49,845 nucleotides of DNA from Kiritimatiellales bacterium (GTDB taxonomy: Bacteria; Patescibacteriota; Gracilibacteria; Peribacterales; Peribacteraceae). Within the stretch, counting starts at the first letter, position 1; every line of letters starts with the position of its first letter. The stretch is taken from positions 1 to 49,845 of the forward strand of contig JAIPIN010000002.1 in the NCBI GenBank assembly GCA_021734665.1, given 5' to 3'. The notes beneath the pieces were generated by a model. That model ran no database searches and was not told the DNA's origin. It saw nothing but the letters and a program-made list of their open reading frames with translations. The translations under genes and the position numbers were made by a program. Below, piece after piece: positions 1 through 49,845 of the stretch.

Positions 1-264
1 TTAAGCTGTCTGTATGCCATAGCTGAGGTGGGAAGGTGGTAGGAATGACTTCTCTACCGTACCTCCTCTCTATGGCATTTCAGAGGGAATCAGGTGTTGC
101 ACTTGGGTGTTGCACTTCGGAATGGAATTTAAGTAAGAATTAAAAATGAATAATTTCTTAATAACTCTTTCACCACAAAATCTAATGAAATCACCTGCAT
201 CCCTTATATAAACTCAAGACCTATCCACAAATAAACCTAAAACAGATTTTTGATAAATATTTGA

Positions 265-339
265 TGGAGCCACCCGCGGGATTCGAACCCGCGACCTACT
301 CATTACGAGTGAGTTGCTCTACCCCTGAGCTAGGGTGGC
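265..339 (-). tRNA. tRNA-Thr (anticodon CGU), CCA encoded
   Basis: Minus strand reads GCCACCC-TA-GCTC-AGGGGTA-GAGC-A-ACTCA-CTCGTAA-TGAGT-AGGTC-GCGGG-TTCGAAT-CCCGC-GGGTGGC-T-CCA. This is a full cloverleaf with a 7-bp acceptor stem, a TTCGAAT T-loop and CGT at positions 34-36. Confidence 0.9.
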
Positions 340-395
340 TTAATTCATTATATGGATTAAATGAACGCTTTAAGACCGAGCAGATTTATTTTATC

Positions 396-482
396 ACGCC
401 CCGCTTTGCGGTGCTGGCCCCTGCCTGCCAGCCGAAGCTTCTTGACGGCCCGGCTATTAGCGAAGGCTGGAGCTAGGGTGGC
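396..482. repeat. GC-rich structured island (GCGAAG family, copy i), ending in a 13-nt duplicate of the tRNA-Thr 5' end
   Basis: GC-rich block in an AT-rich spacer. The 15-nt core ctgccagccgaagct (425-439) is identical to 11150-11164. CCAGCC/GGCTGG and CCGC/GCGG form inverted repeats. gagctagggtggc at 470-482 repeats 327-339. Confidence 0.6.
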
Positions 483-719
483 ACAACTAACAGCTTCGTG
501 GTTTCGAAGATTTTTTGCAAGTACCTAAAAAGTTTTTTGCCTTTTTAAACATACTTAAATAAGGAGTAAATATTACCTAACATTGCTAATAAAAACGTAT
601 ATGAAATAATTATGCATTTCTAAGCTTTTAGGCCACTGTTCTAGCTATCTGCTAGAGTAATGGATTGAATATAAAGCCAAAAAACGCTATAATAATCTGA
701 TTAAACCAATACAAAAATC

Positions 720-1076
720 ATGTCTATCGAAGCCTGCATCGCGCACGCAATACACAGTGATCTCGACATCCTCGAGGCACTACCAGAAGTGCATGAACTT
801 CCGGTTGAAGAACTTGAAACATATATTGAGGGATACATACTACAAGTACAGGAATCTCTTTGTCATATCATTGTAGAAAAAGGAGATCCATTTATACGCT
901 CACAAGATGCTGCCGGACTTTGTGCTACATGCTTAGAATCAGGCATAGGACTTCCTGCCACAATGCTTCTTAAGATGTGTCAGACAATTACAGAGCTATC
1001 TACATTGGATGCAAAGTTTATCTTGGATACAGAGGATGGTACGAGTTTGTATTACATGAAGATGGTAGTCTCCTAA
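720..1076 (+). CDS. hypothetical protein (118 aa), no recognisable motif
   Basis: ORF only. It is the sole plus-strand ORF in a gap between the tRNA and rpsI, and a long hairpin spacer follows it. Confidence 0.35.
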   Translation: MSIEACIAHAIHSDLDILEALPEVHELPVEELETYIEGYILQVQESLCHIIVEKGDPFIRSQDAAGLCATCLESGIGLPATMLLKMCQTITELSTLDAKFILDTEDGTSLYYMKMVVS

Positions 1077-1077
1077 T

Positions 1078-1180
1078 AGGTTCATTAGGTTTATTGAGCT
1101 GATTAGGTTGATTAGGTTCTTTTGCAAAAAGAACAAGGAACCTAATAGACCCAATAAGCGTAATAAACTTAACAAACCTT
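1078..1180. terminator. long imperfect hairpin between convergent genes (putative bidirectional terminator), word-repeat family A
   Basis: Centre is the palindrome ttttgcaaaa (1121-1130) flanked by gttc/gaac. Arms are built from attaggtt / aacctaat words. It shares gttcattaggtt, aacctaata and cgtaataaac with 10409-10525. Confidence 0.4.
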
Positions 1181-1182
1181 TT

Positions 1183-1590
1183 CTAGCGCTTCGCCCACTG
1201 TGGCGACCTACGTGCACCCTTGAGTCCTGGTTTCTTCCTTTCCTTTATGCGTGCATCGCGCCTTAGGAAGCCTTCTTTTTTAAGTTGTGACCTAAGTTCT
1301 GGATTGTAAAGCACTAATGCTCGACTTATACCATGACGAATAGCATCAGATTGAGCAGATTTACCACCTCCTACTACTTTCACCTCAACATCGAACATCT
1401 TTGCGTTATCAGTCATAACAAGAGGTGCGAGTGCATTTTCTCTTGCAACAGCTGTTAGATATTCCTTCATTTCCTTTCCATTAACTGTAACAGAACCAGA
1501 TCCCTGCTCAAAAAGCTTCACGCGTGCAATAGCAGTCTTACGCTTTCCAGCGCTGTAGTGATATTGCCTATTTGTGGTAGCTGCTGTCAT
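1183..1590 (-). CDS. rpsI: 30S ribosomal protein S9 (uS9)
   Basis: 135 aa with GGGKSAQSDAIRHGISRAL and a C-terminal RRSPQWAKR. It directly follows rplM. Confidence 0.95.
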   Translation of the reverse strand: MTAATTNRQYHYSAGKRKTAIARVKLFEQGSGSVTVNGKEMKEYLTAVARENALAPLVMTDNAKMFDVEVKVVGGGKSAQSDAIRHGISRALVLYNPELRSQLKKEGFLRRDARIKERKKPGLKGARRSPQWAKR

Positions 1591-1593
1591 GAA

Positions 1594-2016
1594 CTAGAGA
1601 GGAAATGGAACGGGCTTTTGAGCATCATGCTCATGCTTATCATCAACATAAACGTGCAAACGTTTAAGCATTTGTGGACGCAAGCGGTTGGCAGGCAACA
1701 TACCCTTAACCGCCTTTTCAATAACTTGTGTAGGATCTTTCTCCATCAATTCCTTTAGATTCATTGTTTTTAGATGACCCATGAATCCCGTATGCCTGTT
1801 GTATACCTTGCGATGTAGCTTTGTAGGATGAAAATTTAGCTTTGCCGCATTTATTACAACAACCTGATCACCACAAAGCTGATGTGGTGAAAATTCAGGA
1901 CGATGCTTGCCACGTAATAGAGTTGCTACTTGAGTAGACAAGCGCCCAAGCGACTGTCCCTCTGCATCAATCATGAGCCATTTAGGAGCCGATGTGGGAA
2001 TAGTGGAAGTCTTCAT
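1594..2016 (-). CDS. rplM: 50S ribosomal protein L13 (uL13)
   Basis: 140 aa with WLMIDAEGQSLGRLSTQVATLLRGKHRPEFSPH, typical of the uL13 N-terminus. Confidence 0.95.
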   Translation of the reverse strand: MKTSTIPTSAPKWLMIDAEGQSLGRLSTQVATLLRGKHRPEFSPHQLCGDQVVVINAAKLNFHPTKLHRKVYNRHTGFMGHLKTMNLKELMEKDPTQVIEKAVKGMLPANRLRPQMLKRLHVYVDDKHEHDAQKPVPFPL

Positions 2017-2438
2017 GTGCTTTTCGAAGAATTTTCGTCACGCGTAACGCGTAACTCGTTACGATCATCAGAACTTTCAATTCCTTCTACTAAACTCAGA
2101 TCAACAAGTTCTGCTCCATCTCCTTTTCGTGCACCAACAGGAACCATACGAGTTAGTCCACCTGACCTATCACTATAACGAGCCTTATAAATCTCCATTA
2201 TTTTGCGACTTGCATTCTTGTCCGTCACAGTACGATTAATAAACCTAATTGCAATGTGTTCTGGACGCGTCTTTGCAACAGTAATCAAACGATCGACAAT
2301 AGGCTTTATTGCCTTTGCTCTATTCTTTGTGGTTCGCACAGATTCATAAAGCAAAAGTGAAGTTACCAAGTTACGCTTTAGCATCCTAGCGTGAGCTGGT
2401 TTTTGGATTAGGCCTAGGCGTTTGTTCTGGTGGCGCAT
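2013..2438 (-). CDS. rplQ: 50S ribosomal protein L17 (bL17)
   Basis: 141 aa starting MRHQNKRLGL...RMLKRNLVTSLLLYESVRTT. It follows rpoA and overlaps rplM by 4 nt. Confidence 0.93.
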   Translation of the reverse strand: MRHQNKRLGLIQKPAHARMLKRNLVTSLLLYESVRTTKNRAKAIKPIVDRLITVAKTRPEHIAIRFINRTVTDKNASRKIMEIYKARYSDRSGGLTRMVPVGARKGDGAELVDLSLVEGIESSDDRNELRVTRDENSSKST

Positions 2439-2477
2439 GAGTGGGAGATTTTGGCTTAAATTAGGAGTAAAGTCAAA

Positions 2478-3476
2478 TTAGGAATCCATAGAATCATCTG
2501 ATAGAGCAAGTCCGCGATCTGCAAGTGTCTTGTGCACTTCATCTAGTGCCTTAGCACCAAATCCGCGGAAATTACTAAGGGATGCTTCGGTACATTTAGT
2601 AAGCTGTTCGATACTTCCTACGCCTGCATTAATAAGAGCATTAAGTGTGCGGGGAGAGAAGTTTAGAATTTCGATTGGTGTATAACTCTCTTTGATTGGA
2701 GACGAATCATCATCTGGAACACCTTGGACACCGCTACGTGAGAAGTCAGCAACGAATTCACTCTCTACAATCTTGTCTGCACTTCCAAAGTATTCAAAGT
2801 AACTCTTAAGAAGTTGTGATGCAAATTGAACCGCTTCTTCTGCTGAAAGTGATCCATTTGTCTTTACGTCAAGAATTAGCTTGTCCAGATTTGTTCTCTG
2901 CCCAACACGAGAAGACTCAACATCAAAACGTACCTTATCTACAGGACTAAAAGTAGCATCAATGTGAATTAATCCAGGTTCATTCTGCTTTTTATTGCGC
3001 TCTCCAGCTGGGGCATATCCAACTCCCTTTTCTACAGTGATATCCATATCAATCTCACCTCCTTTCTCAAGGGTTAGAATAACCGTATCTGGGTCGAGAA
3101 TTTCTATATCAGAAGAGACATCAAGATCCTTAGCCTTAATAGTCTTAGGGCCTTTGGCAACTAAGGATACGATTTCTGGATCTTTGTTGAACTTGCGTAC
3201 TTTAAGCTCTTTTAAGTTCAAACAAATATCAACAACAGATTCACATACTCCCTTTAGAGTTGTGTACTCGTGCTGGACCCCCTTGATACGAACAGAGGTA
3301 ACAGCAGTACCTGGAAGGCTAGAAAGGAGCGAGCGTCTCATCGCATTGCCCAATGTAACTCCATATCCTGGAGGTAAAGGTGCAATGGTGAAGACTGCAT
3401 GTGCATCATCGTCCCCTTTACCAGCTTGTGAAGAGCTAAATACTGGGGGTCCGATTTCTTCCTGAATAATATGCAT
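2478..3476 (-). CDS. rpoA: DNA-directed RNA polymerase alpha subunit
   Basis: 332 aa. The N-terminal domain has LPPGYGVTLGNAMRRSLLSSLPG and the C-terminal domain has LNFSPRTLNALINAGVGSIEQL. Confidence 0.95.
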   Translation of the reverse strand: MHIIQEEIGPPVFSSSQAGKGDDDAHAVFTIAPLPPGYGVTLGNAMRRSLLSSLPGTAVTSVRIKGVQHEYTTLKGVCESVVDICLNLKELKVRKFNKDPEIVSLVAKGPKTIKAKDLDVSSDIEILDPDTVILTLEKGGEIDMDITVEKGVGYAPAGERNKKQNEPGLIHIDATFSPVDKVRFDVESSRVGQRTNLDKLILDVKTNGSLSAEEAVQFASQLLKSYFEYFGSADKIVESEFVADFSRSGVQGVPDDDSSPIKESYTPIEILNFSPRTLNALINAGVGSIEQLTKCTEASLSNFRGFGAKALDEVHKTLADRGLALSDDSMDS

Positions 3477-3500
3477 GAGAGTGGGGTGGAAAGGAAGAAT

Positions 3501-3517
3501 GGTGGAGAAACTCCACC
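3501..3517 (-). terminator. perfect 7-bp hairpin GGTGGAG-AAA-CTCCACC between rpsD and rpoA (attenuator or processing site candidate)
   Basis: Inverted repeat read directly from the sequence, 10 nt after the rpsD stop and 24 nt before the rpoA start. Confidence 0.3.
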
Positions 3518-3527
3518 GAAAGAAGGG

Positions 3528-4145
3528 CTATTTTCTGGAATAGAACTCAATTACCTGTCGCATATCCACAGCCTGCTCAGCAGACTCTGGATCTGGTAAG
3601 GAAATAATTTCAATCTTCATGGCAGCACTATCTACCTTCATCCAAGCAGGAGGCATGTACTTCTCGTGTGCCTCGATAATTGGACCAAAGACAGGTGAGC
3701 CTTTGCTGCTACTACGGGCTTCGATTACGTCCCCACCTCTCAAACGATAGGAAGGAACTGTAACTCGACGTCCGTTTACCATGAAATGACCATGACTGGT
3801 AAACTGCCTACTCTGAAGACGAGTAAGAGCAAAACCAGCACGATAGATTGCATTATCTAATCTGCGTTCAAGCGCCTGCTTGAATGCGTCTCCAGTCTGT
3901 TCCGTGGCAGATGACGCCTCTTTATAGAGGTTAACGAACTGACGCTCGGAAAGACCATACATGTCACGCACCTTTTGTTTCTCTCCTAACTGCTGTGCAT
4001 ACTCAGATTTACGACCTTGGCGAACGCGTGGTCCCTTTCCAGGGCCCTGAGGTTTTTTCTGCAATATCTTATCGTATTTATCGCTACCATAGATATTGGT
4101 GCCTTGTCTTCTGCAGCGCTTTGCTTTTGGTCCAGTATATTTCAT
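3528..4145 (-). CDS. rpsD: 30S ribosomal protein S4 (uS4)
   Basis: 205 aa starting MKYTGPKAKRCRRQG, with the S4 RNA-binding domain RLDNAIYRAGFALTRLQSRQF..HGHFMVNGRRV. Confidence 0.95.
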   Translation of the reverse strand: MKYTGPKAKRCRRQGTNIYGSDKYDKILQKKPQGPGKGPRVRQGRKSEYAQQLGEKQKVRDMYGLSERQFVNLYKEASSATEQTGDAFKQALERRLDNAIYRAGFALTRLQSRQFTSHGHFMVNGRRVTVPSYRLRGGDVIEARSSSKGSPVFGPIIEAHEKYMPPAWMKVDSAAMKIEIISLPDPESAEQAVDMRQVIEFYSRK

Positions 4146-4185
4146 GACAATTTACAGTTAACAGTTAACATTTAACAAATAAAAA

Positions 4186-4584
4186 TTACACCCTGCGGCG
4201 TTTCTTAGGTCTACATCCGCCATGTGCGATAGGAGTACGATCAACAATGGCATCAAGGTCTATACCAGCCCCCTGAATACCGCGAATTGCTTGTTCACGT
4301 CCAGGTCCTAGGCCTTTTACTTCTACCTGAACAGATTGAATTCCAAATCCTTGTATAGACTCAGATGCCTTCTCTGCTGCAACCTTAGCAGCATATGGAG
4401 TCGATTTGCGTGTTCCACGGAATCCCGCACCTCCGCAACTTGCTCCACCCAACTTGTTACCCTCTAGATCCGTAAAGGTCACAATAGTATTGTTCTCGCC
4501 AGCATAGATACACACACGTGCCTTGGGCACAGTGCGCTTAATCTTCTTTTTGCGAGCCTTTGTTGCTTTTTTAGTAGTAGCCAT
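4186..4584 (-). CDS. rpsK: 30S ribosomal protein S11 (uS11)
   Basis: 132 aa with FRGTRKSTPYAAKVAAE and DRTPIAHGGCRPKKRRRV. Confidence 0.95.
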   Translation of the reverse strand: MATTKKATKARKKKIKRTVPKARVCIYAGENNTIVTFTDLEGNKLGGASCGGAGFRGTRKSTPYAAKVAAEKASESIQGFGIQSVQVEVKGLGPGREQAIRGIQGAGIDLDAIVDRTPIAHGGCRPKKRRRV

Positions 4585-4616
4585 TGGCTAGAGATTAGGG
4601 ATTAGGAAATTAGGGA

Positions 4617-4997
4617 CTAGGTCTTTGTTAACGTTACACGACCGGAGAGTCCGGTCCTCTTCTTACCACGTTTGGTTCTAGCATTCCTTCTAGATGTTTG
4701 CCCGCGCACAGGAAGTTTTCTGCGATGACGATAACCACGCCATGTTCCAATATCTTGTAAACGTTTAACATCCATGGATACTTTACGTGATAGATCTCCT
4801 TCTAGCTCCTCTTGCTCAATACGTGAACGTAGCCTTGCCTCTTCTTCCTCATTCAAATCGTCTGCCTTTCTATCAACATCAATATTTAATTCTTTAAGAA
4901 TTTTTGCAGATAGCGATGTCCCAAGACCTCTTATCTCTGTAAGAGCGATCACGATTCTTTTTTGGCCTGGGAGTACAACACCGGCAATTCTTAGCAT
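4617..4997 (-). CDS. rpsM: 30S ribosomal protein S13 (uS13)
   Basis: 126 aa starting MLRIAGVVLPGQKRIVIALTEIRGLG, with a basic C-terminus. Confidence 0.95.
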   Translation of the reverse strand: MLRIAGVVLPGQKRIVIALTEIRGLGTSLSAKILKELNIDVDRKADDLNEEEEARLRSRIEQEELEGDLSRKVSMDVKRLQDIGTWRGYRHRRKLPVRGQTSRRNARTKRGKKRTGLSGRVTLTKT

Positions 4998-5089
4998 AAT
5001 AGAGCTGGGATTTGGGCTTGGGCTAGGTTAGTTAGAAAAGTGGGGAGGATGAGGGTAATTCTGAATTTTGAATTCCCGTAGGTTCTGAA

Positions 5090-5221
5090 TTAGCCTTGTC
5101 GCTGCTTGTGCTTAGGATTCTTGCAGACTATGCGCCTTACCATCTTCTTTTTTCCGCCACTACGCCTGATTACCAGGCGGCAGTCTTTGCAGATCGGTTT
5201 GACGGAGGCGCGGACTTTCAT
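5090..5221 (-). CDS. rpmJ: 50S ribosomal protein L36 (bL36), 43 aa
   Basis: Below the ORF-track cutoff. My own minus-strand translation is [43 protein letters not shown]. It sits in the canonical position between infA and rpsM. Confidence 0.85.
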
Positions 5222-5236
5222 GAGAGAGATAAAAAA

Positions 5237-5572
5237 TTAAGATGCTTGTTCTGTCTTTTCTTCTGTTGCTTCTTCTCTAGCAGGTACCTCTTCCGAGAGT
5301 GGAAGTGGTTGATCAGAGCGGAAGCGATAAGTAATGCGTCCTTTCTCGAGATCGTAAGGTGTGATTTCTACTTTCACACGATCCCCAGGAAGAATGCGCA
5401 CTCGGAACTTCCTCATACGCCCAGCAAGGGTGCAGTGAAGCTCGTGATCTTTTGCTTGGGGACTAAGGATTTTGACTTTGAACGTGGCATTTGGAAAGGA
5501 TTCTTCAACAATGCCGATGAGTTCAATTACATCCTTTGACACAGATTGCAAGACGAAATACAAGCCGATCAA
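5237..5572 (-). CDS. infA: translation initiation factor IF-1 with acidic C-terminal tail
   Basis: [21 protein letters not shown]...[36 protein letters not shown] forms the S1-like fold. The true start may be GTG at 5542 or TTG at 5551, because homology begins at VSKDVIE. Confidence 0.88.
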
Positions 5573-5718
5573 TGCTACAGATGCATTTTGGCAGTATCAA
5601 GCTAAATGTACGGATTTTATCTAATAGAGGTAAATATTGATTGCAAAAAGTAAAAAATGATGTACAAAATGCAAAAATTGGCGGTTTTTAGCAAGGAAAT
5701 GGTAAATAAGTTAAATGA

Positions 5719-5805
5719 TTTGGATGGCTACATGGCTGGATGGCTCTAAAGTGGCAACAAGCCTGAAAATCGCCTGCGAACCATCCAACTATCCAACTAT
5801 CCAAA
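5719..5805. other. long hairpin spacer directly after the map stop codon
   Basis: tttggatggctacatggctggatgg (5719-5743) pairs with ccatccaactatccaactatccaaa (5781-5805). Both arms are stuttered words. Confidence 0.4.
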
Positions 5806-6552
5806 CTATGCAATCACTTTACACCCCGTCTCACCTATCAAAAGAGTGTGTTCAAAGTGAGCACAAAGAGCATGATCTTTAATCACAAGCGTCCAATCAT
5901 CCTCAGTTGGAACCACTGCATCACTACCGGCAGAAATAATTGGCTCAACAGCAATAAGCGTATTTTCAGGAAGTCTTGGACCTGTTCCTGCTTCTCCTAC
6001 ATTAGGAATATCTGGGAACTGGTGAAGATTGGTGCCCAAGCCGTGACCAGTAAGTGATCTAACGGGATGGAATCCAGCATCTTCTGCAGTCTTTTGTACA
6101 ATTGCAGATATATCCCCTGTTCTAACACCTTTCTTTAGAAGCTTAACCACATTCTCCAAGCACTGCTTTGTCACATCCATTAGTTTTTGAGCCTCATCCG
6201 AAATATTTCCAACAGCTGCAGTAAAACAAGCATCGGTATACAAGTTGTCTATAATAACGCCACAATCAACCGAAACTATATCTCCATCATTCAAAACGCG
6301 ATTACTAGGAATGCCATGCACACTCTCTTCGTTAACAGACGTACAAAGTGTTGCCGGAAAATTGTGGTAGCCTTTAAACCCTGGCCTACCTCCTTGGGCA
6401 ATAATGAACTTCTCCGCTTCTGAATCTAAATCTTTTGTAGTTATTCCAGGCTCCACCATAGCCTCTAGCATATCCAAACATGCACGAAGAATCTTACCTC
6501 CTATTTTTAAAGATTCTATTTCTTGCTCGGAAAAGATTTGGAACTGGGACAT
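5806..6552 (-). CDS. map: type I methionine aminopeptidase
   Basis: 248 aa. Metal-ligand context DGDIVSVDCG, TGHGLG and the FEHTLLI motifs fit MetAP-I. Position after adk is canonical. Confidence 0.93.
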   Translation of the reverse strand: MSQFQIFSEQEIESLKIGGKILRACLDMLEAMVEPGITTKDLDSEAEKFIIAQGGRPGFKGYHNFPATLCTSVNEESVHGIPSNRVLNDGDIVSVDCGVIIDNLYTDACFTAAVGNISDEAQKLMDVTKQCLENVVKLLKKGVRTGDISAIVQKTAEDAGFHPVRSLTGHGLGTNLHQFPDIPNVGEAGTGPRLPENTLIAVEPIISAGSDAVVPTEDDWTLVIKDHALCAHFEHTLLIGETGCKVIA

Positions 6553-6590
6553 GACCTAATGATTGCAGTATTTAACTTACAAGGAAAGAA

Positions 6591-6653
6591 CGTTATTTCG
6601 TTATCTCGTTAATTCGTTTCCTTGTTACGAAATAACAAAGTAACGAAATAACG
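6591..6653. other. 63-nt hairpin between adk and map
   Basis: The outer 13 bp are perfect (cgttatttcgtta 6591-6603 with taacgaaataacg 6641-6653). The inner ttcgt/acgaa segments also pair. Confidence 0.4.
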
Positions 6654-6655
6654 GA

Positions 6656-7222
6656 TTACTCCAAATCCAAAGCCCCCTTCAGCCTCGCATAAATATCCTC
6701 GATCGTCCCCTGCCCCTCCACTTCAATCAGATTATCCTGATCTTTATATTGCTGAATAACCGGCATCGTCTTATCTACAAAAGTACCCATTCTACGCAGA
6801 ATAATTGATTCATCTGCATCATCTGCGCGTCCTTCCTCTTCTGCACGACCAAGAATACGCTGCACTGCCTCTTCTTTATCAAGCTTGATTTCTATGCATT
6901 TAAAGTCACGACCAACTTCTTCCATAATATCGTTGAAAGCATTCATTTGATCTCCGTCTCGAGGAATGCCATCAAATAGAATCTTCTGATCCACATCACG
7001 TGCAAGAATAGCCTCTTTAACCACTCGCATGATTATCTCGAATGGAACCAATTTTCCTTCGTCTATAAAAGACGCAACTTCTTCACCAAGAGGAGTACCA
7101 GATGATTTTATCTTCCTTAGCTCTCCACCTGCTTCAAAAATATCGTACCCAAATTCAGCAGCAAGCTTTTTGGCTTGTGTGCCTTTTCCGCTTCCCTGTA
7201 TACCGAAGAAAACTAAATCCAT
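6656..7222 (-). CDS. adk: adenylate kinase (short-lid form)
   Basis: 188 aa with P-loop GIQGSGKGTQAKKLA and FDGIPRD. There is no Cys4 lid. Confidence 0.92.
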   Translation of the reverse strand: MDLVFFGIQGSGKGTQAKKLAAEFGYDIFEAGGELRKIKSSGTPLGEEVASFIDEGKLVPFEIIMRVVKEAILARDVDQKILFDGIPRDGDQMNAFNDIMEEVGRDFKCIEIKLDKEEAVQRILGRAEEEGRADDADESIILRRMGTFVDKTMPVIQQYKDQDNLIEVEGQGTIEDIYARLKGALDLE

Positions 7223-8499
7223 TAGACCAGCTTCTCGTAATCATGTGCAAGCAATTGAGCATTCACTTGCCTGATAAGTTCCATAACCACACCAACGATA
7301 ATAATGAGTCCAGAACCCGAAATGATAAGATCTTGTGAACTCAAGTTTGAATATTTTGTGAAGACAAGTGGCATGATAGCAACAATTCCGAGGAATGAGC
7401 CGCCCCATAGGTTCAAGCGACTTGAAGTCTTTGCAAGAATTGCAGCCGTCTGTTTGCCTGGGCGAATACCAGGAATAAATCCACCACGCTTCTGAATGGT
7501 ATCTGCAATATCATCTGGACGGAAAGTAACCGACACATAGAAATATGTAAACGCCATCACCAATAAGAAGTATATAAGCATATATGGAATACTTGGCGAA
7601 GATGGATTTAAGTAATTTGTAATGAAACCAACCACTGATGCAAAATTAGGAGCAGTAGAAAGGAACTGTGCAATTATTGCGGGAAGAGTCATCAAAGAAA
7701 TTGCAAAGATAATTGGAATCATTCCTGCCTGATTTAGACGAATTGGGATACCACCCTGAACTCCTCTGCCCGCTCCTTGATTAGCATATGTGATTGGAAT
7801 CAAGCGATGTGCATCTGTAAAGAGAACAACAGCAACAAGAGTTGCCAGAGATACAATGCAGAACAGATAGAATGCTGCCATCTTTCCTTCTCCTGCAATA
7901 AATAGTGAACTAAGTACTGCAGGAATACCTGAAATAATTCCAGTAAAGATAATTAGCGAGATTCCATTTCCAATTCCCTTTTCCGTAATTAGCTCACCTA
8001 GCCACATAATGAATAGAGAACCTGTAGTTACAAAAAGCATGGGGGCTAGCACTCCTGGGAAGCTCAAGTCTAGAAGATTTGCACCACCACGACTAAGCAA
8101 GATGAGGAATCCATAACTCTGTACAAATGCCAAAGGAACTGTGAGATATCGTGTATAACGATTGATCTGTTGCTGGCCTTGCACTCCTTCTTTCTGCATT
8201 GCTTCCAGTTTTGGGAAGATAACAGTGCTTAGCTGCATGATAATAGAAGCGTTGATATATGGAGATAACCCAAGCAAAACGATAGAGAAGTTATCTATCG
8301 ATCCGCCAGTGAGAGCTGCAAAAACCCCAACTATTCCTCCACCTCCACGTGAACTCAAAAACTCCCTTAGGGCAAATGGATCAGATCCGGGAATTGTTAT
8401 GTGCGCAGCAATTCTATATACCAAAAGAATACCCAAAGTGAATATGATGCGCTTACGAAGATCCTCGGAGTGCCAGAGTTGTCGGAGATAGGTGAACAT
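7222..8499 (-). CDS. secY: preprotein translocase subunit SecY
   Basis: 425 aa, about ten hydrophobic segments, with RIIFTLGILLVYRIAAHITIPG and IQKRGGFIPGIRPG. It follows rplO. Confidence 0.95.
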   Translation of the reverse strand: MFTYLRQLWHSEDLRKRIIFTLGILLVYRIAAHITIPGSDPFALREFLSSRGGGGIVGVFAALTGGSIDNFSIVLLGLSPYINASIIMQLSTVIFPKLEAMQKEGVQGQQQINRYTRYLTVPLAFVQSYGFLILLSRGGANLLDLSFPGVLAPMLFVTTGSLFIMWLGELITEKGIGNGISLIIFTGIISGIPAVLSSLFIAGEGKMAAFYLFCIVSLATLVAVVLFTDAHRLIPITYANQGAGRGVQGGIPIRLNQAGMIPIIFAISLMTLPAIIAQFLSTAPNFASVVGFITNYLNPSSPSIPYMLIYFLLVMAFTYFYVSVTFRPDDIADTIQKRGGFIPGIRPGKQTAAILAKTSSRLNLWGGSFLGIVAIMPLVFTKYSNLSSQDLIISGSGLIIIVGVVMELIRQVNAQLLAHDYEKLV

Positions 8500-8538
8500 G
8501 TAACAGGTCTATCGGTTAGAATTAAATTCTGATGGGTA

Positions 8539-8624
8539 GTATCTAGTATTTCGTATTTAGTATCTAGGGTATTAAAAGAACATTTCGAAATTATACGAGA
8601 TACGAAATACTAAATACGAGATAC
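8539..8624. other. hairpin/word-repeat spacer (family B) overlapping the rplO stop
   Basis: gtatctagtatttcgtatttagtatctag faces cgagatacgaaatactaaatacgagatacg. It shares agtatctagtattt and the ...agggt.attaaag segment with 48820-48905. Confidence 0.4.
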
Positions 8625-9053
8625 GATCTCTACCGAGCCACCAGCTTTCTCTATTGCTTCTTTGGCAGTCTTAGAGGCGGCATCCACAGTAAGTTCTAAC
8701 TTCTTTGTAACTTCACCTCTTCCAAGAATCTTTACAGGCCTCTTGGTTCGAAGAAGCTTTGCTTCACGCAAAGCGGTAACGTCATACTTTCCTGCGGTTA
8801 GAGTTTCCAGATCAGACAAGTTAACCACTTCACATTCCACTCTATTTGGATTTTTAAATCCGCCAAGTTTGGGCTGTCGCATTAGCAGAGGTGTTTGTCC
8901 TCCCTCAAAAGCAAACCTACGTGAAGCACCTGCGCGAGACCTTTGTCCTTTAGTACCTTTACCAGCAGTTGTTCCGTTACCAGAACCACTACCACGTCCT
9001 TTGCGCTTTTGCGCGCTCTTGGACCCCGGTGTTGGCTTAATAGTATGTAACAT
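8610..9053 (-). CDS. rplO: 50S ribosomal protein L15 (uL15)
   Basis: Homology starts at the internal Met (MLHTIKPTPGSKSAQKRKGRGSGSGNGTTAGKGTKGQ). The 18 upstream codons of the tracked ORF (to 9107) look spurious. Confidence 0.9.
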   Translation of the reverse strand: MLHTIKPTPGSKSAQKRKGRGSGSGNGTTAGKGTKGQRSRAGASRRFAFEGGQTPLLMRQPKLGGFKNPNRVECEVVNLSDLETLTAGKYDVTALREAKLLRTKRPVKILGRGEVTKKLELTVDAASKTAKEAIEKAGGSVEIVSRI

Positions 9054-9226
9054 TTCAAACTGAAGAGAAAAATCGAAGGAAACCTGCCATCCCTTAAAGG
9101 GAAGCAACGCAGGGCACTATAGGGCTATATTTCCTTGTTCTCAAGCGATTCTCAGAGATTTTCAAGAGAATTTTAAAACTCTAGGATAAATGCCAGAATC
9201 ACAAATTATATTGCACTACAAATAAC

Positions 9227-10408
9227 ATGCCACAAGCTGATACAATAGATCTAATGCGCATGCACCCCTTCATGCTGGCAGTAGTACTACTCTTGTCTGG
9301 GATTCCAGTACATACAGCTTCTGCAGCTCAATCCTATTCGGAAAGATTCCTAACGCGAGCAGGAGCTGTGGAACTTCTATTAAAAGCAAGCCGAGAGGTG
9401 ATTCCAGATTTAACAGAAAATGCCGAATTTTATCCTGATGTTGTAGCAGCACAACCTCATACTAAATACGTAATTTACGCCACAAAATTAAAGATGATAG
9501 ATCCAGAACCAGAACGAGGATTACTATTCCCCTATCGGTCCATATCTCGTGCTGAGTTTCTTAAGATGATGGCAATAGCATTTGGCCTGCCATCGCACAT
9601 ACCTCATTCCTTCCAAGACATAGAAGAAGAATCATGGTACGCACCTTTTGCAGGTATTGCCTCTTACTATGTACTATTCAACGATGCAACAAACTCTAAT
9701 AAGCTAATACCTTCTATGCGTGTTTCTCAAGGCGAAGCAGAAAGAGCTCTACAAAGATTTTTCTTGATAGAGCCTGATCGCATGCCTCGTAATTTCTCAT
9801 TTACAACAATAGAAGAAAAACCTGTTAGCCGAATTAAAGTTACTCCTTCCATTGTAAAAAATGCCATTCAAAAATTATTTAAAAAAGGAGAAGCCGCTCG
9901 CCCAGATACTACACGTCACGAAATCATTGCACTTTTAAATAAAGCCAGGACAGAAGCAAACCTTCCGGCTCTCACAGAGAATATACTGCTGCGTATATCC
10001 GCCCAAAGACATGCTAAAGATATGTTTCAAAGAGGATATTTTAGCCATACAACACCAGAAGGATTAGATTATGTAGACAGAATTCGTGCAGCAAACTATA
10101 TGGATGTAGATGAGTCTAAATGCGGATGCCAAACTGTATTCAACTTAAATCCTCTAGTAGAAATAAGTCGTGCAGCAACCACGCCAGATTCATTTACAAC
10201 TCAAACCGAAATATGTGGCTGCAAACCTAGATTTGCAGTAGGAGAAAACATTGCCAAAGGACAGCTTACACCCGCTCAAGTACACGAAGATTGGATGAAT
10301 TCACCAGGGCATAGAGCAAATATTCTAAATCCTCAATTCGAAGAAGTGGGTATTGGACTATTTGGAGATGTATGGGCACAGAACTTTGGACGAATGAAAA
10401 TTGAATAA
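9227..10408 (+). CDS. secreted protein with SLH-like repeats plus a C-terminal CAP/SCP (YkwD-like) domain
   Basis: Signal-like MHPFMLAVVLLLSGIPVHTASA. SLH-like FPYRSISRAEFLKMMAIAFG and FQDIEEESWYAPFAGI. CAP signature GENIAKGQ...WMNSPGHRANILNPQFEEVGIG. Confidence 0.7.
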   Translation: MPQADTIDLMRMHPFMLAVVLLLSGIPVHTASAAQSYSERFLTRAGAVELLLKASREVIPDLTENAEFYPDVVAAQPHTKYVIYATKLKMIDPEPERGLLFPYRSISRAEFLKMMAIAFGLPSHIPHSFQDIEEESWYAPFAGIASYYVLFNDATNSNKLIPSMRVSQGEAERALQRFFLIEPDRMPRNFSFTTIEEKPVSRIKVTPSIVKNAIQKLFKKGEAARPDTTRHEIIALLNKARTEANLPALTENILLRISAQRHAKDMFQRGYFSHTTPEGLDYVDRIRAANYMDVDESKCGCQTVFNLNPLVEISRAATTPDSFTTQTEICGCKPRFAVGENIAKGQLTPAQVHEDWMNSPGHRANILNPQFEEVGIGLFGDVWAQNFGRMKIE

Positions 10409-10525
10409 GTTGACTAGTTAGATTGTTAAGTTTATTAAGTTGATTATGTTGATTAAGTTCATTAGGTTGTTTTGTATTAAGCAAAGAACCTAATAAACGT
10501 AATAAACCTAAAAAACCTAACGAAC
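10409..10525. terminator. long imperfect hairpin between convergent genes, word-repeat family A
   Basis: The left arm has (g)ttgatta/gttaag words and the right arm has aacctaataaacgtaataaacctaaaaaacctaacgaacc. It shares 9-12-nt blocks with 1078-1180. Confidence 0.4.
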
Positions 10526-11035
10526 CTACAATGTAGCCAATGTCCTCCCAAACTCTTCCGCCGCATCCGGCCCATTTGCCGTAACAATTTTTCCATCAAC
10601 CGTAACACTATCTCCTGTGTATTGTGCTTCGTATTTCTCTAGTTCAGACTGTTGCTGACCATCACTGTCCCACACCGTGGCCTGTTTGCCGGATAGAACA
10701 CGTGCCTTTGCAAGTATGATTGGAGCAATGCAAATGGCACCCAAAGGCTTATTTAAACGTGCTGCTTCGTGTGCAATTCTAAGTGCTTCGCCATCATCAA
10801 AGAACTGCGAAGCCCCAGGACCACCTATAAATGCCAAACAATCGTATTCATCTACCTGCACATCCTTTAAAGCTTTCGCAGCTTCTTCGGACCCACCTAG
10901 TTTGCCTGCACATGAGCCTATTTCGGAGCTTCCTAAAATAACTTCGAACCCTGCGGCAATCAGAGCATCTCTTGTTCCATTTAATTCAATATCTTGGAAT
11001 CCTTCTTTAGCAATAATAAGGAGTGCTTTATTCAT
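10526..11035 (-). CDS. DJ-1/PfpI family protein
   Basis: 169 aa with YDCLAFIGGPG and the nucleophile-elbow-like LGAICIAPIILA, typical of the family. Confidence 0.85.
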   Translation of the reverse strand: MNKALLIIAKEGFQDIELNGTRDALIAAGFEVILGSSEIGSCAGKLGGSEEAAKALKDVQVDEYDCLAFIGGPGASQFFDDGEALRIAHEAARLNKPLGAICIAPIILAKARVLSGKQATVWDSDGQQQSELEKYEAQYTGDSVTVDGKIVTANGPDAAEEFGRTLATL

Positions 11036-11088
11036 AACTGATTAAGTATATCAAACACATAAGATCATTAGAAATGCATAAACAAACT

Positions 11089-11116
11089 CTACAACAATTT
11101 AACTAAATTGTTGTAG
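11089..11116 (-). terminator. perfect 12-bp stem-loop downstream of rpsE
   Basis: ctacaacaattt-aact-aaattgttgtag. On the minus strand it is followed by agtttgttt. Confidence 0.45.
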
Positions 11117-11149
11117 TATTTAAACACGCTCATTGATAAATCTAATTAA

Positions 11150-11194
11150 CTGCCAGCCGAAGCTACCGGCCCGCGTAGCCTTGGCGAAGACCAG
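11150..11194. repeat. GC-rich structured island (GCGAAG family, copy ii)
   Basis: ctgccagccgaagct is identical to 425-439. GCCGAAGCTAC-CGGCCCGC-GTAGCCTTGGC forms an 11-bp stem with one mismatch. It ends in GGCGAAGACCAG. Confidence 0.6.
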
Positions 11195-11225
11195 TCAATT
11201 GTTAACTGTCAAATGTTAACTGTTA

Positions 11226-11849
11226 TTAAAGCACATCCTCCTTTTTTACCTCTTTTATAGTAATCTGCTCACCCTCCAAAACTTCAGCATCCTGCTTAGC
11301 TTCGGATTGGGCTTTATCTAGATCAATGATCTTCTTCTCTGCATCACTTTTATCATCATCAGGTGTAGTACCTCTGAGCCTCTTAAGGGCCTCCATTACA
11401 GCCTGAGCATTAACAAGTTTGTTTGTTGTACCATATCTCTTAGATAGGACATCTTTTATTCCTGCATGCTCCAAAACAACACGAAGAGCACCTCCTGCAA
11501 TTATTCCTGTACCTTCTCTAGCTGGAAGTAATCGAATTCTAGCTGCCTTAAACTTTTGGTCTACCTCATGCGGGATAGTACCATTCACAATTGGGATTGT
11601 GATCATATTTCGCTTTGCATCAGCTGCAGCCTTTTGAACGGATGCCTGCACTTCTGAAGCCTTACCTGTACCCAAACCAACTTTTCCCTTTCTGTTTCCA
11701 ATAATTACTACAGTCCTAAAACGCAAACGACGTCCACCTTTTACCACGCGAGTAACGCGATCGACAGACAGTGTTGTCTCCTCAAACTCTTTCGGCTCTC
11801 TCGAGCGACGATCTTGTCTTTTGCGATCTGGGCGGGAAGTCTTTGGCAT
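11226..11849 (-). CDS. rpsE: 30S ribosomal protein S5 (uS5) with a charged C-terminal tail
   Basis: 207 aa with VDRVTRVVKGGRRLRFRTVVIIGNRKGKVGLGTGKA. Confidence 0.93.
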   Translation of the reverse strand: MPKTSRPDRKRQDRRSREPKEFEETTLSVDRVTRVVKGGRRLRFRTVVIIGNRKGKVGLGTGKASEVQASVQKAAADAKRNMITIPIVNGTIPHEVDQKFKAARIRLLPAREGTGIIAGGALRVVLEHAGIKDVLSKRYGTTNKLVNAQAVMEALKRLRGTTPDDDKSDAEKKIIDLDKAQSEAKQDAEVLEGEQITIKEVKKEDVL

Positions 11850-11920
11850 AGAGTGTTAAGTAGTGAAGTGTGAGAGTGGTGAAGTGATAAAGTTAAATGT
11901 CAAATGTTAACTGTTAACTG

Positions 11921-12265
11921 TTAAAATTGGAGTCCTCCTTCACGAGCTGCATCGGCAATCGCCTTTATACAACCATGATAAGAATAGGCATTACGGTCAA
12001 AAACAACAGTAGAAACTTTGGCATCTTTAGCTTTTTTTGCGATTAATTCACCAAGCTTTTTAGCGCCTTCCATATTTGGCTTTGCCTTTGCCTCTTTTGT
12101 ACTGGCAGAAACAACTGTTTTTCCTGTTGTGTCATCAATTAGCTGAACTGTAAATTGAGCATGAGAACGGAATACAGTCATACGCGGACACGCAGCTGTG
12201 CCGTTTATTTTTGCACGTATTCTTCTCTTGCGTGCTACCCGATTCTGTAACTTTTGCATAAACAT
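11921..12265 (-). CDS. rplR: 50S ribosomal protein L18 (uL18)
   Basis: 114 aa with RKRRIRAKINGTAACPRMTVFRSHAQFTVQLIDD and FDRNAYSYHGCIKAIADAAREGGLQF. Confidence 0.93.
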   Translation of the reverse strand: MFMQKLQNRVARKRRIRAKINGTAACPRMTVFRSHAQFTVQLIDDTTGKTVVSASTKEAKAKPNMEGAKKLGELIAKKAKDAKVSTVVFDRNAYSYHGCIKAIADAAREGGLQF

Positions 12266-12278
12266 AATTTAATTGGGA

Positions 12279-12833
12279 TTAATCACCAGATTTACCAGCA
12301 GCCTTACCTACTTTACGACGAACGTGCTCATCAACATAACGAACACCCTTGCCCTTATATGGCTCTGGCTTTCGGAAATCACGAATATCAGCGGCTACCT
12401 GACCAACTAATTGCTTATCTATACCGCGCACAATAAGTATGTTCTTGTTCTTTTCATCCTGTGCTACTTCTATCCCTTCTGGAATTGCATAATCAATTGG
12501 ATGAGAATGACCAAGATTCAAAGTGAGTTTTTTGCCTTGTACTTGCGCTTTATAACCTACTCCAATTATTTCAAGCTGTTTCTCGTATCCTTCGCTTACA
12601 CCTTGAATCATATTGGCAACCAACTGGCGTGTAAGACCATGGCGAGCACGAGATTGAGCTAGATCATTTTTGCGTTCTACCAAAACTAGATCTCCATCAA
12701 CTTTAACACTAACTTCTGGAAGATGAGTGTAACTCAACTCCCCTTTAGGTCCTTTTACATTTACAACTGCTCCTGTGACTTCGACGGTCACACCGGATGG
12801 AAGGGCCACTGCTTGTTTTCCAATTCGAGACAT
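12279..12833 (-). CDS. rplF: 50S ribosomal protein L6 (uL6)
   Basis: Homology starts at MSRIGKQAVALPSGVTVE. The start was moved from 12851 to 12833, which abuts the rpsH stop at 12836. Confidence 0.92.
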   Translation of the reverse strand: MSRIGKQAVALPSGVTVEVTGAVVNVKGPKGELSYTHLPEVSVKVDGDLVLVERKNDLAQSRARHGLTRQLVANMIQGVSEGYEKQLEIIGVGYKAQVQGKKLTLNLGHSHPIDYAIPEGIEVAQDEKNKNILIVRGIDKQLVGQVAADIRDFRKPEPYKGKGVRYVDEHVRRKVGKAAGKSGD

Positions 12834-12835
12834 AA

Positions 12836-13225
12836 TTATGCGATGGTACAAAGTACTTCTCCGCCAACCTTCTTCTCACGAGCTTGCTTATCTGTCATAA
12901 GACCTTGGCTGGTTGTTAAAATTGCTGTTCCATATCCGTTTAGAACTGGACGTAAATCCTGCATGCTTTTATATACACGTCGACCAGGCTTGCTAACTCG
13001 GCTGAGTTCTAGATTTGGCTTCTCTGGATTAAACGTAACTGTCATATACTTTTTAGGATCCTCTCCATATACAGATACATCTGCAATCCAATCGTTATCA
13101 CGTAATAGCTCACATAGCTGCTCCTTCATTCTAGACCAAGGCACATTACAGTCTCCTTTGCGTGCACTCTGAGCGTTACGCATTCTAGTTAGTAAATCGC
13201 CGATGGGGTCTGTTACGTAAGTCAT
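12836..13225 (-). CDS. rpsH: 30S ribosomal protein S8 (uS8)
   Basis: 129 aa with DPIGDLLTRMRNAQSARK and GGEVLCTIA at the C-terminus. Confidence 0.95.
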   Translation of the reverse strand: MTYVTDPIGDLLTRMRNAQSARKGDCNVPWSRMKEQLCELLRDNDWIADVSVYGEDPKKYMTVTFNPEKPNLELSRVSKPGRRVYKSMQDLRPVLNGYGTAILTTSQGLMTDKQAREKKVGGEVLCTIA

Positions 13226-13230
13226 AATAA

Positions 13231-13455
13231 TTACCAGGAAGATTTTGTTACACCCGGGATCTCTCCTTCAGAGGCGAGCTCACGGAAACAAATACGGCAA
13301 ACCCCGAAAAAGCGCATGAAGCCGTGGCGTCTGCCACATAGTCCACAACGATTGTAGATTCTTGTTGGGAACTTAGGCTTTCTGCCTGCAGCTTTGTCTC
13401 TCAGGTATGCCTGGAGTTTTGTTTTCTGCTTGTGCTTTAGAGCGGTTCTAGCCAT
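13231..13455 (-). CDS. rpsN: 30S ribosomal protein S14, zinc-binding type (uS14)
   Basis: 74 aa with [38 protein letters not shown]. Confidence 0.9.
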
Positions 13456-13466
13456 ATAAGAAAGAT

Positions 13467-14132
13467 TTAAGAGGAAGAAGAGGAATCAGTTTCTGTAGAA
13501 GATTCAGAGGAATCAGAGGATTCTTTAAGATCAGCAATCGCCGCTTTTGCCTCCTCTGCACCCTTTGACTCTTTTATATCTTTTGAACCTTTTTTAAAAG
13601 GCATTCCCATCTGCTTAAACAGCGCACGCGCCTCGTCATCACTATGAGTAGTTGTTGTAATTTGAATCTGCAAACTAAAAATCTGCTTAGCTTCTGGGAG
13701 TGGCACTTCTGGGAAAATGGAGTGATCATGAATACCGATTGAGAAATTGCCTTTACCATCTAGATGTGCGTTAATTCCACGGAAGTCGCGTATGCGAGGC
13801 AAAGAGTAGTGCAACAATCTATCTAGGAATTCTTCCATCTTCTTTCCCCTAAGTGTCACCATTGCACCAACAATCATTCCCTCGCGTGTTTTAAAGTTAG
13901 AAATAGCCTTGCGAGTTTTTGTGAAGACTGACTTCTGACCTGTTATCTGCATCAGGCAATCTGCAACGTATTGTTGAGTCTCTTTGCTATCCATCTTAGA
14001 TTTATTGATACCTACATTCACAACAACCTTTTCGATCTTAGGGAGAGCATAATAATTGCTAATACTTAGCTCCTTCTTTAGGTGTTCTGCAATAGGACCA
14101 CGTAGCCGATCATGGAGAGATGTAAATGTCAT
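13467..14132 (-). CDS. rplE: 50S ribosomal protein L5 (uL5) with a Ser/Glu-rich tail
   Basis: 221 aa with [12 protein letters not shown] and [18 protein letters not shown]. The tail is ...[19 protein letters not shown]. Confidence 0.93.
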
Positions 14133-14713
14133 GATCCACGTTGGTGAGAAATGGTATCAGGAGTTTTGCCTTGATCAGGCACAGAATGATCTTCTTGCAT
14201 ATGAGAACCTTCTTTAAGATCTGCATCTTGCATGGCCTCTGCACCGAATCCAAGACCTTTCCAGAATGGCTTCTTGTTATCTGAAGATCCAACTTTCTCA
14301 TCTGTCTTCTTAGGCTTCTTGATATCCTTTGTCTCTTTCTTGTCCTCCGTAGCCTTGGCGGAGGAGGATGAATCCTTTGCCGAATCCTTCTTATCTACCT
14401 TAGCAGCAGTTACAACATCTCCACTTTTCTTAGCAATACGAGCCTTATTACCCTTCTCGTCAATCTTATAACCTACACGCGATCGCTTCTTTGTCTTTGC
14501 ATCAATTAGCATCACATTACTAATAGGCAATGATGCTTCGTAACGAATTATCTGACCCTGACGATTAGGCTGTTTTTTTAAGTGTTTGGTTCGCATATTA
14601 ACGTCGCTAATCACAATACGATTTGCGCTTTCTAACACTCTTAGAACCTTGCCAGTTTTTCCCTTATCCTTGCCGGAGATTACGACCACATGATCGCCTG
14701 CGCGCAGCTTCAT
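14129..14713 (-). CDS. rplX: 50S ribosomal protein L24 (uL24) with a C-terminal extension of about 90 aa
   Basis: 194 aa. The KOW motif is [27 protein letters not shown] Lys/Asp/Ser-rich tail follows from about aa 100. Confidence 0.9.
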
Positions 14714-15078
14714 AATACATCGGGGGCAAGGGAAATAATCTTCTGGAATCCTTTTGCTCGTAATTCACGAGCAACAGGACCAAACACGCGTGTGCCCTTA
14801 GGCATGCGATCTCCTCCAATAATGATACAAGCATTGTCATCAAAACGAATGCCACTACCGTCTTTACGACGAATTAGTTTCTTAGTTCTAACTACCACCG
14901 CCTTCTCCACTGCCTTCCTCTTTACCACACCACGAGGAGCTGCAGTTTTTACTGCCACTACAATCACATCTCCTACACTGGCATAACGTCGCCTAGAACC
15001 TCCAAGTACCTTGACGCACATGACGCTTTTGGCACCTGTATTATCTGCAACATTGAGGGTGGATTGAACTTGAATCAT
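14710..15078 (-). CDS. rplN: 50S ribosomal protein L14 (uL14)
   Basis: 122 aa starting [28 protein letters not shown]. Confidence 0.95.
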
Positions 15079-15458
15079 GATTCAGTAGTTGATGGTGTAG
15101 ATTCTTCTTTTGTTTCCTTTATCTCCTTTCCCTCCTTAATTGAAGCTTCAACCTTTTCTTCTCTATTACCATGAACTGCTTCATCAACTCCCTCTTCTTC
15201 CTTCATATCGCTTACTCGTGCCACACGCTCCAACACCTCAGTAACCTTGAAACACTTGTTTTTGCTAAGCGGCTTACATTCAGAAATTAAAACAGTATCA
15301 CCAACCTGTAGATCTTCTATCCCTTTGCTATCTGCCATGAATTTGCTGCTTCGGCGGAATCTCTTCTTGTAAATTGGATGGAAGACTGCTCGGTGTTCTA
15401 CCACAGTAACAGTGTCTGTCATCTTGGCCGATACAATTGTGCCTTTTTTAGTTCTCAT
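15075..15458 (-). CDS. rpsQ: 30S ribosomal protein S17 (uS17) with a Glu/Lys tail
   Basis: 127 aa with [36 protein letters not shown] and [18 protein letters not shown]. Confidence 0.92.
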
Positions 15459-15688
15459 GATTGTTCTGGGGAAGAAGATGCTTGCATCTCGTACGCCTTC
15501 TCTGTTAATACCGTCTTCATGCGTGAAAGCATTTTTTTCTCACGACGATATTTACCTGTATCTTTCTCTTTATTCATTTTGATACCCAAACGCATCTTGG
15601 CTACGAGTGCAGATTGATCATATATCTCACGTAACAAGTCTTTGGCTTGCATTTTTTTAAGCTCGGCAATGGAGAGTAATACGGCCAT
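15455..15688 (-). CDS. rpmC: 50S ribosomal protein L29 (uL29)
   Basis: 77 aa, helical, with ELKKMQAKDLLREIYDQSALVAKMRL. It lies between rplP and rpsQ. Confidence 0.9.
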   Translation of the reverse strand: MAVLLSIAELKKMQAKDLLREIYDQSALVAKMRLGIKMNKEKDTGKYRREKKMLSRMKTVLTEKAYEMQASSSPEQS

Positions 15689-16107
15689 TATCTTGTAATA
15701 CGGGTAACAATCTTGGTCTTCATAGGAATCTTGTGTCCAGCGAGACGCAATGCCTCCCTTGCTGCAGTTTCTGTAATACCATCCATTTCGAATAGGATAG
15801 TTCCTGCTTTAACCGCGGCTGCGTGATATTCGGGTGTGCCTTTTCCTGATCCCATAGGCACTTCTGATGCTTTTTTAGTAACTGGAGTATGTGGAAATAC
15901 ACGTACCCAAATTTTCCCTCCGCGCTGTACAGAGTGTGTCATCGCGCGCCTTGCCGCCTCAAGCTGTCTTGCAGTCACCTCTCCATTAGACATTACTTTG
16001 AGTCCAACAGATCCAAATGCCAACATATGCCCACGCTGTGCAACTCCGCTGAATGACCCGCGACGTCTATGTTGCTTGCGATGTTTTTCTTTTTTGGGCT
16101 CAAGCAT
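15688..16107 (-). CDS. rplP: 50S ribosomal protein L16 (uL16)
   Basis: Homology starts at the internal MLEPKKEKHRKQHRRRG. The start was moved from 16197 to 16107, giving an 8-nt overlap with rpsC. MGSGKGTPEYHAAAVKAGTILFEM is present. Confidence 0.92.
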   Translation of the reverse strand: MLEPKKEKHRKQHRRRGSFSGVAQRGHMLAFGSVGLKVMSNGEVTARQLEAARRAMTHSVQRGGKIWVRVFPHTPVTKKASEVPMGSGKGTPEYHAAAVKAGTILFEMDGITETAAREALRLAGHKIPMKTKIVTRITR

Positions 16108-16780
16108 CTTTCTGCTGGGAATCAGATAAAACAGATGTTTGAATATGCTCAACCTTGCGGAAGACCATTCCTTTATAGACCCAAACCTGCACACCAATCG
16201 TTCCGTAAGTCGTCAAAGCACTACGCCTTGCGAATTGAACATTGGCACGCAAAGTCTGCAAAGGAATGTTCCCCTCTTTAAACAATTCTGATCGAGCAAT
16301 CTCAGCACCATTCAAACGGCCTGATACACGAATTTTAATTCCAACCGCCCCTGCCTGAATAGCTTTCTCTATAGCCATTTTTGCTGCTCTTCTGTAAGGC
16401 ATACGACGCTGGATCTGTCCTTGAACAGTTTCGGCAACCACACAAGCATCCATATCTGGACTGCGAATCTCTTGGATATTTACTTCAAAGGAACCTCCGA
16501 ATTTCTTATCTAGATCTTTCCTAAGTTCCTCTATAGCTGCACCCTGCTTTCCAATAATCACACCTGGCTTGCTAGTATGAATAGCTAAAGAAATTTTCTT
16601 ATTACGATCAATGTGAATTTCGCTGATACCAGCATCTTTGAATCTTTCCGCAACGTACCTCCTTATTTTAGTATCTTGTAAAAATAGTTCTTTATATTTC
16701 TTCCCCGATGCAAACCAAGTACTTGGCCAGGAATGTGTGATTCCAAGCCTTATGCCGTTGGCGTTAACTTTTTGACCCAT
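16100..16780 (-). CDS. rpsC: 30S ribosomal protein S3 (uS3)
   Basis: 226 aa starting MGQKVNANGIRLGITHSWPSTWFA. The KH domain contains GVIIGKQGAAIEELRKDL. Confidence 0.95.
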   Translation of the reverse strand: MGQKVNANGIRLGITHSWPSTWFASGKKYKELFLQDTKIRRYVAERFKDAGISEIHIDRNKKISLAIHTSKPGVIIGKQGAAIEELRKDLDKKFGGSFEVNIQEIRSPDMDACVVAETVQGQIQRRMPYRRAAKMAIEKAIQAGAVGIKIRVSGRLNGAEIARSELFKEGNIPLQTLRANVQFARRSALTTYGTIGVQVWVYKGMVFRKVEHIQTSVLSDSQQKDA

Positions 16781-17310
16781 TATTTTTTGGGGGAAGATTT
16801 TTTGTCACTTCGACTGCGCTCAGTGCGGGCAGCAGAAACCTTGGAAGTGGAGGTGGTTTTCTTCTGAGAGGAAGAACCTTTCTCCTGATCCTGAGACTTT
16901 TTAATAGTACTATCCTTTTTTACATCCTTTTTTGGCTTCTGTGAAGCCGCTTTCTCCTTTTTTTCTTCTTTTTTCTGTTCCACATTTGAAACACCAAGTG
17001 TTAATTCGATGTGACTTAGGAATTTGCGCATAGGGCGCACACGACCACGAGCCATTGGTACTCCTCTGTGATACGCCTGTCCTTGATTAACAATCAAAGA
17101 TTTAATCACAAGATCCTTAGGATCTTGATTGTCGTTGTTCTGTGCATTAGCCATCGCAGACTTAAGCAGTTCCTCTAGCAAACGTGCTGCCTTTTTATTA
17201 GTTCTTTCGAGTGACTCAATAGCCTCAGACACCGTCATACCACGGATCATCTTGGCTATTAGATTAGCCTTCTTGGGTGCGATGCGAACTGAACGTAGTG
17301 AAGCTTTCAT
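16780..17310 (-). CDS. rplV: 50S ribosomal protein L22 (uL22) with a Lys/Ser-rich tail
   Basis: 176 aa with RSVRIAPKKANLIAKMIRGMTVSEAIESL and GRVRPMRKFLSHIELTL, followed by a low-complexity tail of about 65 aa. Confidence 0.92.
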   Translation of the reverse strand: MKASLRSVRIAPKKANLIAKMIRGMTVSEAIESLERTNKKAARLLEELLKSAMANAQNNDNQDPKDLVIKSLIVNQGQAYHRGVPMARGRVRPMRKFLSHIELTLGVSNVEQKKEEKKEKAASQKPKKDVKKDSTIKKSQDQEKGSSSQKKTTSTSKVSAARTERSRSDKKSSPKK

Positions 17311-17332
17311 GATAGATTAGAATAAAGAGTCA

Positions 17333-17626
17333 TTATTTAGCACCTTTAGATTGTGCCTCTGCCATTTTTCCTCCGTGAGTCTTAAATTTAGTTGTCCAAG
17401 AAAATTCACCCAGCTTGTGCCCAACCATCTGCTCTGTGATATATACCGGCGTAAATTCTTTTCCGTTGTGCACTGCAAATGTAAATCCTACGAATTCTGG
17501 TGGAATATCGCAGTCACGTGCCCACGTCTTTATAATTTTCTTCTCTTTACCACCTTCAATCATCTTCATAACCTTCTTGAGAAGCTTCTCATCAATGTGG
17601 GGGCCTTTGCTTAAAGATCTGGACAT
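17333..17626 (-). CDS. rpsS: 30S ribosomal protein S19 (uS19)
   Basis: 97 aa with [19 protein letters not shown] and [32 protein letters not shown]. Confidence 0.95.
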
Positions 17627-17654
17627 AATGCTATATAAAGGAAGAAACGAAGGA

Positions 17655-17684
17655 ATTGATAATTGATAATTGATAATTGATAAT
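17655..17684. repeat. 7-nt tandem repeat (ATTGATA) x4.3 inside the 146-nt rplB-rpsS spacer
   Basis: Read directly as attgataattgataattgataattgataat. Stuttered attgtcaattgtcc...attgtcaattg words follow. Confidence 0.8.
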
Positions 17685-17772
17685 ATAAAGAGAATTAATT
17701 GTCAATTGTCCATTTTCCATTGTCAATTGAACCTCAGGTAAGCCGTTAGCTGAAATATTATATGACATAATA

Positions 17773-18624
17773 TTAACGTTTACGTTTCTTATGGGTACGA
17801 CGACGAACAATAAGCTTATTGGAATCCTTTTTGGCTTTGCGAGTTTTAACACCCAATGCCTTCTTGCCCCATGGGGTCTTTGGCCCCTTCTTGATACCAA
17901 TAGGTGAATGTCCTTCTCCTCCTCCATGTGGATGGTCTACAGCATTCATAGATTTTCCAAGAACCTGTGGACGACGACCAAGCCAACGCATGCGCCCTGC
18001 TTTTCCAATACGCACCAAGTTGTGTTCAGGATTACTTACAGTACCAATAGTTGCACTACAAGTAGAGCGAACTTTGCGCACTTCTCCACTTGGCAACTGA
18101 ATAAGTGCAAAGTCTCCATCTATACCCATAAGTGTTGCAGCTGTTCCAGCAGATCTAACGATCTGTCCTCCTTTTCCTAAAGTTAGCTCGATGTTGTAGA
18201 TCTTGTATCCAGAAGGAATGTATTTAAGTTGCATTCGATTGCCTGGCTTTACCTTGGTACGCTCACCACAAACAACTTGATCCCCAACCACCAAATTCTC
18301 TGGAGCTAAAATGTAACGCTTAGCTCCGTCTACATAATGAAGAAGAGCAATAGAAGCTGTGCGGTTTGGATCATATTCAAGAGCGGCTACCTTTGCTGGT
18401 ACACCCGCCTTGTCTGTACGTTTGAAATCAATATCTCGCAACAAACGTTTGTGTCCACCTCCGCGATGACGGATTGTTAGTCTTCCTGCGCTGTTACGAC
18501 CAGAGATACGCTTTTTCCCCTTACTCAAGCCCTTTTCTGGCCTCTTTTTGGTAAGGTGATCGGTCGACATGAAGGTCATGCGACGTCGTGCGGGGCTCGT
18601 TGGTTTTACTTTTTTTAAAGGCAT
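17773..18624 (-). CDS. rplB: 50S ribosomal protein L2 (uL2)
   Basis: 283 aa with [19 protein letters not shown] and [19 protein letters not shown]. Confidence 0.95.
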
Positions 18625-18917
18625 TATATTTTGAAGGTAGCAATATCAAGTGTCTTACTCTGCTTACTAATGGTCACCATAACCTTCTTGTAAGGATTGC
18701 GTTTCTGCATAATTCCACGACGTGATGCTCTCTTCTTAGAAACTACTCTCATCACACGAACCTTTTCGGCTTCCACATCGTAGAATCGTTTTAGTGCAGC
18801 TTTGATATCAATCTTTGTAGCTGCATTATCAACTTTAAGAGTATATGTACGACTCCCCTTAAGACGTTCTGCCTTCTCTGTAACTATTGGGCCGAGGATG
18901 ACACGTGATAGATCCAT
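18624..18917 (-). CDS. rplW: 50S ribosomal protein L23 (uL23)
   Basis: 97 aa with [35 protein letters not shown]. Confidence 0.92.
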
Positions 18918-18925
18918 ATATAGGG

Positions 18926-19729
18926 TTAGGGCTTGGGCTGGGGCTTGGAAGTAGACTTATTAACTGTAGCTTTTTTAGCTGAAACTTTAGCTGGTTTCTT
19001 TGTCTCTTTTTTTTCTTTTTCCTCCTTTACCTCTTTTTCCTCTTTCTTGTCCACCGTAGCTTTAGCGGAGGTGGATGTCTCCTTTTTCTCTTTTGCCTCC
19101 TTCGTCCCAAACACCTCCTCTGCCTTCTTGATAGCATCTACCAAGAACACAATATGGAATGACTTAAGCACATCTTCAGGATTCAAATATGCAACCTGAA
19201 CTGTCTTCACCCTTGTAATATTGCGTGCTGATAGAGCCAATCCTTCGTGCTTCTTATCTGTAACAAGAAGAATGTGCCTACCAATATTTGTAGGTAGTTT
19301 TTCTAATAGCTTCATTAGATCTTTTGTCTTAATTGTATCTGGGTAACTCTCTAATCCAATTATCTTTCCGCTCTTTGCCTGCATAGAAAGACAAGAGAAC
19401 AATGCCCGCCTGCGCATTGCACGAGGCATATTCTTGATAAAATTAGCATTATTGAGCGGGCCAAATGCCTTATTGCCTCCGCGCAAAAGTGGGCTTCTTA
19501 CTGAACCACGACGTGCGCGACCTGTTCCTTTTTGAGCGAATAATTTGCGTGTAGATCCTTGAATCTCACCTCTATTCTTAGTATGAGCAACTGGAGCTCT
19601 GCGATTACTTTGCTGACGAACCAATGCTTGGTGCATTAGTCCCTCATTAATAGGTGACTCAAATAATTCTTTAGGGAGAGTAAGTGTCCCCTTTTTTGTA
19701 CCCGTTGATGTATATACATCTATATTCAT
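18926..19729 (-). CDS. rplD: 50S ribosomal protein L4 (uL4) with a Lys/Glu-rich tail
   Basis: 267 aa with HQALVRQQSNRRAPVAHTKNRGEIQGSTRKLFAQKGTGRARRGS. The tail is KEAKEKKETSTS...KPQPKP. Confidence 0.92.
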   Translation of the reverse strand: MNIDVYTSTGTKKGTLTLPKELFESPINEGLMHQALVRQQSNRRAPVAHTKNRGEIQGSTRKLFAQKGTGRARRGSVRSPLLRGGNKAFGPLNNANFIKNMPRAMRRRALFSCLSMQAKSGKIIGLESYPDTIKTKDLMKLLEKLPTNIGRHILLVTDKKHEGLALSARNITRVKTVQVAYLNPEDVLKSFHIVFLVDAIKKAEEVFGTKEAKEKKETSTSAKATVDKKEEKEVKEEKEKKETKKPAKVSAKKATVNKSTSKPQPKP

Positions 19730-20340
19730 GATTCTTTAGGAGATGAATCAACAGTAACAAATAAATTAGCACCATTAGGACCCGGAACTGGGCCTTTAAT
19801 GCACAAAATTCCCTTCTCCGGATCACAAAAAACCACCGGACGACGCTTAAGGGTTATTGTTTGATTCCCCATCTGTCCTGGCAATTTTTTGCCTTTCATA
19901 ACTCTTCCTGGGAATGCACACATTCCTACGGATCCTGGGCGACGATGACTATGTGAACCATGTGTCTTAGGACCCCCATGGAATCCGTGTCTCTTCATTA
20001 CACCTTGGAATCCTTTTCCTTTACTTGTGCCAGAAATTGTAACAAGACTTTCTACAGGAATTGTGGCAGCAGTTAGCTCTTTTCCTGGATCCAATCCTTC
20101 TAGTGAATCTACCTGCCATTCCTTTTGTAATTCATAACGCGTGTGCTCATTACCTTTACGTGTTTTCCATTGTTTGGCTCCAATACCCAAAACAACCGCA
20201 TTATAGCCATCTTTAGCCTCTGTCTTTGTTCGAACGACAACATTAGGCTTAATCTCTAAATATGTAACAGGTATTGCCTCCCCACTTTCTAGGAAGAGTC
20301 GTGACATGCCGACTTTTTTGGCAATAAGTCCTTGAGACAT
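19726..20340 (-). CDS. rplC: 50S ribosomal protein L3 (uL3)
   Basis: 204 aa with GLIAKKVGMSRLF and SKGKGFQGVMKRHGFHGGPKTHGSHSHRRPGS. It makes an ATGA overlap with rplD, using TGA as a stop. Confidence 0.95.
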   Translation of the reverse strand: MSQGLIAKKVGMSRLFLESGEAIPVTYLEIKPNVVVRTKTEAKDGYNAVVLGIGAKQWKTRKGNEHTRYELQKEWQVDSLEGLDPGKELTAATIPVESLVTISGTSKGKGFQGVMKRHGFHGGPKTHGSHSHRRPGSVGMCAFPGRVMKGKKLPGQMGNQTITLKRRPVVFCDPEKGILCIKGPVPGPNGANLFVTVDSSPKES

Positions 20341-20363
20341 TGGATAAGCTTGGAGGTTCCTGC

Positions 20364-20447
20364 AGACTGCTTATTCATCGGATGAAGGCAGTCTTGAACA
20401 TAAGCGAGTCTTCGCGACGCCACACTTGGCTTGCGAAGGCTTCTCGC
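20364..20447 (-). promoter_or_regulatory. GC-rich two-hairpin leader upstream of rplC (GCGAAG family, copy iii)
   Basis: Hairpin A is AGACTGC...GCAGTCT (20364-20394), with an inner TCATC/GATGA pairing. Hairpin B is GCGAG.TCTTCGC...GCGAAGGCTTCTCGC (20404-20447). The element lies 24-107 nt upstream of the rplC start. Confidence 0.4.
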
Positions 20448-20474
20448 ATCAACAAAGCAACTGTACCTGCATTT

Positions 20475-21317
20475 TTAAACGCAGGTCAACGATTTTGCCA
20501 GGTTTGTTTGGAGGGCTGCCGAGCCGTGTTTTTTGAACCATGCCTTTTGTGCTTTATTGAGCACCTTTGCATATTCATACAATTCTTGAGCATATGGGAG
20601 TGACATACGAATATAATGCTTCATATCTTCCAATTCTTGCTCTGACATTTCTATATACGAACGAACACTCACATTTTCTCTCCACATATGACTAACAGGT
20701 ACACCCATTAACGTGTAACAAATCGAAAAATCTTCGCTCTGTTCCATGAGACCTACAAACGCACATTCATCTAATACACATTTTGCACTTTGAAAGTGAT
20801 CCCATGTTGGCAAGAACTGCTCTCCTGTATGAAGATCTGTACAATATTCAAGTACATACCCCACATGATTCATATCTTTATATCCTTTTCTATATTCAAA
20901 CCACTGCCTTAACGAACGTATCTCCCCGTTTTCCGAGAACAAGCCCCAGTGTCGTTCGGTGTGATTTTCCTCGTCATACTGTCGTCGGAAAAAATTATAC
21001 AAAGATAAAATGCGGTCAACAGGATCTCTGAGAAATACAACTCTCATCACATCCCTATCTTCAAAAAAATTCTCAATTTCTTCCATATAAACATTATGTC
21101 CAAATACTGCACGCACTCTATTTTGCTCTTCCTGTGTCATATCGCGAAAATGATCTATAGCTTTCACTCCCTCGACTGTATTGTACGCCGAAATAATTTC
21201 TCCTTCTTCGCAATTGCGTACCATGTGATGACAGATTGTGGTACCTCCGGTCTTTGGTATATGGAGAAATGCGAATAGTGGCCTATGTTGCTCTGATGCA
21301 TTATCCATATAATCCAC
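20475..21317 (-). CDS. sulfotransferase (Sulfotransfer_2-like), paralogue of the C-terminal domain of the upstream ABC ATPase
   Basis: 280 aa. The 5'-PSB-like motif is FLHIPKTGGTT and the 3'-PB-like motif is FLRDPVDRILSLYNF. It aligns end to end with aa 270-550 of ORF 21384-23036. Confidence 0.75.
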   Translation of the reverse strand: MDYMDNASEQHRPLFAFLHIPKTGGTTICHHMVRNCEEGEIISAYNTVEGVKAIDHFRDMTQEEQNRVRAVFGHNVYMEEIENFFEDRDVMRVVFLRDPVDRILSLYNFFRRQYDEENHTERHWGLFSENGEIRSLRQWFEYRKGYKDMNHVGYVLEYCTDLHTGEQFLPTWDHFQSAKCVLDECAFVGLMEQSEDFSICYTLMGVPVSHMWRENVSVRSYIEMSEQELEDMKHYIRMSLPYAQELYEYAKVLNKAQKAWFKKHGSAALQTNLAKSLTCV

Positions 21318-21383
21318 TCAAATATAACAAACTATCCAAGTAACACCAAACATCAGATGTATAACCATGAATACATGAAATTA

Positions 21384-23036
21384 TCACGAAACAGGTTGTA
21401 CGGATTTTATATGTACAGAGCTTGCCACTCCTGCATTGCTCACATCTTTTTGACAATGAAGAAATTGTTCTTTTTGTTTTATTATCTTATTAAGCTCTTT
21501 TGCATATTCATACAACTCCCAATCGTAAGGCAAAACAGAGCGAGCATACGTTTTTAACTCGTCCATGGTCCTAAATCCGGACTCTTCAAGTGTAATATAC
21601 GATCGTGGTGTTACATTGATCTTATACGGATGCCCCTGTTTGATACCAAGCAATGAATACAGAATATCGTAATCTTCGCTCTGCTCTGTAATACCCACAA
21701 ACGAAAATTGCCTTAGAATCGCTTTGAGTGACTCAAAATGTTGCGCAGTAATGCCACCCTTTGCAGGAACGGAAATATAAAACCAGCGCAAAAAGAATCC
21801 GACGGGACTAAGAATATGATTAGGGTTTGTTTCGGTGTCTAACCATTCACGAAATAATCTCACACTCCCATCACTACGAAAGAGATTGGTATAAATACCT
21901 GGCTGACCAGTGCGATCATATTCACTACGATGATAATTGTATTTCGAAATAAGACGCTCGGCAGGATCTCTCAAAAATGTAACATATCGCAATGCTCTCT
22001 CGGGGAAACACTTTGCAACCAATTCGGAACGAAGATCGTGCGAAAATAATACCTGTACCTTTTTACAATCTTTCCAAGACAGCGCGGCAAATTTTTCCTG
22101 CGCTTTCGGATCACTTTCAGATGTGCGATAGTACGACCATACCGTATCTTTCGGCAGACTATTAACAACATGTTCTCTAATTGTAAGTCCTCCAGTTTTT
22201 GGAACATGCACAAAAACCGTAAGCGGCTTACCATGCCAAACACCTCGTATATGCACAGAAGGATGAATCGGCACATTGTGCTTCACAGCAATGCTAAATG
22301 CCTTGCTGCTATACTCCTCATATGCCATGAGTACCTCTGCAGACGCACCATACATCTGCACTTTTCCCTTATCAATCCAAAGCACTTTATCAGCAAATTC
22401 TTGCATAAATTCCGAACTGTGCCCTGTCATAACCACAGTTGCCTCGCTACTTACAAGTTCCGCCATACGATTACGACTTTTATTTCTGAATTGCAAATCA
22501 CCAGTTGCAAACACCTCATCCAATAAGAGAATTTCCGGCTCCAAATGTGCCGCAATAGCAAAAGCTAATCGAGCAGTCATACCACTGGAAAACTTATACC
22601 AATGCACATCCACAAAATCTTCCAATTCAGAAAACGCCACAATTGAATCAAATTTTTCCGATATAGCCTCCCGTGACAACCCAAGCAAAGAACCTATTAA
22701 ATAAATGTTATCGCGCATCGTTAGCTTTGGCTCCGCACCAACAGCAGTACTAATCAGTGGCACTAAATTACCATGTGTACATACATCTCCACTGGTAGGA
22801 GGATATATGCCAGCCAACAGCCTCAGAAGAGTAGTTTTCCCAGATCCGTTGCGACCAATAATTCCAAGTACCTCTCCTTGCCGCAAGGTAAGAGATACAT
22901 TATCTAGTGCTCTGATCTTGCGCGGCATACTCGATCCTTTTACTGCTCCAACCACTTTTGCCAAAATTGTCCCCTCCTCTTGTAAGATGAAATCCTTAGT
23001 AAGATTGCGTGCCAAAATTGAAATATTCAACGTCAT
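21384..23036 (-). CDS. polysaccharide/teichoic-acid type ABC transporter ATP-binding protein (Wzt/TagH-like) fused to a C-terminal sulfotransferase domain
   Basis: 550 aa with Walker A GRNGSGKTT, signature FSSGMTARLAFA, Walker B ILLLDE and H-loop TGHS. VFVHVPKTGGLT and FLRDPAERLISKYNY follow. It overlaps the ABC-2 permease gene by 4 nt. Confidence 0.85.
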   Translation of the reverse strand: MTLNISILARNLTKDFILQEEGTILAKVVGAVKGSSMPRKIRALDNVSLTLRQGEVLGIIGRNGSGKTTLLRLLAGIYPPTSGDVCTHGNLVPLISTAVGAEPKLTMRDNIYLIGSLLGLSREAISEKFDSIVAFSELEDFVDVHWYKFSSGMTARLAFAIAAHLEPEILLLDEVFATGDLQFRNKSRNRMAELVSSEATVVMTGHSSEFMQEFADKVLWIDKGKVQMYGASAEVLMAYEEYSSKAFSIAVKHNVPIHPSVHIRGVWHGKPLTVFVHVPKTGGLTIREHVVNSLPKDTVWSYYRTSESDPKAQEKFAALSWKDCKKVQVLFSHDLRSELVAKCFPERALRYVTFLRDPAERLISKYNYHRSEYDRTGQPGIYTNLFRSDGSVRLFREWLDTETNPNHILSPVGFFLRWFYISVPAKGGITAQHFESLKAILRQFSFVGITEQSEDYDILYSLLGIKQGHPYKINVTPRSYITLEESGFRTMDELKTYARSVLPYDWELYEYAKELNKIIKQKEQFLHCQKDVSNAGVASSVHIKSVQPVS

Positions 23037-23782
23037 ACGTATTCAGCGAATTTAGGTGAAATTCGATTAAAAATTACGCTTCCCACACCGTAAACCACCA
23101 ATGCAAAACAAGCAAAAATTCCGAGTAAAAGTAAGTCTGGTACTCTGGAATAAACAAGAACATCTCGCGATAATTCAATGGAATAAAACATTGGATTAAA
23201 CATGCTAACCTTTTCACCTGGTCCTCCCGGATGCAACATATAAAAAATAGGTGTTGCAAACCACCACGCACGCATTAGCACAGACCATACCTGTCCCAGA
23301 TCACGAAATATAAAATGCAAAGAAGAAAGCATGAGGCCAACACCAAACGTAAATATAAATTGAAATGCGAGAAGAATAGGAAAAAACAATGCTGTTACAG
23401 ATAAGGACCCATTATAAATAAGAAATACCGACAACAGCAGAAGTTCAAAAATATGCGAGAAAAAAACATCCAGTACTACCGATAAAACAATGTGCCTTTT
23501 ATTTACAGGCAAAGATTTAATAAGTGTAGCTTCTCCCATAACAGCATTAAGAGATTGCGATGTTGCAGCACTAAAGAAATTCCATACCACCACTCCCGTA
23601 AGAAGATACGAAGAATAATGCTCAATATTACTACCCAAACGCGCAGAAAAAACTAACAAGAGAATGATAAATGTTAACAATGGTCCCAACAAATACCAGA
23701 AAACACCCAAAAAACTCCCTTCGTTACGCAATTTGAAACGCGCTTTTGTCAGTTCGAAAATGAAATCAAAATTCTTATGCAT
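23033..23782 (-). CDS. ABC-2 type transporter permease (Wzm/TagG-like)
   Basis: 249 aa with six hydrophobic segments. The N-terminus ELTKARFKLRNEGSFLGVFWYLLGPL is typical of ABC-2 polysaccharide exporters. It is coupled to the ATPase gene. Confidence 0.85.
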   Translation of the reverse strand: MHKNFDFIFELTKARFKLRNEGSFLGVFWYLLGPLLTFIILLLVFSARLGSNIEHYSSYLLTGVVVWNFFSAATSQSLNAVMGEATLIKSLPVNKRHIVLSVVLDVFFSHIFELLLLSVFLIYNGSLSVTALFFPILLAFQFIFTFGVGLMLSSLHFIFRDLGQVWSVLMRAWWFATPIFYMLHPGGPGEKVSMFNPMFYSIELSRDVLVYSRVPDLLLLGIFACFALVVYGVGSVIFNRISPKFAEYV

Positions 23783-23874
23783 ACAAGCGCGTTGAGCGAA
23801 AATAGATAATTAGTACGCTCTACATTCTTCACCATTTGCACTGCAATGTCGACCTAACAATTGATAATTGATCA

Positions 23875-23972
23875 TTCCCCTTTCCCCTTTCCCCTTTCCC
23901 TTTCCCCTTTTCCCTTTCCTCTTTTCCCTTTCACTTTTCACTTTTAACTATTCACTCTTCACTCTTCACTCT
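23875..23972 (+). repeat. polypyrimidine tract: a 58-nt uninterrupted C/T run of (CCCTTT)-like words, then (CACTCTT/CACTTTT) words
   Basis: Read directly. Positions 23875-23932 contain only C and T. Up to 23972 only scattered A and no G occur. It ends 13 nt before the lysK ATG. Confidence 0.9.
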
Positions 23973-23985
23973 ATAAGCTATCCAC

Positions 23986-25575
23986 ATGTCTTGGGTTGAT
24001 CCGATAGTCGGCGAAATACAAGAGCGCCTTGCGGAAAAAATTGCGAGCAAGGAGCCACTCATTATTCGTGATGAAAAAACTCTATCAGGCAAAGTTCACG
24101 TAGGCTCACTACGCGGAATTGTAATTCATGGACTTATTGCACAAGCTCTAAACGAAAAAGGGATTGAGAATGATTTTAAATTTGAATTAAATGACTTTGA
24201 TCCAATGGACGGACTACCTGTATATGTAGACCAAAATGAATATAAGAAACACATGGGAAAACCATTATTTACAGTTCCATCTTTTGAACCAAATGCAGAA
24301 AACTATCCAATGGTGTTTGGTGATGAATTAAAAGAAGTAGTTCAGCCACTTGGGCTACCAATTGATTTTTACCGCTTGCGACCATTATATGAAGCTGGAA
24401 AATTTAATGACGTGATTACCGAATCTCTTGATCACGCCGAAGAAATTAGAACAATTTATCTGGAAGTAAGTGGCGGTGGTAAGCCAAACGATTGGTATCC
24501 ACTTAGTGTTGTATGTGAAAAATGTGGCAAGATAGGAACAACACAAGTAACCGATTGGAATGGCAAACAAGTGACGTATACCTGCAAGAAAGATTTAGTA
24601 GATTGGGCAGAAGGATGCGGACATGAGGGAAAATGCAGTCCATTTGATGGAAATGCAAAACTTCCTTGGAAAGTGGAATGGCCTGCCAAATGGAAAGTTC
24701 TTGGCGTGGATATAGAAGGTGCTGGAAAAGATCATGCTACCTCGGGAGGCTCGCGCGAAATTGCAGCAAGAATTTCTGAAGAAGTCTTTCATTATCCAAA
24801 TCCATTCGATATTCCTTACGAATTCTTTAACTTCCAAGGAAAAAAGATGAGTGCCAGCAAAGGCTTGGGGGCATCGGCAAAAGAGGTAGCAGACATGTTG
24901 CCACCAACAATGCTTAAACTGCTTATGATAAGAAAGCAACCCAATCAACCAATAGATTTTGATCCACAAGGAAAAACCATTCCAAATCTGTTTGATGAAT
25001 ATGATCGCCTTGCTGACCATTACTTTAAACGACATAAAGAACCATTCGAAGGATTCGCACGCACATTCCAACTCGCACATATTAATCCAGCCACGCCACC
25101 CGCAGATCTTTGGCAGATGCGCTTCACTGTATTAAGTTTTGTATTGCAAATGCCGCATTTAGATCTAGAAACCGAGGCTAGCAAGCTTAAGGGAGCTGCA
25201 CTAAATCAAGCTGAAAAGGAGAATCTCAAAGAAAGGGCGTTTTATGTAAGACAGTGGCTGGAAAACTACGCGCCCGACGAGTACAAGTACACGATTCTAT
25301 CCGAAGCACCTGCTGATCTAAACCTTGATGACGAACAGAAGAATGCACTAAAAGAACTTGAAAAGGCTCTATCTGACGAAACATTGCAATGGGAGGGACC
25401 TGCTATTCATGAGTGTATTCATAAAGTAAAAGAAGCAACTGGCATTGAACCAAAAAAGATATTTCAACCTCTTTATCAGATCTTCCTAGGACGTGATCGT
25501 GGGCCGCAAGTGGGGTGGTTTTTGAGTACTTTTTCGCGCGCAGACATGATACAAAGACTAGCCGCCATTTCATGA
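23986..25575 (+). CDS. lysK: lysine--tRNA ligase, class I (archaeal type)
   Basis: 529 aa. The HIGH-region equivalent is SGKVHVGSLRG, KMSKS is present as KMSASKG, and the internal Cys cluster is CEKCGKIGTTQV...CKKDLVDWAEGCGHEGKC. Confidence 0.85.
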   Translation: MSWVDPIVGEIQERLAEKIASKEPLIIRDEKTLSGKVHVGSLRGIVIHGLIAQALNEKGIENDFKFELNDFDPMDGLPVYVDQNEYKKHMGKPLFTVPSFEPNAENYPMVFGDELKEVVQPLGLPIDFYRLRPLYEAGKFNDVITESLDHAEEIRTIYLEVSGGGKPNDWYPLSVVCEKCGKIGTTQVTDWNGKQVTYTCKKDLVDWAEGCGHEGKCSPFDGNAKLPWKVEWPAKWKVLGVDIEGAGKDHATSGGSREIAARISEEVFHYPNPFDIPYEFFNFQGKKMSASKGLGASAKEVADMLPPTMLKLLMIRKQPNQPIDFDPQGKTIPNLFDEYDRLADHYFKRHKEPFEGFARTFQLAHINPATPPADLWQMRFTVLSFVLQMPHLDLETEASKLKGAALNQAEKENLKERAFYVRQWLENYAPDEYKYTILSEAPADLNLDDEQKNALKELEKALSDETLQWEGPAIHECIHKVKEATGIEPKKIFQPLYQIFLGRDRGPQVGWFLSTFSRADMIQRLAAIS

Positions 25576-25581
25576 CACGCC

Positions 25582-26361
25582 ATGTCATTACCAATACAAA
25601 CATCACAAACGCATCCTCATTATACGCGCTGTTGGTTTGTTATTTGTTTTCTGTCTCGTTGTGGTTCATCTCACTTAGTATCTCTTCTTAACAGTCATAA
25701 AAATATTGAGTGCTACTCAGAAGAATTCGCACCAGATCCACATGACGAAACCAAACGTACATTACACCTAACACCCGAAAGGGCACTGCAACGTATACAT
25801 AATATTTATGTAGAACATCCTCTCAGCTCCCATGCCGCTGGATTCAAATTTAAATATCCAGTCCAATTTGGGTTGTATCCAGAAATACATGATTACTTGT
25901 TGCAACACAAAGAACATTTGAAAATTATACAGTTAACACGCAAAAATAGTCTTAAGAGATATGTATCAAACATAAATGCAAAAAATCTCTTCAGCAAAGA
26001 AGGTAAATGGAATGCTTTCCAACACATTTCCGCAACACCACTACACATAGACATTGAAGAATGTAAACGATACATGGAAAATTATGAACAGAACGTCAAA
26101 CAATTAGATACTGCTATCAAAATATTTCCCAACAAACTCTCTATTACGTACGAAGATCTCTTTGAGAACCCCACAGAAACGCTGCGCACCATTTTGACCT
26201 TTCTGGGCGTATCAACAGATGAAAACCTCTCTTCACAAGTCCATAAATATACAACTGATGATCTTGCAAAAGCTGTATCGAATATTGAAGAAGTACAAGC
26301 AGCGTTGTATGGTACGAAATGGCAGGTTTTTCTCCCAAAATCTGCCCCAATCAAAAAATAA
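25582..26361 (+). CDS. NodH/Stf0-like sulfotransferase
   Basis: 259 aa. The PAPS 5'-phosphate loop-like motif is ICFLSRCGSSHLVSLLNSH and the 3'-phosphate motif-like segment is IIQLTRKNSLKRYVSNI. The C-terminal ITYEDLFENPTETLRTILTFLGV follows the layout I recall for NodH. Confidence 0.65.
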   Translation: MSLPIQTSQTHPHYTRCWFVICFLSRCGSSHLVSLLNSHKNIECYSEEFAPDPHDETKRTLHLTPERALQRIHNIYVEHPLSSHAAGFKFKYPVQFGLYPEIHDYLLQHKEHLKIIQLTRKNSLKRYVSNINAKNLFSKEGKWNAFQHISATPLHIDIEECKRYMENYEQNVKQLDTAIKIFPNKLSITYEDLFENPTETLRTILTFLGVSTDENLSSQVHKYTTDDLAKAVSNIEEVQAALYGTKWQVFLPKSAPIKK

Positions 26362-26402
26362 AGACAGTTATTCTCTTTGTTCATTTGTAATCAAAAAAAG
26401 GC

Positions 26403-28205
26403 ATGCTACGATACAAAGTGATGATCAAAAAAGACAATCAAAGCGCCCAAACAATCAAAAATTCTTTGAGTGTACTACATGGTGAATGTTTGTTTACAAG
26501 TGAAAATCAGACAAGACAATTGGAAGATAAAATCGCTTCGAGTGAAGCAAAACTACAACAAGAAATCACAAAGAACAAACTATACGAAGCACGACTTCAG
26601 GAGCTTGAGGCAAAACGTAAGAATCACGAAGAGCGCATACAAGAACAAGAAGCAAAACTCGCAGAAACAAAACAAGATTTGATACAAGTAATTTCTACGC
26701 GCAGTTGGCAATGGACAAAATGTCTACGTGCAGCAGAAGCATGGATAAGGAGAAAAAAGAATATACCCGATACTCAACCACCACACTCTCCACAATCCAA
26801 ATCTACAATAGATGTTGCAGTAATTATAACCTCTCACAATTACGGAAAATTTTTGGTAAACGCAATCGACAGTATCCTTCGCCAATCATGCAAGCCTGCA
26901 GAAATTCTAGTAATGGACGATGCGTCAACAGATAACACATCGGATATTGTACAGCGATACATTAATCATGGAATACGATACGTACGTTGTAAGCACCTGC
27001 ATCCTTCACCAACGCGGAATGAAGGAGCTAGTCTGACACGTGCACCATTTTTGGTATTCCTAGATGCCGATGACATATTGCAAGAAGACTTTTTAGAAAA
27101 GTGCTATGCCCAGATGAAAGATCCATCAGTCGCAATTACATATGGAGATATGCAATACTTTGGGCTTGAGAATCACTTATTCAAGGCACCAGAATTTGAC
27201 CGCGAAAGATTGATGCGCACGAACTACATGTCATCACACTCAATGATCAGAAGACAGGCATTTGATATTACAGGTGGGTATCGCCGCTATAGTTTTCCGG
27301 CAGAAGATTGGGATTTGTATCGTAGAATTCTGCAATATAAATGGACTGCCAAAAAAGCACAGACAAAAGTTCTATACCGAATCCATGGAACCAATCGCCT
27401 ACCTAAATGCAAAGATGATGAATACTGGAAAATAATTAATTTGCTTCAAAATCCTATTACTATCTTCACACCATTTGCTGGAAGACACGATGTATTTGAG
27501 CGCTACATAGAAGGACTCAAGAATATTGAATTCGACCATAAACTTATTCGTCTGCATTGGCTGGATACAAGTGGCGATGAAAAATTTGGACGTATGTTGC
27601 GCGAGACCATGAGCACACTGGATTTTGGACGGACAACTTACACGTGCTCTCCTCTTCCTTCAATCTGGAACCACACGCCTCAAACACTAATAGAAAACCG
27701 GTTCAGTGATCCAAAAGCCGGACAATACTATGACATGGCACTAGCCTATGCATACAATCATTTATTGCACACATGCGACACAGAATTTGCACTGACAGTA
27801 GAAGACGATATAGTTTTGAAACCCGATACAATTACCAGATTACTAAAAACAGTACAACATCACGACGTGACTGCTGTTATCGCTCCCTACCCATGCCAAA
27901 TACAAGGTTATCAAACAGTATGGATACAAGATAAAAACAACAATCCACAATTTATTACCAAAGCTCAAAAGGGAATATGGGAAGTTGGCGGTGGTGGATT
28001 CGGATGTACATTGATCCGCATGGATGTATTCAAACACACCCCGATCTATAGCAATGTACACCTACAAAAAAATCCACAATGGTATGACCACGTAGCCTTT
28101 GCACTGCTACGCAGGAAAGGCAAGGTACTCTGTAATTGGGATGCGTCCGTAGAGCACTTGGAAACAGATCGACACATTCCAGCAGGATACACCACTAAAA
28201 CATGA
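26403..28205 (+). CDS. coiled-coil / GT2 glycosyltransferase / second GT-A-like domain protein
   Basis: 600 aa. The helical N-terminus (KLQQEITKNKLYEARLQELEAKRKNHEERIQEQEAKLAETKQDL) ends in STRSWQWTKCLR. GT2 features are VAVIITSHNYGKFLVNAIDSILRQ..ILVMDDASTDNT and FLDADD. The second domain carries LTVEDDIV. Confidence 0.8.
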   Translation: MLRYKVMIKKDNQSAQTIKNSLSVLHGECLFTSENQTRQLEDKIASSEAKLQQEITKNKLYEARLQELEAKRKNHEERIQEQEAKLAETKQDLIQVISTRSWQWTKCLRAAEAWIRRKKNIPDTQPPHSPQSKSTIDVAVIITSHNYGKFLVNAIDSILRQSCKPAEILVMDDASTDNTSDIVQRYINHGIRYVRCKHLHPSPTRNEGASLTRAPFLVFLDADDILQEDFLEKCYAQMKDPSVAITYGDMQYFGLENHLFKAPEFDRERLMRTNYMSSHSMIRRQAFDITGGYRRYSFPAEDWDLYRRILQYKWTAKKAQTKVLYRIHGTNRLPKCKDDEYWKIINLLQNPITIFTPFAGRHDVFERYIEGLKNIEFDHKLIRLHWLDTSGDEKFGRMLRETMSTLDFGRTTYTCSPLPSIWNHTPQTLIENRFSDPKAGQYYDMALAYAYNHLLHTCDTEFALTVEDDIVLKPDTITRLLKTVQHHDVTAVIAPYPCQIQGYQTVWIQDKNNNPQFITKAQKGIWEVGGGGFGCTLIRMDVFKHTPIYSNVHLQKNPQWYDHVAFALLRRKGKVLCNWDASVEHLETDRHIPAGYTTKT

Positions 28206-29422
28206 CCAATAAACCACGAATACTATTTATTGGGCACGAAGCTCTTTCGGATAGCGGTGCAGCAGTGGCATTGTGCTACCTAATTGAATGGCTAAAAATT
28301 AACACAGACTTCGAGATGGAACTCATTCTATTGCGCGGAGGCGATATGCTTGATCGTTATCGTGCACTGATACCAACACGCGTACTGTGGCGCAGCCCTT
28401 CTGCTCCATTTTGGAAACCCAAAACATTTCTATCACGCGCTCCATGGATAATGTTGCGTGCATTTTATGAAGTGCTAGAAATGATGATAATCAATATTCA
28501 ATGCAAATGGTGGAAACGCCAAACGCAACACGGTTCATTCGATGTGGTGTATTTCAACTGTATCTTAGCACTAGATGCCATTCCACTTTTCAAAGATAAA
28601 GGAAACGCAATCGTAGTACATCTGCACGACATGGCATATGCCCTAGAGACATATACATCCATCAAGGCGTTCGCCGATACACAACGTACTGCCGCGCACT
28701 TCATTGCTGCTTCCGATCCAGTGCGCCACGCACTGGAAGATCGCAATATCCCCACACACAAAATCAGCGTTATCCCAAGTTGTCTGCACACCATTCCAGA
28801 TCTAAAAATGTCACTCACACACGCCAAACAGGTGCGTACTAATCTCAATATTCCAGAAGAAGCGATAGTTATAGGCATGTGCGGACAAGCATACTGGCGT
28901 AAAGGTGTAGACCTATTTTTTGTATTGGCAAGATCCATCTTAGAAAGCGACCTAGGAAATAGATGTCATTTCCTGTGGATTGGTACGCGTACAGCAAATA
29001 ATTTTCTTGCCCACTGGAAAGAAGCGTACGCGATTTCCCCAGCACTACAGAGTCACATCCACTTTCCGGGTAAAAAAGAAAACGCTCTTGATTACATTGC
29101 AGCAATGGATATTTTTACACTTACCTCACGTGAGGACCCCATTCCACTTGCAGCGCTGGAAGCTGGAGCATTGGCAAAGCCTATAATTTGTTTTGATGAA
29201 AATGCAGGTGGCACTGCCCAATGGGTAGGAACAGAAGGTGGATTTGTAATTCCATACTTGGATATGCAAACAATGGCCAAAAAGGTATCAGAACTCATAC
29301 AAAATCCTACACTTCGCACTCAAATGGGAGAACGAAATCGTAAAATCGTCACCAAACAATACACCATGGATAGTATGGGGGCAGAGATGGCCAACGTATT
29401 GCGCTCGATGTCCGAATCATAA
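28202..29422 (+). CDS. GT4 family (GT-B) glycosyltransferase
   Basis: 406 aa. The C-terminal Rossmann half has FTLTSREDPIPLAALEAGALAKPIICFD. There is a 4-nt overlap with the upstream gene. Confidence 0.8.
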   Translation: MTNKPRILFIGHEALSDSGAAVALCYLIEWLKINTDFEMELILLRGGDMLDRYRALIPTRVLWRSPSAPFWKPKTFLSRAPWIMLRAFYEVLEMMIINIQCKWWKRQTQHGSFDVVYFNCILALDAIPLFKDKGNAIVVHLHDMAYALETYTSIKAFADTQRTAAHFIAASDPVRHALEDRNIPTHKISVIPSCLHTIPDLKMSLTHAKQVRTNLNIPEEAIVIGMCGQAYWRKGVDLFFVLARSILESDLGNRCHFLWIGTRTANNFLAHWKEAYAISPALQSHIHFPGKKENALDYIAAMDIFTLTSREDPIPLAALEAGALAKPIICFDENAGGTAQWVGTEGGFVIPYLDMQTMAKKVSELIQNPTLRTQMGERNRKIVTKQYTMDSMGAEMANVLRSMSES

Positions 29423-29532
29423 TTTATAGAACAATTGCCTCTACACACTCTGTAAATAATACTATTTTTGCAAAATCATTATTAGTTACAAAAAATGGGA
29501 ATAAAGTCGCACCACATGTACAATCGTGCGCC

Positions 29533-30333
29533 ATGATTGACGTTTCAATAATTATCCCGACCTACAAACGTCCTGAGCTAACTGCGCAGGCAGTTAATTC
29601 ATGCAAAAAACAATCTGGATGTTCAATCGAAATTATAGTTGTCCATGATGGCGATAATATTGATCAAAAATTAGATGGGAATGTTAGGCAGATATACCAA
29701 GAACATAAAGGAGCAGCAGCAGCTCGCAACTTGGGACTCAGCGAGGCCAAAGGTACATATATAAAATTTTTAGACTCGGATGATTTGCTCAATCCAGAAT
29801 CGCTATGCAAACAGGTCGTGGAATTAGAAAAATCCAATGCAGATGTATCTGTTGGAAAATGGAAATATTGTGACAGCGAAGGGAATCCAGAAAATCATAT
29901 TCATTGTGAGTATATTGAAGACATGTTACCAATTCTTGTTGCTGGATTTTGGAATGCAAACTTCTCATACCTATTTCGTAAATCATGGCTAATAAGTAAC
30001 CATTGTAAATGGGATATTGATTGCGCTGTTCTTCAAGACTTTGCATTCATTATGGAAGTAAGTTTAAAAAGGGCACGCTTCATTAAATCTGACATAGAAA
30101 CTGGTTTTTATAGAAGACATAAACTTGGCCAGCGTGTATCTAGATCCTCTGATGAGTGCCGTTCCAAACACTATTATGAAATTCTTGAATCGGCACAAAA
30201 ATACTTATTAACTTCAAATAAAATAAATCCTGTGTATACCACACTTATAGATACACAAATGAAAAAAATCTCGGCAATGGAATCTATACCAGAAAATATA
30301 AGTGCCATGACGAGAGCTTGCCGGCTAACTTAA
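29533..30333 (+). CDS. GT2 family glycosyltransferase (single domain)
   Basis: 266 aa with VSIIIPTYKRPELTAQAVNSCKKQ, IIVVHDGDN, AAAARNLGL and FLDSDD. Confidence 0.85.
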   Translation: MIDVSIIIPTYKRPELTAQAVNSCKKQSGCSIEIIVVHDGDNIDQKLDGNVRQIYQEHKGAAAARNLGLSEAKGTYIKFLDSDDLLNPESLCKQVVELEKSNADVSVGKWKYCDSEGNPENHIHCEYIEDMLPILVAGFWNANFSYLFRKSWLISNHCKWDIDCAVLQDFAFIMEVSLKRARFIKSDIETGFYRRHKLGQRVSRSSDECRSKHYYEILESAQKYLLTSNKINPVYTTLIDTQMKKISAMESIPENISAMTRACRLT

Positions 30334-30396
30334 ATGAGTGATAAGAAATTGCATCTACCCTAGCCCCAGCCCTAAACTTAGCCCTAACACCTACTG

Positions 30397-31731
30397 TTAC
30401 TTAGTAGCAATATCAGACTTAACAACTACCTGCTCATATCCAGGAGTAATAACTCTGTATCTTCCAAATGAATCTATTACAGCAGAAGGACCATTTGCAG
30501 ATACACGAATAACATCAAGCCCAGTTTCTACTGCACGGACACGATCCTGAAAATCTTGCATATTGTGAATAATAGGACTTGCAAACGTGCTTGGATTAGA
30601 TAGTACGATTAAATAATCGACACCTAATTTAGCCCAACTCTTAGCTACATGCCTAACAGCATCTTCATAGCACAATATAATCCCCGCTCTCCCAATAGGC
30701 GTATCAATCTCTTCATAGTGGTCATCAAATACCTCTCCAACTTCTCTAAATGGCAAATTTACACCTGCATTATATGAACCATCGAGCCCCTTTGTAGGAG
30801 AGAAGCTATAAGCTACATTAAACTGACCACCAGCATCTTGGTTATAACTTGTATACGTTCCAAGTATTATGTGCTTACCCGAATCTTTACTGAGCTTTGT
30901 AAAAAATGAAATGGTCTCTTCATCATTCAAAAATCCCGATAAGTTGTATTGCGGGAAGATAACTAGTTCAGTATCAACTTCGTTAGCCCACTTGGTATAA
31001 GAAGACAGGATAAGATCTGAGTTATCCACTCTCCACTGCATATTCATTGGATAATTTGTCTGCACAATTGTAACTTCTGCATTCCCTTCCACTTGTGGAT
31101 TTGAAAATAGCCTCCATCCACCCCAAGCTGCAACACATAACACAATGCATCCAATAATAATTACTGTATTTATCGAAAGTCGATCCTTTAATAAAAGCAT
31201 ACGACCAAAGGCGATGTTAAATGCCAATACAAGCACAACAAGAAGCTCCATCCCCCCAAGTATTCCTGTTTGAATAAGCGGCAACGGCTGATAGAACATT
31301 GCTTCTACAGGAAAAGAGTCTACAGCTGTGTGATGGAATATTTGCATGATTATCAACCAAACTCCTGTAGGAATAATGAGGTGAAACAACATGCTCGCTT
31401 TGCGTGAACTGTTCTTAGTTAATTTTGTTGTAATGCTAATAGCTCCAAATAACACTGCCCATGGAGCACCAGCTGCGAATATCATCTTTAAAAACATTTC
31501 CCATCCATATGCGGCAACAACCGAATTAACCGTATTTACCCAATAAAATATGCCAGCTAAATAACCAAATGATATATCTCTTACAAAACATGGTTTTCTG
31601 TAAATTGGATAAAACATGATTCCAAACCCAGCCCACACCAAAAGGAAGGCAATTGCATATGCAGTACTGACCGTTATAAAAAGAAAGCCAATTATGGTAA
31701 TTAAAGCTGATGAGCGAAATACTGAGCGCAT
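30397..31731 (-). CDS. apolipoprotein N-acyltransferase (Lnt)-like membrane protein with a carbon-nitrogen hydrolase domain
   Basis: 444 aa. The N-terminal half is hydrophobic with about 7-8 segments. The C-terminal half has a CN-hydrolase layout (EVTIVQTN, ELVIFPQYN, LPFREV, GIILCYED). Confidence 0.6.
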   Translation of the reverse strand: MRSVFRSSALITIIGFLFITVSTAYAIAFLLVWAGFGIMFYPIYRKPCFVRDISFGYLAGIFYWVNTVNSVVAAYGWEMFLKMIFAAGAPWAVLFGAISITTKLTKNSSRKASMLFHLIIPTGVWLIIMQIFHHTAVDSFPVEAMFYQPLPLIQTGILGGMELLVVLVLAFNIAFGRMLLLKDRLSINTVIIIGCIVLCVAAWGGWRLFSNPQVEGNAEVTIVQTNYPMNMQWRVDNSDLILSSYTKWANEVDTELVIFPQYNLSGFLNDEETISFFTKLSKDSGKHIILGTYTSYNQDAGGQFNVAYSFSPTKGLDGSYNAGVNLPFREVGEVFDDHYEEIDTPIGRAGIILCYEDAVRHVAKSWAKLGVDYLIVLSNPSTFASPIIHNMQDFQDRVRAVETGLDVIRVSANGPSAVIDSFGRYRVITPGYEQVVVKSDIATK

Positions 31732-31854
31732 ATGAAATGTAAATGTAAATTAATGTAAAAAGTAAACGATTTGTTTTAATGATGATAACATCAATTACCT
31801 AACATATTACAAAAATATATACCTGATATGATATATTTTTCATATAATTAATTT

Positions 31855-32826
31855 ATGAGTTTAAAAAATAACACTCTTGGGCTCTTTGTAATTCTGCTTG
31901 TAGCCGAAGGAGTTGGAATAGCGTGGGAAGGTTTATGGTGGCAAGAGATTATTGATGCATATTCAATTTTTGGTGATCCTCCACAATTGCTATACCACAC
32001 TTCGATTTTGATTATGCTCTTGATAGCATTAAGAGAATCTCAAAAGCCACACCAAAAAATATGGGGAATAATCAGCATATTGCTAATACTGCTATTAATA
32101 AATATTCCTCTTACTTATTACGTAAATAGTATCTTTGGTGTTCCATCACGTTACGGACTCATAATTTATTGGGGAGCCCCTTATATATTTACTTCAATCT
32201 TCTCGATAGGCATTTGCATATTTCTATTAAAAATAATTAAGCAAAAATCATATAACAAATGGAACCCTCTTCTTCAATACGCAATTTATGCTTCAATTTT
32301 GATGCATCTACTTATTCGATTACGTCCATTTAGACCTACATCTACCGTACATGATGTAATTGGCTTCTGGGGACCAGGGGTGATAATTGCTGCATTTATT
32401 TTTGTTCTTCTATTTGCAAAAAAAACCATTGATTCAAAATACAGCGCAACCAAAACAACATTTGTAACACTTAGCCTTTATTCACTAATAGGATTACTAG
32501 GTATATGGACTTTCTCTATAGCCAAAATATCTGCCGAAATTTGGCAAAATATGCTTTTGGGCGGATTCACACATCCTCCGACTGTACTTAGTAGTCTTTC
32601 ACTTATTGTTTGTGCATTAATTATAGACATGAAGACATTTTCAGCTCGTATCAAAGTACTAATTGCCTCGGTAGTGCAAGCTGGACTTTTGTATGGAGCC
32701 GCCAACTTTTTTATTGCACCTGTTGCCTCTTATGGAAAATTAGAATTTTTAACTGCTGTAATTTCCGCTGCAATTGGAGGACTTATGGCTTATCAATTAT
32801 TTATTTTAAGTACTAAAAAAGTTTAG
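31855..32826 (+). CDS. polytopic membrane protein, function unknown
   Basis: 323 aa with about ten hydrophobic segments and no motif I recognise. It is divergent from the Lnt-like gene and 23 nt upstream of the deacetylase gene. Confidence 0.6.
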   Translation: MSLKNNTLGLFVILLVAEGVGIAWEGLWWQEIIDAYSIFGDPPQLLYHTSILIMLLIALRESQKPHQKIWGIISILLILLLINIPLTYYVNSIFGVPSRYGLIIYWGAPYIFTSIFSIGICIFLLKIIKQKSYNKWNPLLQYAIYASILMHLLIRLRPFRPTSTVHDVIGFWGPGVIIAAFIFVLLFAKKTIDSKYSATKTTFVTLSLYSLIGLLGIWTFSIAKISAEIWQNMLLGGFTHPPTVLSSLSLIVCALIIDMKTFSARIKVLIASVVQAGLLYGAANFFIAPVASYGKLEFLTAVISAAIGGLMAYQLFILSTKKV

Positions 32827-32849
32827 ACTTATTTCCAACTCATATTCCT

Positions 32850-33596
32850 TTGGAATCTGTAAATCAACAAAGGCTAGCCATCTTAACTATTGATGATTCT
32901 CCATCAGTAGACTTACAAATCAGACTTAAGCATCTTAAAGAAAGATCTCTAACTGCTATTTTATTTTGCAGAGGCGATTATCTAGAAAAAAGACCAGAAC
33001 TGGCGTTACAAGCTATTCATGAAAAACACATAATTGGGAATCATGCATTTAGTCATACACCATTTTCAAATTTAACACTTGCAGAAGGGGAAAAAGAAAT
33101 ATCAAAAACCGAACAAATAATAGATAGAATCTACGAACAATCTGATATAAGACGTCCTGCCAAAGTATTTCGCTTTCCTTATGGCGACAAAGGTAACAGA
33201 GATCCCACTCACTCCACCAGAGCAGAAGATTTACAGAAAATACTAAAAGAATTTGGATTCTCACCACCAAAACTTCCAAATCTTACAAACTCTCACTATC
33301 AATCAATAAATGCTCACAAAGACCTAGATTGGTTTTGGACATTTGATGCGATGGAATATGGCATATATAGAGAATGGGCAAAAGATCTACACACAATTGA
33401 TGATGTATATAACCGTATGAACACAGATAGCCCGGATAAAGGAATTGAGATCAATAATGGCACTTCGGATGAAATTATCTTAATACACGACCACAGTGAA
33501 ACCACTGACGTTTTCCCAGATATTTTGGACAGACTTTTGCAAAAGAACTGTAAATTTGTGTCCCCAGAAGGCCATATTGATATTTTTATACAATGA
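32850..33596 (+). CDS. polysaccharide deacetylase (NodB homology / CE4), no signal peptide
   Basis: 248 aa with LTIDDSPS (motif 1), IGNHAFSH (motif 2), FRFPYGDKG (motif 3) and ILIHDH. The ORF opens with TTG. Confidence 0.8.
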   Translation: MESVNQQRLAILTIDDSPSVDLQIRLKHLKERSLTAILFCRGDYLEKRPELALQAIHEKHIIGNHAFSHTPFSNLTLAEGEKEISKTEQIIDRIYEQSDIRRPAKVFRFPYGDKGNRDPTHSTRAEDLQKILKEFGFSPPKLPNLTNSHYQSINAHKDLDWFWTFDAMEYGIYREWAKDLHTIDDVYNRMNTDSPDKGIEINNGTSDEIILIHDHSETTDVFPDILDRLLQKNCKFVSPEGHIDIFIQ

Positions 33597-33680
33597 AGAA
33601 GGTTTCTATCTTCAGGAACAGAACTAATCTATTCCAGTTGGAGAAAATGTCCTAATTGGCTATAGTTACGAGCCTTTATC

Positions 33681-36600
33681 ATGGAAGTTTTCTGGCAACC
33701 AATCATCAGGCCGATCTTTGATATCCTATTGCCAAAGTCTGTTGTAGAAATTGGTATCGATAAAGGTGACAACACAAAACATTTGCTCGAATACTGCAAA
33801 AAACATAATGGATTCTTGCACGGCATTGACCCCGAACGAAATGAGATTACCTCTGCATTAGAAGCAGAATACTCACACTTTTTTAAATTTTATGAGGACC
33901 TAAGCCTAAATACACTGCCAAAACTCGAATCATATGATGCAATTTTAATCGACGGTGATCACAATTGGTACACCGTATATCACGAACTGATCCTAATTGA
34001 GAAATGTGCACAGAAACAAGGCACGTTCCCAATGGTATTTATTCACGATGTTGGGTGGCCATACGGCAAACGTGATATGTATTTCAATGCAGAAATTATC
34101 CCAGAAAAATACCGCCAAATGCACAAGAAAGGAGGGTTGCAAATAGACAATGGCATCCCACAGGATAATAACGGATTCAATGCACACTTTGACCATGCAT
34201 TGTATGAGCATGGCATTCAAAATGGAGTGCTATCCGCAATGGAAGACTTTTTGAAACAAACAGAATTTAATCTTACAAGTACTGTTATTCTTGGTTTTCA
34301 TGGATTAGGAATTTTGTGTGATAAAAAAATATTGGATTCTAATTCCCAACTTAAAAAATTACTTAATGGTCTGGATTGCCCACAAGAACTTAAATCCGCA
34401 ACTATTGCCGTTGAGCAAGATCGCATAAAACAGATCATATATAATAATGAATTGTTGCAAACATGTTCTCATACAAGAAGACAGCTTGAAAACGAACAGA
34501 GGGAGAAGCAGGAAAGAGAACTCATGGAGAAACAAGAACAAGAACTGAGGGAGAAACAAGAACAAGAACTGAGGGAGAAGCAGGAAAGAGAACTCAGGGA
34601 GAAACAAGAACAAGAACTGAGGGAGAAGCAGGAAAGAGAACTCAGGGAGAAACAAGAACAAGAACTGAGGGAGAAGCAGGAAAGAGAACTCAGGGAGAAA
34701 CAAGAACAAGAACTGAGGGCGAAACAAGAACAAGAACTGAGGGAGAAGCAGGAAAGAGAACTCAGGGAGAAACTCGAAAGAGAACTTAAAGACAAAGAAG
34801 CCCAACAAGTACTATGGACTGGTGAACGAAAACAGATACTTAAAAATCTAGATCAAATTAAAATGGAGAATTCCGCCAATAAAGAACGATTAATACAAAG
34901 AAAAAGGCTAATGGAAGAAAATAGGACTATGTATATAAGACAAATTACTAATCTAGAAATTAATAATAAAAACAAGCTCGAAGAAGAGCGTTCTAAGAAT
35001 CAAAATCACACAACCGAGTTGGAAGAAATTATTACACAAGAAGTTCAAAAAAATGCGATTCTTAGCCGAGACATACAACACATTCTTAAGAGTAAGAGCT
35101 GGCGTTGGACACATTTCTTACGTGTGTTAGATAAAATTCTTAAATGGCCTAGAACAAAAAAGCCTTTATATTGGCTTTGTGCCAATTTAAAAGATATTTG
35201 GACAGATTTCGATGAGCCATTTCCAAAACTCGTTCGTTTTATCCGACACAATATACTGGGCTGCTGGCTTCCATCTGATACACAAAATGCAGTACAGCCA
35301 ATTCAGGGGGATGCAATCTTCTACAATGATAAATATCTATCAACTCTAAATACACTTAAACAGAAAGATCTTCAGCAGAGCAATGAAGCAGTTAATAACA
35401 TGCATTGGCTGCCATCAATACACATTGTAATATTTGTAGAACTGCTTGATGAAATTAGATTGCGCAAAACACTTAACTCTATTGTGGAACAAACCTACTA
35501 CAACTGGAATATAACAGTGCTAGATGCTTCTAAGAGCTACACAAGCGTACAAAGCATTGTAAAAGATTACTCCATACACTATCCAGAAAAAATCAAGTAC
35601 ATAAGACAGCATGCCAATCAGAACCCACACATAGAAGCCATAGAAAACAACAAAAGTACATATGTATCATTTATGGATAGTACAAATACCCTACAGCATG
35701 ACGCACTTGAACGCTTGTTCACTGCAGCCATTGAAGAGGCAAATCTGCCCGATCTTATTTATAGTGATCATGATGAATTACACTGCTCGAACGCATCGGA
35801 ATACACACCTGTATTCAAACCCGGATGGAGCCCAGAATTGCTTCTGTCATATAATTACATAGGAGCATTTTTTCTCATAAAACACTCCATGCTTCTAAAA
35901 TGCATAGATAATACAAATATTCAAGAACAAGAAACCTTTGCATATGATCTTCTTCTAAGAATTGCAGAACATGATCCTGCTGCAATACATATACCACAAG
36001 TGCTCTGGCGCCAGAGCAAATCATTTGTAATTACTTCTCAGAGAATAGAAGCGCATCGCTCAACCCTACAAAAAGCATTGGCCAGAAGAGGCCTAAAACA
36101 CAGAATAGAATATGGTGAGTACGCACAAAAACACAATGAAATATTTTTCTCAATTAAATCCAACTTCAGCGCTAAAGAGGAGCCAACCGTTACAATAATA
36201 ATCCCAACAAAGGATCGCGCTGAAATGCTAAAAAATTGTATTAACTCAATAACAAAAAAAACCGACTACAAACGATATAAAATCTTAATTGTTGATAATG
36301 GAAGCGAGGAATTGGCAACAAAGAATTATCTACAATCACTTACACACACTGTGCTAAAATTAGAAACTAAACAATTTAACTTTGCATATATTAATAACCG
36401 AGCTGTTCAAAACACGGACACAGAACTGTTGCTTTTCCTTAATAATGACACAGAAATCCTTAATGAAGGGTGGTTACGAGAAATGGTCGGCACAATGTCA
36501 CTCGATAAGAATATTGGCGCAGTAGGCTCTAAGTTACTCTATCCAGAAGGAGCATTCCCGTACCGCGTACAAAGCGCAGGAGCGATATTAGGTAGGCATT

Positions 36601-37079
36601 GGTCAAGTCTAGTAAAATTTAAAACTGAAGAAGAATTGGGTTATGGCTTTTATAACCACGTCATGCGCAATTGCGCCATAGTAAGTGGATCGTGCATGCT
36701 CACAAAACGAAATCTATTTGCAAAGGTTGGAGGATTCGACACAGAGAAATTTGGCATTGATTTTAATGATGTAGATTATTGTTTGAAGCTTATGCAAGAA
36801 GGATATCGCACTGTTTGGACACCACATGCTCGGATACTCCATCATCTATCCGCTAGCCGTGGTAGTAACAACGGGCTTGGCGCAAACGTAGTTACAAAAG
36901 AATCAAAAGCATTCGAAAGAAAATGGGGATGGCTATTCGGACACGATCCGTATTACAACTGTAATTTTTCATTAGATATTCAAGATGATGCGTTTACACC
37001 ACGAACACGCTCTTCTTTTCGATCACCATACACACAATCACATTCTCGCAACACTTCGTCGACAATAAACTCAATTTGA
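33681..37079 (+). CDS. multidomain protein: class I SAM methyltransferase (Methyltransf_24-like), long ER/K-rich helix plus coiled coil, and two GT2 domains
   Basis: 1132 aa. The methyltransferase part has VVEIGIDKGDNTKHLLEY...ILIDGDHNWYTVYHEL. The repeat is (EKQE[RQ]ELR)x12 and the linker motif is SKSWRWTHFLR. GT2-1 has IHIVIFVELLD...SFMDS. GT2-2 has VTIIIPTKDRAEMLKNCINS..ILIVDNGS..FLNNDTE. Confidence 0.85.
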   Translation: MEVFWQPIIRPIFDILLPKSVVEIGIDKGDNTKHLLEYCKKHNGFLHGIDPERNEITSALEAEYSHFFKFYEDLSLNTLPKLESYDAILIDGDHNWYTVYHELILIEKCAQKQGTFPMVFIHDVGWPYGKRDMYFNAEIIPEKYRQMHKKGGLQIDNGIPQDNNGFNAHFDHALYEHGIQNGVLSAMEDFLKQTEFNLTSTVILGFHGLGILCDKKILDSNSQLKKLLNGLDCPQELKSATIAVEQDRIKQIIYNNELLQTCSHTRRQLENEQREKQERELMEKQEQELREKQEQELREKQERELREKQEQELREKQERELREKQEQELREKQERELREKQEQELRAKQEQELREKQERELREKLERELKDKEAQQVLWTGERKQILKNLDQIKMENSANKERLIQRKRLMEENRTMYIRQITNLEINNKNKLEEERSKNQNHTTELEEIITQEVQKNAILSRDIQHILKSKSWRWTHFLRVLDKILKWPRTKKPLYWLCANLKDIWTDFDEPFPKLVRFIRHNILGCWLPSDTQNAVQPIQGDAIFYNDKYLSTLNTLKQKDLQQSNEAVNNMHWLPSIHIVIFVELLDEIRLRKTLNSIVEQTYYNWNITVLDASKSYTSVQSIVKDYSIHYPEKIKYIRQHANQNPHIEAIENNKSTYVSFMDSTNTLQHDALERLFTAAIEEANLPDLIYSDHDELHCSNASEYTPVFKPGWSPELLLSYNYIGAFFLIKHSMLLKCIDNTNIQEQETFAYDLLLRIAEHDPAAIHIPQVLWRQSKSFVITSQRIEAHRSTLQKALARRGLKHRIEYGEYAQKHNEIFFSIKSNFSAKEEPTVTIIIPTKDRAEMLKNCINSITKKTDYKRYKILIVDNGSEELATKNYLQSLTHTVLKLETKQFNFAYINNRAVQNTDTELLLFLNNDTEILNEGWLREMVGTMSLDKNIGAVGSKLLYPEGAFPYRVQSAGAILGRHWSSLVKFKTEEELGYGFYNHVMRNCAIVSGSCMLTKRNLFAKVGGFDTEKFGIDFNDVDYCLKLMQEGYRTVWTPHARILHHLSASRGSNNGLGANVVTKESKAFERKWGWLFGHDPYYNCNFSLDIQDDAFTPRTRSSFRSPYTQSHSRNTSSTINSI
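34503..34790 (+). repeat. in-frame tandem repeat of 12 x 24 nt (alternating A/B units giving a 48-nt period), encoding EKQERELR/EKQEQELR
   Basis: Counted unit by unit. Three consecutive 48-nt super-units are identical. Unit types differ at synonymous sites as well (aag/aaa, cag/caa, ctc/ctg). Confidence 0.95.
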
Positions 37080-38191
37080 GATGCTACATCACAAATATTA
37101 TAAAGACGAGGAATAACATCTTGCCCACTAGATACCAACCTCTTACCTTCTTCTGGATTCAATACAATATTAGCAACCGCCTTGGCAAAAAGCTCTGGTT
37201 TGGGCATGTCAACAAGATGAACAAATCCCTCATCCCCAAATTCTTTAGGACCACCAGCACTTTCACATACAACAACTGGCTTACCCATGAGAGTGAGCTC
37301 TAAACAAACAAGACTCAACGACTCTGTGCGTGATGTCACAGTACAAATATCAAATAACGAATAATACGGACGCGGATCATTGTGTCCTCCTACAAAATGC
37401 ACACGATCAGACAGGCCAAGATGCCTAGCTTCACTATGCATTAGATAATCGTACACAGCGTCACACGGAGAAGGCTCACCCACCCAAACAAAATGACAAT
37501 TGTGCTCAGGAAGCAAATCACACAAATAACTAGCCATCTGCAACCATAGATCAACTCCTTTAAGCGGAATGCGTTGACCGGATGCACCAATTACTAACGC
37601 ATCTGTAGGAATATTAAGCCGAGCAAGAAGATTCATATCTTTAATGATAGGCTTCCATTTATTTGTATCTATTCCAGAAGAGACTATAGAAACCTTATTA
37701 GAATCGATCCCAAGATCATCTGTAAGCATTTTCTTAACATATCGTGACGCCGCTATATACCGCACAGGATAATTGCAAAACAGAGATAGTAAATCTTTAT
37801 CAAGTTGCATAAATGAAGCTGGCACTTCGTGAATATGACATATCACAGGCACACCATACAAAGCTGCTAAGTAAATAAATTCGAATGAATGTGAATTTAG
37901 ATAGTAAAGATCTGGCTGATTTTTATGTGTGTATTTAAGAACAAGACCTTGGATATATGATTTTTTATTAATATTTTGGTACGCCAAACGTGTGGTATGC
38001 AATTCATTCTGCCCCACTACACTTACAGGGTAAAGATCTGCAAACTCGCTCATAAGAGGGCCTTCTCTAAGCAGTATCACATTTGATTTCCATGACGGAT
38101 TTTTAATATGCTCCAATATATGCAAAAGCGCCAAAGGAGCGCCTGTTCGGCATGCAGAATGGCTAACAAAAGATACTGCTTTCTGTGGCAT
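36980..38191 (-). CDS. GT4 family (GT-B) glycosyltransferase
   Basis: Homology starts near MPQKAVSFVSHSACRTGAPLALLHILEHI. GGHNDPRPYYSLFDICTVTSRTESLSLVCLELTLMGKPVVVCE is present. The start was trimmed from 38227 to the Met at 38191. Confidence 0.8.
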   Translation of the reverse strand: MPQKAVSFVSHSACRTGAPLALLHILEHIKNPSWKSNVILLREGPLMSEFADLYPVSVVGQNELHTTRLAYQNINKKSYIQGLVLKYTHKNQPDLYYLNSHSFEFIYLAALYGVPVICHIHEVPASFMQLDKDLLSLFCNYPVRYIAASRYVKKMLTDDLGIDSNKVSIVSSGIDTNKWKPIIKDMNLLARLNIPTDALVIGASGQRIPLKGVDLWLQMASYLCDLLPEHNCHFVWVGEPSPCDAVYDYLMHSEARHLGLSDRVHFVGGHNDPRPYYSLFDICTVTSRTESLSLVCLELTLMGKPVVVCESAGGPKEFGDEGFVHLVDMPKPELFAKAVANIVLNPEEGKRLVSSGQDVIPRLYNICDVASQIEFIVDEVLRECDCVYGDRKEERVRGVNASS

Positions 38192-38257
38192 AATATGATT
38201 ACATCCTACATACGCCATCGTGTACAATCAACAACCTTACATCGATCACATAACACA

Positions 38258-39391
38258 ATGAGAATCCTCTTCTGTAGCCATAATAGTCAATTACAAGGCG
38301 CTCCACTCAATATTCTGAGATGTGCACGCCTACTAAAAGAGCGTGGAATTCAATGTGTTATTAGTTCACCAGAAGATGGTCCTATCCGAGAAATGTCGGA
38401 TGAGCACTGTATAACATTTGATATACAGCCGAATCTCTTCCATCCAAAATACTCGAAAGAATGTTTGATGGATATTATCAAACGACATAAGCCAGATATT
38501 ATCTTTATAAACACAATACTTGGTGCCGCAATTGTAAAAAACACCAAAGCTTTATTTCCACATCTACCAATCATATGGAACATACGCGAATCCGAACGTG
38601 AGAATTTTATGAATGCGTATGACTACATAACACCAAAGTCTTTTGAATTAGCAGATGCAATTATTTTTGTATCAGAAAAAACAAAACAAGCTTACCAAGA
38701 TTTGGACAGCGGCAATATGCATGTAATCCATAATGGAATTGATGTAGAAAAAATTGCAAGATCTATTGATCCTAAACAAAAAAATACTCTTAAGGAGAAA
38801 ATGGGCATTCCTAGAAATGCTACAACCGTTGTACTTGTTGGATCGATCTGTCCTCGCAAAGGACAAAGTGAATTTATCTCTTCTGGAATACGCGTTGCGC
38901 ACCGCATTGGGAATAAGCACCCTGTGCGCTTTGTTATTGTAGGTAAATTACACACTAATTTTAGAAAATATTTAGAGCTCTCTCTAAAACGAGCGGAGGA
39001 AGAAGGATATCGTGACAATTTCATCTTATTGCCAGAACAACAGGATATGACAAACATCTATCAAATGTCCGATATTCTGGTATCCAATTCCTTTATTGAA
39101 TCATTCCCTATGGTGACATTAGAGGCAATGGCATGGGGAATACCGATTATTGCTAGTAATGTATATGGAGTTAGCGAACAAATACAAAACAATATAAATG
39201 GGCTTCTATTCTTGCCAGGCCATGTGAGCATGCTTGCAGAAAAACTTGAATATCTGATTTTACACCCAGATATTGCGCAATCTCTTGGAGAAGAAGCCCA
39301 GAGAAATGTCCGCGAAAAATTTACAGAAGATAATATGATCACTAAGTACATTTGGCATCTAAATAACCTTATAGAACAAAAAGTGAGCTAA
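38258..39391 (+). CDS. GT4 family (GT-B) glycosyltransferase
   Basis: Starts MRILFCSHNSQLQGAPLNIL, and the C-terminal half has SNSFIESFPMVTLEAMAWGIPIIASNVYGVSEQI. The tracked ORF start (38108) would overlap the divergent gene and was rejected. Confidence 0.85.
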   Translation: MRILFCSHNSQLQGAPLNILRCARLLKERGIQCVISSPEDGPIREMSDEHCITFDIQPNLFHPKYSKECLMDIIKRHKPDIIFINTILGAAIVKNTKALFPHLPIIWNIRESERENFMNAYDYITPKSFELADAIIFVSEKTKQAYQDLDSGNMHVIHNGIDVEKIARSIDPKQKNTLKEKMGIPRNATTVVLVGSICPRKGQSEFISSGIRVAHRIGNKHPVRFVIVGKLHTNFRKYLELSLKRAEEEGYRDNFILLPEQQDMTNIYQMSDILVSNSFIESFPMVTLEAMAWGIPIIASNVYGVSEQIQNNINGLLFLPGHVSMLAEKLEYLILHPDIAQSLGEEAQRNVREKFTEDNMITKYIWHLNNLIEQKVS

Positions 39392-39412
39392 TCTTTTTTG
39401 TTCACAGTCTGC

Positions 39413-40813
39413 CTATATAATAATTTCCTCTTCTCTCTCGGGCATAAAAATTTCCACCCCATTCTTTGATTTCTTAATACGATCTGCAAAAGGTTGCATG
39501 CTTTCCATTTCTCCATGCACTAAAATTATTTTCTTTATTCCCTCCGTATCAGAAACAAAATTATCTAGATCATTCATATCCGCGTGACCCGAATATGCGT
39601 TGATATATACCACTTCTGCACGCTTTTGGTACATCTCATCAAAAATTTTAACTTCTGTAATTTCTGGATCCACAATCCTACGACCGAGTGTATTGTTGGC
39701 CATATAACCAACTGCAAGAATTGTATTACGCTCATCTTCGATCTCGTTACGTAAATGATGACGAATCCGACCCGCTTCACACATTCCTGATCCAGCCATA
39801 ATAATAATAGGACCTGGTGTTCCATTTAATGCTTTGCTCTCTTCCACCGACGCCGTGTACTTAACCAGAGAAAACTGAAAAGGATTATGTGCTTTAGATA
39901 AGAATTGTTCATACATATCTTTGTCATAACATTCTGGGTGCTGCATAAAAACATCTGTTACCTTGGTAGCAAGTGGAGAATCTACAAAGATAGAAATTCC
40001 TGGGATCTCTTTTTTGTCCCACAAAACGTGCAGATCGTAGATAATCTCCTGAGTGCGCTCCAAAGAAAAGGCAGGGATTAGTACTTTTCCTCCTCTCTTT
40101 GCCGTGTTAACTACAACCTCTTTTAAATGATCTACAGCTGTAGAAATATCTTCATGTAAACGATTACCATATGTACTCTCGCAAATAAGAATATCTACTG
40201 GCGGCATAGGGGATGGATCTCTGATAATCGGGAGCATATTTCGACCCAAATCCCCAGTGAAACCAACGTACTTAGTCTCTCCATTCTCTGTTACTTCCAA
40301 AATAACCATTGCCGCTCCAATAATATGCCCCGCCTCAATAAATTTTGCCTTTACTCCTTCACATACATCAAACCAGTTTTCGTAATTCTCACCCTGAAAT
40401 ACTTCCATACAATCAATCGCATCCTGCTGCGTATATAAAGGGCCCTTACAATCCATTTTTGATTTTGCCAAATGCTTACAAAAGTACTCTTCGTCTTTCT
40501 CATGTATATACCCACTATCCATCAACATAACCTCTACTAAATCCTTTGTGGCATATGTGCAATGAACATTTTTGCGAAATCCATTCTTATATAGAAGTGG
40601 AATACGCCCCGAATGATCCATGTGTGCATGCGAAAGAACAACAGCATCAATATCTTTTGCAGGATCAAATGTAAATTCTGCATTCTTTACCGCGGCTTCG
40701 CTTCTTTTACCTTGAAAAAGGCCGCAATCTAACAAAATACGCTTAGACCCAACTTGAACTTCGTGGCATGTTCCTGTTACCTCTCGAGCCGCACCATGTG
40801 GAATAATTTTCAT
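39413..40813 (-). CDS. MBL-fold beta-CASP ribonuclease (CPSF/RNase J-related)
   Basis: 466 aa with HGAAREVTGTCH and the HxHxDH motif VLSHAHMDHSGRIP. Length and C-terminal SGHAD fit beta-CASP. Confidence 0.85.
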   Translation of the reverse strand: MKIIPHGAAREVTGTCHEVQVGSKRILLDCGLFQGKRSEAAVKNAEFTFDPAKDIDAVVLSHAHMDHSGRIPLLYKNGFRKNVHCTYATKDLVEVMLMDSGYIHEKDEEYFCKHLAKSKMDCKGPLYTQQDAIDCMEVFQGENYENWFDVCEGVKAKFIEAGHIIGAAMVILEVTENGETKYVGFTGDLGRNMLPIIRDPSPMPPVDILICESTYGNRLHEDISTAVDHLKEVVVNTAKRGGKVLIPAFSLERTQEIIYDLHVLWDKKEIPGISIFVDSPLATKVTDVFMQHPECYDKDMYEQFLSKAHNPFQFSLVKYTASVEESKALNGTPGPIIIMAGSGMCEAGRIRHHLRNEIEDERNTILAVGYMANNTLGRRIVDPEITEVKIFDEMYQKRAEVVYINAYSGHADMNDLDNFVSDTEGIKKIILVHGEMESMQPFADRIKKSKNGVEIFMPEREEEIII

Positions 40814-40908
40814 AAAAAGTTAATAGGAAATATATTATGCAATAGATCCCTCGTAGCCCCGAAGGGCGAAGTGGGATCGAGCCGCACCATGTGGAATAAT
40901 TTTCATAA
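40784..40908. repeat. 32-nt direct repeat (40784-40815 and 40877-40908) duplicating the 5' end of the beta-CASP gene, flanking a 61-nt insert with a GC-rich palindrome (40845-40878, GCGAAG family copy iv)
   Basis: tcgagccgcaccatgtggaataattttcataa occurs twice with an offset of 93 nt. The palindrome is GATCCC-TCGTAGCCCCGAAGGGCGAAGT-GGGATC. Confidence 0.9.
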
Positions 40909-40965
40909 GTGCAATCAGGATAGCACACAACAACTAAGTGCCACATAGCTCAAAACAAAGTATGG

Positions 40966-43593
40966 CTATCGAATTCCAACCAATTCAGAATATGATGATT
41001 CTTTACTTTCTATAATCGGAGATATAGCACCATTGGCAATTTTAGCCACATTCTTACCCGGAAAAGCTAGTAATCGAACTCCATTTAATTTCATTCTTTT
41101 CCAAAGCAATTTATCCTCATCATTAAGAGATACCTCCATAAATAATCGCCCAGATTCCACAATAGAACGATGTATAAGAGTAGCTTCTAATGGTATATCT
41201 AAAATATCTATTTCATTGCTTGATTTGTAAATTAACTTACTTTCACTATTTTCTATAGCATAATCACCATAAGCAATTGCGCATTGCTGATGCTTCATCT
41301 TAGGTAAAAGCCAACGAATTCGTTCTGGATCAAGCAGGCTAGATGCATTTAAGAAACAAAGTACGGGATACATATTAGCCAAATCACTATTAATATTAAG
41401 ACCCGCATTTTTTACAGTTGACTGCAAAGCATTCTTTGAACATTTTTTTGTACCACACCAATCTGCTGTACTTTCCGACAAATCAATTTGCATATTCGAT
41501 TCCAGATTATCACTCCATGTTACAATCCAGCTGAAACCATCTAATGCAGTATTAAGATTATCTATAAGCCCTATCGGTTGAACATCATTAGTTGCCCAAA
41601 GTACAACATGTATTCCTGGTAGCGGAATCCAATCCTCACCTCCGCCCCAAGAATGAACATACGGATACTTGCGACGCCATATAAGTATATTATGCTGATG
41701 TAATAAAGACTTAAAATGTGCCTTTTCATGACCAAATGATGCATGATTTTCATGAAGAACCTCAACATCATCAAGTCGTCCCCAAAATGCTCCTCTCTGT
41801 AAAGCACGATAAGACAAATCTGCTTCTTCTAATCCATATTTAGAAAATGCCTCATCTAACGGGCCTATACGATCAAGCCATTCACTATCCCAAATAACAC
41901 ATGTTGCAGGAACCGGAGAAGTTAAATATGTAAATTCATCCACGCGTGGTTTGCCCAATACAACGTTGTCTTTGTTTTTCTGAACAAGCCATGGCCCAAT
42001 ACATGACAAACGTTTTTCTTCTATAAAATATATCATTCTCCTAATCATTACAGGAGTCTGCAATATACAATCATCATTCAAAAACAATACATACTGTTCA
42101 TTTTTACGCTGTTCAAGTCCCCTATTAATAGAACGAGAAAAATTAAACGGACCAGGAAGATAAATAACCTGTGCATTGTGTTCTTTCGCAAGTAATTCGA
42201 TGTCTTCATTAGAACATTCATCTTCTGGACAAACAACAATAGTAATTGCAATACGAACGCCTTCGGCATTATCAAATACAGATTTTAAGCAACGTCGAAG
42301 CATTGGGCAATCTTGCCCATTAGTTGGTATAACTACTTGCACACTCCTATCTTTTTTTAAAGGAGAAGCAATATATGGATGATGCCATATATATTTAACT
42401 ATATCTGATGGTAGTTTCTTTTGTTCTTGCTTCACAGATTTTGCGATTTCATTTTTAGTTTTCTCTCTGTCACTTTTAGCCTTTTTACTGTCTCCAAAAA
42501 CATTAAGGAAAATACGCTTTTTTGTGCGCTTAATTAAAACATCTGCAAAACGAAGCCAAGATGTAAAACGCCAACTCTTTGAACGATGTATACGTTCAAG
42601 ATCTGCTTCTAGCCGTGCACAATGATCAAGTAACGATGGATCATTATATTCCGCATTTTTGGCAGACGATCTTTCGGATGCCAATTCCTGTGCAATTTTT
42701 TCCATCGTATCAAGAGCATTAAACAAAAGACTACTGCGCTCCTCTTCTCTTTTTGTATCAGCAGAATACTTGAGCGCAGGTGCCTGAAGCGGATCTAATA
42801 CAATAGAAAATTGATTCTGTTGCTCTGGAGTTGATCCGTAGGTTTGTGCAATATCGCATAATTCTTCCTGCGACAATGGATCCCCTGTTTTTAGTCGTTC
42901 AAAAAGCTCACGCCAATGCCACGCATCCTTATTTAATCCACGCACCAAGTTGCGCGGCCAGGACAATAGATTTTTTTTAGTTAACTGATTAATACTGCGC
43001 ACGGGAAAATGTGCAATTGCAAGATTATGTGCAATATCCAATGGATAGTGATAATGCTGCTTTAGCAACAGATTATGATTACCTTGAGATATAGCGATAT
43101 CTTCACGAGATGCAATTTTTGAAGACACAACTAATTTTGTAAGACAAGAATGAGGATCTGATAATCGGTGTTGTATGCGCCTAAGAATATTCACTTCACT
43201 AAGATCATCATTTGCAGTTGGTATGTAATTGTACCAAGGAAGTCGATATGAACTATCACCTTTTAATTGAGCAATTTCATCACTAACATCACCTTTCTTG
43301 CTGAACAGAAATTCATCCCCATCCAAAGGAACAATCCATTTAATATCTTGTCGCTTAGCAACCTCCTCCATGCATTCTGTGATCAATTCTGATTGTTTTT
43401 GGGCAATACCAGAAAAATTACATATATGGATTGGAAGGCCTTCCTTCTTCAATTTTTCTAATATGGCTTTTGTTTCATCATCACTATCATGATCAATGAT
43501 ATACATTTCATCCAAAATTCCCACATGATATCGCACAAAGGACTCTATTATGTCTTCCTCGTTACGAACCATGCTAATGGATACAATGCTCAT
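40966..43593 (-). CDS. three-module glycosyltransferase: N-terminal GT2-like (Glyco_tranf_2_4-type), helical linker, central GT2, C-terminal GT-A-like region
   Basis: 875 aa. The N-terminus is MSIVSISMVRNEEDIIESFVRYH..YIIDHDSDDET..PLDGDEF. The linker ends in RSKSWRFTSWLR. The central module has VQVVIPTNGQDCPMLRRCLKS..FLNDDC. Confidence 0.8.
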   Translation of the reverse strand: MSIVSISMVRNEEDIIESFVRYHVGILDEMYIIDHDSDDETKAILEKLKKEGLPIHICNFSGIAQKQSELITECMEEVAKRQDIKWIVPLDGDEFLFSKKGDVSDEIAQLKGDSSYRLPWYNYIPTANDDLSEVNILRRIQHRLSDPHSCLTKLVVSSKIASREDIAISQGNHNLLLKQHYHYPLDIAHNLAIAHFPVRSINQLTKKNLLSWPRNLVRGLNKDAWHWRELFERLKTGDPLSQEELCDIAQTYGSTPEQQNQFSIVLDPLQAPALKYSADTKREEERSSLLFNALDTMEKIAQELASERSSAKNAEYNDPSLLDHCARLEADLERIHRSKSWRFTSWLRFADVLIKRTKKRIFLNVFGDSKKAKSDREKTKNEIAKSVKQEQKKLPSDIVKYIWHHPYIASPLKKDRSVQVVIPTNGQDCPMLRRCLKSVFDNAEGVRIAITIVVCPEDECSNEDIELLAKEHNAQVIYLPGPFNFSRSINRGLEQRKNEQYVLFLNDDCILQTPVMIRRMIYFIEEKRLSCIGPWLVQKNKDNVVLGKPRVDEFTYLTSPVPATCVIWDSEWLDRIGPLDEAFSKYGLEEADLSYRALQRGAFWGRLDDVEVLHENHASFGHEKAHFKSLLHQHNILIWRRKYPYVHSWGGGEDWIPLPGIHVVLWATNDVQPIGLIDNLNTALDGFSWIVTWSDNLESNMQIDLSESTADWCGTKKCSKNALQSTVKNAGLNINSDLANMYPVLCFLNASSLLDPERIRWLLPKMKHQQCAIAYGDYAIENSESKLIYKSSNEIDILDIPLEATLIHRSIVESGRLFMEVSLNDEDKLLWKRMKLNGVRLLAFPGKNVAKIANGAISPIIESKESSYSELVGIR

Positions 43594-43674
43594 AAAAAAT
43601 TAAAGGATTGGGGGCAGAATCTTATCATTAATACCATGTACTTTTGTAATAAAATCGCATCGGTTTGAACGGTT

Positions 43675-44406
43675 TTATAATCCAACGGATTCAAGAATAT
43701 CCTTGAGCTCTTTTGGTGATAATTCACGAATCTGACCAGATTTTAGATTTGAATCTTTAAGGGTTGTAATACGAATACGCTTAAGCTCTTTTACAGGGCT
43801 ACCAACCTTCTGGCACATTCGTCTAATTTGCCGGTTTTTCCCTTCTGTTAGGGCTATATTAAATTTATCTTCGCTAATCCTACTGATAACAGTAGGCTTT
43901 GTCTTCTCACCAGAAATAGTCATTCCCTTCTCAAGTTTCCGCAAAGCCCCATCTTTAATCTCATTTTCTGTTATCACTTCGTATTCCTTTTCGTGATCAA
44001 ATTTAGGATGTGTAAGCCTATATGCAAGCACACCATCATTTGTAAGCAATAATAAACCTGATGATTCTTTGTCCAGACGTCCAACGGGATACACTTTTCC
44101 TTGGAGATTTTTGGGGAGAAGATCCCTAATCGTTTGCGATTCGTTTCGCGTTACGCGTAACGCGTTACGTTCAAAATTAGTAGTTACTACCCCCTTAGGT
44201 TTATTCATCACAAAATAAAACATCTCTTTACGATCTTCCAGAACCTTTCCATCAACTTCTACTTTATCAAATTCTGGATCTGCTTTTTGGCCAATTTCAG
44301 CTACTTTGCCATTCACTTTTACAAGGCCTTGTTCGATATACTCCTCAGCTTTACGACGAGAACAAATACCTTGGGCCGACAGAATCTTTTGTATGCGTTC
44401 CTGCAT
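43675..44406 (-). CDS. pseudouridine synthase, RsuA/RluB family, with an S4 domain
   Basis: 243 aa with ERIQKILSAQGICSRRKAEEYIEQGLVKVNG and the catalytic motif GRLDKESSGLLLLTNDG. Confidence 0.9.
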   Translation of the reverse strand: MQERIQKILSAQGICSRRKAEEYIEQGLVKVNGKVAEIGQKADPEFDKVEVDGKVLEDRKEMFYFVMNKPKGVVTTNFERNALRVTRNESQTIRDLLPKNLQGKVYPVGRLDKESSGLLLLTNDGVLAYRLTHPKFDHEKEYEVITENEIKDGALRKLEKGMTISGEKTKPTVISRISEDKFNIALTEGKNRQIRRMCQKVGSPVKELKRIRITTLKDSNLKSGQIRELSPKELKDILESVGL

Positions 44407-44517
44407 GAAACTAGTTTATATGATAAAAAGGAGTTAAAAGATGAAAAAGATGAAAAAGAGGTAAAGAAGATAAATGAAAAATGATATGAGAAGACTCCTT
44501 TGTCTCCTTTTAATCTT

Positions 44518-47500
44518 TTAACTCTTTTGTGTCCTTTTCCTGCGCATCCACCCAAAACCACCAGCAGCCCCAACCGCAATAACCGCAATAGCTCCTGGAC
44601 CTGTATCACCTACTGGAGATTGAGACACGACCACTGGGGCCAATGCTGCATATGGAAGAGCTGAATGAAGAGGCTGTAGATTTGCACTCACTGGATAAAC
44701 CACTGGCTTCTGCGGCATGCTAGTGTGCACTGATGCAACAACAGCTTCTTTTTTCTTATCTTCCTCCTCTTTATTACAAGAACTACTGCATCCATCAGTG
44801 GAAAGAAGATTCCCATCATCGCATGTTTCTCCTGGATCTAAAATGCCGTCTCCACAACGCGGAAGAATACAATCTGATCTGCAAGTAGAACCAACCTTAT
44901 CGCTATTATGTGTCCCATCATCACATTGTTCACCATCATCAATTTGACCATTTCCACATAATGCAATTACTTTACAATTTCTTGTGCATATATAAGGCGG
45001 TACACCCTTAAAAGTAAATGGTTCACATTCTTCTCCAAGTTGCCTCTGAATAATCCTGTCACCACAGAAACCAATTTCATTAATACAAACAGAAGAACAA
45101 CCATCAAAATTTATTTGATTACCATCATCACATTCTTCATTCATATCAACTTTGCCATCTCCACACATTTGTAATGATGCCACTTGACCTGCATCAAATT
45201 GGCAATAAGATGAACATCCATCGTCTTCAAATAAATTACCATCGTCACATTGTTCGCCCATTTCAATTTTATTATTTCCACAAACTGGCTCCTTTGGCTC
45301 ATTAATTTTGCGATTTTTACACTCATGATTACATGTCATTGTATCTGGCGGTTCACATTCTTCACCTTTATCCACTTGTCCATCCCCACAAAATAACACT
45401 GGCTCTAAATAATCATCGCCATAATCATTATTGAGCGCATAATGCACAACATCGATTATTATGCAGTCACTATTACATACATTTGTATTTGGTGGTTCAC
45501 ATTCTTCATCAGAATCTATATACCCATCTCCACAGAAAGGTAACGAATCATCGTCATCTGAAATATCATCATCGTCCGAAGTAAGTATTTTGCATTGATT
45601 ACTGCATTTATTTGCCCTTGGAGGATCACATTCTTCATTTGAATCTATATGTCCATCCCCACAAAATGGATAAGAGTCATCGTCATCGTCATCAGGCACA
45701 TCAATATGCCTACACCATGCATCGCAAGTATTTGTCCCTGGAGGCTCACATTCTTCACCAGAACTTACTCGTCCATTTCCACAAATCGGACTCTTTGGAA
45801 TGCATGTACATTCATTATCACATCTCCATCCAGAATCACACTGAGAATCGTTTTCACATTCTTCAGTTCTTGCGTTAAATTTATTATCTCCGCAATACCC
45901 AGGATCATCATCGTCATCATCTGATGTAGTAATTGACTGACATGCAAAATCGCATGTAAAAATACCAGGAGGCTCACATTCTTCACCTGGGTCAATAAAT
46001 CCATCTCCACAATAGTTCTCTTCTTCTGCATAACAAGTAGATGAACATCCATCGTTATTAACAACGTTACCGTCATCACATTCTTCAAAAACATTCCAAA
46101 GATATCCATCGCCACACACGGCAAAATTGCAAACATTAGTACAATAATCCGTATTGGAATTATTTCCATCATCACAATCTTCTCCAAGATCTACATTGCT
46201 ATCTCCACAGGCTGTAGAAATTTCTTGCATACAAAGCGCAGAACACCCATCGCCATCCACTATATTTCCATCATCACATTCTTCAAATTCAGAAAATATA
46301 AACCAATCTCCGCATGAGGCATCTTTACAGAAATTAGTACAATTATCACTATTTAGCTTATTCCCATCATCACATTCCTCTCCAGGATCTTTTTCCCCAT
46401 CTCCACAAGTTGGTGCTACTTCTATTGTACAAAGAGGAGAACATCCATCATCACCATCAGTATTATGATCATCACACTCTTCCATGCCATTCCATAAATA
46501 AGAATCACCACATTCGGCGCTAAAACATGAATTTAAACATGCATCGTTGTTAGACTGATTACCATCATCACATTGCTCTTCTCCATCCCAAGTATACCCA
46601 TCCCCGCATTCGGCATTATTACATGTATTCATACAAGAATCCGTGTTAGACGAATTTTCATCGTCACATTCTTCCCCAGGATCTACAATTCCATTTCCAC
46701 ATAATTCATTAATTTCATGCAAACAAATTGAAGAACATCCATCTTCATTATCTTCATTGCCATCATCACACTCCTCAACATCAATCCAGATATGATGATC
46801 ACCACAAATAGCATTCTCACATGCATTGGTGCAAGCATCAGTGTTTAGCGGGTTACCATCATCACACTCCTCAAAATCATCCCAAATATACCCATCTCCG
46901 CATTCGGCATAATTACATTCATCAGTGCAATAATCTGTATTAATTGAATTACCATCATCACATTCTTCTCCTTCTTCTGGTATTCCATTACCACAATCAG
47001 GATCAATTTCTGTTGTACATAATGAAGAGCAGCCATCACCATCTTCTGTATTTTCATCATCACATTCTTCTTCGCCATCCCAAGTATGCCCATCTCCACA
47101 ATCAGCATTGTTACACGAATTTAAACATGCATCTGTATTAGACTGGTTGCCATCATCACATTCTTCTTCGCCAATCCAAGTGTAATCATCTCCGCATTCG
47201 GCATCATTACATTCGTTTGTACAAGCATCTGTATTAGACTGATTACCGTCATCGCATTCTTCTCCTTCTTCTGGTATTCCATTGCCACAATCAGGATCAA
47301 TTTCTGTTATACATAATGAAGAACAGCCATCACCATCTTCTGTATTTTCATCGTCACATTCTTCTGTAAGCCCACTAATATGACCACACATATTAGTAAA
47401 ACCATCTCCACAATAAGGCAATTTACAATCCGCATTACACTTATAATCAAAACATTCGGTACCAAAGAACTCTCCGTTCATAGCACCTAAATCACATTCT

Positions 47501-48744
47501 TCTCCTTCTTCTGGTATTCCATTACCACAATCTGGCGCCGAAGGAAGCATGCAATCATTACTACATTCATCATCATCAATACCGTTACCGTCGTCACATT
47601 CTTCTAAAATACCATCATGATTTGGAGAAGTGACAACTTCATCACCACATACAAGATTGCAATAAAGATTGTCGCAAATACAAATTCCAGACATTGACAT
47701 ATCACATCTGTCAGCTTCTAATTCACAACCATCAAATGTACAAACATCCATACCTCCATCAGTAAGTTTTTTGACACAAACCATATCACTGGGACAATCT
47801 GGGCTTGGTACTGGTCCATCATTTAATGATGTACAAGGAATATCTGTATATTCGTATTTATAAGCACATTCATAATAAGTGTCAGGCCCTTCTCTTTTTC
47901 GCTCACAATAAGTACCTAATGGGCAATTCCCATCACCCAAACACCTTAATCCTGTCCAGTCTAGAGTATCTGTTGCGCACACCTTTCCAAAATCACATTC
48001 CTCGTGCATGCCATTGTCTTGCTCTGGATAAGCCTCCTGAACAATGCCATCCCCACAATATTCCAATTCACAATTAAAATTACATCCATCATTATCTAGC
48101 ATTTCGCTACGCCCCCGCGGCGACTCTAGTGGATCACCATCATCACATTGCTCATAAAATCCATCACTATTAGGAGACTGGACTTCACCATCACCACATA
48201 TCCCTGCAAATGGTTCAAAACCATAACACTCAGACCAAGAATTAATATTTGGATTAGCATTCCCACATTCAATCTGACCAGTTCCTCCATAAGCTATTAC
48301 CGATGCCAAGCCTTCCGGAGGAGAACCTACAACCCAGTCGCTAGTTTTAATAAAACATCTTTCGCCACTTATGCACTGGCTACTGCATGCATCACAAGGA
48401 TCTACTCTAGGAACTGCGTCGCAATCAGACTTAAGAGCCAATCCACCCACACTATCTGGGTAAGAGCATGTTGCAGTATTTGATCCATATTGGATGTAAC
48501 AATGTGCTCCTGTTCTACAGGGTAACCCCTGACAATTATCACAACAATCTCTGTCACAAGTATTTAATTCTCCTAATTCACACTTATTATTTCCACATAC
48601 TGAAGTCGTGTTAGGGGTATAACTTACAAGTGCGCTGCCTTCATAAGATAGATTTTTAGAAGTTACAACTGCCACTCCTATAAGGAGTAAAACAATTACT
48701 ACAGAACCAATTTTGATATGGGTTTTTATCATGAATTTTTCCAT
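44518..48744 (-). CDS. giant cysteine-rich repeat surface protein (Myxococcus-type Cys-rich repeat / DUF4215-like) with an N-terminal signal anchor and C-terminal membrane anchor
   Basis: 1408 aa. There are dozens of copies of CG(D/N)Gx(4-8)(G)EECD(D)GNx(4-5)D(G/A)Cx(3-4)C. Poly-Asp linkers are present. The N-terminus is KIGSVVIVLLLIGVAVV and the C-terminus is GAIAVIAVGAAGGFGWMRRKRTQKS. Confidence 0.85.
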   Translation of the reverse strand: MEKFMIKTHIKIGSVVIVLLLIGVAVVTSKNLSYEGSALVSYTPNTTSVCGNNKCELGELNTCDRDCCDNCQGLPCRTGAHCYIQYGSNTATCSYPDSVGGLALKSDCDAVPRVDPCDACSSQCISGERCFIKTSDWVVGSPPEGLASVIAYGGTGQIECGNANPNINSWSECYGFEPFAGICGDGEVQSPNSDGFYEQCDDGDPLESPRGRSEMLDNDGCNFNCELEYCGDGIVQEAYPEQDNGMHEECDFGKVCATDTLDWTGLRCLGDGNCPLGTYCERKREGPDTYYECAYKYEYTDIPCTSLNDGPVPSPDCPSDMVCVKKLTDGGMDVCTFDGCELEADRCDMSMSGICICDNLYCNLVCGDEVVTSPNHDGILEECDDGNGIDDDECSNDCMLPSAPDCGNGIPEEGEECDLGAMNGEFFGTECFDYKCNADCKLPYCGDGFTNMCGHISGLTEECDDENTEDGDGCSSLCITEIDPDCGNGIPEEGEECDDGNQSNTDACTNECNDAECGDDYTWIGEEECDDGNQSNTDACLNSCNNADCGDGHTWDGEEECDDENTEDGDGCSSLCTTEIDPDCGNGIPEEGEECDDGNSINTDYCTDECNYAECGDGYIWDDFEECDDGNPLNTDACTNACENAICGDHHIWIDVEECDDGNEDNEDGCSSICLHEINELCGNGIVDPGEECDDENSSNTDSCMNTCNNAECGDGYTWDGEEQCDDGNQSNNDACLNSCFSAECGDSYLWNGMEECDDHNTDGDDGCSPLCTIEVAPTCGDGEKDPGEECDDGNKLNSDNCTNFCKDASCGDWFIFSEFEECDDGNIVDGDGCSALCMQEISTACGDSNVDLGEDCDDGNNSNTDYCTNVCNFAVCGDGYLWNVFEECDDGNVVNNDGCSSTCYAEEENYCGDGFIDPGEECEPPGIFTCDFACQSITTSDDDDDDPGYCGDNKFNARTEECENDSQCDSGWRCDNECTCIPKSPICGNGRVSSGEECEPPGTNTCDAWCRHIDVPDDDDDDSYPFCGDGHIDSNEECDPPRANKCSNQCKILTSDDDDISDDDDSLPFCGDGYIDSDEECEPPNTNVCNSDCIIIDVVHYALNNDYGDDYLEPVLFCGDGQVDKGEECEPPDTMTCNHECKNRKINEPKEPVCGNNKIEMGEQCDDGNLFEDDGCSSYCQFDAGQVASLQMCGDGKVDMNEECDDGNQINFDGCSSVCINEIGFCGDRIIQRQLGEECEPFTFKGVPPYICTRNCKVIALCGNGQIDDGEQCDDGTHNSDKVGSTCRSDCILPRCGDGILDPGETCDDGNLLSTDGCSSSCNKEEEDKKKEAVVASVHTSMPQKPVVYPVSANLQPLHSALPYAALAPVVVSQSPVGDTGPGAIAVIAVGAAGGFGWMRRKRTQKS

Positions 48745-48819
48745 TAATTATACCATTTATTGCGGTTTTTAGCTCTGGGGTATACTTGCTTATATCCTTA
48801 AATATTGCGCAGTGCATTC

Positions 48820-48905
48820 GTATTGAGTATTAAGTATCTAGTATTTAGGGTCATTAAAGACAAATTGCCTAAATACGGAATACTAGATACTAAATACTAA
48901 TATTG
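48820..48905. other. hairpin/word-repeat spacer (family B) overlapping the stop of the SLH gene
   Basis: gtattgagtattaagtatctagtatttaggg faces cctaaatacggaatactagatactaaatac. It shares word blocks with 8539-8624. Confidence 0.4.
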
Positions 48906-49646
48906 AGCCACCTGATCCTGCCTAGTCTGTAACTTGATCTTCTCATATAAAACCTTGGAAACTTCTGCTCTATTGATTCTATCATCAGGGCGGAATGTTC
49001 CTAACTCTGCTCCAATATCGTTTGTATCTCCGTTTACCACTCCAAATAGAGCTGCAAAAGCAACATCTGCTTCGTATGGATGTCCAGAGACATCACGGAA
49101 AGTTGTAAACAGAGGAAGAACATCGTCACCAAATACATCATGCATAATCACAAGTACTTCCGCACGACTAACAGGCTGATCTAATTTTGAAACAGGAGCA
49201 TCTCGTATAATTCGGACTCCTCTCTTGCGTGCGCACTGAACATAAGCATTTGCCCAATGACCAATATCTTCGCCTGCGCTACAAGTTGCTTTGTTTATAT
49301 GCGCAGCTTCCGATGTCATCTTTAATATTTCTGCCATTGTTACAGAATTGCCTGGCCTAAATTCTCCAGTAGGATTGCCTCCACTATCGCTATAACCAGA
49401 AACAATTCCCCACTCAGAAAGTGAAGCTACATAAGAATTAAACCAATCATCTTCTTTAATGTCTCTAAAAACTGTACCAGTCATATCGTCTAACTGAGCT
49501 AATATTTCTGAGAAATCTGCGGCATGCGTAGTCTCCCAAAGCATAAGCTCTTGCTTGAGCTGAACAACTTCATCTAAAAATGCTTTTGCAACACCTGCTG
49601 TTACAAAGAGGGTAATCATCACTATTGGTATTAGTCGTTTAAACAT
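48897..49646 (-). CDS. secreted SLH (S-layer homology) domain protein
   Basis: 249 aa with signal peptide MFKRLIPIVMITLFVTAGVAKA and three SLH-like units. Unit 1 is FRDIKEDDWFNSYVASLSEWGIVSGY..VTMAEILKM, unit 2 is HWANAYV..VSRAEVLVIM, and unit 3 is FRDVSGHPYEADVAFAALFGVVNGD..INRAEVSKVLY. Confidence 0.8.
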   Translation of the reverse strand: MFKRLIPIVMITLFVTAGVAKAFLDEVVQLKQELMLWETTHAADFSEILAQLDDMTGTVFRDIKEDDWFNSYVASLSEWGIVSGYSDSGGNPTGEFRPGNSVTMAEILKMTSEAAHINKATCSAGEDIGHWANAYVQCARKRGVRIIRDAPVSKLDQPVSRAEVLVIMHDVFGDDVLPLFTTFRDVSGHPYEADVAFAALFGVVNGDTNDIGAELGTFRPDDRINRAEVSKVLYEKIKLQTRQDQVAQY

Positions 49647-49702
49647 AGTTTGGTATTAATGTTATTAATACTATACCATATTTTGTTATTTTTTACAATT
49701 AC

Positions 49703-49845
49703 TTACTTTCCCGAATTCAACAGTGAAATGCATAAAAATATCCTCTTTTGAGAGCTGATTTACCTCGAGTACGGTAGGAGGGAACGGAGTTCCATCCATT
49801 TCCCAACCTACCGTATGGCCCATTTTACCCTTTCTCAGCGACACA
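49703..49845 (-). CDS. possible 3' end of a gene running off the window (47 codons)
   Basis: Open frame from the window edge to a TAA stop at 49703-49705 (..MGHTVGWEMDGTPFPPTVLEVNQLSKEDIFMHFTVEFGK). It has no recognisable motif, and the region also folds as a hairpin, so it may be non-coding. Confidence 0.2.

What the first reader, a model, noticed from the sequence alone, without database searches (positions are those of the whole stretch)
20475..43593. 23-kb glycan assembly island with 4 sulfotransferase domains and about 11 GT domains, abutting the ribosomal superoperon
Seen: the island holds an ABC-2 permease plus ATPase and three sulfotransferase genes of two families, giving four ST domains with the fusion. 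It has GT2 and GT4 genes (26403, 28202, 29533, 33681, 36980, 38258, 40966). It also has a SAM methyltransferase domain, a NodB-type deacetylase and an Lnt-like membrane protein. I saw no Wzx/Wzy-like genes and no WecA/WbaP/TagO-type priming transferase in the window. I also saw no PAPS-synthesis genes (sulfate adenylyltransferase, APS kinase). Established: this gene set is the signature of ABC-transporter-dependent polymer synthesis (O-PS, wall teichoic acid, secondary cell wall polymers). Inference: the product is a sulfated, possibly methyl-capped, cell-surface glycan. That would be unusual for a reduced-genome bacterium, which would also need a PAPS source.
Basis: partly seen in the sequence, partly recalled or inferred. 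Interest (0 to 1): 0.7.

Follow-up and report, generated by a model that had tools for sequence, protein, structure and literature searches.

The report
Sulfated surface-glycan locus in a Peribacteria genome
A tiny-genome (CPR, Peribacteria) bacterium carries a real gene set for building and exporting a cell-surface sugar polymer. One sulfate-adding enzyme is fused directly to the export pump, an arrangement I did not find described, so these uncultured bacteria probably make sulfated coats.

Summary
The window (Candidatus Peribacteria, CPR) holds a Wzm/Wzt ABC-2 exporter, seven glycosyltransferase genes and an N-terminal SAM methyltransferase domain. It also holds a NodB-type deacetylase, an Lnt-like membrane protein and sulfotransferases of two families. 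Two corrections apply. There are three sulfotransferase (ST) domains, not four. There are ten Pfam-supported GT domains plus one degenerate candidate.

The "23-kb island" is not contiguous. It is three variable slots in a backbone conserved across Peribacteria: rplC, lysS (class I LysRS), a beta-CASP RNase and rluA-like.

The Wzt ATPase lacks the usual cap-binding domain. It carries instead a paralogue of the neighbouring ST, with the PAPS-binding and catalytic residues intact and a heparan-sulfate O-sulfotransferase-like predicted fold.

ST domains recur at this locus in at least nine Peribacteria species. They are fused to Wzt, fused into giant MT-GT proteins, or standalone. The gene set is therefore not a random collection.

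Best reading: an ABC-transporter-dependent, methyl-capped, sulfated surface glycan, with sulfation physically coupled to export. This is a new variant of a known kind. No PAPS-synthesis gene, priming transferase or ligase is in the window, and the rest of the genome could not be searched. Nothing is shown chemically.

The parts
19726..20340 (-). rplC (ribosomal protein L3). Left boundary of the variable region and first gene of the ribosomal operon block.
   Evidence: Pfam Ribosomal_L3 in the gene list. It is 91% identical in L004 and is found upstream of lysS in 21 Peribacteria loci.
20475..21317 (-). ST2a: standalone Sulfotransfer_2-family sulfotransferase. The likely ATG start is at 21308, giving 277 aa.
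   Evidence: Pfam PF03567 at 36.4 bits against a cut-off of 22. The motifs PKTGGTT, GH and RDPxxRxxS are present. The L004 orthologue is 49% identical.
21387..22253 (-). Sulfotransferase domain (residues 262-550) fused to the C-terminus of Wzt.
   Evidence: It is 36% identical to ST2a, E 5e-52. Pfam Sulfotransfer_2 scores 23.4 bits when the domain is scanned alone. K19, H72, R95 and S103 are invariant. The AF2 model has pLDDT 81.6, and the top Foldseek hits are HS 6-O- and 2-O-sulfotransferases.
21384..23036 (-). Wzt-ST: ABC-transporter ATPase of the Wzt/TagH type, 550 aa. The nucleotide-binding domain covers residues 1 to about 250. There is no Wzt_C carbohydrate-binding domain and a sulfotransferase domain takes its place.
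   Evidence: ABC_tran at 81.8 bits. NCBIfam galactan Wzt/RfbE E 2.9e-56 and TagH E 5.5e-44. PDB hits are RfbE, TarH, TagH and A. aeolicus Wzt. There is no PF14524 hit, whereas that domain is annotated on about half of the Wzt homologues listed.
23033..23782 (-). Wzm: ABC-2 permease. It overlaps wzt by 4 bp.
   Evidence: ABC2_membrane at 37.7 bits. NCBIfam Wzm/RfbD E 4.6e-13. It is 67% identical in L004.
23875..23970 (.). Pyrimidine-rich 7-bp tandem repeats (TTCCCCT, then TTTCACT) in the divergent wzm/lysS intergenic region.
   Evidence: TRF and the sequence itself.
23986..25575 (+). lysS: class I lysyl-tRNA synthetase. This is a backbone housekeeping gene that splits the island and is not part of the glycan system.
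   Evidence: tRNA-synt_1f at 298 bits and TIGR00467 at 335 bits. It was used as the anchor for 80 CPR loci.
25582..26361 (+). ST3: NodH-like sulfotransferase (Sulfotransfer_3/1).
   Evidence: PF13469 at 44.1 bits and PF00685 at 35.7 bits. The PDB hit is 9vki, 'LPS sulfotransferase NodH', E 4.8e-5, with the P-loop aligned (SRCGSSHL against ARSGSSHL). An iterated search links it to the ST genes of L006, L084 and L029.
26403..28205 (+). 600-aa protein: N-terminal coiled coil, then an SWQWT motif, then two GT2 domains.
   Evidence: Glycos_transf_2 at 125.9 bits with 2 stretches. The second domain scores 30.9 bits alone. The L006 orthologue is 51% identical and the L018 one 41%.
28202..29422 (+). 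GT4 glycosyltransferase, 406 aa.
   Evidence: Glycos_transf_1 at 66.7 bits.
29533..30333 (+). GT2 glycosyltransferase, 266 aa.
   Evidence: Glycos_transf_2 at 91.4 bits.
30397..31731 (-). Lnt-like polytopic membrane protein with a CN-hydrolase domain. The catalytic Cys motif is present. The catalytic Glu position appears to be Gln.
   Evidence: CN_hydrolase at 42.6 bits. TIGR00546 at 101 bits, below its cut-off. In the PDB Lnt alignment ILCYED aligns with ICYEI and VIFPQ with IIWPE. No homologue exists in the related loci.
31855..32826 (+). TM323: orphan membrane protein of about 10 helices, first gene of the TM323-PDA-MT/GT co-directional run.
   Evidence: No Pfam or NCBIfam hit. The only hit among 5.8 billion proteins is itself. 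The single-sequence AF2 model is unusable at pLDDT 50.
32850..33596 (+). NodB-type polysaccharide deacetylase. By reading, it has no signal peptide.
   Evidence: Polysacc_deac_1 at 60.3 bits and the sequence.
33681..37079 (+). 1132-aa candidate terminator-ruler-polymerase. It consists of Methyltransf_24 (residues 1 to about 240), a helical E/K/R/Q spacer (256-475), an SKSWRWT motif, then GT2 and GT2.
   Evidence: Methyltransf_24 at 47.1 bits and Glycos_transf_2 at 105.7 bits with 2 stretches. The first GT2 scores 45.9 bits alone. The spacer is 61% E/K/R/Q and 0.5% P+G. MT-spacer-GT relatives occur in L016, L018, L021, L030 and L031.
34488..34786 (+). 24-bp tandem repeat, 12.5 copies, encoding (REKQEQEL)n inside the helical spacer.
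   Evidence: TRF score 367, 81% matches. Translation.
36980..38227 (-). GT4 glycosyltransferase, 415 aa. Its 3' end overlaps the 1132-aa gene by 100 bp, convergently.
   Evidence: Glycos_transf_1 at 64.1 bits and Glyco_transf_4 at 45.7 bits. It is 36% identical in L006.
38258..39391 (+). GT4 glycosyltransferase. The ORF opens at 38108, and homology begins at residue 51, which is 38258.
   Evidence: Glycos_transf_1 at 104.8 bits. The L006 orthologue aligns from residue 51.
39413..40813 (-). Beta-CASP/RMMBL metallo-beta-lactamase RNase. This is a backbone housekeeping gene and not part of the glycan system.
   Evidence: Beta-Casp at 136.5 bits. It is 65-74% identical in 11 Peribacteria loci, always downstream of lysS.
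40966..43593 (-). 875-aa protein: Glyco_tranf_2_4, coiled coil, SKSWRFT motif, GT2, then a C-terminal domain with no hit (a possible degenerate GT-A).
   Evidence: PF13704 at 59.8 bits and PF00535 at 62.5 bits. The C-terminal 262 aa have no Pfam hit. N-terminal relatives occur in L005 and L031.
43675..44406 (-). RluA-like pseudouridine synthase. Backbone gene and right boundary of the variable region.
   Evidence: PseudoU_synth_2 at 89.5 bits and S4. It is conserved next to the beta-CASP gene in relatives.

Best explanation
The region is an O-antigen-like, ABC-transporter-dependent surface-glycan locus of a Candidatus Peribacteria (CPR) bacterium. Its genes fill three variable slots of a conserved backbone (rplC | slot A | lysS | slot B | beta-CASP RNase | slot C | rluA-like).

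Proposed mechanism; every step below is inferred unless marked as shown:
1. A polyprenyl-phosphate-linked primer is made by an enzyme encoded elsewhere.
2. The primer is extended on the cytoplasmic face by three GT4 enzymes, one small GT2 and three multidomain GT2 proteins.
3. The chain is decorated in the cytoplasm by a NodB-type de-N-acetylase and by PAPS-dependent sulfotransferases: the NodH-like ST3 and the HS-O-sulfotransferase-like ST2a.
4. Growth is ended by a methyl cap. The cap is added by the methyltransferase domain that sits on a roughly 220-residue helical spacer of the 1132-aa MT-spacer-GT2-GT2 protein. This is the WsaE/WbdD/WbbB logic of a terminator held on a ruler.
5. Wzm/Wzt exports the polymer. 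In place of the usual cap-binding module, Wzt carries a catalytically intact-looking sulfotransferase domain. I infer that this domain binds the chain as it engages the pump and sulfates it, which would couple a final sulfation to export.

Shown: the domain content, the fusion, the conservation of catalytic residues, the predicted fold, and the recurrence of ST domains in the same machinery in related species.

Inferred: the substrate, the order of steps, the coupling to export and the cell-surface destination.
For: Domain content.

The Wzt NBD is closest to the RfbE, TarH, TagH and A. aeolicus Wzt structures. It lacks PF14524, which is annotated on about half of the Wzt homologues listed.

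The fused domain:
- It is a paralogue of the adjacent ST.
- Lys, His, Arg and Ser are invariant.
- Its predicted fold matches only PAPS sulfotransferases, best HS 6-O- and 2-O-ST.
- The fusion and the neighbouring ST are kept in a second species, L004. There the NBD is 68.5% identical, the ST domain 41.6% and ST2a 48.9%, with motifs intact.
- A third species (L084, protein P0005) has Wzt fused to a different ST type (Sulfotransfer_1, 23.3 bits) at the same lysS-adjacent position.

ST domains built into the same machinery in other species:
- L021: MT24, spacer, GT2, GT4 and ST in one 1366-aa protein next to Wzt/Wzm.
- L029: GT2-GT4-ST-GT2 in a protein of at least 1412 aa.
- L006: two standalone STs with Wzm/Wzt, a TylF methyltransferase and orthologous GTs.
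- L018, L014 and L017: ST2-type genes.

MT-spacer-GT proteins together with Wzm/Wzt between lysS and the beta-CASP gene occur in L016, L018, L021 and L030.

Precedents:
- WsaE has an N-terminal methyltransferase plus two GT domains. It makes the terminating methyl cap and lies next to wzm/wzt (PMC2943079).
- Wzt recognises a modified chain terminus through its C-terminal domain (PMC9445017).
- Cobetia marina makes a sulfated capsule through an ABC-transporter route, with STs encoded in the cluster (PMC11766843).
Against: - No priming transferase, ligase/LCP/oligosaccharyltransferase, nucleotide-sugar pathway or PAPS-synthesis gene is in the window. The rest of the genome could not be searched. 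By contrast, the Cobetia cluster carries cysNC, cysD, cysQ and a sulfate permease (PMC11766843).
- The three slots lie on both strands and are separated by housekeeping genes. They may encode more than one product.
- The Lnt-like protein, TM323 and the deacetylase have no counterpart in any related locus. Their role in the pathway is therefore unsupported.
- The rplC-lysS slot in other Peribacteria sometimes holds non-glycan genes such as helicase/ResIII/SNF2 proteins. Location alone does not imply function.
- Catalysis by the fused domain, and any coupling of sulfation to export, is untested.
Confidence: 0.62

Rival explanations
1. The ST-like domain on Wzt is not an enzyme. It would be a recognition module that binds an already sulfated (or otherwise anionic) chain terminus, doing the job of the classical Wzt carbohydrate-binding domain. 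Sulfation itself would be carried out only by ST2a and ST3.
For: - It occupies exactly the position of the cap-binding domain of other Wzt proteins (PMC9445017).
- It is a duplicate of the adjacent standalone ST, a typical origin for a binding module.
- It evolves faster than the NBD: 41.6% against 68.5% identity to L004.
Against: - The PAPS 5'-phosphosulfate-loop Lys, the putative catalytic His and the 3'-phosphate Arg/Ser are all retained in the window, in L004 and across 13 homologues.
- The same Lys and Arg/Ser motifs are readable in the unrelated ST domain fused to Wzt in P0005.
- Pseudo-enzymes normally lose such residues.
Confidence: 0.15
2. The region is a recombination hot spot that has collected parts of several unrelated envelope pathways. 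The sulfotransferases, the exporter and the slot B and slot C glycosyltransferases would not act on one polymer.
For: - Three slots are separated by housekeeping genes, and the genes lie on both strands.
- Slot contents differ widely between species and sometimes are not glycan genes at all.
- The Lnt-like protein, TM323 and the deacetylase are unique to this genome.
Against: - ST domains are covalently fused to Wzt (window, L004, L084) and to MT/GT polymerase-type proteins (L021, L029). This ties sulfation to this exporter-dependent machinery.
- L006 keeps orthologues from slot A and slot B together.
Confidence: 0.17
3. The products are sulfated, N-modified lipo-oligosaccharides of the Nod-factor type, exported by a NodIJ-like ABC-2 transporter, and not a long polymer. 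The analogy is NodB deacetylase, NodH sulfotransferase, NodS methyltransferase and an N-acyltransferase (here the Lnt-like protein).
For: - The best solved relative of ST3 is NodH.
- A cytoplasmic NodB-type deacetylase, a SAM methyltransferase domain and an acyltransferase-family membrane protein are present.
- NodI models match the NBD at E 1e-22 to 1e-25.
Against: - The NBD scores far better against Wzt/RfbE and TagH (E 1e-44 to 1e-56) than against NodI.
- There is no NodC-type or NodA-type hit.
- Ten GT domains and a 220-residue spacer protein fit a long polymer.
- The catalytic Glu of the Lnt-like protein seems replaced by Gln.
Confidence: 0.04
4. The sulfotransferase genes are functionless relics, because the reduced genome cannot make PAPS.
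For: - No PAPS-synthesis gene is in the window.
- The published description of Peribacteria genomes does not mention sulfate activation (PMC4736985).
Against: - All three ORFs are intact with conserved catalytic motifs.
- Orthologues and analogues persist in at least nine species with amino-acid divergence but preserved motifs. That pattern indicates selection.
Confidence: 0.04

Closest known systems
Wzm/Wzt O-antigen ABC transporters with a C-terminal carbohydrate-binding domain (E. coli O8/O9a, Aquifex aeolicus; PMC9445017)
   Same: - ABC-2 permease plus Wzt-type NBD.
- An extra domain at the C-terminus of the ATPase.
- A chain-modifying terminator enzyme is encoded nearby.
- The NBD matches the solved Wzt, RfbE, TarH and TagH structures.
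   Different: - The C-terminal domain is not Wzt_C (PF14524). It is a PAPS-sulfotransferase fold with catalytic residues intact.
- The host is a CPR bacterium without an evident LPS pathway.
S-layer glycan (slg) cluster of Geobacillus stearothermophilus NRS 2004/3a with WsaE (PMC2943079)
   Same: - wzm/wzt lie next to a multidomain protein with an N-terminal methyltransferase and two GT domains that caps and ends the chain.
- G+C is lower than in the flanks.
- The cell is Gram-positive-like, and an SLH-domain protein is encoded nearby.
   Different: - No rml genes, WsaP-type primer or WsaB-type oligosaccharyltransferase are in the window.
- The Peribacteria protein has a roughly 220-residue E/K/R/Q helical spacer.
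- Sulfotransferases are present.
Coiled-coil 'molecular ruler' terminators WbdD (E. coli O9a) and WbbB (Klebsiella O12 / Aeromonas salmonicida) (own knowledge; PMC11231755, PMC4483657)
   Same: A terminating or modifying domain is separated from the polymerising domains or the membrane by a long helical segment. Spacer length varies between relatives: the SxSWRWT motif is at residue 328 (L016), 345 (L021) and 471 (window).
   Different: - The terminator chemistry differs: Methyltransf_24 here, against a kinase-methyltransferase or a Kdo transferase.
- The spacer contains an 8-residue ER/K-type repeat. It may be a single alpha-helix and not a coiled coil.
- No experimental link to chain length exists.
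Sulfated capsule cluster of Cobetia marina KMM 1449 (PMC11766843)
   Same: ABC-transporter-dependent assembly with glycosyltransferases and sulfotransferases in one locus. The product is a chemically proven sulfated polysaccharide.
   Different: - KpsMT/KpsSC group-III capsule system in a gammaproteobacterium.
- The sulfotransferases are not fused to the transporter.
- The cluster carries its own PAPS genes (cysNC, cysD, cysQ, sulfate permease), which are missing from this window.
Aeromonas salmonicida wb(salmo) O-antigen cluster (PMC4483657)
   Same: A sulfotransferase-domain ORF lies immediately next to wzt and a WbbB-type multidomain GT in an ABC-transporter-dependent cluster.
   Different: - It is a separate 216-aa gene, not a fusion.
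- No sulfate was found in that O-antigen, and the authors left the function open.
NodH / LpsS carbohydrate sulfotransferases of rhizobia and animal heparan-sulfate 2-O/6-O-sulfotransferases
   Same: - ST3 aligns with NodH (9vki), including the P-loop.
- The Wzt-fused domain has the HS 2-O/6-O-ST-like fold, TM 0.54-0.59.
- All act on glycans with PAPS.
   Different: - Sequence identity is below 20% for the fold matches.
- The acceptors are unknown.
- The context is an exporter fusion.

Membership tests
ABC-transporter-dependent (Wzm/Wzt) glycan assembly system | ABC-2 type permease (Wzm) | tested here: met
   ABC2_membrane at 37.7 bits against a cut-off of 26.9. NCBIfam Wzm/RfbD E 4.6e-13.
ABC-transporter-dependent (Wzm/Wzt) glycan assembly system | Wzt/TagH-type nucleotide-binding subunit encoded next to the permease | tested here: met
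   The best NCBIfam hits are Wzt/RfbE and TagH. PDB hits are RfbE, TarH, TagH and Wzt at E 1e-40 to 1e-46. The gene overlaps wzm by 4 bp.
ABC-transporter-dependent (Wzm/Wzt) glycan assembly system | Cytoplasmic glycosyltransferases able to build the whole chain, with no Wzx flippase or Wzy polymerase | tested here: inconclusive
   There are seven GT genes with ten Pfam-supported GT domains and no Wzx/Wzy Pfam hit. The orphan 10-helix membrane protein TM323 could not be classified.
ABC-transporter-dependent (Wzm/Wzt) glycan assembly system | Polyprenyl-phosphate priming transferase (WecA/TagO or WbaP type) | tested here: not met
   No such Pfam or NCBIfam hit exists in any island protein, and no candidate ORF exists elsewhere in the window. 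The rest of the genome was not available.
ABC-transporter-dependent (Wzm/Wzt) glycan assembly system | Enzyme that attaches the exported glycan to its acceptor (WaaL, LCP or WsaB type) | tested here: not met
   Not found in the window. Genome-wide presence is not testable here.
Capped-chain subtype (Wzt with cap-binding domain plus terminator enzyme) | Wzt_C (PF14524) carbohydrate-binding domain | tested here: not met
   There is no PF14524 hit, while that domain is annotated on about half of the homologues listed. A sulfotransferase domain takes its place.
Capped-chain subtype (Wzt with cap-binding domain plus terminator enzyme) | Terminator/modifying domain linked to polymerising GT domains | tested here: met
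   Methyltransf_24 at 47.1 bits, a helical spacer and two GT2 domains lie in one 1132-aa protein. The activity is not testable.
PAPS-dependent sulfotransferase fold | 5'-phosphosulfate-binding loop (PKxGxT or RxGSS) and 3'-phosphate-binding Arg/Ser | tested here: met
   K19, G22, R95 and S103 are invariant in 13 ST2-type sequences. The ST3 P-loop aligns with NodH.
PAPS-dependent sulfotransferase fold | Catalytic base (His) and overall fold | tested here: met
   H72 is invariant. The AF2 model has pLDDT 81.6 and pTM 0.81. All 50 best PDB matches are PAPS sulfotransferases.
PAPS-dependent sulfotransferase fold | Sulfate transfer from PAPS to an acceptor, and availability of PAPS in the cell | not testable with these tools
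   No PAPS-synthesis gene or motif is in the window.
Mobile genomic island | Integrase, flanking tRNA or direct repeats, and a contiguous insert | tested here: not met
   The only tRNA is at 265-339. There is no integrase among the Pfam hits. The region is split by conserved lysS and beta-CASP genes.
Nod-factor (NodABCHIJS) pathway | NodC chitin-oligomer synthase and NodA acyltransferase | tested here: not met
   The only NodC match is a weak sub-threshold one: the 600-aa GT2 protein scores 26.6 bits against TIGR04242, whose cut-off is 550. No NodA hit was found. Only NodB-type, NodH-like and weak NodI similarities are present.

The most novel reading that the evidence does not exclude
In this Peribacteria clade the exporter itself is the last biosynthetic enzyme. 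The sulfotransferase domain that has replaced the cap-binding module of Wzt would sulfate the chain end (or the chain as it threads) and thereby license export. That would be an export-coupled modification mechanism, which I found described for no ABC-transporter-dependent glycan. Because these reduced genomes show no PAPS synthesis in the window, the cells would obtain activated sulfate from a host or partner. Their sulfated, phosphate-free polyanionic coat would then be a read-out of that dependency.
Probability: 0.2. Interest if true: 0.8.

Novelty: new variant of a known kind. Interest (0 to 1): 0.6.

Why it matters
- Sulfated polysaccharides are considered rare in bacteria. One paper calls them unique to cyanobacteria (PMC8205485), and a few marine gammaproteobacterial capsules are chemically proven (PMC11766843). 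I found no paper linking them to CPR/Patescibacteria.
- If the prediction holds, a whole class of uncultured, ultra-small, probably partner-dependent bacteria wears a sulfated surface polymer. That bears on how they attach to hosts, resist phages and cope with scarce phosphate.
- It also raises a testable question about where a reduced genome gets PAPS.
- For glycobiology, the Wzt-sulfotransferase fusion is a natural experiment on how ABC exporters select finished chains. An enzyme sits where a lectin-like module normally sits. The same idea has arisen with two different ST families, and in related species the ST is instead fused into the polymerase.

Tried and rejected
1. The full-length Wzt-ST search gave four high-scoring long hits. 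Alignment and context showed that P0002-P0004 are tandem double-NBD proteins, not ST fusions. Only P0005 is a fusion.
2. The exhaustive representative search with the ST domain gave 1110 hits. Of the 11 long proteins I retrieved (10 of them from the 150 best hits of that search), only P0005 carries an ABC domain, and that one came. The others are tandem STs, an MT-ST and an ST-GT2. The L004 fusion is not in that library.
3. The metagenome scan with the ST2 alignment returned only distant STs at 23-31% identity. Only one locus (L096) showed a weak Wzt-like match about 3 kb from the ST. It gave no help on distribution.
4. I looked for a fourth ST domain in TM323, in the C-terminus of the 875-aa protein and in the inter-GT regions, and found none.
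5. TM323 was considered as a possible PAPS or nucleotide-sugar transporter, a ligase or a polymerase. It has no homologue and the single-sequence model is too poor to search with. The question is left open.
6. PDB sequence searches with the MT domain, the GT2 pair and the 875-aa protein gave nothing useful.
7. A PAPS source could not be tested. Literature searches for CPR with APS kinase or sulfotransferase were empty or irrelevant. Motif regexes found nothing in the window.
8. The mobile-island reading is rejected: no integrase, no flanking tRNA, and an interrupted structure.
9. The promoter/terminator scan was not above shuffled expectation and was not used.

Full report
**What is there**

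ORF listing and profile searches give the following order.
- rplC: 19726-20340(-).
- ST2a, a Sulfotransfer_2-family gene: 20475-21317(-).
- Wzt fused to a second ST domain: 21384-23036(-).
- Wzm: 23033-23782(-).
- Class I lysyl-tRNA synthetase: 23986-25575(+).
- ST3, a NodH-like Sulfotransfer_3/1 gene: 25582-26361(+).
- A 600-aa coiled-coil protein with two GT2 domains: 26403-28205(+).
- GT4: 28202-29422(+).
- GT2: 29533-30333(+).
- Lnt-like membrane protein: 30397-31731(-).
- TM323, an orphan membrane protein of about 10 helices: 31855-32826(+).
- NodB-type deacetylase: 32850-33596(+).
- A 1132-aa protein with Methyltransf_24, a helical spacer and two GT2 domains: 33681-37079(+).
- GT4: 36980-38227(-).
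- GT4: 38258-39391(+).
- Beta-CASP RNase: 39413-40813(-).
- An 875-aa protein with Glyco_tranf_2_4, a coiled coil, GT2 and a C-terminal domain of unknown type: 40966-43593(-).
- RluA-like pseudouridine synthase: 43675-44406(-).
- A 1408-aa DUF4215 cysteine-rich protein, then an SLH-domain protein.

To the left lies a normal ribosomal-protein, SecY, Adk, Map and RpoA block. G+C falls from 0.41-0.45 in the ribosomal block to 0.35-0.40 across most of the glycan genes.

**Check of the observation**

There are three corrections.
1. There are three ST domains, not four. ST2a scores 36.4 bits and ST3 44.1 bits, both above the Pfam thresholds. The Wzt C-terminal domain scores 23.4 bits when scanned alone. 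It is 36% identical to ST2a over 252 residues, E 5e-52. No further ST domain appeared in relaxed Pfam scans of the unassigned segments, nor in a custom ST2 HMM and phmmer search of all ORFs.
2. Ten GT domains have Pfam support. The eleventh, the C-terminus of the 875-aa protein, has no hit and by eye looks like a degenerate GT-A domain.
3. The 23-kb stretch is interrupted by two housekeeping genes.

The absences are also confirmed for the window. These are Wzx/Wzy, priming transferase and PAPS synthesis.

**Organism and genomic setting**

I used the lysyl-tRNA synthetase in the middle of the region as an anchor against one genome per GTDB species.
- The best matches are Candidatus Peribacteria/Peregrinibacteria (CPR) MAGs: 83% identity for L004, 81% for L005 and 76% for L006.
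- About 30 Peribacteria loci fall at 59-83% identity. Other CPR phyla follow at 50% or less.

A tblastn of all window proteins against these loci shows a backbone conserved across the class: rplC, lysS, the beta-CASP RNase and rluA-like. The material between these genes is highly variable.

| Interval | Other Peribacteria | This window |
|---|---|---|
| rplC to lysS | 160 bp to 9.3 kb | 3.6 kb |
| lysS to beta-CASP | 1.25 to 6.9 kb | 13.8 kb |
| beta-CASP to rlu | 12 bp to 2.4 kb | 2.9 kb |

The "island" is therefore three filled slots of a hot spot, not one insert. There is no integrase or flanking tRNA. In other species the first slot can hold unrelated genes, for example large ResIII/SNF2 helicase-like proteins in L026 and L022. 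This matches the published remark that strain variation in Peribacteria concentrates in envelope and large cysteine-rich surface proteins (PMC4736985).

**The sulfotransferases are real**

The four ST2-type sequences are ST2a and the Wzt domain, each from the window and from L004. They share invariant PK(T/S)GG, a GH/SH histidine and the RD...R..S motif. In an alignment with nine more distant homologues, only K19, G22, H72, R95, S103 and G187 stay invariant. From my own knowledge of PAPS sulfotransferases, these are:
- the 5'-phosphosulfate-loop Lys;
- the catalytic His;
- the 3'-phosphate-binding Arg and Ser.

An AlphaFold2 model of the Wzt-fused domain has mean pLDDT 81.6 and pTM 0.81. Against the PDB, all 50 best matches are PAPS sulfotransferases. 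The leaders are heparan sulfate 6-O-ST (5t03, E 1.6e-6) and 2-O-ST (4ndz, TM 0.59).

ST3's only significant solved relative is 'LPS sulfotransferase NodH' (9vki, E 4.8e-5). The P-loop is well aligned: FVICFLSRCGSSHLVSLLN against FVVLSLARSGSSHLMSLLN.

**The Wzt-sulfotransferase fusion**

The NBD is a typical Wzt/TagH-type domain. About half of the Wzt homologues listed carry an annotated Wzt_C domain (PF14524). This protein has none and has the ST domain in that position.

The fusion is rare.
- Among the best 120 of 6051 Wzt-like hits in 5.8 billion proteins, only one other protein, P0005, is a Wzt-ST fusion. Three other long hits are double-NBD proteins.
- In an exhaustive HMMER search of 1.84 billion representatives with the ST domain, the long hits I retrieved are tandem STs, an MT-ST and an ST-GT2. 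None of them carries an ABC domain.

The fusion is conserved in the nearest species. L004 has rplC, ST2a (270 aa), Wzt-ST (538 aa), Wzm and lysS. Identities to the window are NBD 68.5%, ST domain 41.6% and ST2a 48.9%, with all motifs intact.

P0005 comes from a third Peribacteria species (L084, LysRS 77% identical). It lies at the same lysS-adjacent position, but its fused domain is a different ST type (Sulfotransfer_1, 23.3 bits; about 21% identity, E 0.004, to the window domain). Two different ST families fused to the same exporter ATPase argue for a functional reason.

**Sulfation is wired into this machinery across the class**

- L006: Wzt (no ST), Wzm, an ST1/3 gene, lysS, a TylF methyltransferase, a second ST1/3 gene, and orthologues of the 600-aa GT2x2, the GT2-GT2 protein and both GT4s.
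- L018: an ST2-type gene next to lysS, plus MT-spacer-GT2 and Wzm/Wzt. L014 and L017 carry its homologues.
- L021: a single 1366-aa protein with Methyltransf_24, spacer (SRSWRWT motif), GT2, GT4 and Sulfotransfer_1, next to Wzt/Wzm.
- L029: a protein of at least 1412 aa with GT2, GT4, Sulfotransfer_1/3 and GT2.

Counting the window, L004 and L084, at least nine species have ST domains within this locus.

**The methyltransferase-spacer-GT protein**

Residues 256-475 of the 1132-aa protein are 61% E/K/R/Q with one Pro/Gly in 220 residues. Part of this segment is encoded by a 24-bp repeat of 12.5 copies giving (REKQEQEL)n. It ends in an SKSWRWT...LR motif. The same motif follows the helical segments of the 600-aa and 875-aa proteins and of relatives in L006, L016 and L021. 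Its distance from the N-terminus varies: residue 328, 345 and 471.

An N-terminal methyltransferase plus two GT domains next to wzm/wzt is the architecture of WsaE, which makes the terminating 2-O-methyl cap of the Geobacillus S-layer glycan (PMC2943079). A terminator held on a long helix recalls WbdD and WbbB (own knowledge; module organisation reviewed in PMC11231755). I could not compare sequences with those proteins directly, and PDB sequence searches with these domains were uninformative.

**How it most likely works**

The steps below are inferred unless stated otherwise.
1. A lipid-linked primer is made by an enzyme encoded elsewhere.
2. The GT4 and GT2 enzymes extend it in the cytoplasm.
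3. The NodB-type enzyme, ST3 and ST2a decorate it.
4. The MT domain caps it.
5. Wzm/Wzt exports it.

Because the fused ST domain sits where other Wzt proteins bind the finished chain end (PMC9445017) and looks catalytically competent, I propose that it sulfates the chain as the chain engages the pump. That would tie a last modification to export.

The destination is unknown. An SLH protein and a giant cysteine-rich surface protein are adjacent, and Peribacteria are reported to encode S-layer proteins and a sortase (PMC4736985). A wall-linked or S-layer-linked glycan is therefore plausible. A phosphate-free polyanion, functionally like a teichoic or teichuronic acid, is a speculation of mine.

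**Weak points**

- No PAPS synthesis, priming transferase, ligase or nucleotide-sugar genes are in the window.
- The proven sulfated-capsule cluster of Cobetia carries its own cysNC, cysD, cysQ and sulfate permease (PMC11766843).
- The Lnt-like protein, TM323 and the deacetylase are unique to this genome. The Lnt-like protein may also lack its catalytic Glu (low-scoring alignment).
- The three slots may serve more than one product.
- Nothing is shown biochemically.

**Comparison with what is known, and novelty**

- ABC-transporter-dependent glycans with capped ends, and sulfated bacterial polysaccharides made by ABC-transporter routes, are both known.
- A sulfotransferase-domain ORF next to wzt was noted but left unexplained in Aeromonas salmonicida (PMC4483657).
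- I found nothing on a sulfotransferase fused to the exporter ATPase, nothing on ST domains inside MT/GT polymerase proteins, and nothing on sulfotransferases in CPR bacteria. The library searches run for this were made, and the library is incomplete.

I rate this a new variant of a known kind, with moderate-to-high interest (0.6). Its value lies in a testable export-coupled sulfation mechanism and in the PAPS-supply question for reduced genomes.

Noticed in passing
window 23875-23970: The divergent intergenic region between wzm and lysS is almost entirely pyrimidine-rich 7-bp tandem repeats on the + strand. These are TTCCCCT at about 8 copies, then TTTCACT at about 11 copies. It could be a slippage-prone regulatory tract for one or both genes.
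   Followed up: no
window 34488-34786: A 24-bp tandem repeat of 12.5 copies (81% matches) encodes (REKQEQEL)n inside the helical spacer of the 1132-aa MT-GT protein. An 8-residue ER/K-type repeat suggests a single alpha-helix and not a heptad coiled coil. Copy-number change would alter the spacer length.
   Followed up: partly
window 26403-28205, 33681-37079, 40966-43593; L006 9538-11154; L016 12975-14045; L021 6578-10675: The motif S(K/R)SW(R/K/Q)(W/F)T followed by ..LR recurs directly after the helical segment of multidomain GT proteins, upstream of their GT2 domains. I do not know a description of it. It may be a membrane-association or docking helix.
   Followed up: partly
window 30397-31731: The Lnt-like protein keeps the catalytic Cys motif (ILCYED against E. 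coli ICYEI). At the position of the catalytic Glu (IIWPE) it reads VIFPQ, so the E-K-C triad may be E to Q. The alignment there is low-scoring.
   Followed up: partly
window 31855-32826: A 323-aa membrane protein of about 10 helices has no homologue in 5.8 billion proteins and no Pfam or NCBIfam hit. It sits at the head of the deacetylase and MT-GT gene run. Its role is unknown; a transporter, ligase or polymerase are all possible.
   Followed up: partly
window 9227-11035: Two non-ribosomal genes sit inside the ribosomal operon between L15 and S5. One is a 393-aa CAP/SCP-domain protein on the opposite strand (9227-10408). The other is a DJ-1/PfpI family protein (10526-11035).
   Followed up: no
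window 19726-21317 and L014, L017, L023, L025: rpsJ (S10) is not upstream of rplC. In this genome a sulfotransferase gene is there, and in many Peribacteria the divergently oriented lysS is. No terminator-like site was detected between ST2a and rplC, so wzm-wzt-ST2a may read through into the ribosomal operon.
   Followed up: partly
window 44518-48744 and 48897-49646: A 1408-aa DUF4215 cysteine-rich repeat protein has 14 Pfam repeats and a 294-bp DNA tandem repeat at 46525-47358. It is followed by a 249-aa SLH-domain protein. Related DUF4215 proteins occupy variable positions around lysS in many Peribacteria loci, which matches the large cysteine-rich surface proteins described in PMC4736985.
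   Followed up: partly
L004 6118-6930 and 7413-9029: In L004 the last roughly 26 residues of the Wzt-ST fusion and of the standalone ST2a are nearly identical (YEYAKELNKKQKKQL..KLAKSL.FA), although the domains are only 44% identical overall. This suggests recent gene conversion between the two paralogues.
   Followed up: no
L021 6578-10675; L029 17348-21583: These are giant single polypeptides. L021 combines methyltransferase, spacer, GT2, GT4 and sulfotransferase. L029 combines GT2, GT4, sulfotransferase and GT2. In effect each is an assembly line for a modified repeat unit in one protein.
   Followed up: partly
L026 836-9982; L022 5031-9938: In these Peribacteria the rplC-lysS slot holds very large proteins (1220, 1823 and 1635 aa) with ResIII/SNF2/helicase domains. 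These may be defence-related genes occupying the same hot spot.
   Followed up: no
L088 3892-5802: On a 405-kb metagenome contig with a distant ST2-type homologue, the adjacent ORF carries an APS-kinase-like P-loop (GxSGxGKS). This fits the usual pairing of PAPS synthesis with sulfotransferases outside CPR.
   Followed up: no
window 36980-37079: The 3' ends of the 1132-aa MT-GT gene and the convergent GT4 gene overlap by 100 bp. Both C-terminal tails are low-complexity.
   Followed up: no
P0147, P0186, P0127 (representative library): The same ST2 family occurs elsewhere in several fusions. One is a tandem with the P0005-type ST domain (P0147). One has an N-terminal extension resembling a class I SAM methyltransferase, which I judged by eye because no profile scan was run (P0186). 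One has three ST copies plus a GT2 (P0127). Sulfotransferase fusions with glycan enzymes are therefore more widespread than this clade.
   Followed up: no

Follow-up and report, generated by a model that had tools for sequence, protein, structure and literature searches.

The question raised by this locus is what a sulfotransferase-like domain is doing at the end of a glycan-exporter ATPase, in the position where the closest relatives of the protein carry the carbohydrate-binding domain of Wzt. In ABC-transporter-dependent glycan assembly, a terminal chemical cap is read by a non-catalytic Wzt domain, which couples chain length and export; an exporter with a glycan-modifying enzyme as its accessory domain would solve this coupling problem differently. 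A first-pass annotation of the window (the whole 49,845-nt stretch of patescibacterial DNA that was analysed) had described a 550-aa protein in which a sulfotransferase replaces the usual Wzt binding domain, with a free-standing paralogue of that domain encoded by the next gene. The features concerned are collected in Table 1. Taken together, our results make it reasonably probable that the protein is a Wzm/Wzt-type exporter ATPase of a patescibacterium with a cytoplasmic O-sulfotransferase for a binding domain, which would sulfate the glycan at export.

Table 1. Features of the fusion locus and of the neighbouring glycan genes, in window coordinates.
Feature	Position	Strand	Basis or remark
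Free-standing Sulfotransfer_2 paralogue, 280 aa from GTG	20475..21317	-	Pfam, alignment, P0240
wzt-ST fusion gene	21384..23036	-	550 aa, one unbroken ORF
C-terminal tail, aa 528-550	21387..21455	-	Alignment
Sulfotransfer_2 domain, aa 269-527	21456..22232	-	Profiles, AlphaFold model, Foldseek, motifs
NVTPRSY	21597-21620	-	In Sulfotransfer_2 domain of fusion protein
3'-PB FLRDPAERLISKY	21939-21977	-	aa 354-366 of fusion protein
Catalytic His in FSHD	22035-22046	-	In Sulfotransfer_2 domain of fusion protein
5'-PSB loop HVPKTGGLT	22182-22208	-	aa 277-285 of fusion protein
Linker, aa ~247-268	22233..22298	-	Without hydrophobic segment
Wzt/TagH-type nucleotide-binding domain, aa 1-250	22287..23036	-	Pfam, NCBIfam, motifs, PDB sequence matches
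wzm, ABC-2 type permease, 249 aa	23033..23782	-	Pfam ABC2_membrane, NCBIfam, junction sequence
Third sulfotransferase, Sulfotransfer_3/1 type, 259 aa	25582..26361	+	Pfam; divergent strand, after class-I LysRS
Glycosyltransferase genes: GT2 (600 aa), GT4 (406 aa), GT2 (266 aa)	26403..30333	+	Pfam
Further glycan genes: polysaccharide deacetylase, 1132-aa methyltransferase+GT2, two GT4, 875-aa double GT2	32850..43593		Domain scan

The stop codon of wzm and the start codon of the fusion gene overlap by 4 nt (ATGA), which links the two genes as in an operon. The wzm product is recognised by Pfam (ABC2_membrane, 37.7 bits) and by the NCBIfam model for galactan Wzm/RfbD (49.3 bits, which is under the equivalog cut-off), and a permease gene beside the ATPase gene is an arrangement conserved at loci L001-L004 and L011. 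A scan of the gene strand for promoters and terminators gave no signal above background.

The nucleotide-binding domain, which the first-pass annotation had called complete, has Walker A (GRNGSGKTT, aa 61-69), the signature (FSSGM, aa 149-153), Walker B (ILLLDE, aa 169-174) and the H-loop (TGHS, aa 204-207) all in place, and Pfam, NCBIfam and PDB matches agree on the Wzt/TagH type. The ABC_tran score is 81.8 bits, well clear of the cut-off of 25. The best NCBIfam models are those for galactan Wzt/RfbE (190 bits) and TagH (150-154 bits), with all scores below the equivalog cut-offs, so that the domain is placed as a family member and not as an equivalog. Its top sequence matches in the PDB are mycobacterial RfbE/Wzt (E 9e-46), TarH (3e-42), TagH (6e-42) and Aquifex Wzt (3e-41). 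The protein is thus predicted, from its sequence, to be the ATPase subunit of a Wzt/TagH-type ABC-2 glycan exporter. Outside the lineage, the nearest relatives of the ATPase are Wzt proteins of about 400 aa (45-51% identity), many of which are annotated with the Wzt_C domain (PF14524); in the fusion protein, Pfam gives no Wzt_C match at E <= 0.1. The frequent presence of Wzt_C in the closest relatives, and its absence here, fits a replacement of the binding domain.

The domain found in its place is assigned to Sulfotransfer_2 (PF03567) with scores close to the cut-off of 22 (21.4 bits in the whole protein, 23.4 bits with the domain scanned alone), and the same Pfam family is annotated in most of its homologues. 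A profile built from 84 family sequences matches the heparan sulfate sulfotransferases HS6ST (E 3.5e-32) and HS2ST (E 2.5e-18), such that PKTGG, GH and RDPxxRxxS of the domain family fall on QKTGGT/PKTAST, GH and RDPxxRxxS, respectively. The PAPS-binding-like motifs of the first-pass annotation fall by alignment on the PAPS-binding and catalytic motifs of HS2ST and HS6ST, which speaks against a non-catalytic fold. The AlphaFold model of the C-terminal domain (pLDDT 84.9, pTM 0.84) agrees with this assignment; in a Foldseek search of the PDB, all of the top 50 matches are sulfotransferases, led by HS6ST (E 3e-7) and HS2ST (TM-score 0.56), these leading matches having TM-scores of 0.50-0.56. Residues K280 (in PKTGG), H333, R356 and S364 align to the matching HS2ST and HS6ST motifs, the HS2ST residues presumably being K83, H140/142, R164 and S172, and are invariant or nearly so across the 84 homologues. 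No fused copy and no paralogue has lost any of the four, and together with the NxS/T motif they are kept in the window, in loci L004 and L007 and in both sulfotransferase copies of P0303 (see below). At the catalytic His, the fused copy of the window reads SH instead of GH, and its C-terminal tail departs from the ...LAKSLTFA that is conserved among the free paralogues and in the fusion of L004. On the strength of the profiles and the model, we take the C-terminal domain to have the Sulfotransfer_2 fold of the heparan sulfate 2-O/6-O-sulfotransferase family, and to be a predicted enzyme. Characterised members of Sulfotransfer_2 use PAPS as the sulfate donor. A Kyte-Doolittle scan of the full 550 residues revealed no membrane segment (maximum 19-residue mean of 1.23), which puts the sulfotransferase domain in the cytoplasm, where PAPS would be at hand.

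The gene of the free-standing paralogue is separated from the fusion gene upstream by 66 nt and from rplC downstream by 134 nt, and its product measures 277 aa if counted from the ATG at 21308. It scores 36.4 bits for Sulfotransfer_2, has orthologues in P0121 and P0123, and aligns to the C-terminal domain of the fusion as had been noted (36% identity over 252 aa, E 1e-54). A 17-nt block shared by the two genes is indeed exact at both sites (20566-20582 and 21499-21515), where shuffling expects none, yet it encodes the LYEYAK common to both proteins, within the ELYEYAK motif. Given the amino-acid alignment, 4.6% of simulations with random synonymous codons yield an identical stretch of 17 nt or more. 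We accordingly rejected gene conversion as the origin of the block (conserved motif; simulation P = 0.046); it follows from the conserved ELYEYAK and adds nothing to the protein similarity.

The same domain order was sought elsewhere, and was found in several other places. The closest case is L004/L005 (GCA_018814875.1, Patescibacteria), which repeats the gene order of the window (LysRS | wzm, then a 538-aa fusion, a free sulfotransferase and rplC). Its fusion is a single ORF with 52% identity to that of the window over 514 aa, and is deposited as MBU0766562.1 under the GenBank name “ATP-binding cassette domain-containing protein” only. Between these two loci, the ATPase domains are 68.5% identical and the fused sulfotransferase domains 41% identical, the free sulfotransferases standing at 48.6%. 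The sulfotransferase domains diverge much faster than the ATPase, which could reflect relaxed constraint. P0005, found on three contigs of a related lineage, has an orthologous ATPase in a comparable locus (identities to the window of 77% for LysRS, 56% for Wzm and 54% for the ATPase). Its C-terminus has a Sulfotransfer_1 score of 23.3 bits (cut-off 22), a weak hhalign match (E 0.0018) with AKSGTT and RDPxxxxxS in register, and a GDWKNWFT that we take to be a cytosolic-sulfotransferase motif; it has no PDB match in a single-sequence search and no similarity to the third sulfotransferase of the window. These sequence features suggest that it is probably a different, Sulfotransfer_1-type domain. 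P0303, on an unrelated contig, joins an ATPase and two Sulfotransfer_2 domains in one 747-aa protein beside an ABC-2 permease gene, and its cluster has three members, each from a separate contig and a separate source. Its ATPase is just 37% identical to that of the window, which indicates that this fusion arose independently. In L007, the ATPase and two sulfotransferases are consecutive genes, the first pair of which overlap by 29 nt in different frames with A-rich homopolymers. The combination of Wzt and two sulfotransferases thus recurs as a module, the genes of which may be separate, fused in part or fused throughout. By the Rosetta-stone argument, this recurrence points to one working machine.

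Pattern scans of species-representative genomes and metagenomes returned the L004 genome, L007 and distant relatives only, so that either the fusion lineage is rare in the scanned collections or the scan patterns were too narrow. P0002-P0004, which length and score had suggested as fusions, turned out to be tandem double-ATPase proteins and were rejected, and other long proteins having a sulfotransferase domain from about aa 300 are mostly tandem sulfotransferases or sulfotransferase-GT2 fusions rather than ATPase fusions. A sulfotransferase and Wzx are joined in one protein in P0213. For most other Sulfotransfer_2 homologues, no exporter was present within the flanks fetched. Overall, the fusion is real and rare, and appears to be under selection. 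In agreement with the first-pass annotation, which knew of no such protein, the literature searched holds no description of a Wzt-sulfotransferase fusion; the fusion is so far undescribed, although a handful of unannotated examples sit in the sequence databases.

The surroundings of the fusion gene are rich in glycan genes (Table 1), with at least eight glycosyltransferase domains, including those of large multi-domain GT2 proteins. The 600-aa GT2 has an N-terminus that looks coiled-coil-like by eye, the more distal glycan genes have an unrelated gene for a beta-CASP RNase in their midst, and in L001 the LysRS gene is adjoined by a 311-aa Sulfotransfer_1/3 gene. The cargo of the exporter would be a polyprenol-linked cell-surface glycan. 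We propose that, where the transporter opens to the cytoplasm, the fused domain and the free paralogue sulfate a glycan that is complete or almost so, which would make sulfation a late step and couple it to export in space; the sulfate could cap the chain end and so commit the chain to export, or could be a decoration added during threading. Sulfation might also gate export, as the first-pass annotation suggested. The fusion probably ties chain sulfation to export, and the recurrence of independent fusions lends indirect support to a physical coupling of the two. Several observations count against active sulfation coupled to export: no sat, cysC or PAPS synthase gene was found in the 49.8-kb window, the whole-protein Sulfotransfer_2 score falls slightly short of the cut-off, the sulfotransferase domains diverge faster than the ATPase, and most other Sulfotransfer_2 homologues have no exporter in the fetched flanks. 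A more specific version, in which the transporter caps its own cargo, is possible but doubtful: here, the Wzt sulfotransferase domain and the paralogue would sulfate the non-reducing end, and the sulfate would serve as both chain terminator and export-commitment signal. Against a sulfate cap, the methyltransferase-GT2 of the cluster could be a conventional chain terminator.

Other explanations differ in what they make of the C-terminal domain, of the cargo and of the fusion itself. The domain might be a catalytically dead sulfotransferase fold, reused to recognise a chain end that bears sulfate or another cap, in the manner of the Wzt carbohydrate-binding domain, with the cap made by the free paralogue or by the methyltransferase-GT. 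This would agree with its position, which is that of the binding domain in the closest relatives, with a free paralogue being on hand for the chemistry, and with the fused copy of the window being the most diverged member (41% to the L004 fusion, as opposed to 48.6% between the free copies), including the SH for GH and the diverged tail; moreover, P0224 unites a Sulfotransfer_2 domain and a Wzt_C module in one protein. However, the sequence bears no mark of a pseudo-enzyme, and the PSB-loop Lys, the catalytic His, the Arg and Ser of the 3'-PB and the NxS/T have been kept in the fused, partly fused and separate versions alike (window, L004, L007, P0303), and so we regard a dead fold as unlikely.

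We consider it very unlikely that the exporter has a small cargo, such as a glycolipid or an oligosaccharide, in place of a polymer. The precedent would be rhizobial Nod factors, which are lipochitooligosaccharides sulfated by NodH and exported by the ABC-2 transporter NodIJ, and so combine sulfation with ABC-2 export; the ABC-2 ATPase families also overlap, with NodI models matching the ATPase domain at 77-87 bits. Nevertheless, the best matches of the ATPase are Wzt/RfbE and TagH, not NodI, and the nearby glycosyltransferase domains include multi-domain GT2 proteins of the kind typical of polymer assembly. It is scarcely credible that two separate genes were joined artefactually, by misassembly or by a frameshift. 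One indel can yield either a split or a fused state, and the out-of-frame overlap and homopolymers at the ATPase and first sulfotransferase of L007 are what such an explanation would draw on, but a like architecture is a single ORF in the independently assembled NCBI MAG of L004, with the 52% identity running across the junction, and P0005 and P0303 are each represented on three different contigs (in the latter case from different sources). The reading that we prefer remains that of an exporter ATPase with a sulfotransferase enzyme attached. Sulfated bacterial polysaccharides are uncommon and the envelopes of CPR bacteria are little known, and the fusion points to sulfated surface glycans in this group. 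If the transporter does cap its own cargo, one polypeptide would replace both a separate terminator enzyme and a cap-reading carbohydrate-binding domain, and Patescibacteria would build sulfated envelope glycans, possibly phosphate-free anionic wall polymers.

Among known systems, the nearest are the Wzm-Wzt O-antigen transporters with a C-terminal carbohydrate-binding domain, as in E. coli O9a, Klebsiella O12/Raoultella and Aquifex aeolicus (PMC9445017). The likeness extends to the ATPase type (45-51% identity to Wzt_C-bearing proteins; Aquifex Wzt, PDB 8dku/7k2t, at E ~1e-40), to the overlapping wzm-wzt pair and to the extra cytoplasmic domain straight after the ATPase domain. They differ in that the extra domain of the window protein has a sulfotransferase enzyme fold in place of the Wzt_C module, and in that its host is a CPR bacterium that is not known to produce LPS. 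The heparan sulfate 2-O- and 6-O-sulfotransferases (PDB 3f5f, 4ndz, 5t03) share the fold, all PAPS-binding and catalytic motifs, and the FVGxTE and ELYEYA elements with the window domain, but the sequence identity is just ~17-19%, and the window domain is bacterial, cytoplasmic, without a Golgi anchor and joined to an ABC ATPase. TagGH/TarGH, the teichoic-acid exporters of monoderm bacteria, are alike in the type of ATPase and ABC-2 permease, and would have in common with the window exporter an anionic wall polymer as cargo and a host without an outer membrane; TagH/TarH have no sulfotransferase, and the NCBIfam TagH scores of the window protein are far below the equivalog cut-offs.

A functional parallel may be drawn with WbdD, the kinase-methyltransferase chain terminator of E. 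coli O9a (PMC3482155), since both would add a late anionic group to an ABC-transporter-dependent glycan. WbdD has another fold and another donor, however, and binds the polymerase instead of being part of the transporter. In the wbsalmo cluster of Aeromonas salmonicida, ORF19 encodes a 216-aa protein with a sulfotransferase domain (PMC4483657); compared by description, it resembles the window arrangement in its place directly downstream of wzt, and differs in being a separate, shorter gene. No sulfate has been reported in the O-antigen of this species despite ORF19 (PMC4483657), which counts against the sulfation reading. The closest counterparts are MBU0766562.1, P0005 and P0303, all of which are ATPase-sulfotransferase fusions beside an ABC-2 permease gene; P0005 differs from the window protein in its probable Sulfotransfer_1-type domain, and P0303 in having two Sulfotransfer_2 domains and a more distant ATPase (37% identity).

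In the window, an ABC-2 permease gene (wzm) precedes the 550-aa fusion ORF, and the two meet at an ATGA junction, where the permease stop overlaps the start of the fusion ORF. The N-terminal half had been described in the first-pass annotation as a complete Wzt/TagH-type ATPase domain, and every motif quoted there was reproduced: Walker A GRNGSGKTT (aa 61-69), signature FSSGM (aa 149-153), Walker B ILLLDE (aa 169-174) and H-loop TGHS (aa 204-207). Database matches agree, with ABC_tran at 81.8 bits in Pfam and best solved-structure matches to mycobacterial RfbE/Wzt (E 9e-46), TarH, TagH and Aquifex aeolicus Wzt. In NCBIfam, galactan Wzt/RfbE ranks first at 190 bits, followed by TagH at 150-154 bits; since none of these scores reaches its equivalog cut-off, we place the ATPase in the Wzt/TagH group in the broad sense and do not regard it as orthologous to any named exporter. 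Among 5.8 billion proteins searched, the closest relatives from outside the lineage of the organism are ~400-aa Wzt proteins (45-51% identity), many of which carry the Wzt_C carbohydrate-binding domain (PF14524); a Pfam scan of the fusion protein gave no PF14524 match. The top non-self matches to the full-length query, the Wzt-like P0002, P0003 and P0004 (519-526 aa), have two tandem ATPase domains per chain.

The C-terminal half contains the motifs HVPKTGGLT (aa 277-285) and FLRDPAERLISKY (aa 354-366). Sulfotransfer_2 scores 23.4 bits on aa 263-550 alone and 21.4 bits within the whole protein (Pfam cut-off, 22 bits). A profile search gave 499 homologues of this domain, with PF03567 on most among the matches listed. 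In an alignment of 84 sequences, K18, G21 and R94 (domain numbering) are invariant, and H15, P17, G20, H71, P96, R99 and S102 are conserved at 90% or more. The profile of this alignment matches heparan sulfate 6-O-sulfotransferase (HS6ST; E 3.5e-32) and 2-O-sulfotransferase (HS2ST; E 2.5e-18), such that PKTGGT lies opposite QKTGGT and PKTAST, GH opposite GH, and RDPveRvlS opposite RDPVSRYLS and RDPIERLVS; these motifs supply the Lys of the 5'-phosphosulfate loop, the catalytic His, and the Arg and Ser of the 3'-phosphate site. The same alignment was used to build an AlphaFold model (mean pLDDT 84.9, pTM 0.84). When this was compared with the PDB by Foldseek, the 50 best matches were all sulfotransferases, with HS6ST (E 3e-7) and HS2ST (TM-score 0.56) on top. 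The earlier assignment of this domain as a sulfotransferase is borne out by these results; we did not find the non-catalytic fold, with motifs out of register, that would speak against it, and the domain looks catalytically intact. No hydrophobic segment was found across the fusion protein (maximum 19-residue hydropathy 1.23), and the domain therefore lies in the cytoplasm, where PAPS and the polyprenol-linked glycan would also be found.

An orthologue is encoded in L004, a locus of the marine 'Patescibacteria group bacterium' MAG GCA_018814875.1, where the gene order of the window is repeated: class-I LysRS (on the divergent strand in both), wzm, a single 538-aa ORF, a free sulfotransferase and rplC. 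The 538-aa protein is 52% identical to the window fusion over 514 aa, unbroken across the junction; its GenBank entry (MBU0766562.1) bears just the name 'ATP-binding cassette domain-containing protein'. This single-ORF orthologue excludes the explanation that the fusion is an artefact, with two genes joined by misassembly or frameshift. Identities between the two loci are 90% for rplC, 83% for LysRS, 68.5% for the ATPase domain, 67% for Wzm, 48.6% for the free sulfotransferase and 41% for the fused one. The sulfotransferase units thus diverge much faster than the exporter, yet keep all catalytic residues.

The free paralogue lies 66 nt downstream of the fusion ORF (Sulfotransfer_2, 36.4 bits), and its reported relationship to the C-terminal domain holds: the last 283 aa of the fusion align to it with 36% identity over 252 aa (E 1e-54). 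The shared 17-nt identical block is also real; it encodes LYEYAK in both proteins and is unexpected in shuffled DNA. Given the protein alignment, an exact run as long occurs in 4.6% of simulations with random synonymous codons, and we therefore regard the block as a by-product of the conserved motif and reject gene conversion as its source. In the window, as in L004, the ribosomal-protein operon opens with rplC, 134 nt past the free sulfotransferase gene (gap 20341-20474), with no rpsJ between. Among the nearby ribosomal genes, CAP-domain (cysteine-rich secretory) and DJ-1/PfpI genes interrupt the rplO-rpsE stretch, and several proteins have long Lys/Glu/Ser-rich low-complexity C-terminal tails: L5 (221 aa), L24 (194 aa), L4 (267 aa), L22 (176 aa) and S17 (127 aa).

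The architecture recurs. P0005 (530 aa), read on three separate contigs, comes from a lineage related to that of the window (LysRS 77%, Wzm 56% and ATPase 54% identical). Past aa ~260 it is probably a sulfotransferase of a different type, an assignment weaker than that of the window protein: Sulfotransfer_1 scores 23.3 bits (cut-off 22), AKSGTT and IIRDPRDMLIS are in register with the Sulfotransfer_2 motifs (hhalign, E 0.0018), GDWKNWFT is present, and a single-sequence search of the PDB with this C-terminus gave no match. When 1.84 billion representatives were searched exhaustively with a profile, 16,206 matches came up; of the best 150, just two have a Wzt-type ATPase domain, the window protein and P0303. 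Other proteins with a sulfotransferase domain from ~aa 300 were rejected as ATPase fusions, being tandem sulfotransferases or sulfotransferase-GT2 fusions. P0303 adjoins an ABC-2 permease gene, and its cluster has three members, each from a different contig and source. Its ATPase is 37% identical to that of the window, below the identity of ordinary Wzt proteins, and this fusion therefore arose independently. Its neighbours include DUF4369/AhpC-TSA, DUF5106 and DUF4293 genes, which may be Bacteroidota-like. In L007, a metagenome contig, the last 29 nt of a Wzt-type ATPase gene overlap the next gene, which is read in a different frame (overlap 385-413); that gene and the following one are Sulfotransfer_2 homologues. 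Because the overlap is A-rich homopolymer sequence, the junction has two possible readings: a genuine gene overlap, or a fused gene split by a sequencing frameshift. A Wzt followed by two Sulfotransfer_2 units is therefore seen in three states: three separate genes, an ATPase-sulfotransferase with a free sulfotransferase (window and L004), and a single polypeptide (P0303). Of the indirect evidence here that exporter and sulfotransferases work together, this recurrence is the strongest. Two proteins on short contigs have other combinations: P0224 (590 aa; Sulfotransfer_2 with Wzt_C) and P0213 (671 aa; Sulfotransfer_2 with a Wzx-type flippase).

Features of the window and of related loci
Feature	Location	Strand	Remarks
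CAP-domain and DJ-1/PfpI genes	9227-11035
Ribosomal proteins with tails	13467-19729	-
Free sulfotransferase, 280 aa	20475-21317	-	ORF listing
Fusion ORF, 550 aa	21384-23036	-	ORF listing
ABC-2 permease (wzm)	23033-23782	-	ABC2_membrane 37.7 bits
Third sulfotransferase	25582-26361	+	Sulfotransfer_3 44 bits, Sulfotransfer_1 36 bits; directly after class-I LysRS
GT2, 600 aa	26403-28205	+	aa ~30-100 heptad-like, probably coiled coil (by eye)
GT4 and GT2 genes		divergent	listed after 600-aa GT2
Lnt-like CN-hydrolase		divergent
Polysaccharide deacetylase		divergent
Methyltransf_24+GT2, 1132 aa	33681-37079	+
GT4 ORF	36980-38227	-	~120-nt overlap with next, as listed
GT4 ORF	38108-39391	+
Double GT2, 875 aa		divergent
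DUF4215-repeat protein, 1408 aa	44518-48744	-	14 repeats, 255 bits
SLH-domain protein	48897-49646	-	adjoins DUF4215-repeat protein
P0303, 747 aa	L011 8001-10244		ATPase; Sulfotransfer_2 at aa 290-510 and 513-737
P0224	L012 4449-6221
P0213	L014 621-2636

The gene beside LysRS, which has a 311-aa Sulfotransfer_1/3 counterpart next to LysRS in the related contig L001, brings the sulfotransferase domains of the window locus to three, belonging to two types. Multi-domain glycosyltransferases are typical of ABC-transporter-dependent polymer assembly (WbdA, WbbB, WsaE), and the 600-aa GT2 and 1132-aa proteins resemble the polymerase/terminator enzymes of such pathways; the latter could be a conventional chain terminator. 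At four distant loci (L006, L008, L009 and L010) its homologues adjoin those of Sulfotransfer_2, and no exporter was found in the flanks fetched for these. For the minus-strand GT4 ORF, the true start probably lies downstream of the listed TTG. The DUF4215-repeat and SLH proteins at the right end, beside the glycan genes, are probably cell-surface or S-layer-associated, and so the locus may make a glycan that is associated with the wall or S-layer in a CPR envelope of monoderm-like type. No sat, cysC or PAPS synthase gene was found in the 49.8-kb window; PAPS synthase genes have been reported in groundwater CPR MAGs (PMC12114108).

A Wzt-type ATPase operon-linked to Wzm thus bears an intact-looking, cytoplasmic carbohydrate sulfotransferase domain, in an arrangement that is conserved and has arisen repeatedly. 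We infer that, late in the pathway, this domain and its paralogue would sulfate the polyprenol-linked glycan where it meets the transporter; attachment to the exporter, and not to the polymerising glycosyltransferases, favours a role at the end of assembly. That the predicted sulfotransferase is catalytically competent and functionally coupled to the exporter seems to us fairly probable. The domain might instead be a pseudo-enzyme serving as a binding module, which the conservation of its catalytic residues disfavours, or might act on a small glycolipid in the manner of NodH/NodIJ, which is disfavoured by the wealth of glycosyltransferases in the cluster and by the affinities of the ATPase. 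If sulfation does occur at the transporter, it could be in-line, during threading of the chain, or terminal, with the sulfate as a cap that commits the chain to export. In the latter case the tasks of WbdD-like terminators and of the Wzt carbohydrate-binding domain (PMC3482155, PMC9445017) would be combined, and we propose this cap-and-export reading tentatively, as a rather unlikely one in its specific form.

In Aeromonas salmonicida, a sulfotransferase-domain ORF directly follows wzt in a species whose O-antigen has no known sulfate (PMC4483657), a case that calls for caution. In the full-text literature searched, no fusion of a sulfotransferase to Wzt or TagH is described, in agreement with the first-pass annotation, and the few database examples are unannotated. 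The fusion is rare, real and recurrent; its component families are well known, and it is their combination that is new, not the kind of system. It points to another possible solution than the reading of a cap by a carbohydrate-binding domain, and one that is open to direct test.

Follow-up and report, generated by a model that had tools for sequence, protein, structure and literature searches.

The closest described systems are WbdD, WbbB, ORF6 of Klebsiella pneumoniae O7, and WsaE. In WbdD, a helical spacer holds the capping domain or domains about 200 A from the membrane-bound polymerase; the length of that spacer sets the modal chain length, and a membrane-binding region lies at its base (PMC11231755, PMC5082667). 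An earlier note on the DNA studied here took WbdD as the precedent for a ruler and WbbB as the precedent for an all-in-one protein, and its description agrees with the published accounts (PMC11231755, PMC5082667). ORF6 of K. pneumoniae O7 has been shown biochemically to comprise a methyltransferase, a coiled coil, and two GT2 modules (PMC11231755). WsaE of Geobacillus stearothermophilus NRS 2004/3a, which belongs to an S-layer glycan system, has an N-terminal methyltransferase that makes a 2-O-methyl cap, and this methylation does not depend on chain length in vitro (PMC2943079, PMC3898925, PMC9415975). A fused methyltransferase is thus in itself no proof of a ruler. A cap-reading CBM on the Wzt C terminus is present in all characterized terminated systems, and transporters lacking a CBM go together with export-coupled length control.

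Here, we compare these systems with an ORF located in a stretch of 49,845 nucleotides, which we refer to as the window. The ORF is intact and starts with ATG, and its alignment with homologs begins at residue 1. Its parts are as follows.

33681..37079, plus strand: whole ORF, 1,132 aa (methyltransferase, helical spacer, junction, degenerate GT-A module 1, GT-A module 2)
33681..34376, plus strand: class I SAM-dependent (cation-dependent OMT-like) methyltransferase domain, aa 1-232 (Pfam, AF2, Foldseek, conservation)
34383..35087, plus strand: helical spacer, aa 235-469 (AF2 helices 235-372 and 376-469)
34503..34790, plus strand: tandem repeat within the spacer, aa 275-370, about 96 aa, 12 units of 24 nt or 8 aa (EKQE[QR]ELR; TRF, unit table)
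35091..35267, plus strand: junction, or "foot," SKSWRWTHFLR (aa 471-481) plus LKDIWTDFDEPFPKLVRFIRH (conservation)
35418..36170, plus strand: GT-A (GT2) module 1, aa 580-830 (confident AF2 fold)
36171..36938, plus strand: GT-A (GT2) module 2, aa 831-1086 (Pfam PF00535, best stretch 838-1015)
36939..37079, plus strand: disordered C-terminal tail, aa 1087-1132 (AF2 pLDDT below 50)

The order proposed in the earlier note, a methyltransferase, a helix, SKSWRWTHFLR, and two GT2 domains on one chain, is borne out by Pfam and AF2. The tail of the ORF overlaps the 3' end of a convergent GT4 gene by 100 nt (ORF coordinates).

The N-terminal domain, which had been claimed to be Methyltransf_24-like over aa 1-230, matches Pfam Methyltransf_24 (PF13578) at aa 22-123 with 47.1 bits (gathering threshold, 26.3), within a conserved domain of aa 1-232. 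Its invariant residues are E23-x-G25, G29, D50, D91-G-D93-H94-N95-W-Y, and H122-D123, where E23-I-G25...G29 represents motif I and D50 the acidic residue after beta-2; the SAM and metal motifs are invariant in 17 to 44 relatives. The domain profile aligns to CCoAOMT-type OMTs, placing VDADKxNY on IDGDHNWY. When modeled by itself, the domain yields an AF2 pLDDT of 91.3 and a pTM of 0.90 with alternating beta and alpha elements of the Rossmann type, and Foldseek matches this model to PaMTH1, CCoAOMT-like enzymes, TrmR, and the sugar OMT MeT1, with E = 2e-7 for SAM-bound PaMTH1. The SAM-binding fold, whose absence the earlier note had named as fatal to its reading, is present according to Pfam, AF2, and Foldseek alike. 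The domain is common to 72 of 80 homologs and is found in at least 586 species genomes, and the family is very widespread. In the family proteins it always occupies the helix end farthest from the GT modules. Pfam detects no kinase domain in the ORF. The domain is a predicted class I SAM methyltransferase, for which we infer a terminating role.

Two polymerase-type GT2 domains had also been claimed, and the fold holds for both, but the canonical catalytic motifs are kept only in the second. Module 1 has IFVEL, LDASKS, MDSTN, YSDHDE, and FAYD against PVYN, DDxS, LDHDD, YSDEDK, and QDYD, and its MDSTN, which aligns to DSDD of 5HEA, is not conserved among orthologs. This motif loss suggests inactivity, making module 1 a probable pseudo-glycosyltransferase. 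Module 2 keeps all of its motifs (VTIIIPTKD, VDNGSE, LNNDTE, DFNDVDYCLK, HHxSxSRG, and DPYY). LNNDTE is an NxD variant aligned to DAD of 6YV7, and both it and DFNDVDYCL are conserved in all tandem-bearing homologs. The alignment thus answers the concern that DxD motifs might be lacking differently for each domain: they are eroded in module 1 and conserved in module 2. Judged by its motifs, module 2 is probably an active transferase and likely the only active one. The C-terminal half as a whole matches the dual-GT-A polymerases K4CP, PmHS2, and LARGE1 in Foldseek over about 580 columns.

The two 18-mers with the highest amphipathicity anywhere in the protein (aa 476-493 and 505-522) lie in the junction, and no TM helix was found in the ORF protein. 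The junction is a candidate membrane-association or complex-assembly element. Its motif is matched 50 times across 1.56 M residues of related loci, where shuffles predict 0, far more often than chance would give, and it is present in three GT proteins of the cluster, the ORF included. The other two are as follows.

26403..28205, plus strand: 600-aa protein with a short N-terminal helical segment, the junction motif (STRSWQWTKCLR, about aa 99), and GT2 modules
40966..43593, minus strand: 875-aa protein carrying a pair of GT2-type domains, with SKSWRFTSWLR as its junction motif (about aa 338)

Both proteins are candidate partners in a polymerase complex, and SKSW[RK]xT could mark all members of the polymerase-terminator complex in a gene cluster. 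The proposal of an all-in-one polymerase is not supported by these results. Since only module 2 looks active, the motifs of module 1 being eroded, the ORF is probably not all-in-one; with its junction motif shared by two further multi-GT proteins of the cluster, it is probably one part of a multiprotein polymerase.

The spacer is predicted by AF2 to be helical rather than disordered, as the earlier note had required, although its length comes to about 235 aa and not the claimed 210 or so. A low-confidence break at about aa 367-383 contains the only Gly (G381), the P/G content of the spacer is 0 to 3%, and the repeat is free of both residues. The full-length AF2 monomer model (pTM 0.50) fits helices 235-372 and 376-469 as a collinear pair or as a hairpin alike, and a hairpin, if true, would shorten or abolish the ruler. 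Compared with relatives, the spacer counts 266 aa against 140 to 210 aa, and the excess, put at about 100 aa over the spacer of any relative, corresponds to the repeat. Spacers across the family show an enrichment of about 20-fold in tandem repeats that keep the frame, with periods of 7, 11, 14, or 28 aa. Among 18 repeats of the family, the 8-aa period is the outlier.

The repeat is built from two unit types, A and B, whose copies are 100% identical in DNA within each type (5 and 4 copies), while the edge units have diverged (EKQERELM, AKQEQELR, and EKLERELK) and the A/B order is irregular. Perfect identity of the 24/48-nt units over 288 nt, longer than typical short-read k-mers, is what an assembly artifact might produce, in which case the copy number would be inflated or collapsed and the real spacer would be ordinary, like those of the orthologs; in addition, no conspecific contig carrying the array was found. 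However, the array is in frame and has the diverged edges and irregular order that genuine arrays usually show, the spacers of 18 relatives from independent assemblies hold similar perfect in-frame repeats, and copy number is reproduced in two independent strain pairs. We therefore regard an artifact as quite improbable.

ER/K single alpha-helices (SAHs), such as those of myosin VI and myosin X and engineered ER/K linkers, are semirigid spacers whose length scales with residue number. They are rich in E, K, and R, free of P and G, and dense in opposite charges spaced i->i+4, with no hydrophobic seam. To our knowledge, no glycan chain-length ruler has been described that contains an ER/K SAH. 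Across aa 269-372, which AF2 models as a helix with a pLDDT of about 80, E, K, and R make up 65% of residues and core hydrophobic residues 14%, P and G are absent, opposite-charge i->i+4 pairs number 14 to 16 per 28 aa, and the heptad power is about 0.01. By this composition and charge-pair signature, the repeat segment looks like an ER/K SAH and resembles the known ones in its E/K/R content, lack of P and G, charge pairs, and missing seam, with a putative monomeric helicity. No heptad seam was found in the spacer by our own heptad metric, which is crude, as is our SAH metric: a/d hydrophobic occupancy is 0.25 to 0.56 (z <= 0.8) against 0.86 to 0.88 in controls (z = 3.4 to 12.9). The helix-forming spacer of the earlier note is thus upheld as a helix, with no coiled-coil signal by this heptad metric, and about 96 aa of it are ER/K-like.

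If the ER/K signature were an artifact of these crude metrics, the spacer could be a conventional oligomeric coiled coil throughout, dimeric or trimeric like those of WbdD and WbbB. Coiled coils have been called a "characteristic marker" of the strategy (PMC11231755), several relatives have a significant heptad signal (z up to 4.2), and the spacer repeats of relatives have periods of 7, 11, 14, or 28 aa. The repeat itself argues otherwise. Only 22 to 25% of its a/d positions are hydrophobic, compared with 86 to 88% in controls (z = -1.4), and its one Leu per 8 residues rotates by about 80 degrees per unit, so that no seam is possible. The abundance of E, K, and R, the density of potential i->i+4 salt bridges, and the outlying 8-aa period point the same way, and we consider a coiled coil throughout unlikely.

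The genes surrounding the ORF place it in one cluster with an exporter. The relevant features of the window are as follows.

23033..23782, minus strand: Wzm-like ABC-2 permease (PF01061; 45% identical to Wzm of ortholog locus L003)
21384..23036, minus strand: Wzt-like ABC ATPase (aa ~40-245, PF00005) with a C-terminal sulfotransferase-like domain (aa 270-520)
20475..21317, minus strand: stand-alone Sulfotransfer_2 gene, a paralog (36% identical, E = 2e-51) of the domain at the Wzt C terminus
25582..26361, plus strand: third sulfotransferase (Sulfotransfer_3/1), with a counterpart upstream of the ortholog in L003 and L004
36980..39391, divergent: GT4 pair, 36980-38227 on the minus strand and 38108-39391 on the plus strand

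The GT4 pair is syntenic beside the ortholog in L003 and L004 (47 to 48% identity), and the ortholog loci L001 to L004 keep Wzm/Wzt, the GT4 pair, and a sulfotransferase. Among relatives' loci with at least 8 kb on both sides, 17 of 22 have a Wzm-like gene, and in Firmicutes loci wzm, wzt, and the methyltransferase ORF adjoin one another, an arrangement also described for wzm-wzt-wsaE. The window yielded no polyprenyl-phosphate initiating transferase, no nucleotide-sugar genes, no ligase, and no LCP. The C-terminal domain of Wzt matches only Sulfotransfer_2/1, and no Wzt_C CBM was found there even at E <= 10; the Wzt proteins of the ortholog loci are short, as are 44 of 60 from relatives. The lack of a CBM on Wzt is as compatible with internal methylation, or with length control coupled to export, as it is with capping.

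Rather than terminating the chain, the methyltransferase might decorate it, in which case the ORF would be a polymerase subunit whose methyltransferase O-methylates internal residues, a nucleotide-sugar, or a lipid intermediate; the helix would only oligomerize or scaffold the GT complex, and length would be set by export coupling, as in the CBM-less K. pneumoniae O2a. The CBM-less Wzt, the mostly short Wzt proteins of relatives, the association of such transporters with export-coupled length control, and the chain-length-independent methylation by WsaE in vitro are all compatible with decoration, and the occurrence of a helix and junction element in GT proteins without a terminator domain fits an assembly role. 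On the other hand, the methyltransferase is always at the helix end distal to the GT modules, and the order of methyltransferase, spacer, and GT is kept in hundreds of proteins. The sequence between them varies freely and expands by register-preserving repeats, which argues for a spacer rather than a specific interface. Every characterized protein with this layout is a terminator, and we find a purely decorating methyltransferase rather unlikely.

We instead favor, as a reasonably probable reading, that the ORF supplies a Wzm/Wzt-dependent surface glycan pathway with its terminator-and-ruler subunit, which would also be one of the catalytic subunits of the polymerase, in a host read as Peregrinibacteria-like CPR, with activities assigned from fold, motif, and context. 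GT-A module 2 would extend a lipid-linked glycan together with the GT4 pair conserved in synteny and the two further GT proteins bearing the junction motif, and module 1, which lacks nucleotide-sugar and metal motifs, would probably serve as a scaffold or acceptor-binding module. The spacer of about 235 residues would hold the metal-dependent O-methyltransferase away from the polymerase, such that only sufficiently long chains reach it and O-methylation at the nonreducing end stops elongation. Part of this spacer would be a 96-aa ER/K-type helix, not a coiled coil, produced when a 24-nt unit recently expanded 12-fold, which may make the ruler some 14 nm longer than in the closest orthologs. 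Wzm/Wzt probably exports the glycan without gating by a cap-reading CBM; Wzt has a sulfotransferase-like domain instead, and the glycan is probably sulfated. A more far-reaching proposal, which we put forward only tentatively and with considerable doubt, is that the chain-length ruler is at least partly a monomeric ER/K helix whose length was recently reset by the 24-nt repeat expansion, that rulers of this family evolve by in-frame tandem duplication and make glycan length readily tunable, and that the export checkpoint, a cap-reading CBM on Wzt, has given way to a sulfotransferase tethered to the transporter, which modifies the chain as it is exported.

The envelope glycans of CPR bacteria, Peregrinibacteria among them, are essentially uncharacterized, and the locus predicts a length-controlled, probably methyl-capped and sulfated polymer that follows the same logic as O-antigens and S-layer glycans. 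Register-preserving spacer repeats across the family offer a simple evolutionary route to altered glycan length, and in the 8-aa ER/K expansion nature would have produced, with another kind of helix, an equivalent to the insertions engineered into WbdD. The degenerate GT module and the Wzt-sulfotransferase fusion depart from the prototypes of Klebsiella and E. coli in ways that can be tested.

A polymerase, ruler, and methyl-cap terminator on one chain, as the earlier note envisaged, is a plausible reading of the ORF, but the layout is already known from K. pneumoniae O7 ORF6 and WsaE and is not novel. Regarding the helical-ruler strategy, the exporter and polymerizing GT modules are present here, and the oligomeric coiled coil and Wzt CBM were not found. 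WbdD of E. coli O9a and K. pneumoniae O3 is a terminator only, its polymerase WbdA being a separate protein; it has a trimeric parallel coiled coil, a methyltransferase-kinase pair, and a Wzt with a CBM, whereas the ORF has no heptad seam, one ER/K-like segment, no kinase, and a Wzt without a CBM. No PDB sequence match to WbdD was obtained, and it is not among the top 50 Foldseek matches of the methyltransferase model. WbbB of K. pneumoniae O12, like the ORF in the proposed reading, has a terminator, a coiled coil or helix, and two polymerizing-type GTs on one chain (PMC11231755), but its terminator is a GT99 beta-Kdo transferase and its other GTs are of other families, in contrast to the SAM-methyltransferase fold at the N terminus of the ORF, and WbbB gave no PDB sequence match to the ORF. 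WsaE, from a bacterium with a monoderm envelope, has its gene beside wzm/wzt, as do Firmicutes members of the ORF's methyltransferase family; its GT domains are rhamnosyltransferases, both active, and a ruler role for it has not been demonstrated. Its name is absent from the best 120 matches, and its likeness to the ORF is one of architecture and context alone.

A close parallel is K. pneumoniae O7 ORF6, which shares with the ORF an N-terminal methyltransferase-containing terminator (a putative one in the ORF), a central helix, two C-terminal GT2 modules, and a Wzm/Wzt cluster, and whose polymerase is completed by stand-alone GTs. ORF6 carries a kinase and an Ig-like CBM between its methyltransferase and coiled coil and adds a methyl-phosphate, whereas the helix of the ORF starts at aa 235 directly after the methyltransferase, leaving no room for extra domains. 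The methyltransferase of ORF6 is CgnL-like with a glycine loop at G91/G93, and that of the ORF has E23-G25-G29 and a CCoAOMT/PaMTH1-like fold; these descriptions set the two apart and suggest different families. Both GT2 modules of ORF6 are active, in contrast to the degenerate module 1 of the ORF, and all characterized terminated systems have a CBM-bearing Wzt, whereas the Wzt encoded here has no CBM. ORF6 belongs to a Gram-negative LPS pathway, and the ORF to a host read as CPR. The concept is not new; what is unusual is the recently expanded charged repeat in the helix.

The ORF at 33681..37079 on the plus strand (ATG start, 1132 aa) is present precisely as described in the earlier note, which proposed a polymerase, a helical ruler, and a methyl-cap terminator on one chain. 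Pfam identifies Methyltransf_24 at aa 22-123 (47.1 bits against a cut-off of 26.3), together with two stretches of Glycos_transf_2, of which the best lies at 838-1015; NCBIfam places the other GT2 stretch at ~593-760. We modeled the full-length protein with AlphaFold2 from 44 homologs (mean pLDDT, 76). Residues 1-230 form a confident alpha/beta domain (pLDDT >90), followed by two helices, at 235-372 and 376-469, that are separated by a brief stretch of low confidence. Three short helices occupy 472-529; beyond a disordered linker, two confident GT-A-like modules (~580-830 and ~837-1055) precede a disordered tail. The domain order is the one originally claimed, with the SKSWRWTHFLR motif at aa 471-481, and the helical stretch is also predicted, at a length of ~235 aa rather than 210. 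What is said here of function is deduced from folds and motifs, from genomic context, and from precedent. Against PDB sequences, the full-length protein matched only through the low-complexity repeat (9hcj, a WD40-like protein), which is uninformative, and the first large homology search, restricted by the E/K/Q repeat, returned 80 matches. The 3' end of the ORF overlaps a minus-strand GT4 gene convergently (3'-3') by 100 nt (36980-37079), the overlapped portion being the disordered tail; the orthologous locus L003 keeps a 26-nt convergent overlap with its GT4 gene.

The METHYLTRANSFERASE domain, the methyltransferase (MT), comprises the N-terminal 232 residues of the protein, is common to 72 of the 80 homologs found, and is strongly conserved across widely differing architectures. 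Motifs, modeling, and structure matches all place a SAM-binding fold here. Near-invariant or invariant residues include E23, G25, and G29 of SAM motif I, the acidic D50 that follows beta-2, D91-G-D93-H94-N95-W-Y, and H122-D123. The MT profile aligns weakly (E = 0.003) with CCoAOMT-type cation-dependent class I O-methyltransferases, and in this alignment the VDADKxNY metal/base motif falls on IDGDHNWY of our protein. A model of the MT alone (pLDDT, 91.3; pTM, 0.90) finds its best PDB structure matches in PaMTH1, a CCoAOMT-like protein, TrmR, and MeT1, all SAM-dependent O-methyltransferases, MeT1 being a mycobacterial sugar methyltransferase. WbdD is absent from the PDB sequence matches and from the best 50 Foldseek matches of the MT. 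Our genome search located MT relatives in at least 586 GTDB species, with hosts among the Peribacteria, Syntrophales, Desulfobacterales, Rubrobacteraceae, Firmicutes, Planctomycetota, Methanobacteriaceae, and others; at E <= 1e-30, a single Firmicutes homolog matches 1231 relatives.

The spacer that follows contains nearly no Pro or Gly and is helical by composition and by the AlphaFold2 model. We assessed its coiled-coil character with a simple, crude metric of a/d occupancy, for which GCN4 (z = 3.4) and tropomyosin (z = 12.9) both score ~0.87. The spacer of this protein reaches 0.25-0.56 (z <= 0.8) and certain relatives 0.80 (z = 4.2); this metric offers no confirmation of a coiled coil. A 24-nt tandem repeat (34503-34790) translates into twelve 8-aa units, EKQE[QR]ELR, at aa 275-370. 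This segment is 65% E/K/R and 14% core hydrophobic residues, lacks Pro and Gly entirely, and holds 14-16 opposite-charge i->i+4 pairs per 28 residues. Its heptad-period power is essentially nil, and a single Leu per eight residues makes a hydrophobic seam impossible. From its sequence, the segment looks like an ER/K single alpha-helix. Two unit types, present in 5 and 4 copies, make up the array, and within each type the DNA is identical even at synonymous sites, indicating that the expansion is recent. From the end of the MT to the SWRxT motif, the protein measures 266 aa, compared to 140-210 aa in 12 relatives, and the repeat array accounts for the extra length. At 1.5 A per residue the repeat would add ~14 nm, and the full spacer, if collinear, could be ~35 nm long; the WbdD spacer of Escherichia coli O9a spans ~20 nm (PMC5082667). 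Two antisense ORFs over the array, at 34359-34808 (minus strand, 149 aa) and 34469-34795 (minus strand, 108 aa), were rejected as genes, being low-complexity mirror images of the repeat.

To place the array in its family, we surveyed the 300 aa past the MT in 115 distinct MT-bearing ORFs from 164 fetched loci. These regions hold 18 in-frame DNA tandem repeats (1.89 per 10 kb), versus 13 in 1.41 Mb (0.09 per 10 kb) in the remainder of the loci, an enrichment of ~20-fold. The period is 21, 42, 84, or 33 nt in 17 of the 18, corresponding to 7, 14, 28, or 11 aa, all of which keep coiled-coil register. In many of them the copies share 95-100% identity, and the repeat-bearing spacers include those of loci L153, L154, L008, L033, L009, L084, L122, and L068. 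The closest ortholog, P0002 (L003/L085), carries a separate perfect 18-aa duplication. The 8-aa unit is an outlier among these repeats, and no ER/K-like stretch longer than 63 aa was found in the relatives searched. We also considered whether such arrays are rapidly switching contingency loci. Copy number is equal within two independent strain pairs of relatives (99.8-99.9% identity), which leaves this proposal unsupported and provides no evidence for switching. No close genome to the source was found in the genome and metagenome contig collections searched, and no conspecific contig was available for copy-number polymorphism, the best matches being 34-44% in genome contigs and 55% (MT domain) in metagenome contigs.

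Past the spacer lies a junction whose motif, [ST][KR]SW[RKQ]xT..[LF]R, was matched 50 times across the 1.56 M residues of the locus ORFs, versus ~0 times in shuffled sequences. It always comes after a helical segment and corresponds to no Pfam family. Three copies occur in the window, each in a multi-GT protein of one cluster:

26403-28205, plus strand: 600-aa protein with a short N-terminal helix, then STRSWQWTKCLR, then GT2 modules
33681..37079, plus strand: the MT-bearing protein, SKSWRWTHFLR at aa 471-481
40966-43593, minus strand: 875-aa protein, SKSWRFTSWLR

Four other loci (L005, L040, L043, and L076) each have two or three such ORFs. We found no transmembrane helix in the MT-bearing protein, and its two most amphipathic 18-mers (476-493 and 505-522) are both inside the junction. 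WbdD has a membrane-binding and polymerase-recruiting region at the corresponding position (PMC11231755, PMC5082667). We infer that the junction is a membrane-proximal "foot," on which several GT proteins may also come together, in agreement with the multiprotein polymerase complexes described for Klebsiella pneumoniae O4 and O7 (PMC11231755).

Foldseek matched the C-terminal half to the dual-GT-A polymerases K4CP, PmHS2, and LARGE1 over ~530-600 columns, which supports the tandem "polymerase-type" fold. The catalytic GT2 motifs expected of both modules are present in module 2 and missing from module 1. Every GT2 motif of module 2 (VTIIIPTKD, VDNGSE, LNNDTE, DFNDVDYCLK, HHxSxSRG, and DPYY) is retained in all tandem-bearing homologs; LNNDTE is of the NxD form and aligns with DAD in PcManGT. 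In module 1, FMDSTN lies opposite FVDSDD of GalT1 (5HEA). Canonical module 1 motifs (PVYN, DDxS, LDHDD, YSDEDK, and QDYD) occur in the outgroup tandem proteins P0016, P0027, P0035, and P0075 and also in loci L007 and L031 of Peribacteria; the window and its nearest orthologs have differing, mutually nonconserved versions (MDSTN, LQTED, and LRSTD). The simplest reading of this alignment is that module 1 may be a pseudo-glycosyltransferase kept for structure or acceptor binding.

The first 20 kb of the window is a ribosomal-protein/SecY/Adk/RpoA operon, and the glycan cluster extends from 20.4 to 43.6 kb. The cluster opens with a sulfotransferase, a Wzt-like ATPase, and a Wzm-like permease, and also encodes a second sulfotransferase, four GT2-type and three GT4 proteins, and a polysaccharide deacetylase. 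Coordinates in and just past it, some of them for genes just named, are as follows:

20475-21317, minus strand: stand-alone Sulfotransfer_2 protein
21384-23036, minus strand: Wzt-like ABC ATPase
23986-25575, plus strand: class I lysyl-tRNA synthetase (LysRS), embedded in the cluster
30397-31731, minus strand: Lnt-like protein with a C-terminal CN-hydrolase domain
31855-32826, plus strand: polytopic membrane protein, 323 aa, no Pfam match
39413-40813, minus strand: beta-CASP RNase-J-like nuclease
43675-44406, minus strand: S4-domain pseudouridine synthase
44518-48744, minus strand: 1408-aa protein with eight DUF4215 repeats, just past the cluster
48897-49646, minus strand: SLH-domain protein, just past the cluster

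The last two are candidate S-layer/surface proteins and might bind the glycan or bear it. We recognized no gene in the window for a polyprenyl-phosphate initiating transferase, a ligase, or an LCP protein. The closest homologs of the MT-bearing protein (45-47% identity) are annotated as Candidatus Peregrinibacteria, and their contigs retain Wzm/Wzt, the GT4 pair, a sulfotransferase, the beta-CASP nuclease, and the S4 pseudouridine synthase. The latter two neighbors are kept in contigs L001/L002, the beta-CASP protein being 69% identical to its Peregrinibacteria counterpart. These relationships place the source among Peregrinibacteria-like CPR bacteria. Across the family, 17 of 22 loci with at least 8 kb on both sides contain a Wzm-like gene. 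The housekeeping genes (LysRS, beta-CASP, and S4 pseudouridine synthase) are interspersed among the glycan genes, and the cluster directly adjoins the S10/spc/alpha operon (L3, L4, L2 ... SecY, Adk, MAP, S4, RpoA; 2.4-20.3 kb) at 19726-20340 (minus strand) to 20475 (minus strand). A CAP (cysteine-rich secretory protein) domain gene lies on the opposite strand within the ribosomal-protein region (9227-10408, plus strand), and L001/L002 have CAP-domain genes near beta-CASP as well.

In all characterized terminated systems, a CBM at the Wzt C terminus reads the cap and gates export. At that position, the Wzt-like ATPase of the window has a sulfotransferase-like extension (aa 270-520) that is 36% identical (E = 2e-51) to the Sulfotransfer_2 protein immediately downstream and has intact PAPS-binding motifs. 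No CBM family matched the extension even at E <= 10, and its clear paralogy to this neighbor, along with the intact motifs, led us to reject a divergent CBM. The extension suggests that the product is sulfated. This fusion is absent from all 164 related loci, and the Wzt proteins of ortholog loci are short. With a Wzt that lacks a CBM, the analogy is weakened where it strictly concerns "cap-gated export."

Taken together, a polymerase, ruler, and methyl-cap terminator reading of the protein is plausible. Rather than "all-in-one," as labeled earlier, the protein is probably one part of a multiprotein polymerase, as the module 1 motifs are eroded and the junction motif occurs in two other GT proteins. 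The main interest lies in the ER/K repeat ruler segment, the repeat-driven evolvability of the spacer across the family, the junction motif, and the Wzt-sulfotransferase fusion. The concept is not new, since the layout is already known from K. pneumoniae O7 ORF6 and WsaE of Geobacillus stearothermophilus NRS 2004/3a. O7 ORF6, dissected biochemically, combines an MT-containing terminator, a coiled coil, and two GT2 modules on one chain, and the terminator-on-coiled-coil strategy has been called widespread, with the coiled coil as its marker (PMC11231755). WsaE is trifunctional: its N-terminal domain is the 2-O-methyltransferase that makes the cap, two further domains are rhamnosyltransferases, and wsaE adjoins wzm/wzt (PMC2943079, PMC3898925, PMC9415975). 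Firmicutes members of our MT family are likewise arranged wzm-wzt-[MT ORF]; the name WsaE does not appear among the best 120 matches to a Firmicutes homolog, and the likeness is one of layout and context. We found no literature joining Peregrinibacteria with terminator-ruler glycan systems. Compared to O7 ORF6 and WsaE, the protein described here belongs to a different lineage, has a CCoAOMT-like MT without a kinase or an Ig-like domain, differs in the nature of part of its spacer, has a degenerate first GT module, shares its junction motif with two candidate partner proteins, and is accompanied by a Wzt that lacks a CBM.

What the first reader, a model, noticed from the sequence alone, without database searches (positions are those of the whole stretch)
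34503..34790. Near-perfect 24/48-nt tandem DNA repeat encodes an ER/K-type single-alpha-helix candidate, giving a potentially length-variable ruler
Seen: there are 12 in-frame 24-nt units, and three consecutive 48-nt super-units are 100 percent identical. The A and B unit types also differ at synonymous positions, so the array grew by duplication of the 48-nt pair. The encoded octads, EKQERELR and EKQEQELR, have only one hydrophobic residue per 8. They offer E-to-R/K pairs at i,i+4 (E1-R5, K2-E6, E4-R8). Established: that pattern characterises stable single alpha helices (ER/K motifs of myosin VI/X and others) rather than heptad coiled coils. A helix rises about 0.15 nm per residue. Inference: the 96 residues would form a rigid spacer of about 14 nm. 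Its length can change in 8- or 16-residue steps by slipped-strand or unequal recombination, which would shift glycan modal chain length between cells or strains.
Basis: partly seen in the sequence, partly recalled or inferred. Interest (0 to 1): 0.7.

Follow-up and report, generated by a model that had tools for sequence, protein, structure and literature searches.

The report
Repeat-built charged helix in glycan ruler
A very recent tandem DNA repeat has added about 14 nm of highly charged, probably free-standing alpha-helix to the spacer between the chain-capping and chain-building parts of a sugar-polymer enzyme in an uncultivated bacterium, and related enzymes show that such spacers change length between near-identical strains.

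Summary
There are twelve in-frame 24-nt units at 34503-34790, and a 172-nt stretch is perfectly 48-periodic.

The array lies inside a 1132-aa gene (33681-37079, +). The protein has an N-terminal SAM methyltransferase, a roughly 235-residue helical connector, and a dual GT-A polymerase like chondroitin polymerase K4CP. The gene sits in a wzm/wzt ABC-transporter glycan locus of a Peregrinibacteria (CPR) genome. This is the known terminator-ruler-polymerase layout of WbbB, K. pneumoniae O7 ORF6, WbdD and WsaE.

The array makes the connector the longest among close homologues: 261 aa against 100-205. Without the array it would be 165 aa.

By sequence the array is ER/K-like, not coiled coil. It is 67% charged, every i/i+4 ladder alternates charge, and there is one Leu per octad. 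Hydrophobic residues fill only 0.12-0.25 of would-be a/d positions. AlphaFold2 gives one continuous helix.

Among 34 other repeat-bearing family connectors, 28 have periods that are multiples of 7. None has an octad or a comparable ER/K-like stretch.

In 6 of 19 clusters at 90% identity or more, the connector differs by tandem indels. The positional orthologue differs by one perfect 54-nt duplication across 23 kb of near-identical DNA.

Three things remain untested: the monomeric state, copy-number variation of this particular array, and its effect on chain length.

The parts
33681..37079 (+). Gene for a 1132-aa protein with methyltransferase, helical connector and two GT2 modules (terminator-ruler-polymerase candidate)
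   Evidence: ORF list. Pfam finds Methyltransf_24 at aa 22-123 and Glycos_transf_2 twice. AlphaFold2 model.
33681..34370 (+). N-terminal class I SAM-dependent methyltransferase domain (aa 1-230), the putative chain-terminating cap enzyme
   Evidence: Pfam PF13578 E=4.9e-12. AF2 pLDDT is mostly above 90 (84-98 by 10-residue block). Family-conserved residues E23 I24 G25 G29 D50 D91 G92 D93 H94 are present. There are 1324 family representatives, and the domain is N-terminal in nearly all of the 150 listed.
34383..34790 (+). Connector helix 1 (aa 235-370). Its last 96 residues are the array.
   Evidence: AF2 predicts a continuous helix at 235-370, with pLDDT about 80 falling to 53 in the full-length model and about 91 for the connector alone.
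34503..34790 (+). Twelve 24-nt units (octads EKQERELR / EKQEQELR), the ER/K-like single-alpha-helix candidate, about 14 nm long
   Evidence: for the repeat. for composition and periodicity.
34548..34719 (+). Core with perfect 48-nt periodicity (three identical AB super-units at 34575-34718), the most recent duplications and the most slippage-prone part
34791..34823 (+). Predicted helix break or hinge (aa 371-381, DKEAQQVLWTG)
   Evidence: AF2 gives non-helical structure with pLDDT below 50 in both models.
34824..35090 (+). Connector helix 2 (aa 382-470), more hydrophobic and more coiled-coil-like
   Evidence: AF2 helix. 28% LIVMFWY, and best heptad a/d occupancy 0.38-0.62.
35091..35285 (+). 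Conserved post-connector module (KSWRWT..LR ... LKDIWTDFxEPxPKLxRFIRH..LG..WP), W/R/K-rich, function unknown; it may dock on the membrane or on the GT module
   Evidence: The first motif (SWRxT) is conserved in all 13 close homologues and the second (LKDIWTDF...RFIRH) is recognisable in about 10 of them. Amphipathic moments are 0.32-0.46. The function is inference only.
35418..36020 (+). First GT-A (GT2) module (about aa 580-780)
   Evidence: Pfam GT2 second stretch and NCBIfam hits at 593-761. AF2 fold. K4CP, PmHS2 and LARGE1 dual-GT matches.
36183..36857 (+). Second GT-A (GT2) module (aa 835-1059)
   Evidence: Pfam PF00535 and PF13641. NCBIfam. Foldseek.
23036..23782 (-). Wzm-like ABC-2 permease of the same glycan locus
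   Evidence: Pfam ABC2_membrane. NCBIfam Wzm/RfbD.
21387..23036 (-). Wzt-like ABC ATPase with a C-terminal sulfotransferase-like extension
   Evidence: Pfam ABC_tran plus a weak Sulfotransfer_2 hit. NCBIfam Wzt/RfbE and TagH. VHVPKTGGLT motif.

Best explanation
The array is a very recent in-frame tandem expansion inside the alpha-helical connector ('molecular ruler') of a single-polypeptide glycan terminator-polymerase. The C-terminal pair of GT-A modules would polymerise a repeat-unit glycan on a lipid carrier at the cytoplasmic face of the membrane. The N-terminal SAM-dependent methyltransferase would cap the non-reducing end and stop growth. The roughly 235-residue helical connector holds the capping site away from the polymerase, so only chains above a threshold length are capped and then exported by Wzm/Wzt. 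The 96 array residues (about 14 nm, roughly 40% of the connector) most likely form an ER/K-type single alpha-helix stabilised by three continuous i/i+4 salt-bridge ladders, not a packed coiled coil. Because such a helix has no heptad register to keep, it can grow or shrink by 8 or 16 residues (1.2 or 2.4 nm) through slippage or unequal recombination, and this would retune modal chain length. What is shown: the repeat, the domain architecture, the locus context, the ER/K composition, the absence of a seam, the predicted helix, and length polymorphism of the same connector in relatives. What is inferred: terminator activity, the ruler function, the monomeric state, and any effect on chain length.
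For: Repeat and reading frame.

Architecture. Foldseek and a PDB profile match the C-terminal half to the dual-GT polymerases K4CP, PmHS2 and LARGE1.

Locus: wzm/wzt, six further GT genes, a polysaccharide deacetylase-like gene and sulfotransferases.

Literature: a coiled-coil ruler separating terminator from polymerase is characteristic of ABC-transporter-dependent assembly, including MT-coil-2xGT2 in K. pneumoniae O7 and WbbB in O12, and ruler length sets chain length (PMC11231755). WsaE has an N-terminal 2-O-methyltransferase cap enzyme plus two rhamnosyltransferase domains (PMC2943079).

Connector length: 261 aa against 100-205 in 12 close homologues, and 165 aa without the array.

ER/K character: 67% charged (36% acidic, 30% basic), 15% LIVMFWY, no same-charge i+4 pairs, and an E->K/R i+4 density of 0.30, equal to the validated AEEEKRK design. 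My crude SAH score is 0.38, against 0.07-0.10 for GCN4, tropomyosin and the flanks. Best heptad a/d hydrophobic occupancy is 0.12-0.25, with 50-75% charged residues at would-be core positions.

Structure prediction: AF2 gives a continuous helix at 235-370.

Family contrast: of 34 other connectors with tandem repeats, 28 have periods of 7, 14, 21, 28 or 56. The rest have 11, 18 (twice), 29, 32 and 36. In about 208 members scanned, none has an octad and the longest ER/K-like stretch is 19 aa (P0020), against 80 here.

Length polymorphism: 6 of 19 clusters at 90% identity or more differ by connector indels of 18, 7, 28/84, 49, 28 and 14xn aa, and apart from start-codon or terminal differences and one 1-aa gap in a non-helical segment (P0076 cluster), every indel is in the connector. 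The positional orthologue locus differs by 14 SNPs plus one perfect 54-nt duplication over 22,991 nt, and each allele was seen in several independent assemblies.
Against: There is no experimental or multimer-model evidence for the monomeric state. The array is less charged (67% against about 76%) and more hydrophobic (15% against about 10%) than benchmark myosin SAHs (PMC5378345), and B units carry net charge -1.

AF2 confidence falls to about 53 over the second half of the array in the full-length model.

A predicted break right after the array (aa 371-381) means end-to-end distance need not scale simply with residue number. I could not inspect coordinates to see whether helix 2 folds back on helix 1.

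No other copy of this array was found anywhere, so its variability is untested and its copy number could be an assembly estimate.

Terminator activity of the methyltransferase rests on homology and analogy only. In vitro, WsaE methylation was independent of chain length (PMC2943079).

The Wzt C-terminal extension looks like a sulfotransferase, not a cap-binding CBM.
Confidence: 0.55

Rival explanations
1. The array is part of an oligomeric (dimeric or trimeric) coiled coil, like the characterised WbdD and WbbB rulers. It would have an unusually polar core, be held together by the more hydrophobic flanks, and act as a ruler in the ordinary way.
For: All characterised rulers are described as coiled coils (PMC11231755). 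The flanks at aa 236-262 and 369-470 reach heptad a/d occupancies of 0.5-0.62. Q3 and L7 form a neutral stripe with spacing 4. Highly charged segments can occur inside coiled coils (PMC5378345).
Against: An 8-residue period (4.0 residues per turn for the Q/L stripe) lies outside known coiled-coil periodicities of 3.5-3.75 (established knowledge). Leu recurs every 8 residues, an 80-degree rotation per unit, so no seam forms. Would-be core positions are 50-75% charged. Relatives' repeats and indels are almost all multiples of 7, whereas this one is not, since 96 mod 7 = 5.
Confidence: 0.2
2. The array is a selectively neutral or slightly deleterious slippage product in a tolerant linker, or its copy number is partly an assembly artefact. 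It has no tuned role in chain-length control.
For: The core is 100% identical over 172 nt, so it is very young. The array is 82% purine and low in complexity. No orthologue carries it. The 172-nt perfect periodicity is near the resolving limit of short-read assemblers. Unrelated proteins carry similar octads.
Against: The array stays in frame with no stops and consists only of strong helix formers with ideal charge alternation. If the connector is a ruler, any length change has a physical consequence whether or not it was selected. Connector length polymorphism recurs in 6 of 19 related clusters, and apart from start-codon or terminal differences and one 1-aa gap in a non-helical segment, indels are confined to the connector.
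Confidence: 0.15
3. The array is a flexible polyampholyte tether, disordered or only transiently helical. It would let the methyltransferase sweep a volume and would not set a defined distance.
For: Charge is high and hydrophobicity low. AF2 pLDDT is about 53 for aa 330-370 in the full-length model. SAHs themselves are semi-flexible constant-force springs (PMC4183817).
Against: The array has no Pro, Gly or Ser. All its residues (E, K, R, Q, L) have high helix propensity, and charges are well mixed with perfect i+4 complementarity. The single-sequence AF2 model gives pLDDT about 91 across the whole array.
Confidence: 0.1

Closest known systems
WbbB (Klebsiella pneumoniae O12 / Raoultella terrigena): single-protein terminator, coiled-coil ruler and two polymerase GTs
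   Same: One polypeptide carries the terminating enzyme at the N-terminus, a long helical spacer, and two polymerising GT modules at the C-terminus. It belongs to a wzm/wzt ABC-transporter pathway (PMC11231755).
   Different: The WbbB terminator is a beta-Kdo glycosyltransferase, not a methyltransferase. Its spacer is described as a coiled coil. No sequence homology to WbbB was detected here. The host here is a CPR bacterium, which probably lacks LPS (my knowledge).
K. pneumoniae O7 ORF6 (methyltransferase-kinase, CBM, coiled coil, two GT2)
   Same: It has an N-terminal methyltransferase, a central helical region and two C-terminal GT2 modules (PMC11231755).
   Different: ORF6 has an extra kinase and a CBM, and it adds methyl-phosphate. 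Its methyltransferase resembles CgnL, whereas the one here is Pfam Methyltransf_24, related to the TylF and CmcI families. No ER/K octad array is reported for it.
WbdD (E. coli O9a / K. pneumoniae O3, O5)
   Same: The terminating methyltransferase sits at the distal end of an extended helical ruler whose length sets the O-polysaccharide size distribution (PMC11231755, PMC3482155).
   Different: In WbdD the polymerase WbdA is a separate protein recruited to it. The ruler is an oligomeric coiled coil with a C-terminal membrane helix.
WsaE (Geobacillus stearothermophilus S-layer glycan)
   Same: It has an N-terminal O-methyltransferase that makes the terminal 2-O-methyl cap, plus two glycosyltransferase domains, in a wzm/wzt cluster of a monoderm (PMC2943079). 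Firmicute homologues of the window protein with MT_24 plus GT domains exist.
   Different: I had no WsaE sequence, so homology was not tested. [quoted passage not shown]
ER/K single alpha-helix (SAH) domains of myosin VI/X, INCENP, caldesmon, and designed AEEEXXX peptides
   Same: It shares high E plus K/R content, dense i/i+4 salt-bridge networks, no hydrophobic seam, and a role as a spacer between two functional domains (PMC5378345, PMC4183817, PMC5347031).
   Different: This is a resemblance of kind, not homology. The array is a near-perfect octad with one Leu and one to two Gln per unit. It is less charged (67% against about 76%). It is bacterial and is made by a very recent DNA repeat.
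Dual GT-A glycosaminoglycan polymerases (K4CP chondroitin polymerase, PmHS2 heparosan synthase)
   Same: The C-terminal half matches them in sequence profile and fold across both GT-A domains (E=2e-63; E=6.5e-17).
   Different: Those enzymes have no N-terminal methyltransferase and no long helical connector.

Membership tests
ER/K-type stable single alpha-helix (SAH) | Very high and balanced content of E and K/R (benchmark about 76% charged in myosin SAHs) | tested here: met
   67% charged, 36% acidic and 30% basic. This is somewhat below the benchmark in PMC5378345. A units have net charge 0 and B units -1.
ER/K-type stable single alpha-helix (SAH) | Dense opposite-charge pairs at i/i+4 (and networks i, i+4, i+8) with few same-charge clashes | tested here: met
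   The E->K/R i+4 density is 0.30 and K/R->E is 0.29, with same-charge i+4 at 0.00. There are three continuous ladders: E1/R5, K2/E6 and E4/R8.
ER/K-type stable single alpha-helix (SAH) | No hydrophobic seam (no i, i+3/4, i+7 hydrophobic network) | tested here: met
   There is one Leu per 8 residues, rotating 80 degrees per unit. Best heptad a/d occupancy is 0.12-0.25, and spectral power at period 3.5 is about 0.06.
ER/K-type stable single alpha-helix (SAH) | Long uninterrupted helix | tested here: met
   AF2 predicts a helix at 235-370 in both models, with pLDDT about 91 for the connector alone and 80 falling to 53 in the full-length model. This is prediction only.
ER/K-type stable single alpha-helix (SAH) | Monomeric, with helicity independent of concentration and non-cooperative melting | not testable with these tools
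   This needs CD, AUC or SEC-MALS. No multimer modelling was available.
Terminator / molecular-ruler / polymerase systems of ABC-transporter-dependent glycan assembly (WbdD, WbbB, Kp O7 ORF6, WsaE type) | A chain-terminating enzyme domain at the end of the helix distal from the polymerase | tested here: inconclusive
   An N-terminal Methyltransf_24 domain with conserved SAM and metal motifs is present. Its acting as a terminator is inferred by analogy.
Terminator / molecular-ruler / polymerase systems of ABC-transporter-dependent glycan assembly (WbdD, WbbB, Kp O7 ORF6, WsaE type) | An extended alpha-helical region separating terminator from polymerase | tested here: met
   Helices at 235-370 and 382-470. 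The connector is present across the family.
Terminator / molecular-ruler / polymerase systems of ABC-transporter-dependent glycan assembly (WbdD, WbbB, Kp O7 ORF6, WsaE type) | Polymerising GT modules in the same protein or recruited to it | tested here: met
   Two GT-A/GT2 modules resemble the dual-GT polymerases K4CP and PmHS2.
Terminator / molecular-ruler / polymerase systems of ABC-transporter-dependent glycan assembly (WbdD, WbbB, Kp O7 ORF6, WsaE type) | wzm/wzt ABC transporter in the locus | tested here: met
   Window 23036-23782 (-) and 21387-23036 (-). The orthologous locus also has them.
Terminator / molecular-ruler / polymerase systems of ABC-transporter-dependent glycan assembly (WbdD, WbbB, Kp O7 ORF6, WsaE type) | The ruler is an oligomeric coiled coil | tested here: not met
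   The array has an octad period and no heptad seam. The flanks are inconclusive, with a/d occupancy of 0.38-0.62. This lowers 'is a coiled-coil ruler', not 'works like a ruler'.
Terminator / molecular-ruler / polymerase systems of ABC-transporter-dependent glycan assembly (WbdD, WbbB, Kp O7 ORF6, WsaE type) | Wzt carries a C-terminal carbohydrate-binding module that recognises the cap | tested here: inconclusive
   Wzt has a roughly 300-aa C-terminal extension, but it resembles sulfotransferases (Sulfotransfer_2 E=3e-4, a PKTGG motif, weak HS 2-O/6-O-sulfotransferase hits) and not a known CBM.
Terminator / molecular-ruler / polymerase systems of ABC-transporter-dependent glycan assembly (WbdD, WbbB, Kp O7 ORF6, WsaE type) | Glycan modal length changes with ruler length | not testable with these tools
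   This needs genetics and glycan analysis. It has been shown for WbdD and WbbB according to PMC11231755.
Tandem-repeat contingency (length-variable) locus | Repeat copy number differs between cells or strains of one population | tested here: inconclusive
   No other instance of this array exists in the genome or metagenome collections. Relatives do show such variation: a 54-nt duplication in the positional orthologue, a 14-aa unit series of 1203/1217/1231/1245 aa, and a 28-aa unit series of 1513/1569/1597 aa.

The most novel reading that the evidence does not exclude
Glycan rulers need not be coiled coils. Here a monomeric ER/K single alpha-helix, free of heptad constraints, would act as the ruler. 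Its perfect 48-nt repeats would make it a contingency locus that shifts surface-glycan chain length in steps of about 2.4 nm within a population of an episymbiotic CPR bacterium. More generally, tandem-repeat copy number in ruler connectors would be a widespread natural mechanism for diversifying glycan chain length between near-clonal strains.
Probability: 0.25. Interest if true: 0.75.

Novelty: new variant of a known kind. Interest (0 to 1): 0.55.

Why it matters
In ABC-transporter-dependent pathways, glycan chain length is thought to be set by coiled-coil rulers, a view that rests on a few engineered proteobacterial systems. This locus points to two extensions.

First, a ruler segment can be built from an ER/K single-helix-type sequence. 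Its length can then change in small steps that are not heptad multiples, without disturbing any oligomer register.

Second, ruler length is naturally polymorphic between near-identical strains through tandem-repeat gain and loss. This was seen in 6 of 19 related clusters spanning CPR bacteria, Firmicutes and methanogens.

Together these give natural allelic series for testing the ruler model. They also suggest a simple route to surface-glycan length diversity, which bears on evasion of phage, host or predator, in lineages that cannot be cultured. ER/K octads could also serve as modular spacers for engineering glycan length.

Tried and rejected
Search for other copies. Exact unit-A DNA scans of genome contigs and metagenome contigs found nothing. 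The window protein is not on record in the assembly index. Copy-number heterogeneity of this array therefore could not be tested.

Closest relatives. The closest genome (LysRS 83% identical, GCA_018814875.1) has a contig that ends just after lysS. The next closest (81%, GCA_043819035.1) carries a different glycan gene set downstream. There is no close orthologue.

Structure searches. The PDB sequence search returned only a low-complexity match to octads in 9hcj_V0, which is uninformative about oligomeric state. Foldseek with the connector-only model returned no hits.

Literature. Hagelueken et al. 2015 (PMC4650267) is not held, so ruler facts are cited through PMC11231755. A literature search linking SAH with glycan rulers found nothing relevant.

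Rejected readings. The minus-strand ORFs across the array (149 and 108 aa) are by-products of the repeat. A cyanobacterial origin, my first guess from the SLH and DUF4215 proteins, was rejected by the LysRS hits to Patescibacteria and Peregrinibacteria.

Limits of my own measures. One apparent length variant (P0053/P0118) and several others (P0013/P0411, P0044, P0050, P0066) are start-codon or truncation differences, not connector indels. My SAH score is a crude home-made measure calibrated on a few sequences, some recalled from memory. It is not the published Waggawagga or SCAN4CSAH score.
Full report
OBSERVATION. The region 34503-34790 holds twelve consecutive in-frame 24-nt units. Their order is A' B B A B A B A B B' A A''. 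Unit A is GAGAAGCAGGAAAGAGAACTCAGG (EKQERELR) and unit B is GAGAAACAAGAACAAGAACTGAGG (EKQEQELR). A and B differ by three synonymous changes plus the AGA/CAA (R/Q) codon. This pattern is expected if the 48-nt AB pair was the unit of duplication. Perfect 48-nt periodicity spans 34548-34719, which is 172 nt, so three AB pairs are identical. The diverged units sit at the edges. Tandem Repeats Finder scores the array 367, the highest for any short-period array in the window. Unit A occurs nowhere else in the window, and none is expected by chance. One caveat applies: a 172-nt perfectly periodic core is at the limit of what short-read assemblers resolve, so the copy number may be approximate.

THE GENE AND ITS SETTING. 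The array encodes aa 275-370 of a 1132-aa ORF at 33681-37079 (+).
- Pfam finds Methyltransf_24 at aa 22-123 and two GT2 stretches.
- NCBIfam places GT2 signatures at about 593-761 and 835-1059.
- AlphaFold2 with a 47-sequence alignment gives a confident methyltransferase fold (aa 1-230, pLDDT mostly above 90), a helix at 235-370, a break at 371-381, a helix at 382-470, and two GT-A domains.
- Foldseek and a PDB profile search match the C-terminal half across both GT-A domains to the bifunctional polymerases K4CP, PmHS2 and LARGE1.
- The surrounding genes are a Wzm-like permease and a Wzt-like ATPase, six further GT genes, a polysaccharide deacetylase-like gene and sulfotransferases.
- The protein has no signal peptide and starts directly with the methyltransferase fold, which fits cytoplasmic-face assembly.

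ORGANISM AND ORTHOLOGUES. The neighbouring class I LysRS is 83% and 81% identical to proteins of 'Patescibacteria group' MAGs, and 62-73% identical to many Candidatus Peregrinibacteria and Peribacterales proteins. The window is therefore from a CPR bacterium. By my own knowledge, CPR bacteria lack LPS and have a monoderm-type envelope. An SLH-domain protein in the window agrees with this. The product is then more likely an S-layer or cell-wall glycan than an O antigen.

The best homologues are only 45-46% identical (P0002/P0083, P0003). P0083/P0084 is the positional orthologue. Its locus runs rpL4-rpL3 ... lysS, methyltransferase, sulfotransferase, [MT-connector-GT2-GT2], GT4(-), GT4(+), ABC transporter, giant protein, beta-CASP. 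No collection holds another copy of the array.

SINGLE HELIX OR COILED COIL. The array is 67% charged (36% acidic, 30% basic) and 15% LIVMFWY.
- Residues four apart form four ladders. Three alternate in charge (E1/R5, K2/E6, E4/R8). One is neutral (Q3/L7).
- No same-charge i+4 pair exists. The E->K/R i+4 density of 0.30 equals that of the experimentally validated AEEEKRK design (PMC5347031).
- Leu recurs every eight residues, which rotates it 80 degrees per unit, so no seam can form.
- The best heptad register puts hydrophobic residues at only 0.12-0.25 of a/d positions, and 50-75% of those positions are charged. The flanks reach 0.38-0.62.
- A period of 8 (4.0 residues per turn for the Q/L stripe) lies outside the 3.5-3.75 range of known coiled coils (established knowledge).
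- Against benchmark myosin SAHs (about 76% charged, about 10% hydrophobic; PMC5378345), the array is somewhat less ideal.
- AlphaFold2 on the connector alone gives a helix at 235-371 with pLDDT about 91, a break at 372-379, and a second helix at 380-470.

None of this shows the oligomeric state.

FAMILY COMPARISON. The methyltransferase domain defines a large modular family. It has 1324 representatives at 50% identity with E <= 1e-10, and the domain is N-terminal in nearly all of the 150 best listed. Between conserved anchors (GxHGLG and SWRxT), the connector is 261 aa here against 100-205 aa in 12 close homologues. Without the array it would be 165 aa, which is typical.

I scanned 79 homologues and 129 further representatives. 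Thirty-four other connectors carry tandem repeats. Twenty-eight of these have periods of 7, 14, 21, 28 or 56. The rest have 11, 18 (twice), 29, 32 and 36. None has an octad, and none has an ER/K-like stretch longer than 19 aa, against 80 here. The octad array is thus an outlier in a family whose connectors otherwise obey coiled-coil arithmetic.

NATURAL LENGTH POLYMORPHISM. Among 19 clusters (at least 90% identity) with at least two full-length members, six differ by connector indels that are tandem duplications:
- 18 aa in the Peregrinibacteria orthologue (996 against 978 aa).
- 7 aa in Oscillospiraceae.
- A 28-aa unit series of 1513/1569/1597 aa.
- 49 aa in Methanobacterium.
- 28 aa in the P0033 cluster (source unnamed).
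- A 14-aa unit series of 1203/1217/1231/1245 aa in Selenomonadaceae, plus a separate 28-aa indel.

Apart from start-codon or terminal differences and one 1-aa gap in a non-helical segment (P0076 cluster), every indel lies in the connector. At DNA level, the two orthologue alleles differ by 14 substitutions and one perfect 54-nt duplication over 22,991 nt. Each allele recurs in several independent assemblies. This is direct evidence that connector length changes between near-clonal strains.

MECHANISM (INFERRED). The literature describes the terminator at the distal end of a coiled-coil ruler as characteristic of ABC-transporter-dependent assembly, and ruler length sets chain length in E. coli O9a and K. 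pneumoniae O12. K. pneumoniae O7 ORF6 has the layout methyltransferase(-kinase-CBM), coil, 2xGT2 (PMC11231755). WsaE combines a capping 2-O-methyltransferase with two rhamnosyltransferase domains (PMC2943079).

I therefore read the window protein as a terminator-ruler-polymerase, and the array as a roughly 14-nm ER/K-type extension of its ruler. Each 48-nt step would add about 2.4 nm, which I estimate as two to three disaccharide repeats. 'Rigid' is too strong. SAHs are semi-flexible springs (PMC4183817), and a hinge is predicted right after the array.

COMPARISON AND NOVELTY. The architecture is a new member of a known kind. The array is a new variant: a ruler segment that fails the 'coiled coil' feature but fits the SAH sequence definition, and that was created by very recent DNA repeats in a CPR bacterium. 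I found no paper in the held library linking SAHs to glycan rulers.

NOT SHOWN. The monomeric state, methyl capping, the ruler function, variation of this array's own copy number, and the accuracy of the assembled copy number all remain untested.

Noticed in passing
window 21387-23036 (-): The Wzt-like ABC ATPase (550 aa) carries a roughly 300-aa C-terminal extension that looks like a sulfotransferase and not a cap-binding CBM. The evidence is a Sulfotransfer_2 hit at E=3e-4, a VHVPKTGGLT PAPS-loop-like motif, and weak hits to heparan sulfate 2-O/6-O-sulfotransferases. A fusion of a nucleotide-binding domain to a sulfotransferase would couple sulfation to export.
   Followed up: partly
window 20478-21317 (-), 25582-26358 (+); L004 5093-5596 and 9041-9940: Stand-alone sulfotransferases flank the locus. 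The orthologous locus also has an APS kinase and a sulfotransferase. This suggests a sulfated surface glycan in Peregrinibacteria.
   Followed up: no
window 23875-23970: A T/C-rich 7/14/20-nt tandem repeat (TTCCCCT and related) lies in the divergent intergenic region between wzm (-) and lysS (+). It may be a variable promoter spacer.
   Followed up: no
P0080 aa 159-400 (unrelated protein): An AMIN plus Amidase_3 cell-wall amidase has about 240 aa of octad repeats as its inter-domain linker: AELKA[KR]QD about 16 times, then EKQERELK-type units. PDB 9hcj_V0 also has EKxE[RK]EAK octads. ER/K-like octads recur as spacers in unrelated proteins.
   Followed up: partly
window 35620-35700 (aa ~661-670 of the 1132-aa protein): The first GT2 module lacks a canonical DxD at the end of beta-4. 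The window has FMDSTNT, P0002 has FLQTEDM and P0003 has FLRSTDT, against FLDADDI in P0004. Its catalytic status or metal dependence may be unusual.
   Followed up: no
window 35091-35285 (aa 471-535): A conserved W/R/K-rich module sits immediately after the connector (KSWRWT..LR; LKDIWTDFxEPxPKLxRFIRH..LG..WP). The SWRxT motif is conserved in all 13 close homologues and the second motif is recognisable in about 10 of them. It is a candidate membrane-docking or GT-docking element at the base of the ruler.
   Followed up: partly
L003 (GCA_043819035.1) vs window 25582-44000 vs L004: The region downstream of the conserved rp-operon and lysS anchor holds different glycosyltransferase and sugar-modification gene sets in related genomes. 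It is a hypervariable glycan island at a fixed chromosomal position in Peregrinibacteria.
   Followed up: partly
window 44521-48744 (-) and 48900-49646 (-): A giant 1408-aa protein has eight DUF4215 repeats (294-nt DNA repeats at 46525-47358) and lies next to an SLH-domain protein. These are likely surface or S-layer-associated proteins adjacent to the glycan locus.
   Followed up: no
P0020 vs P0013 (Patescibacteria relatives), aa ~305-360: P0020 carries two extra ER/K-rich inserts in its connector relative to P0013, of 7 and 21 aa. ER/K-rich material is therefore being added to connectors in other CPR relatives too, there in multiples of seven.
   Followed up: partly
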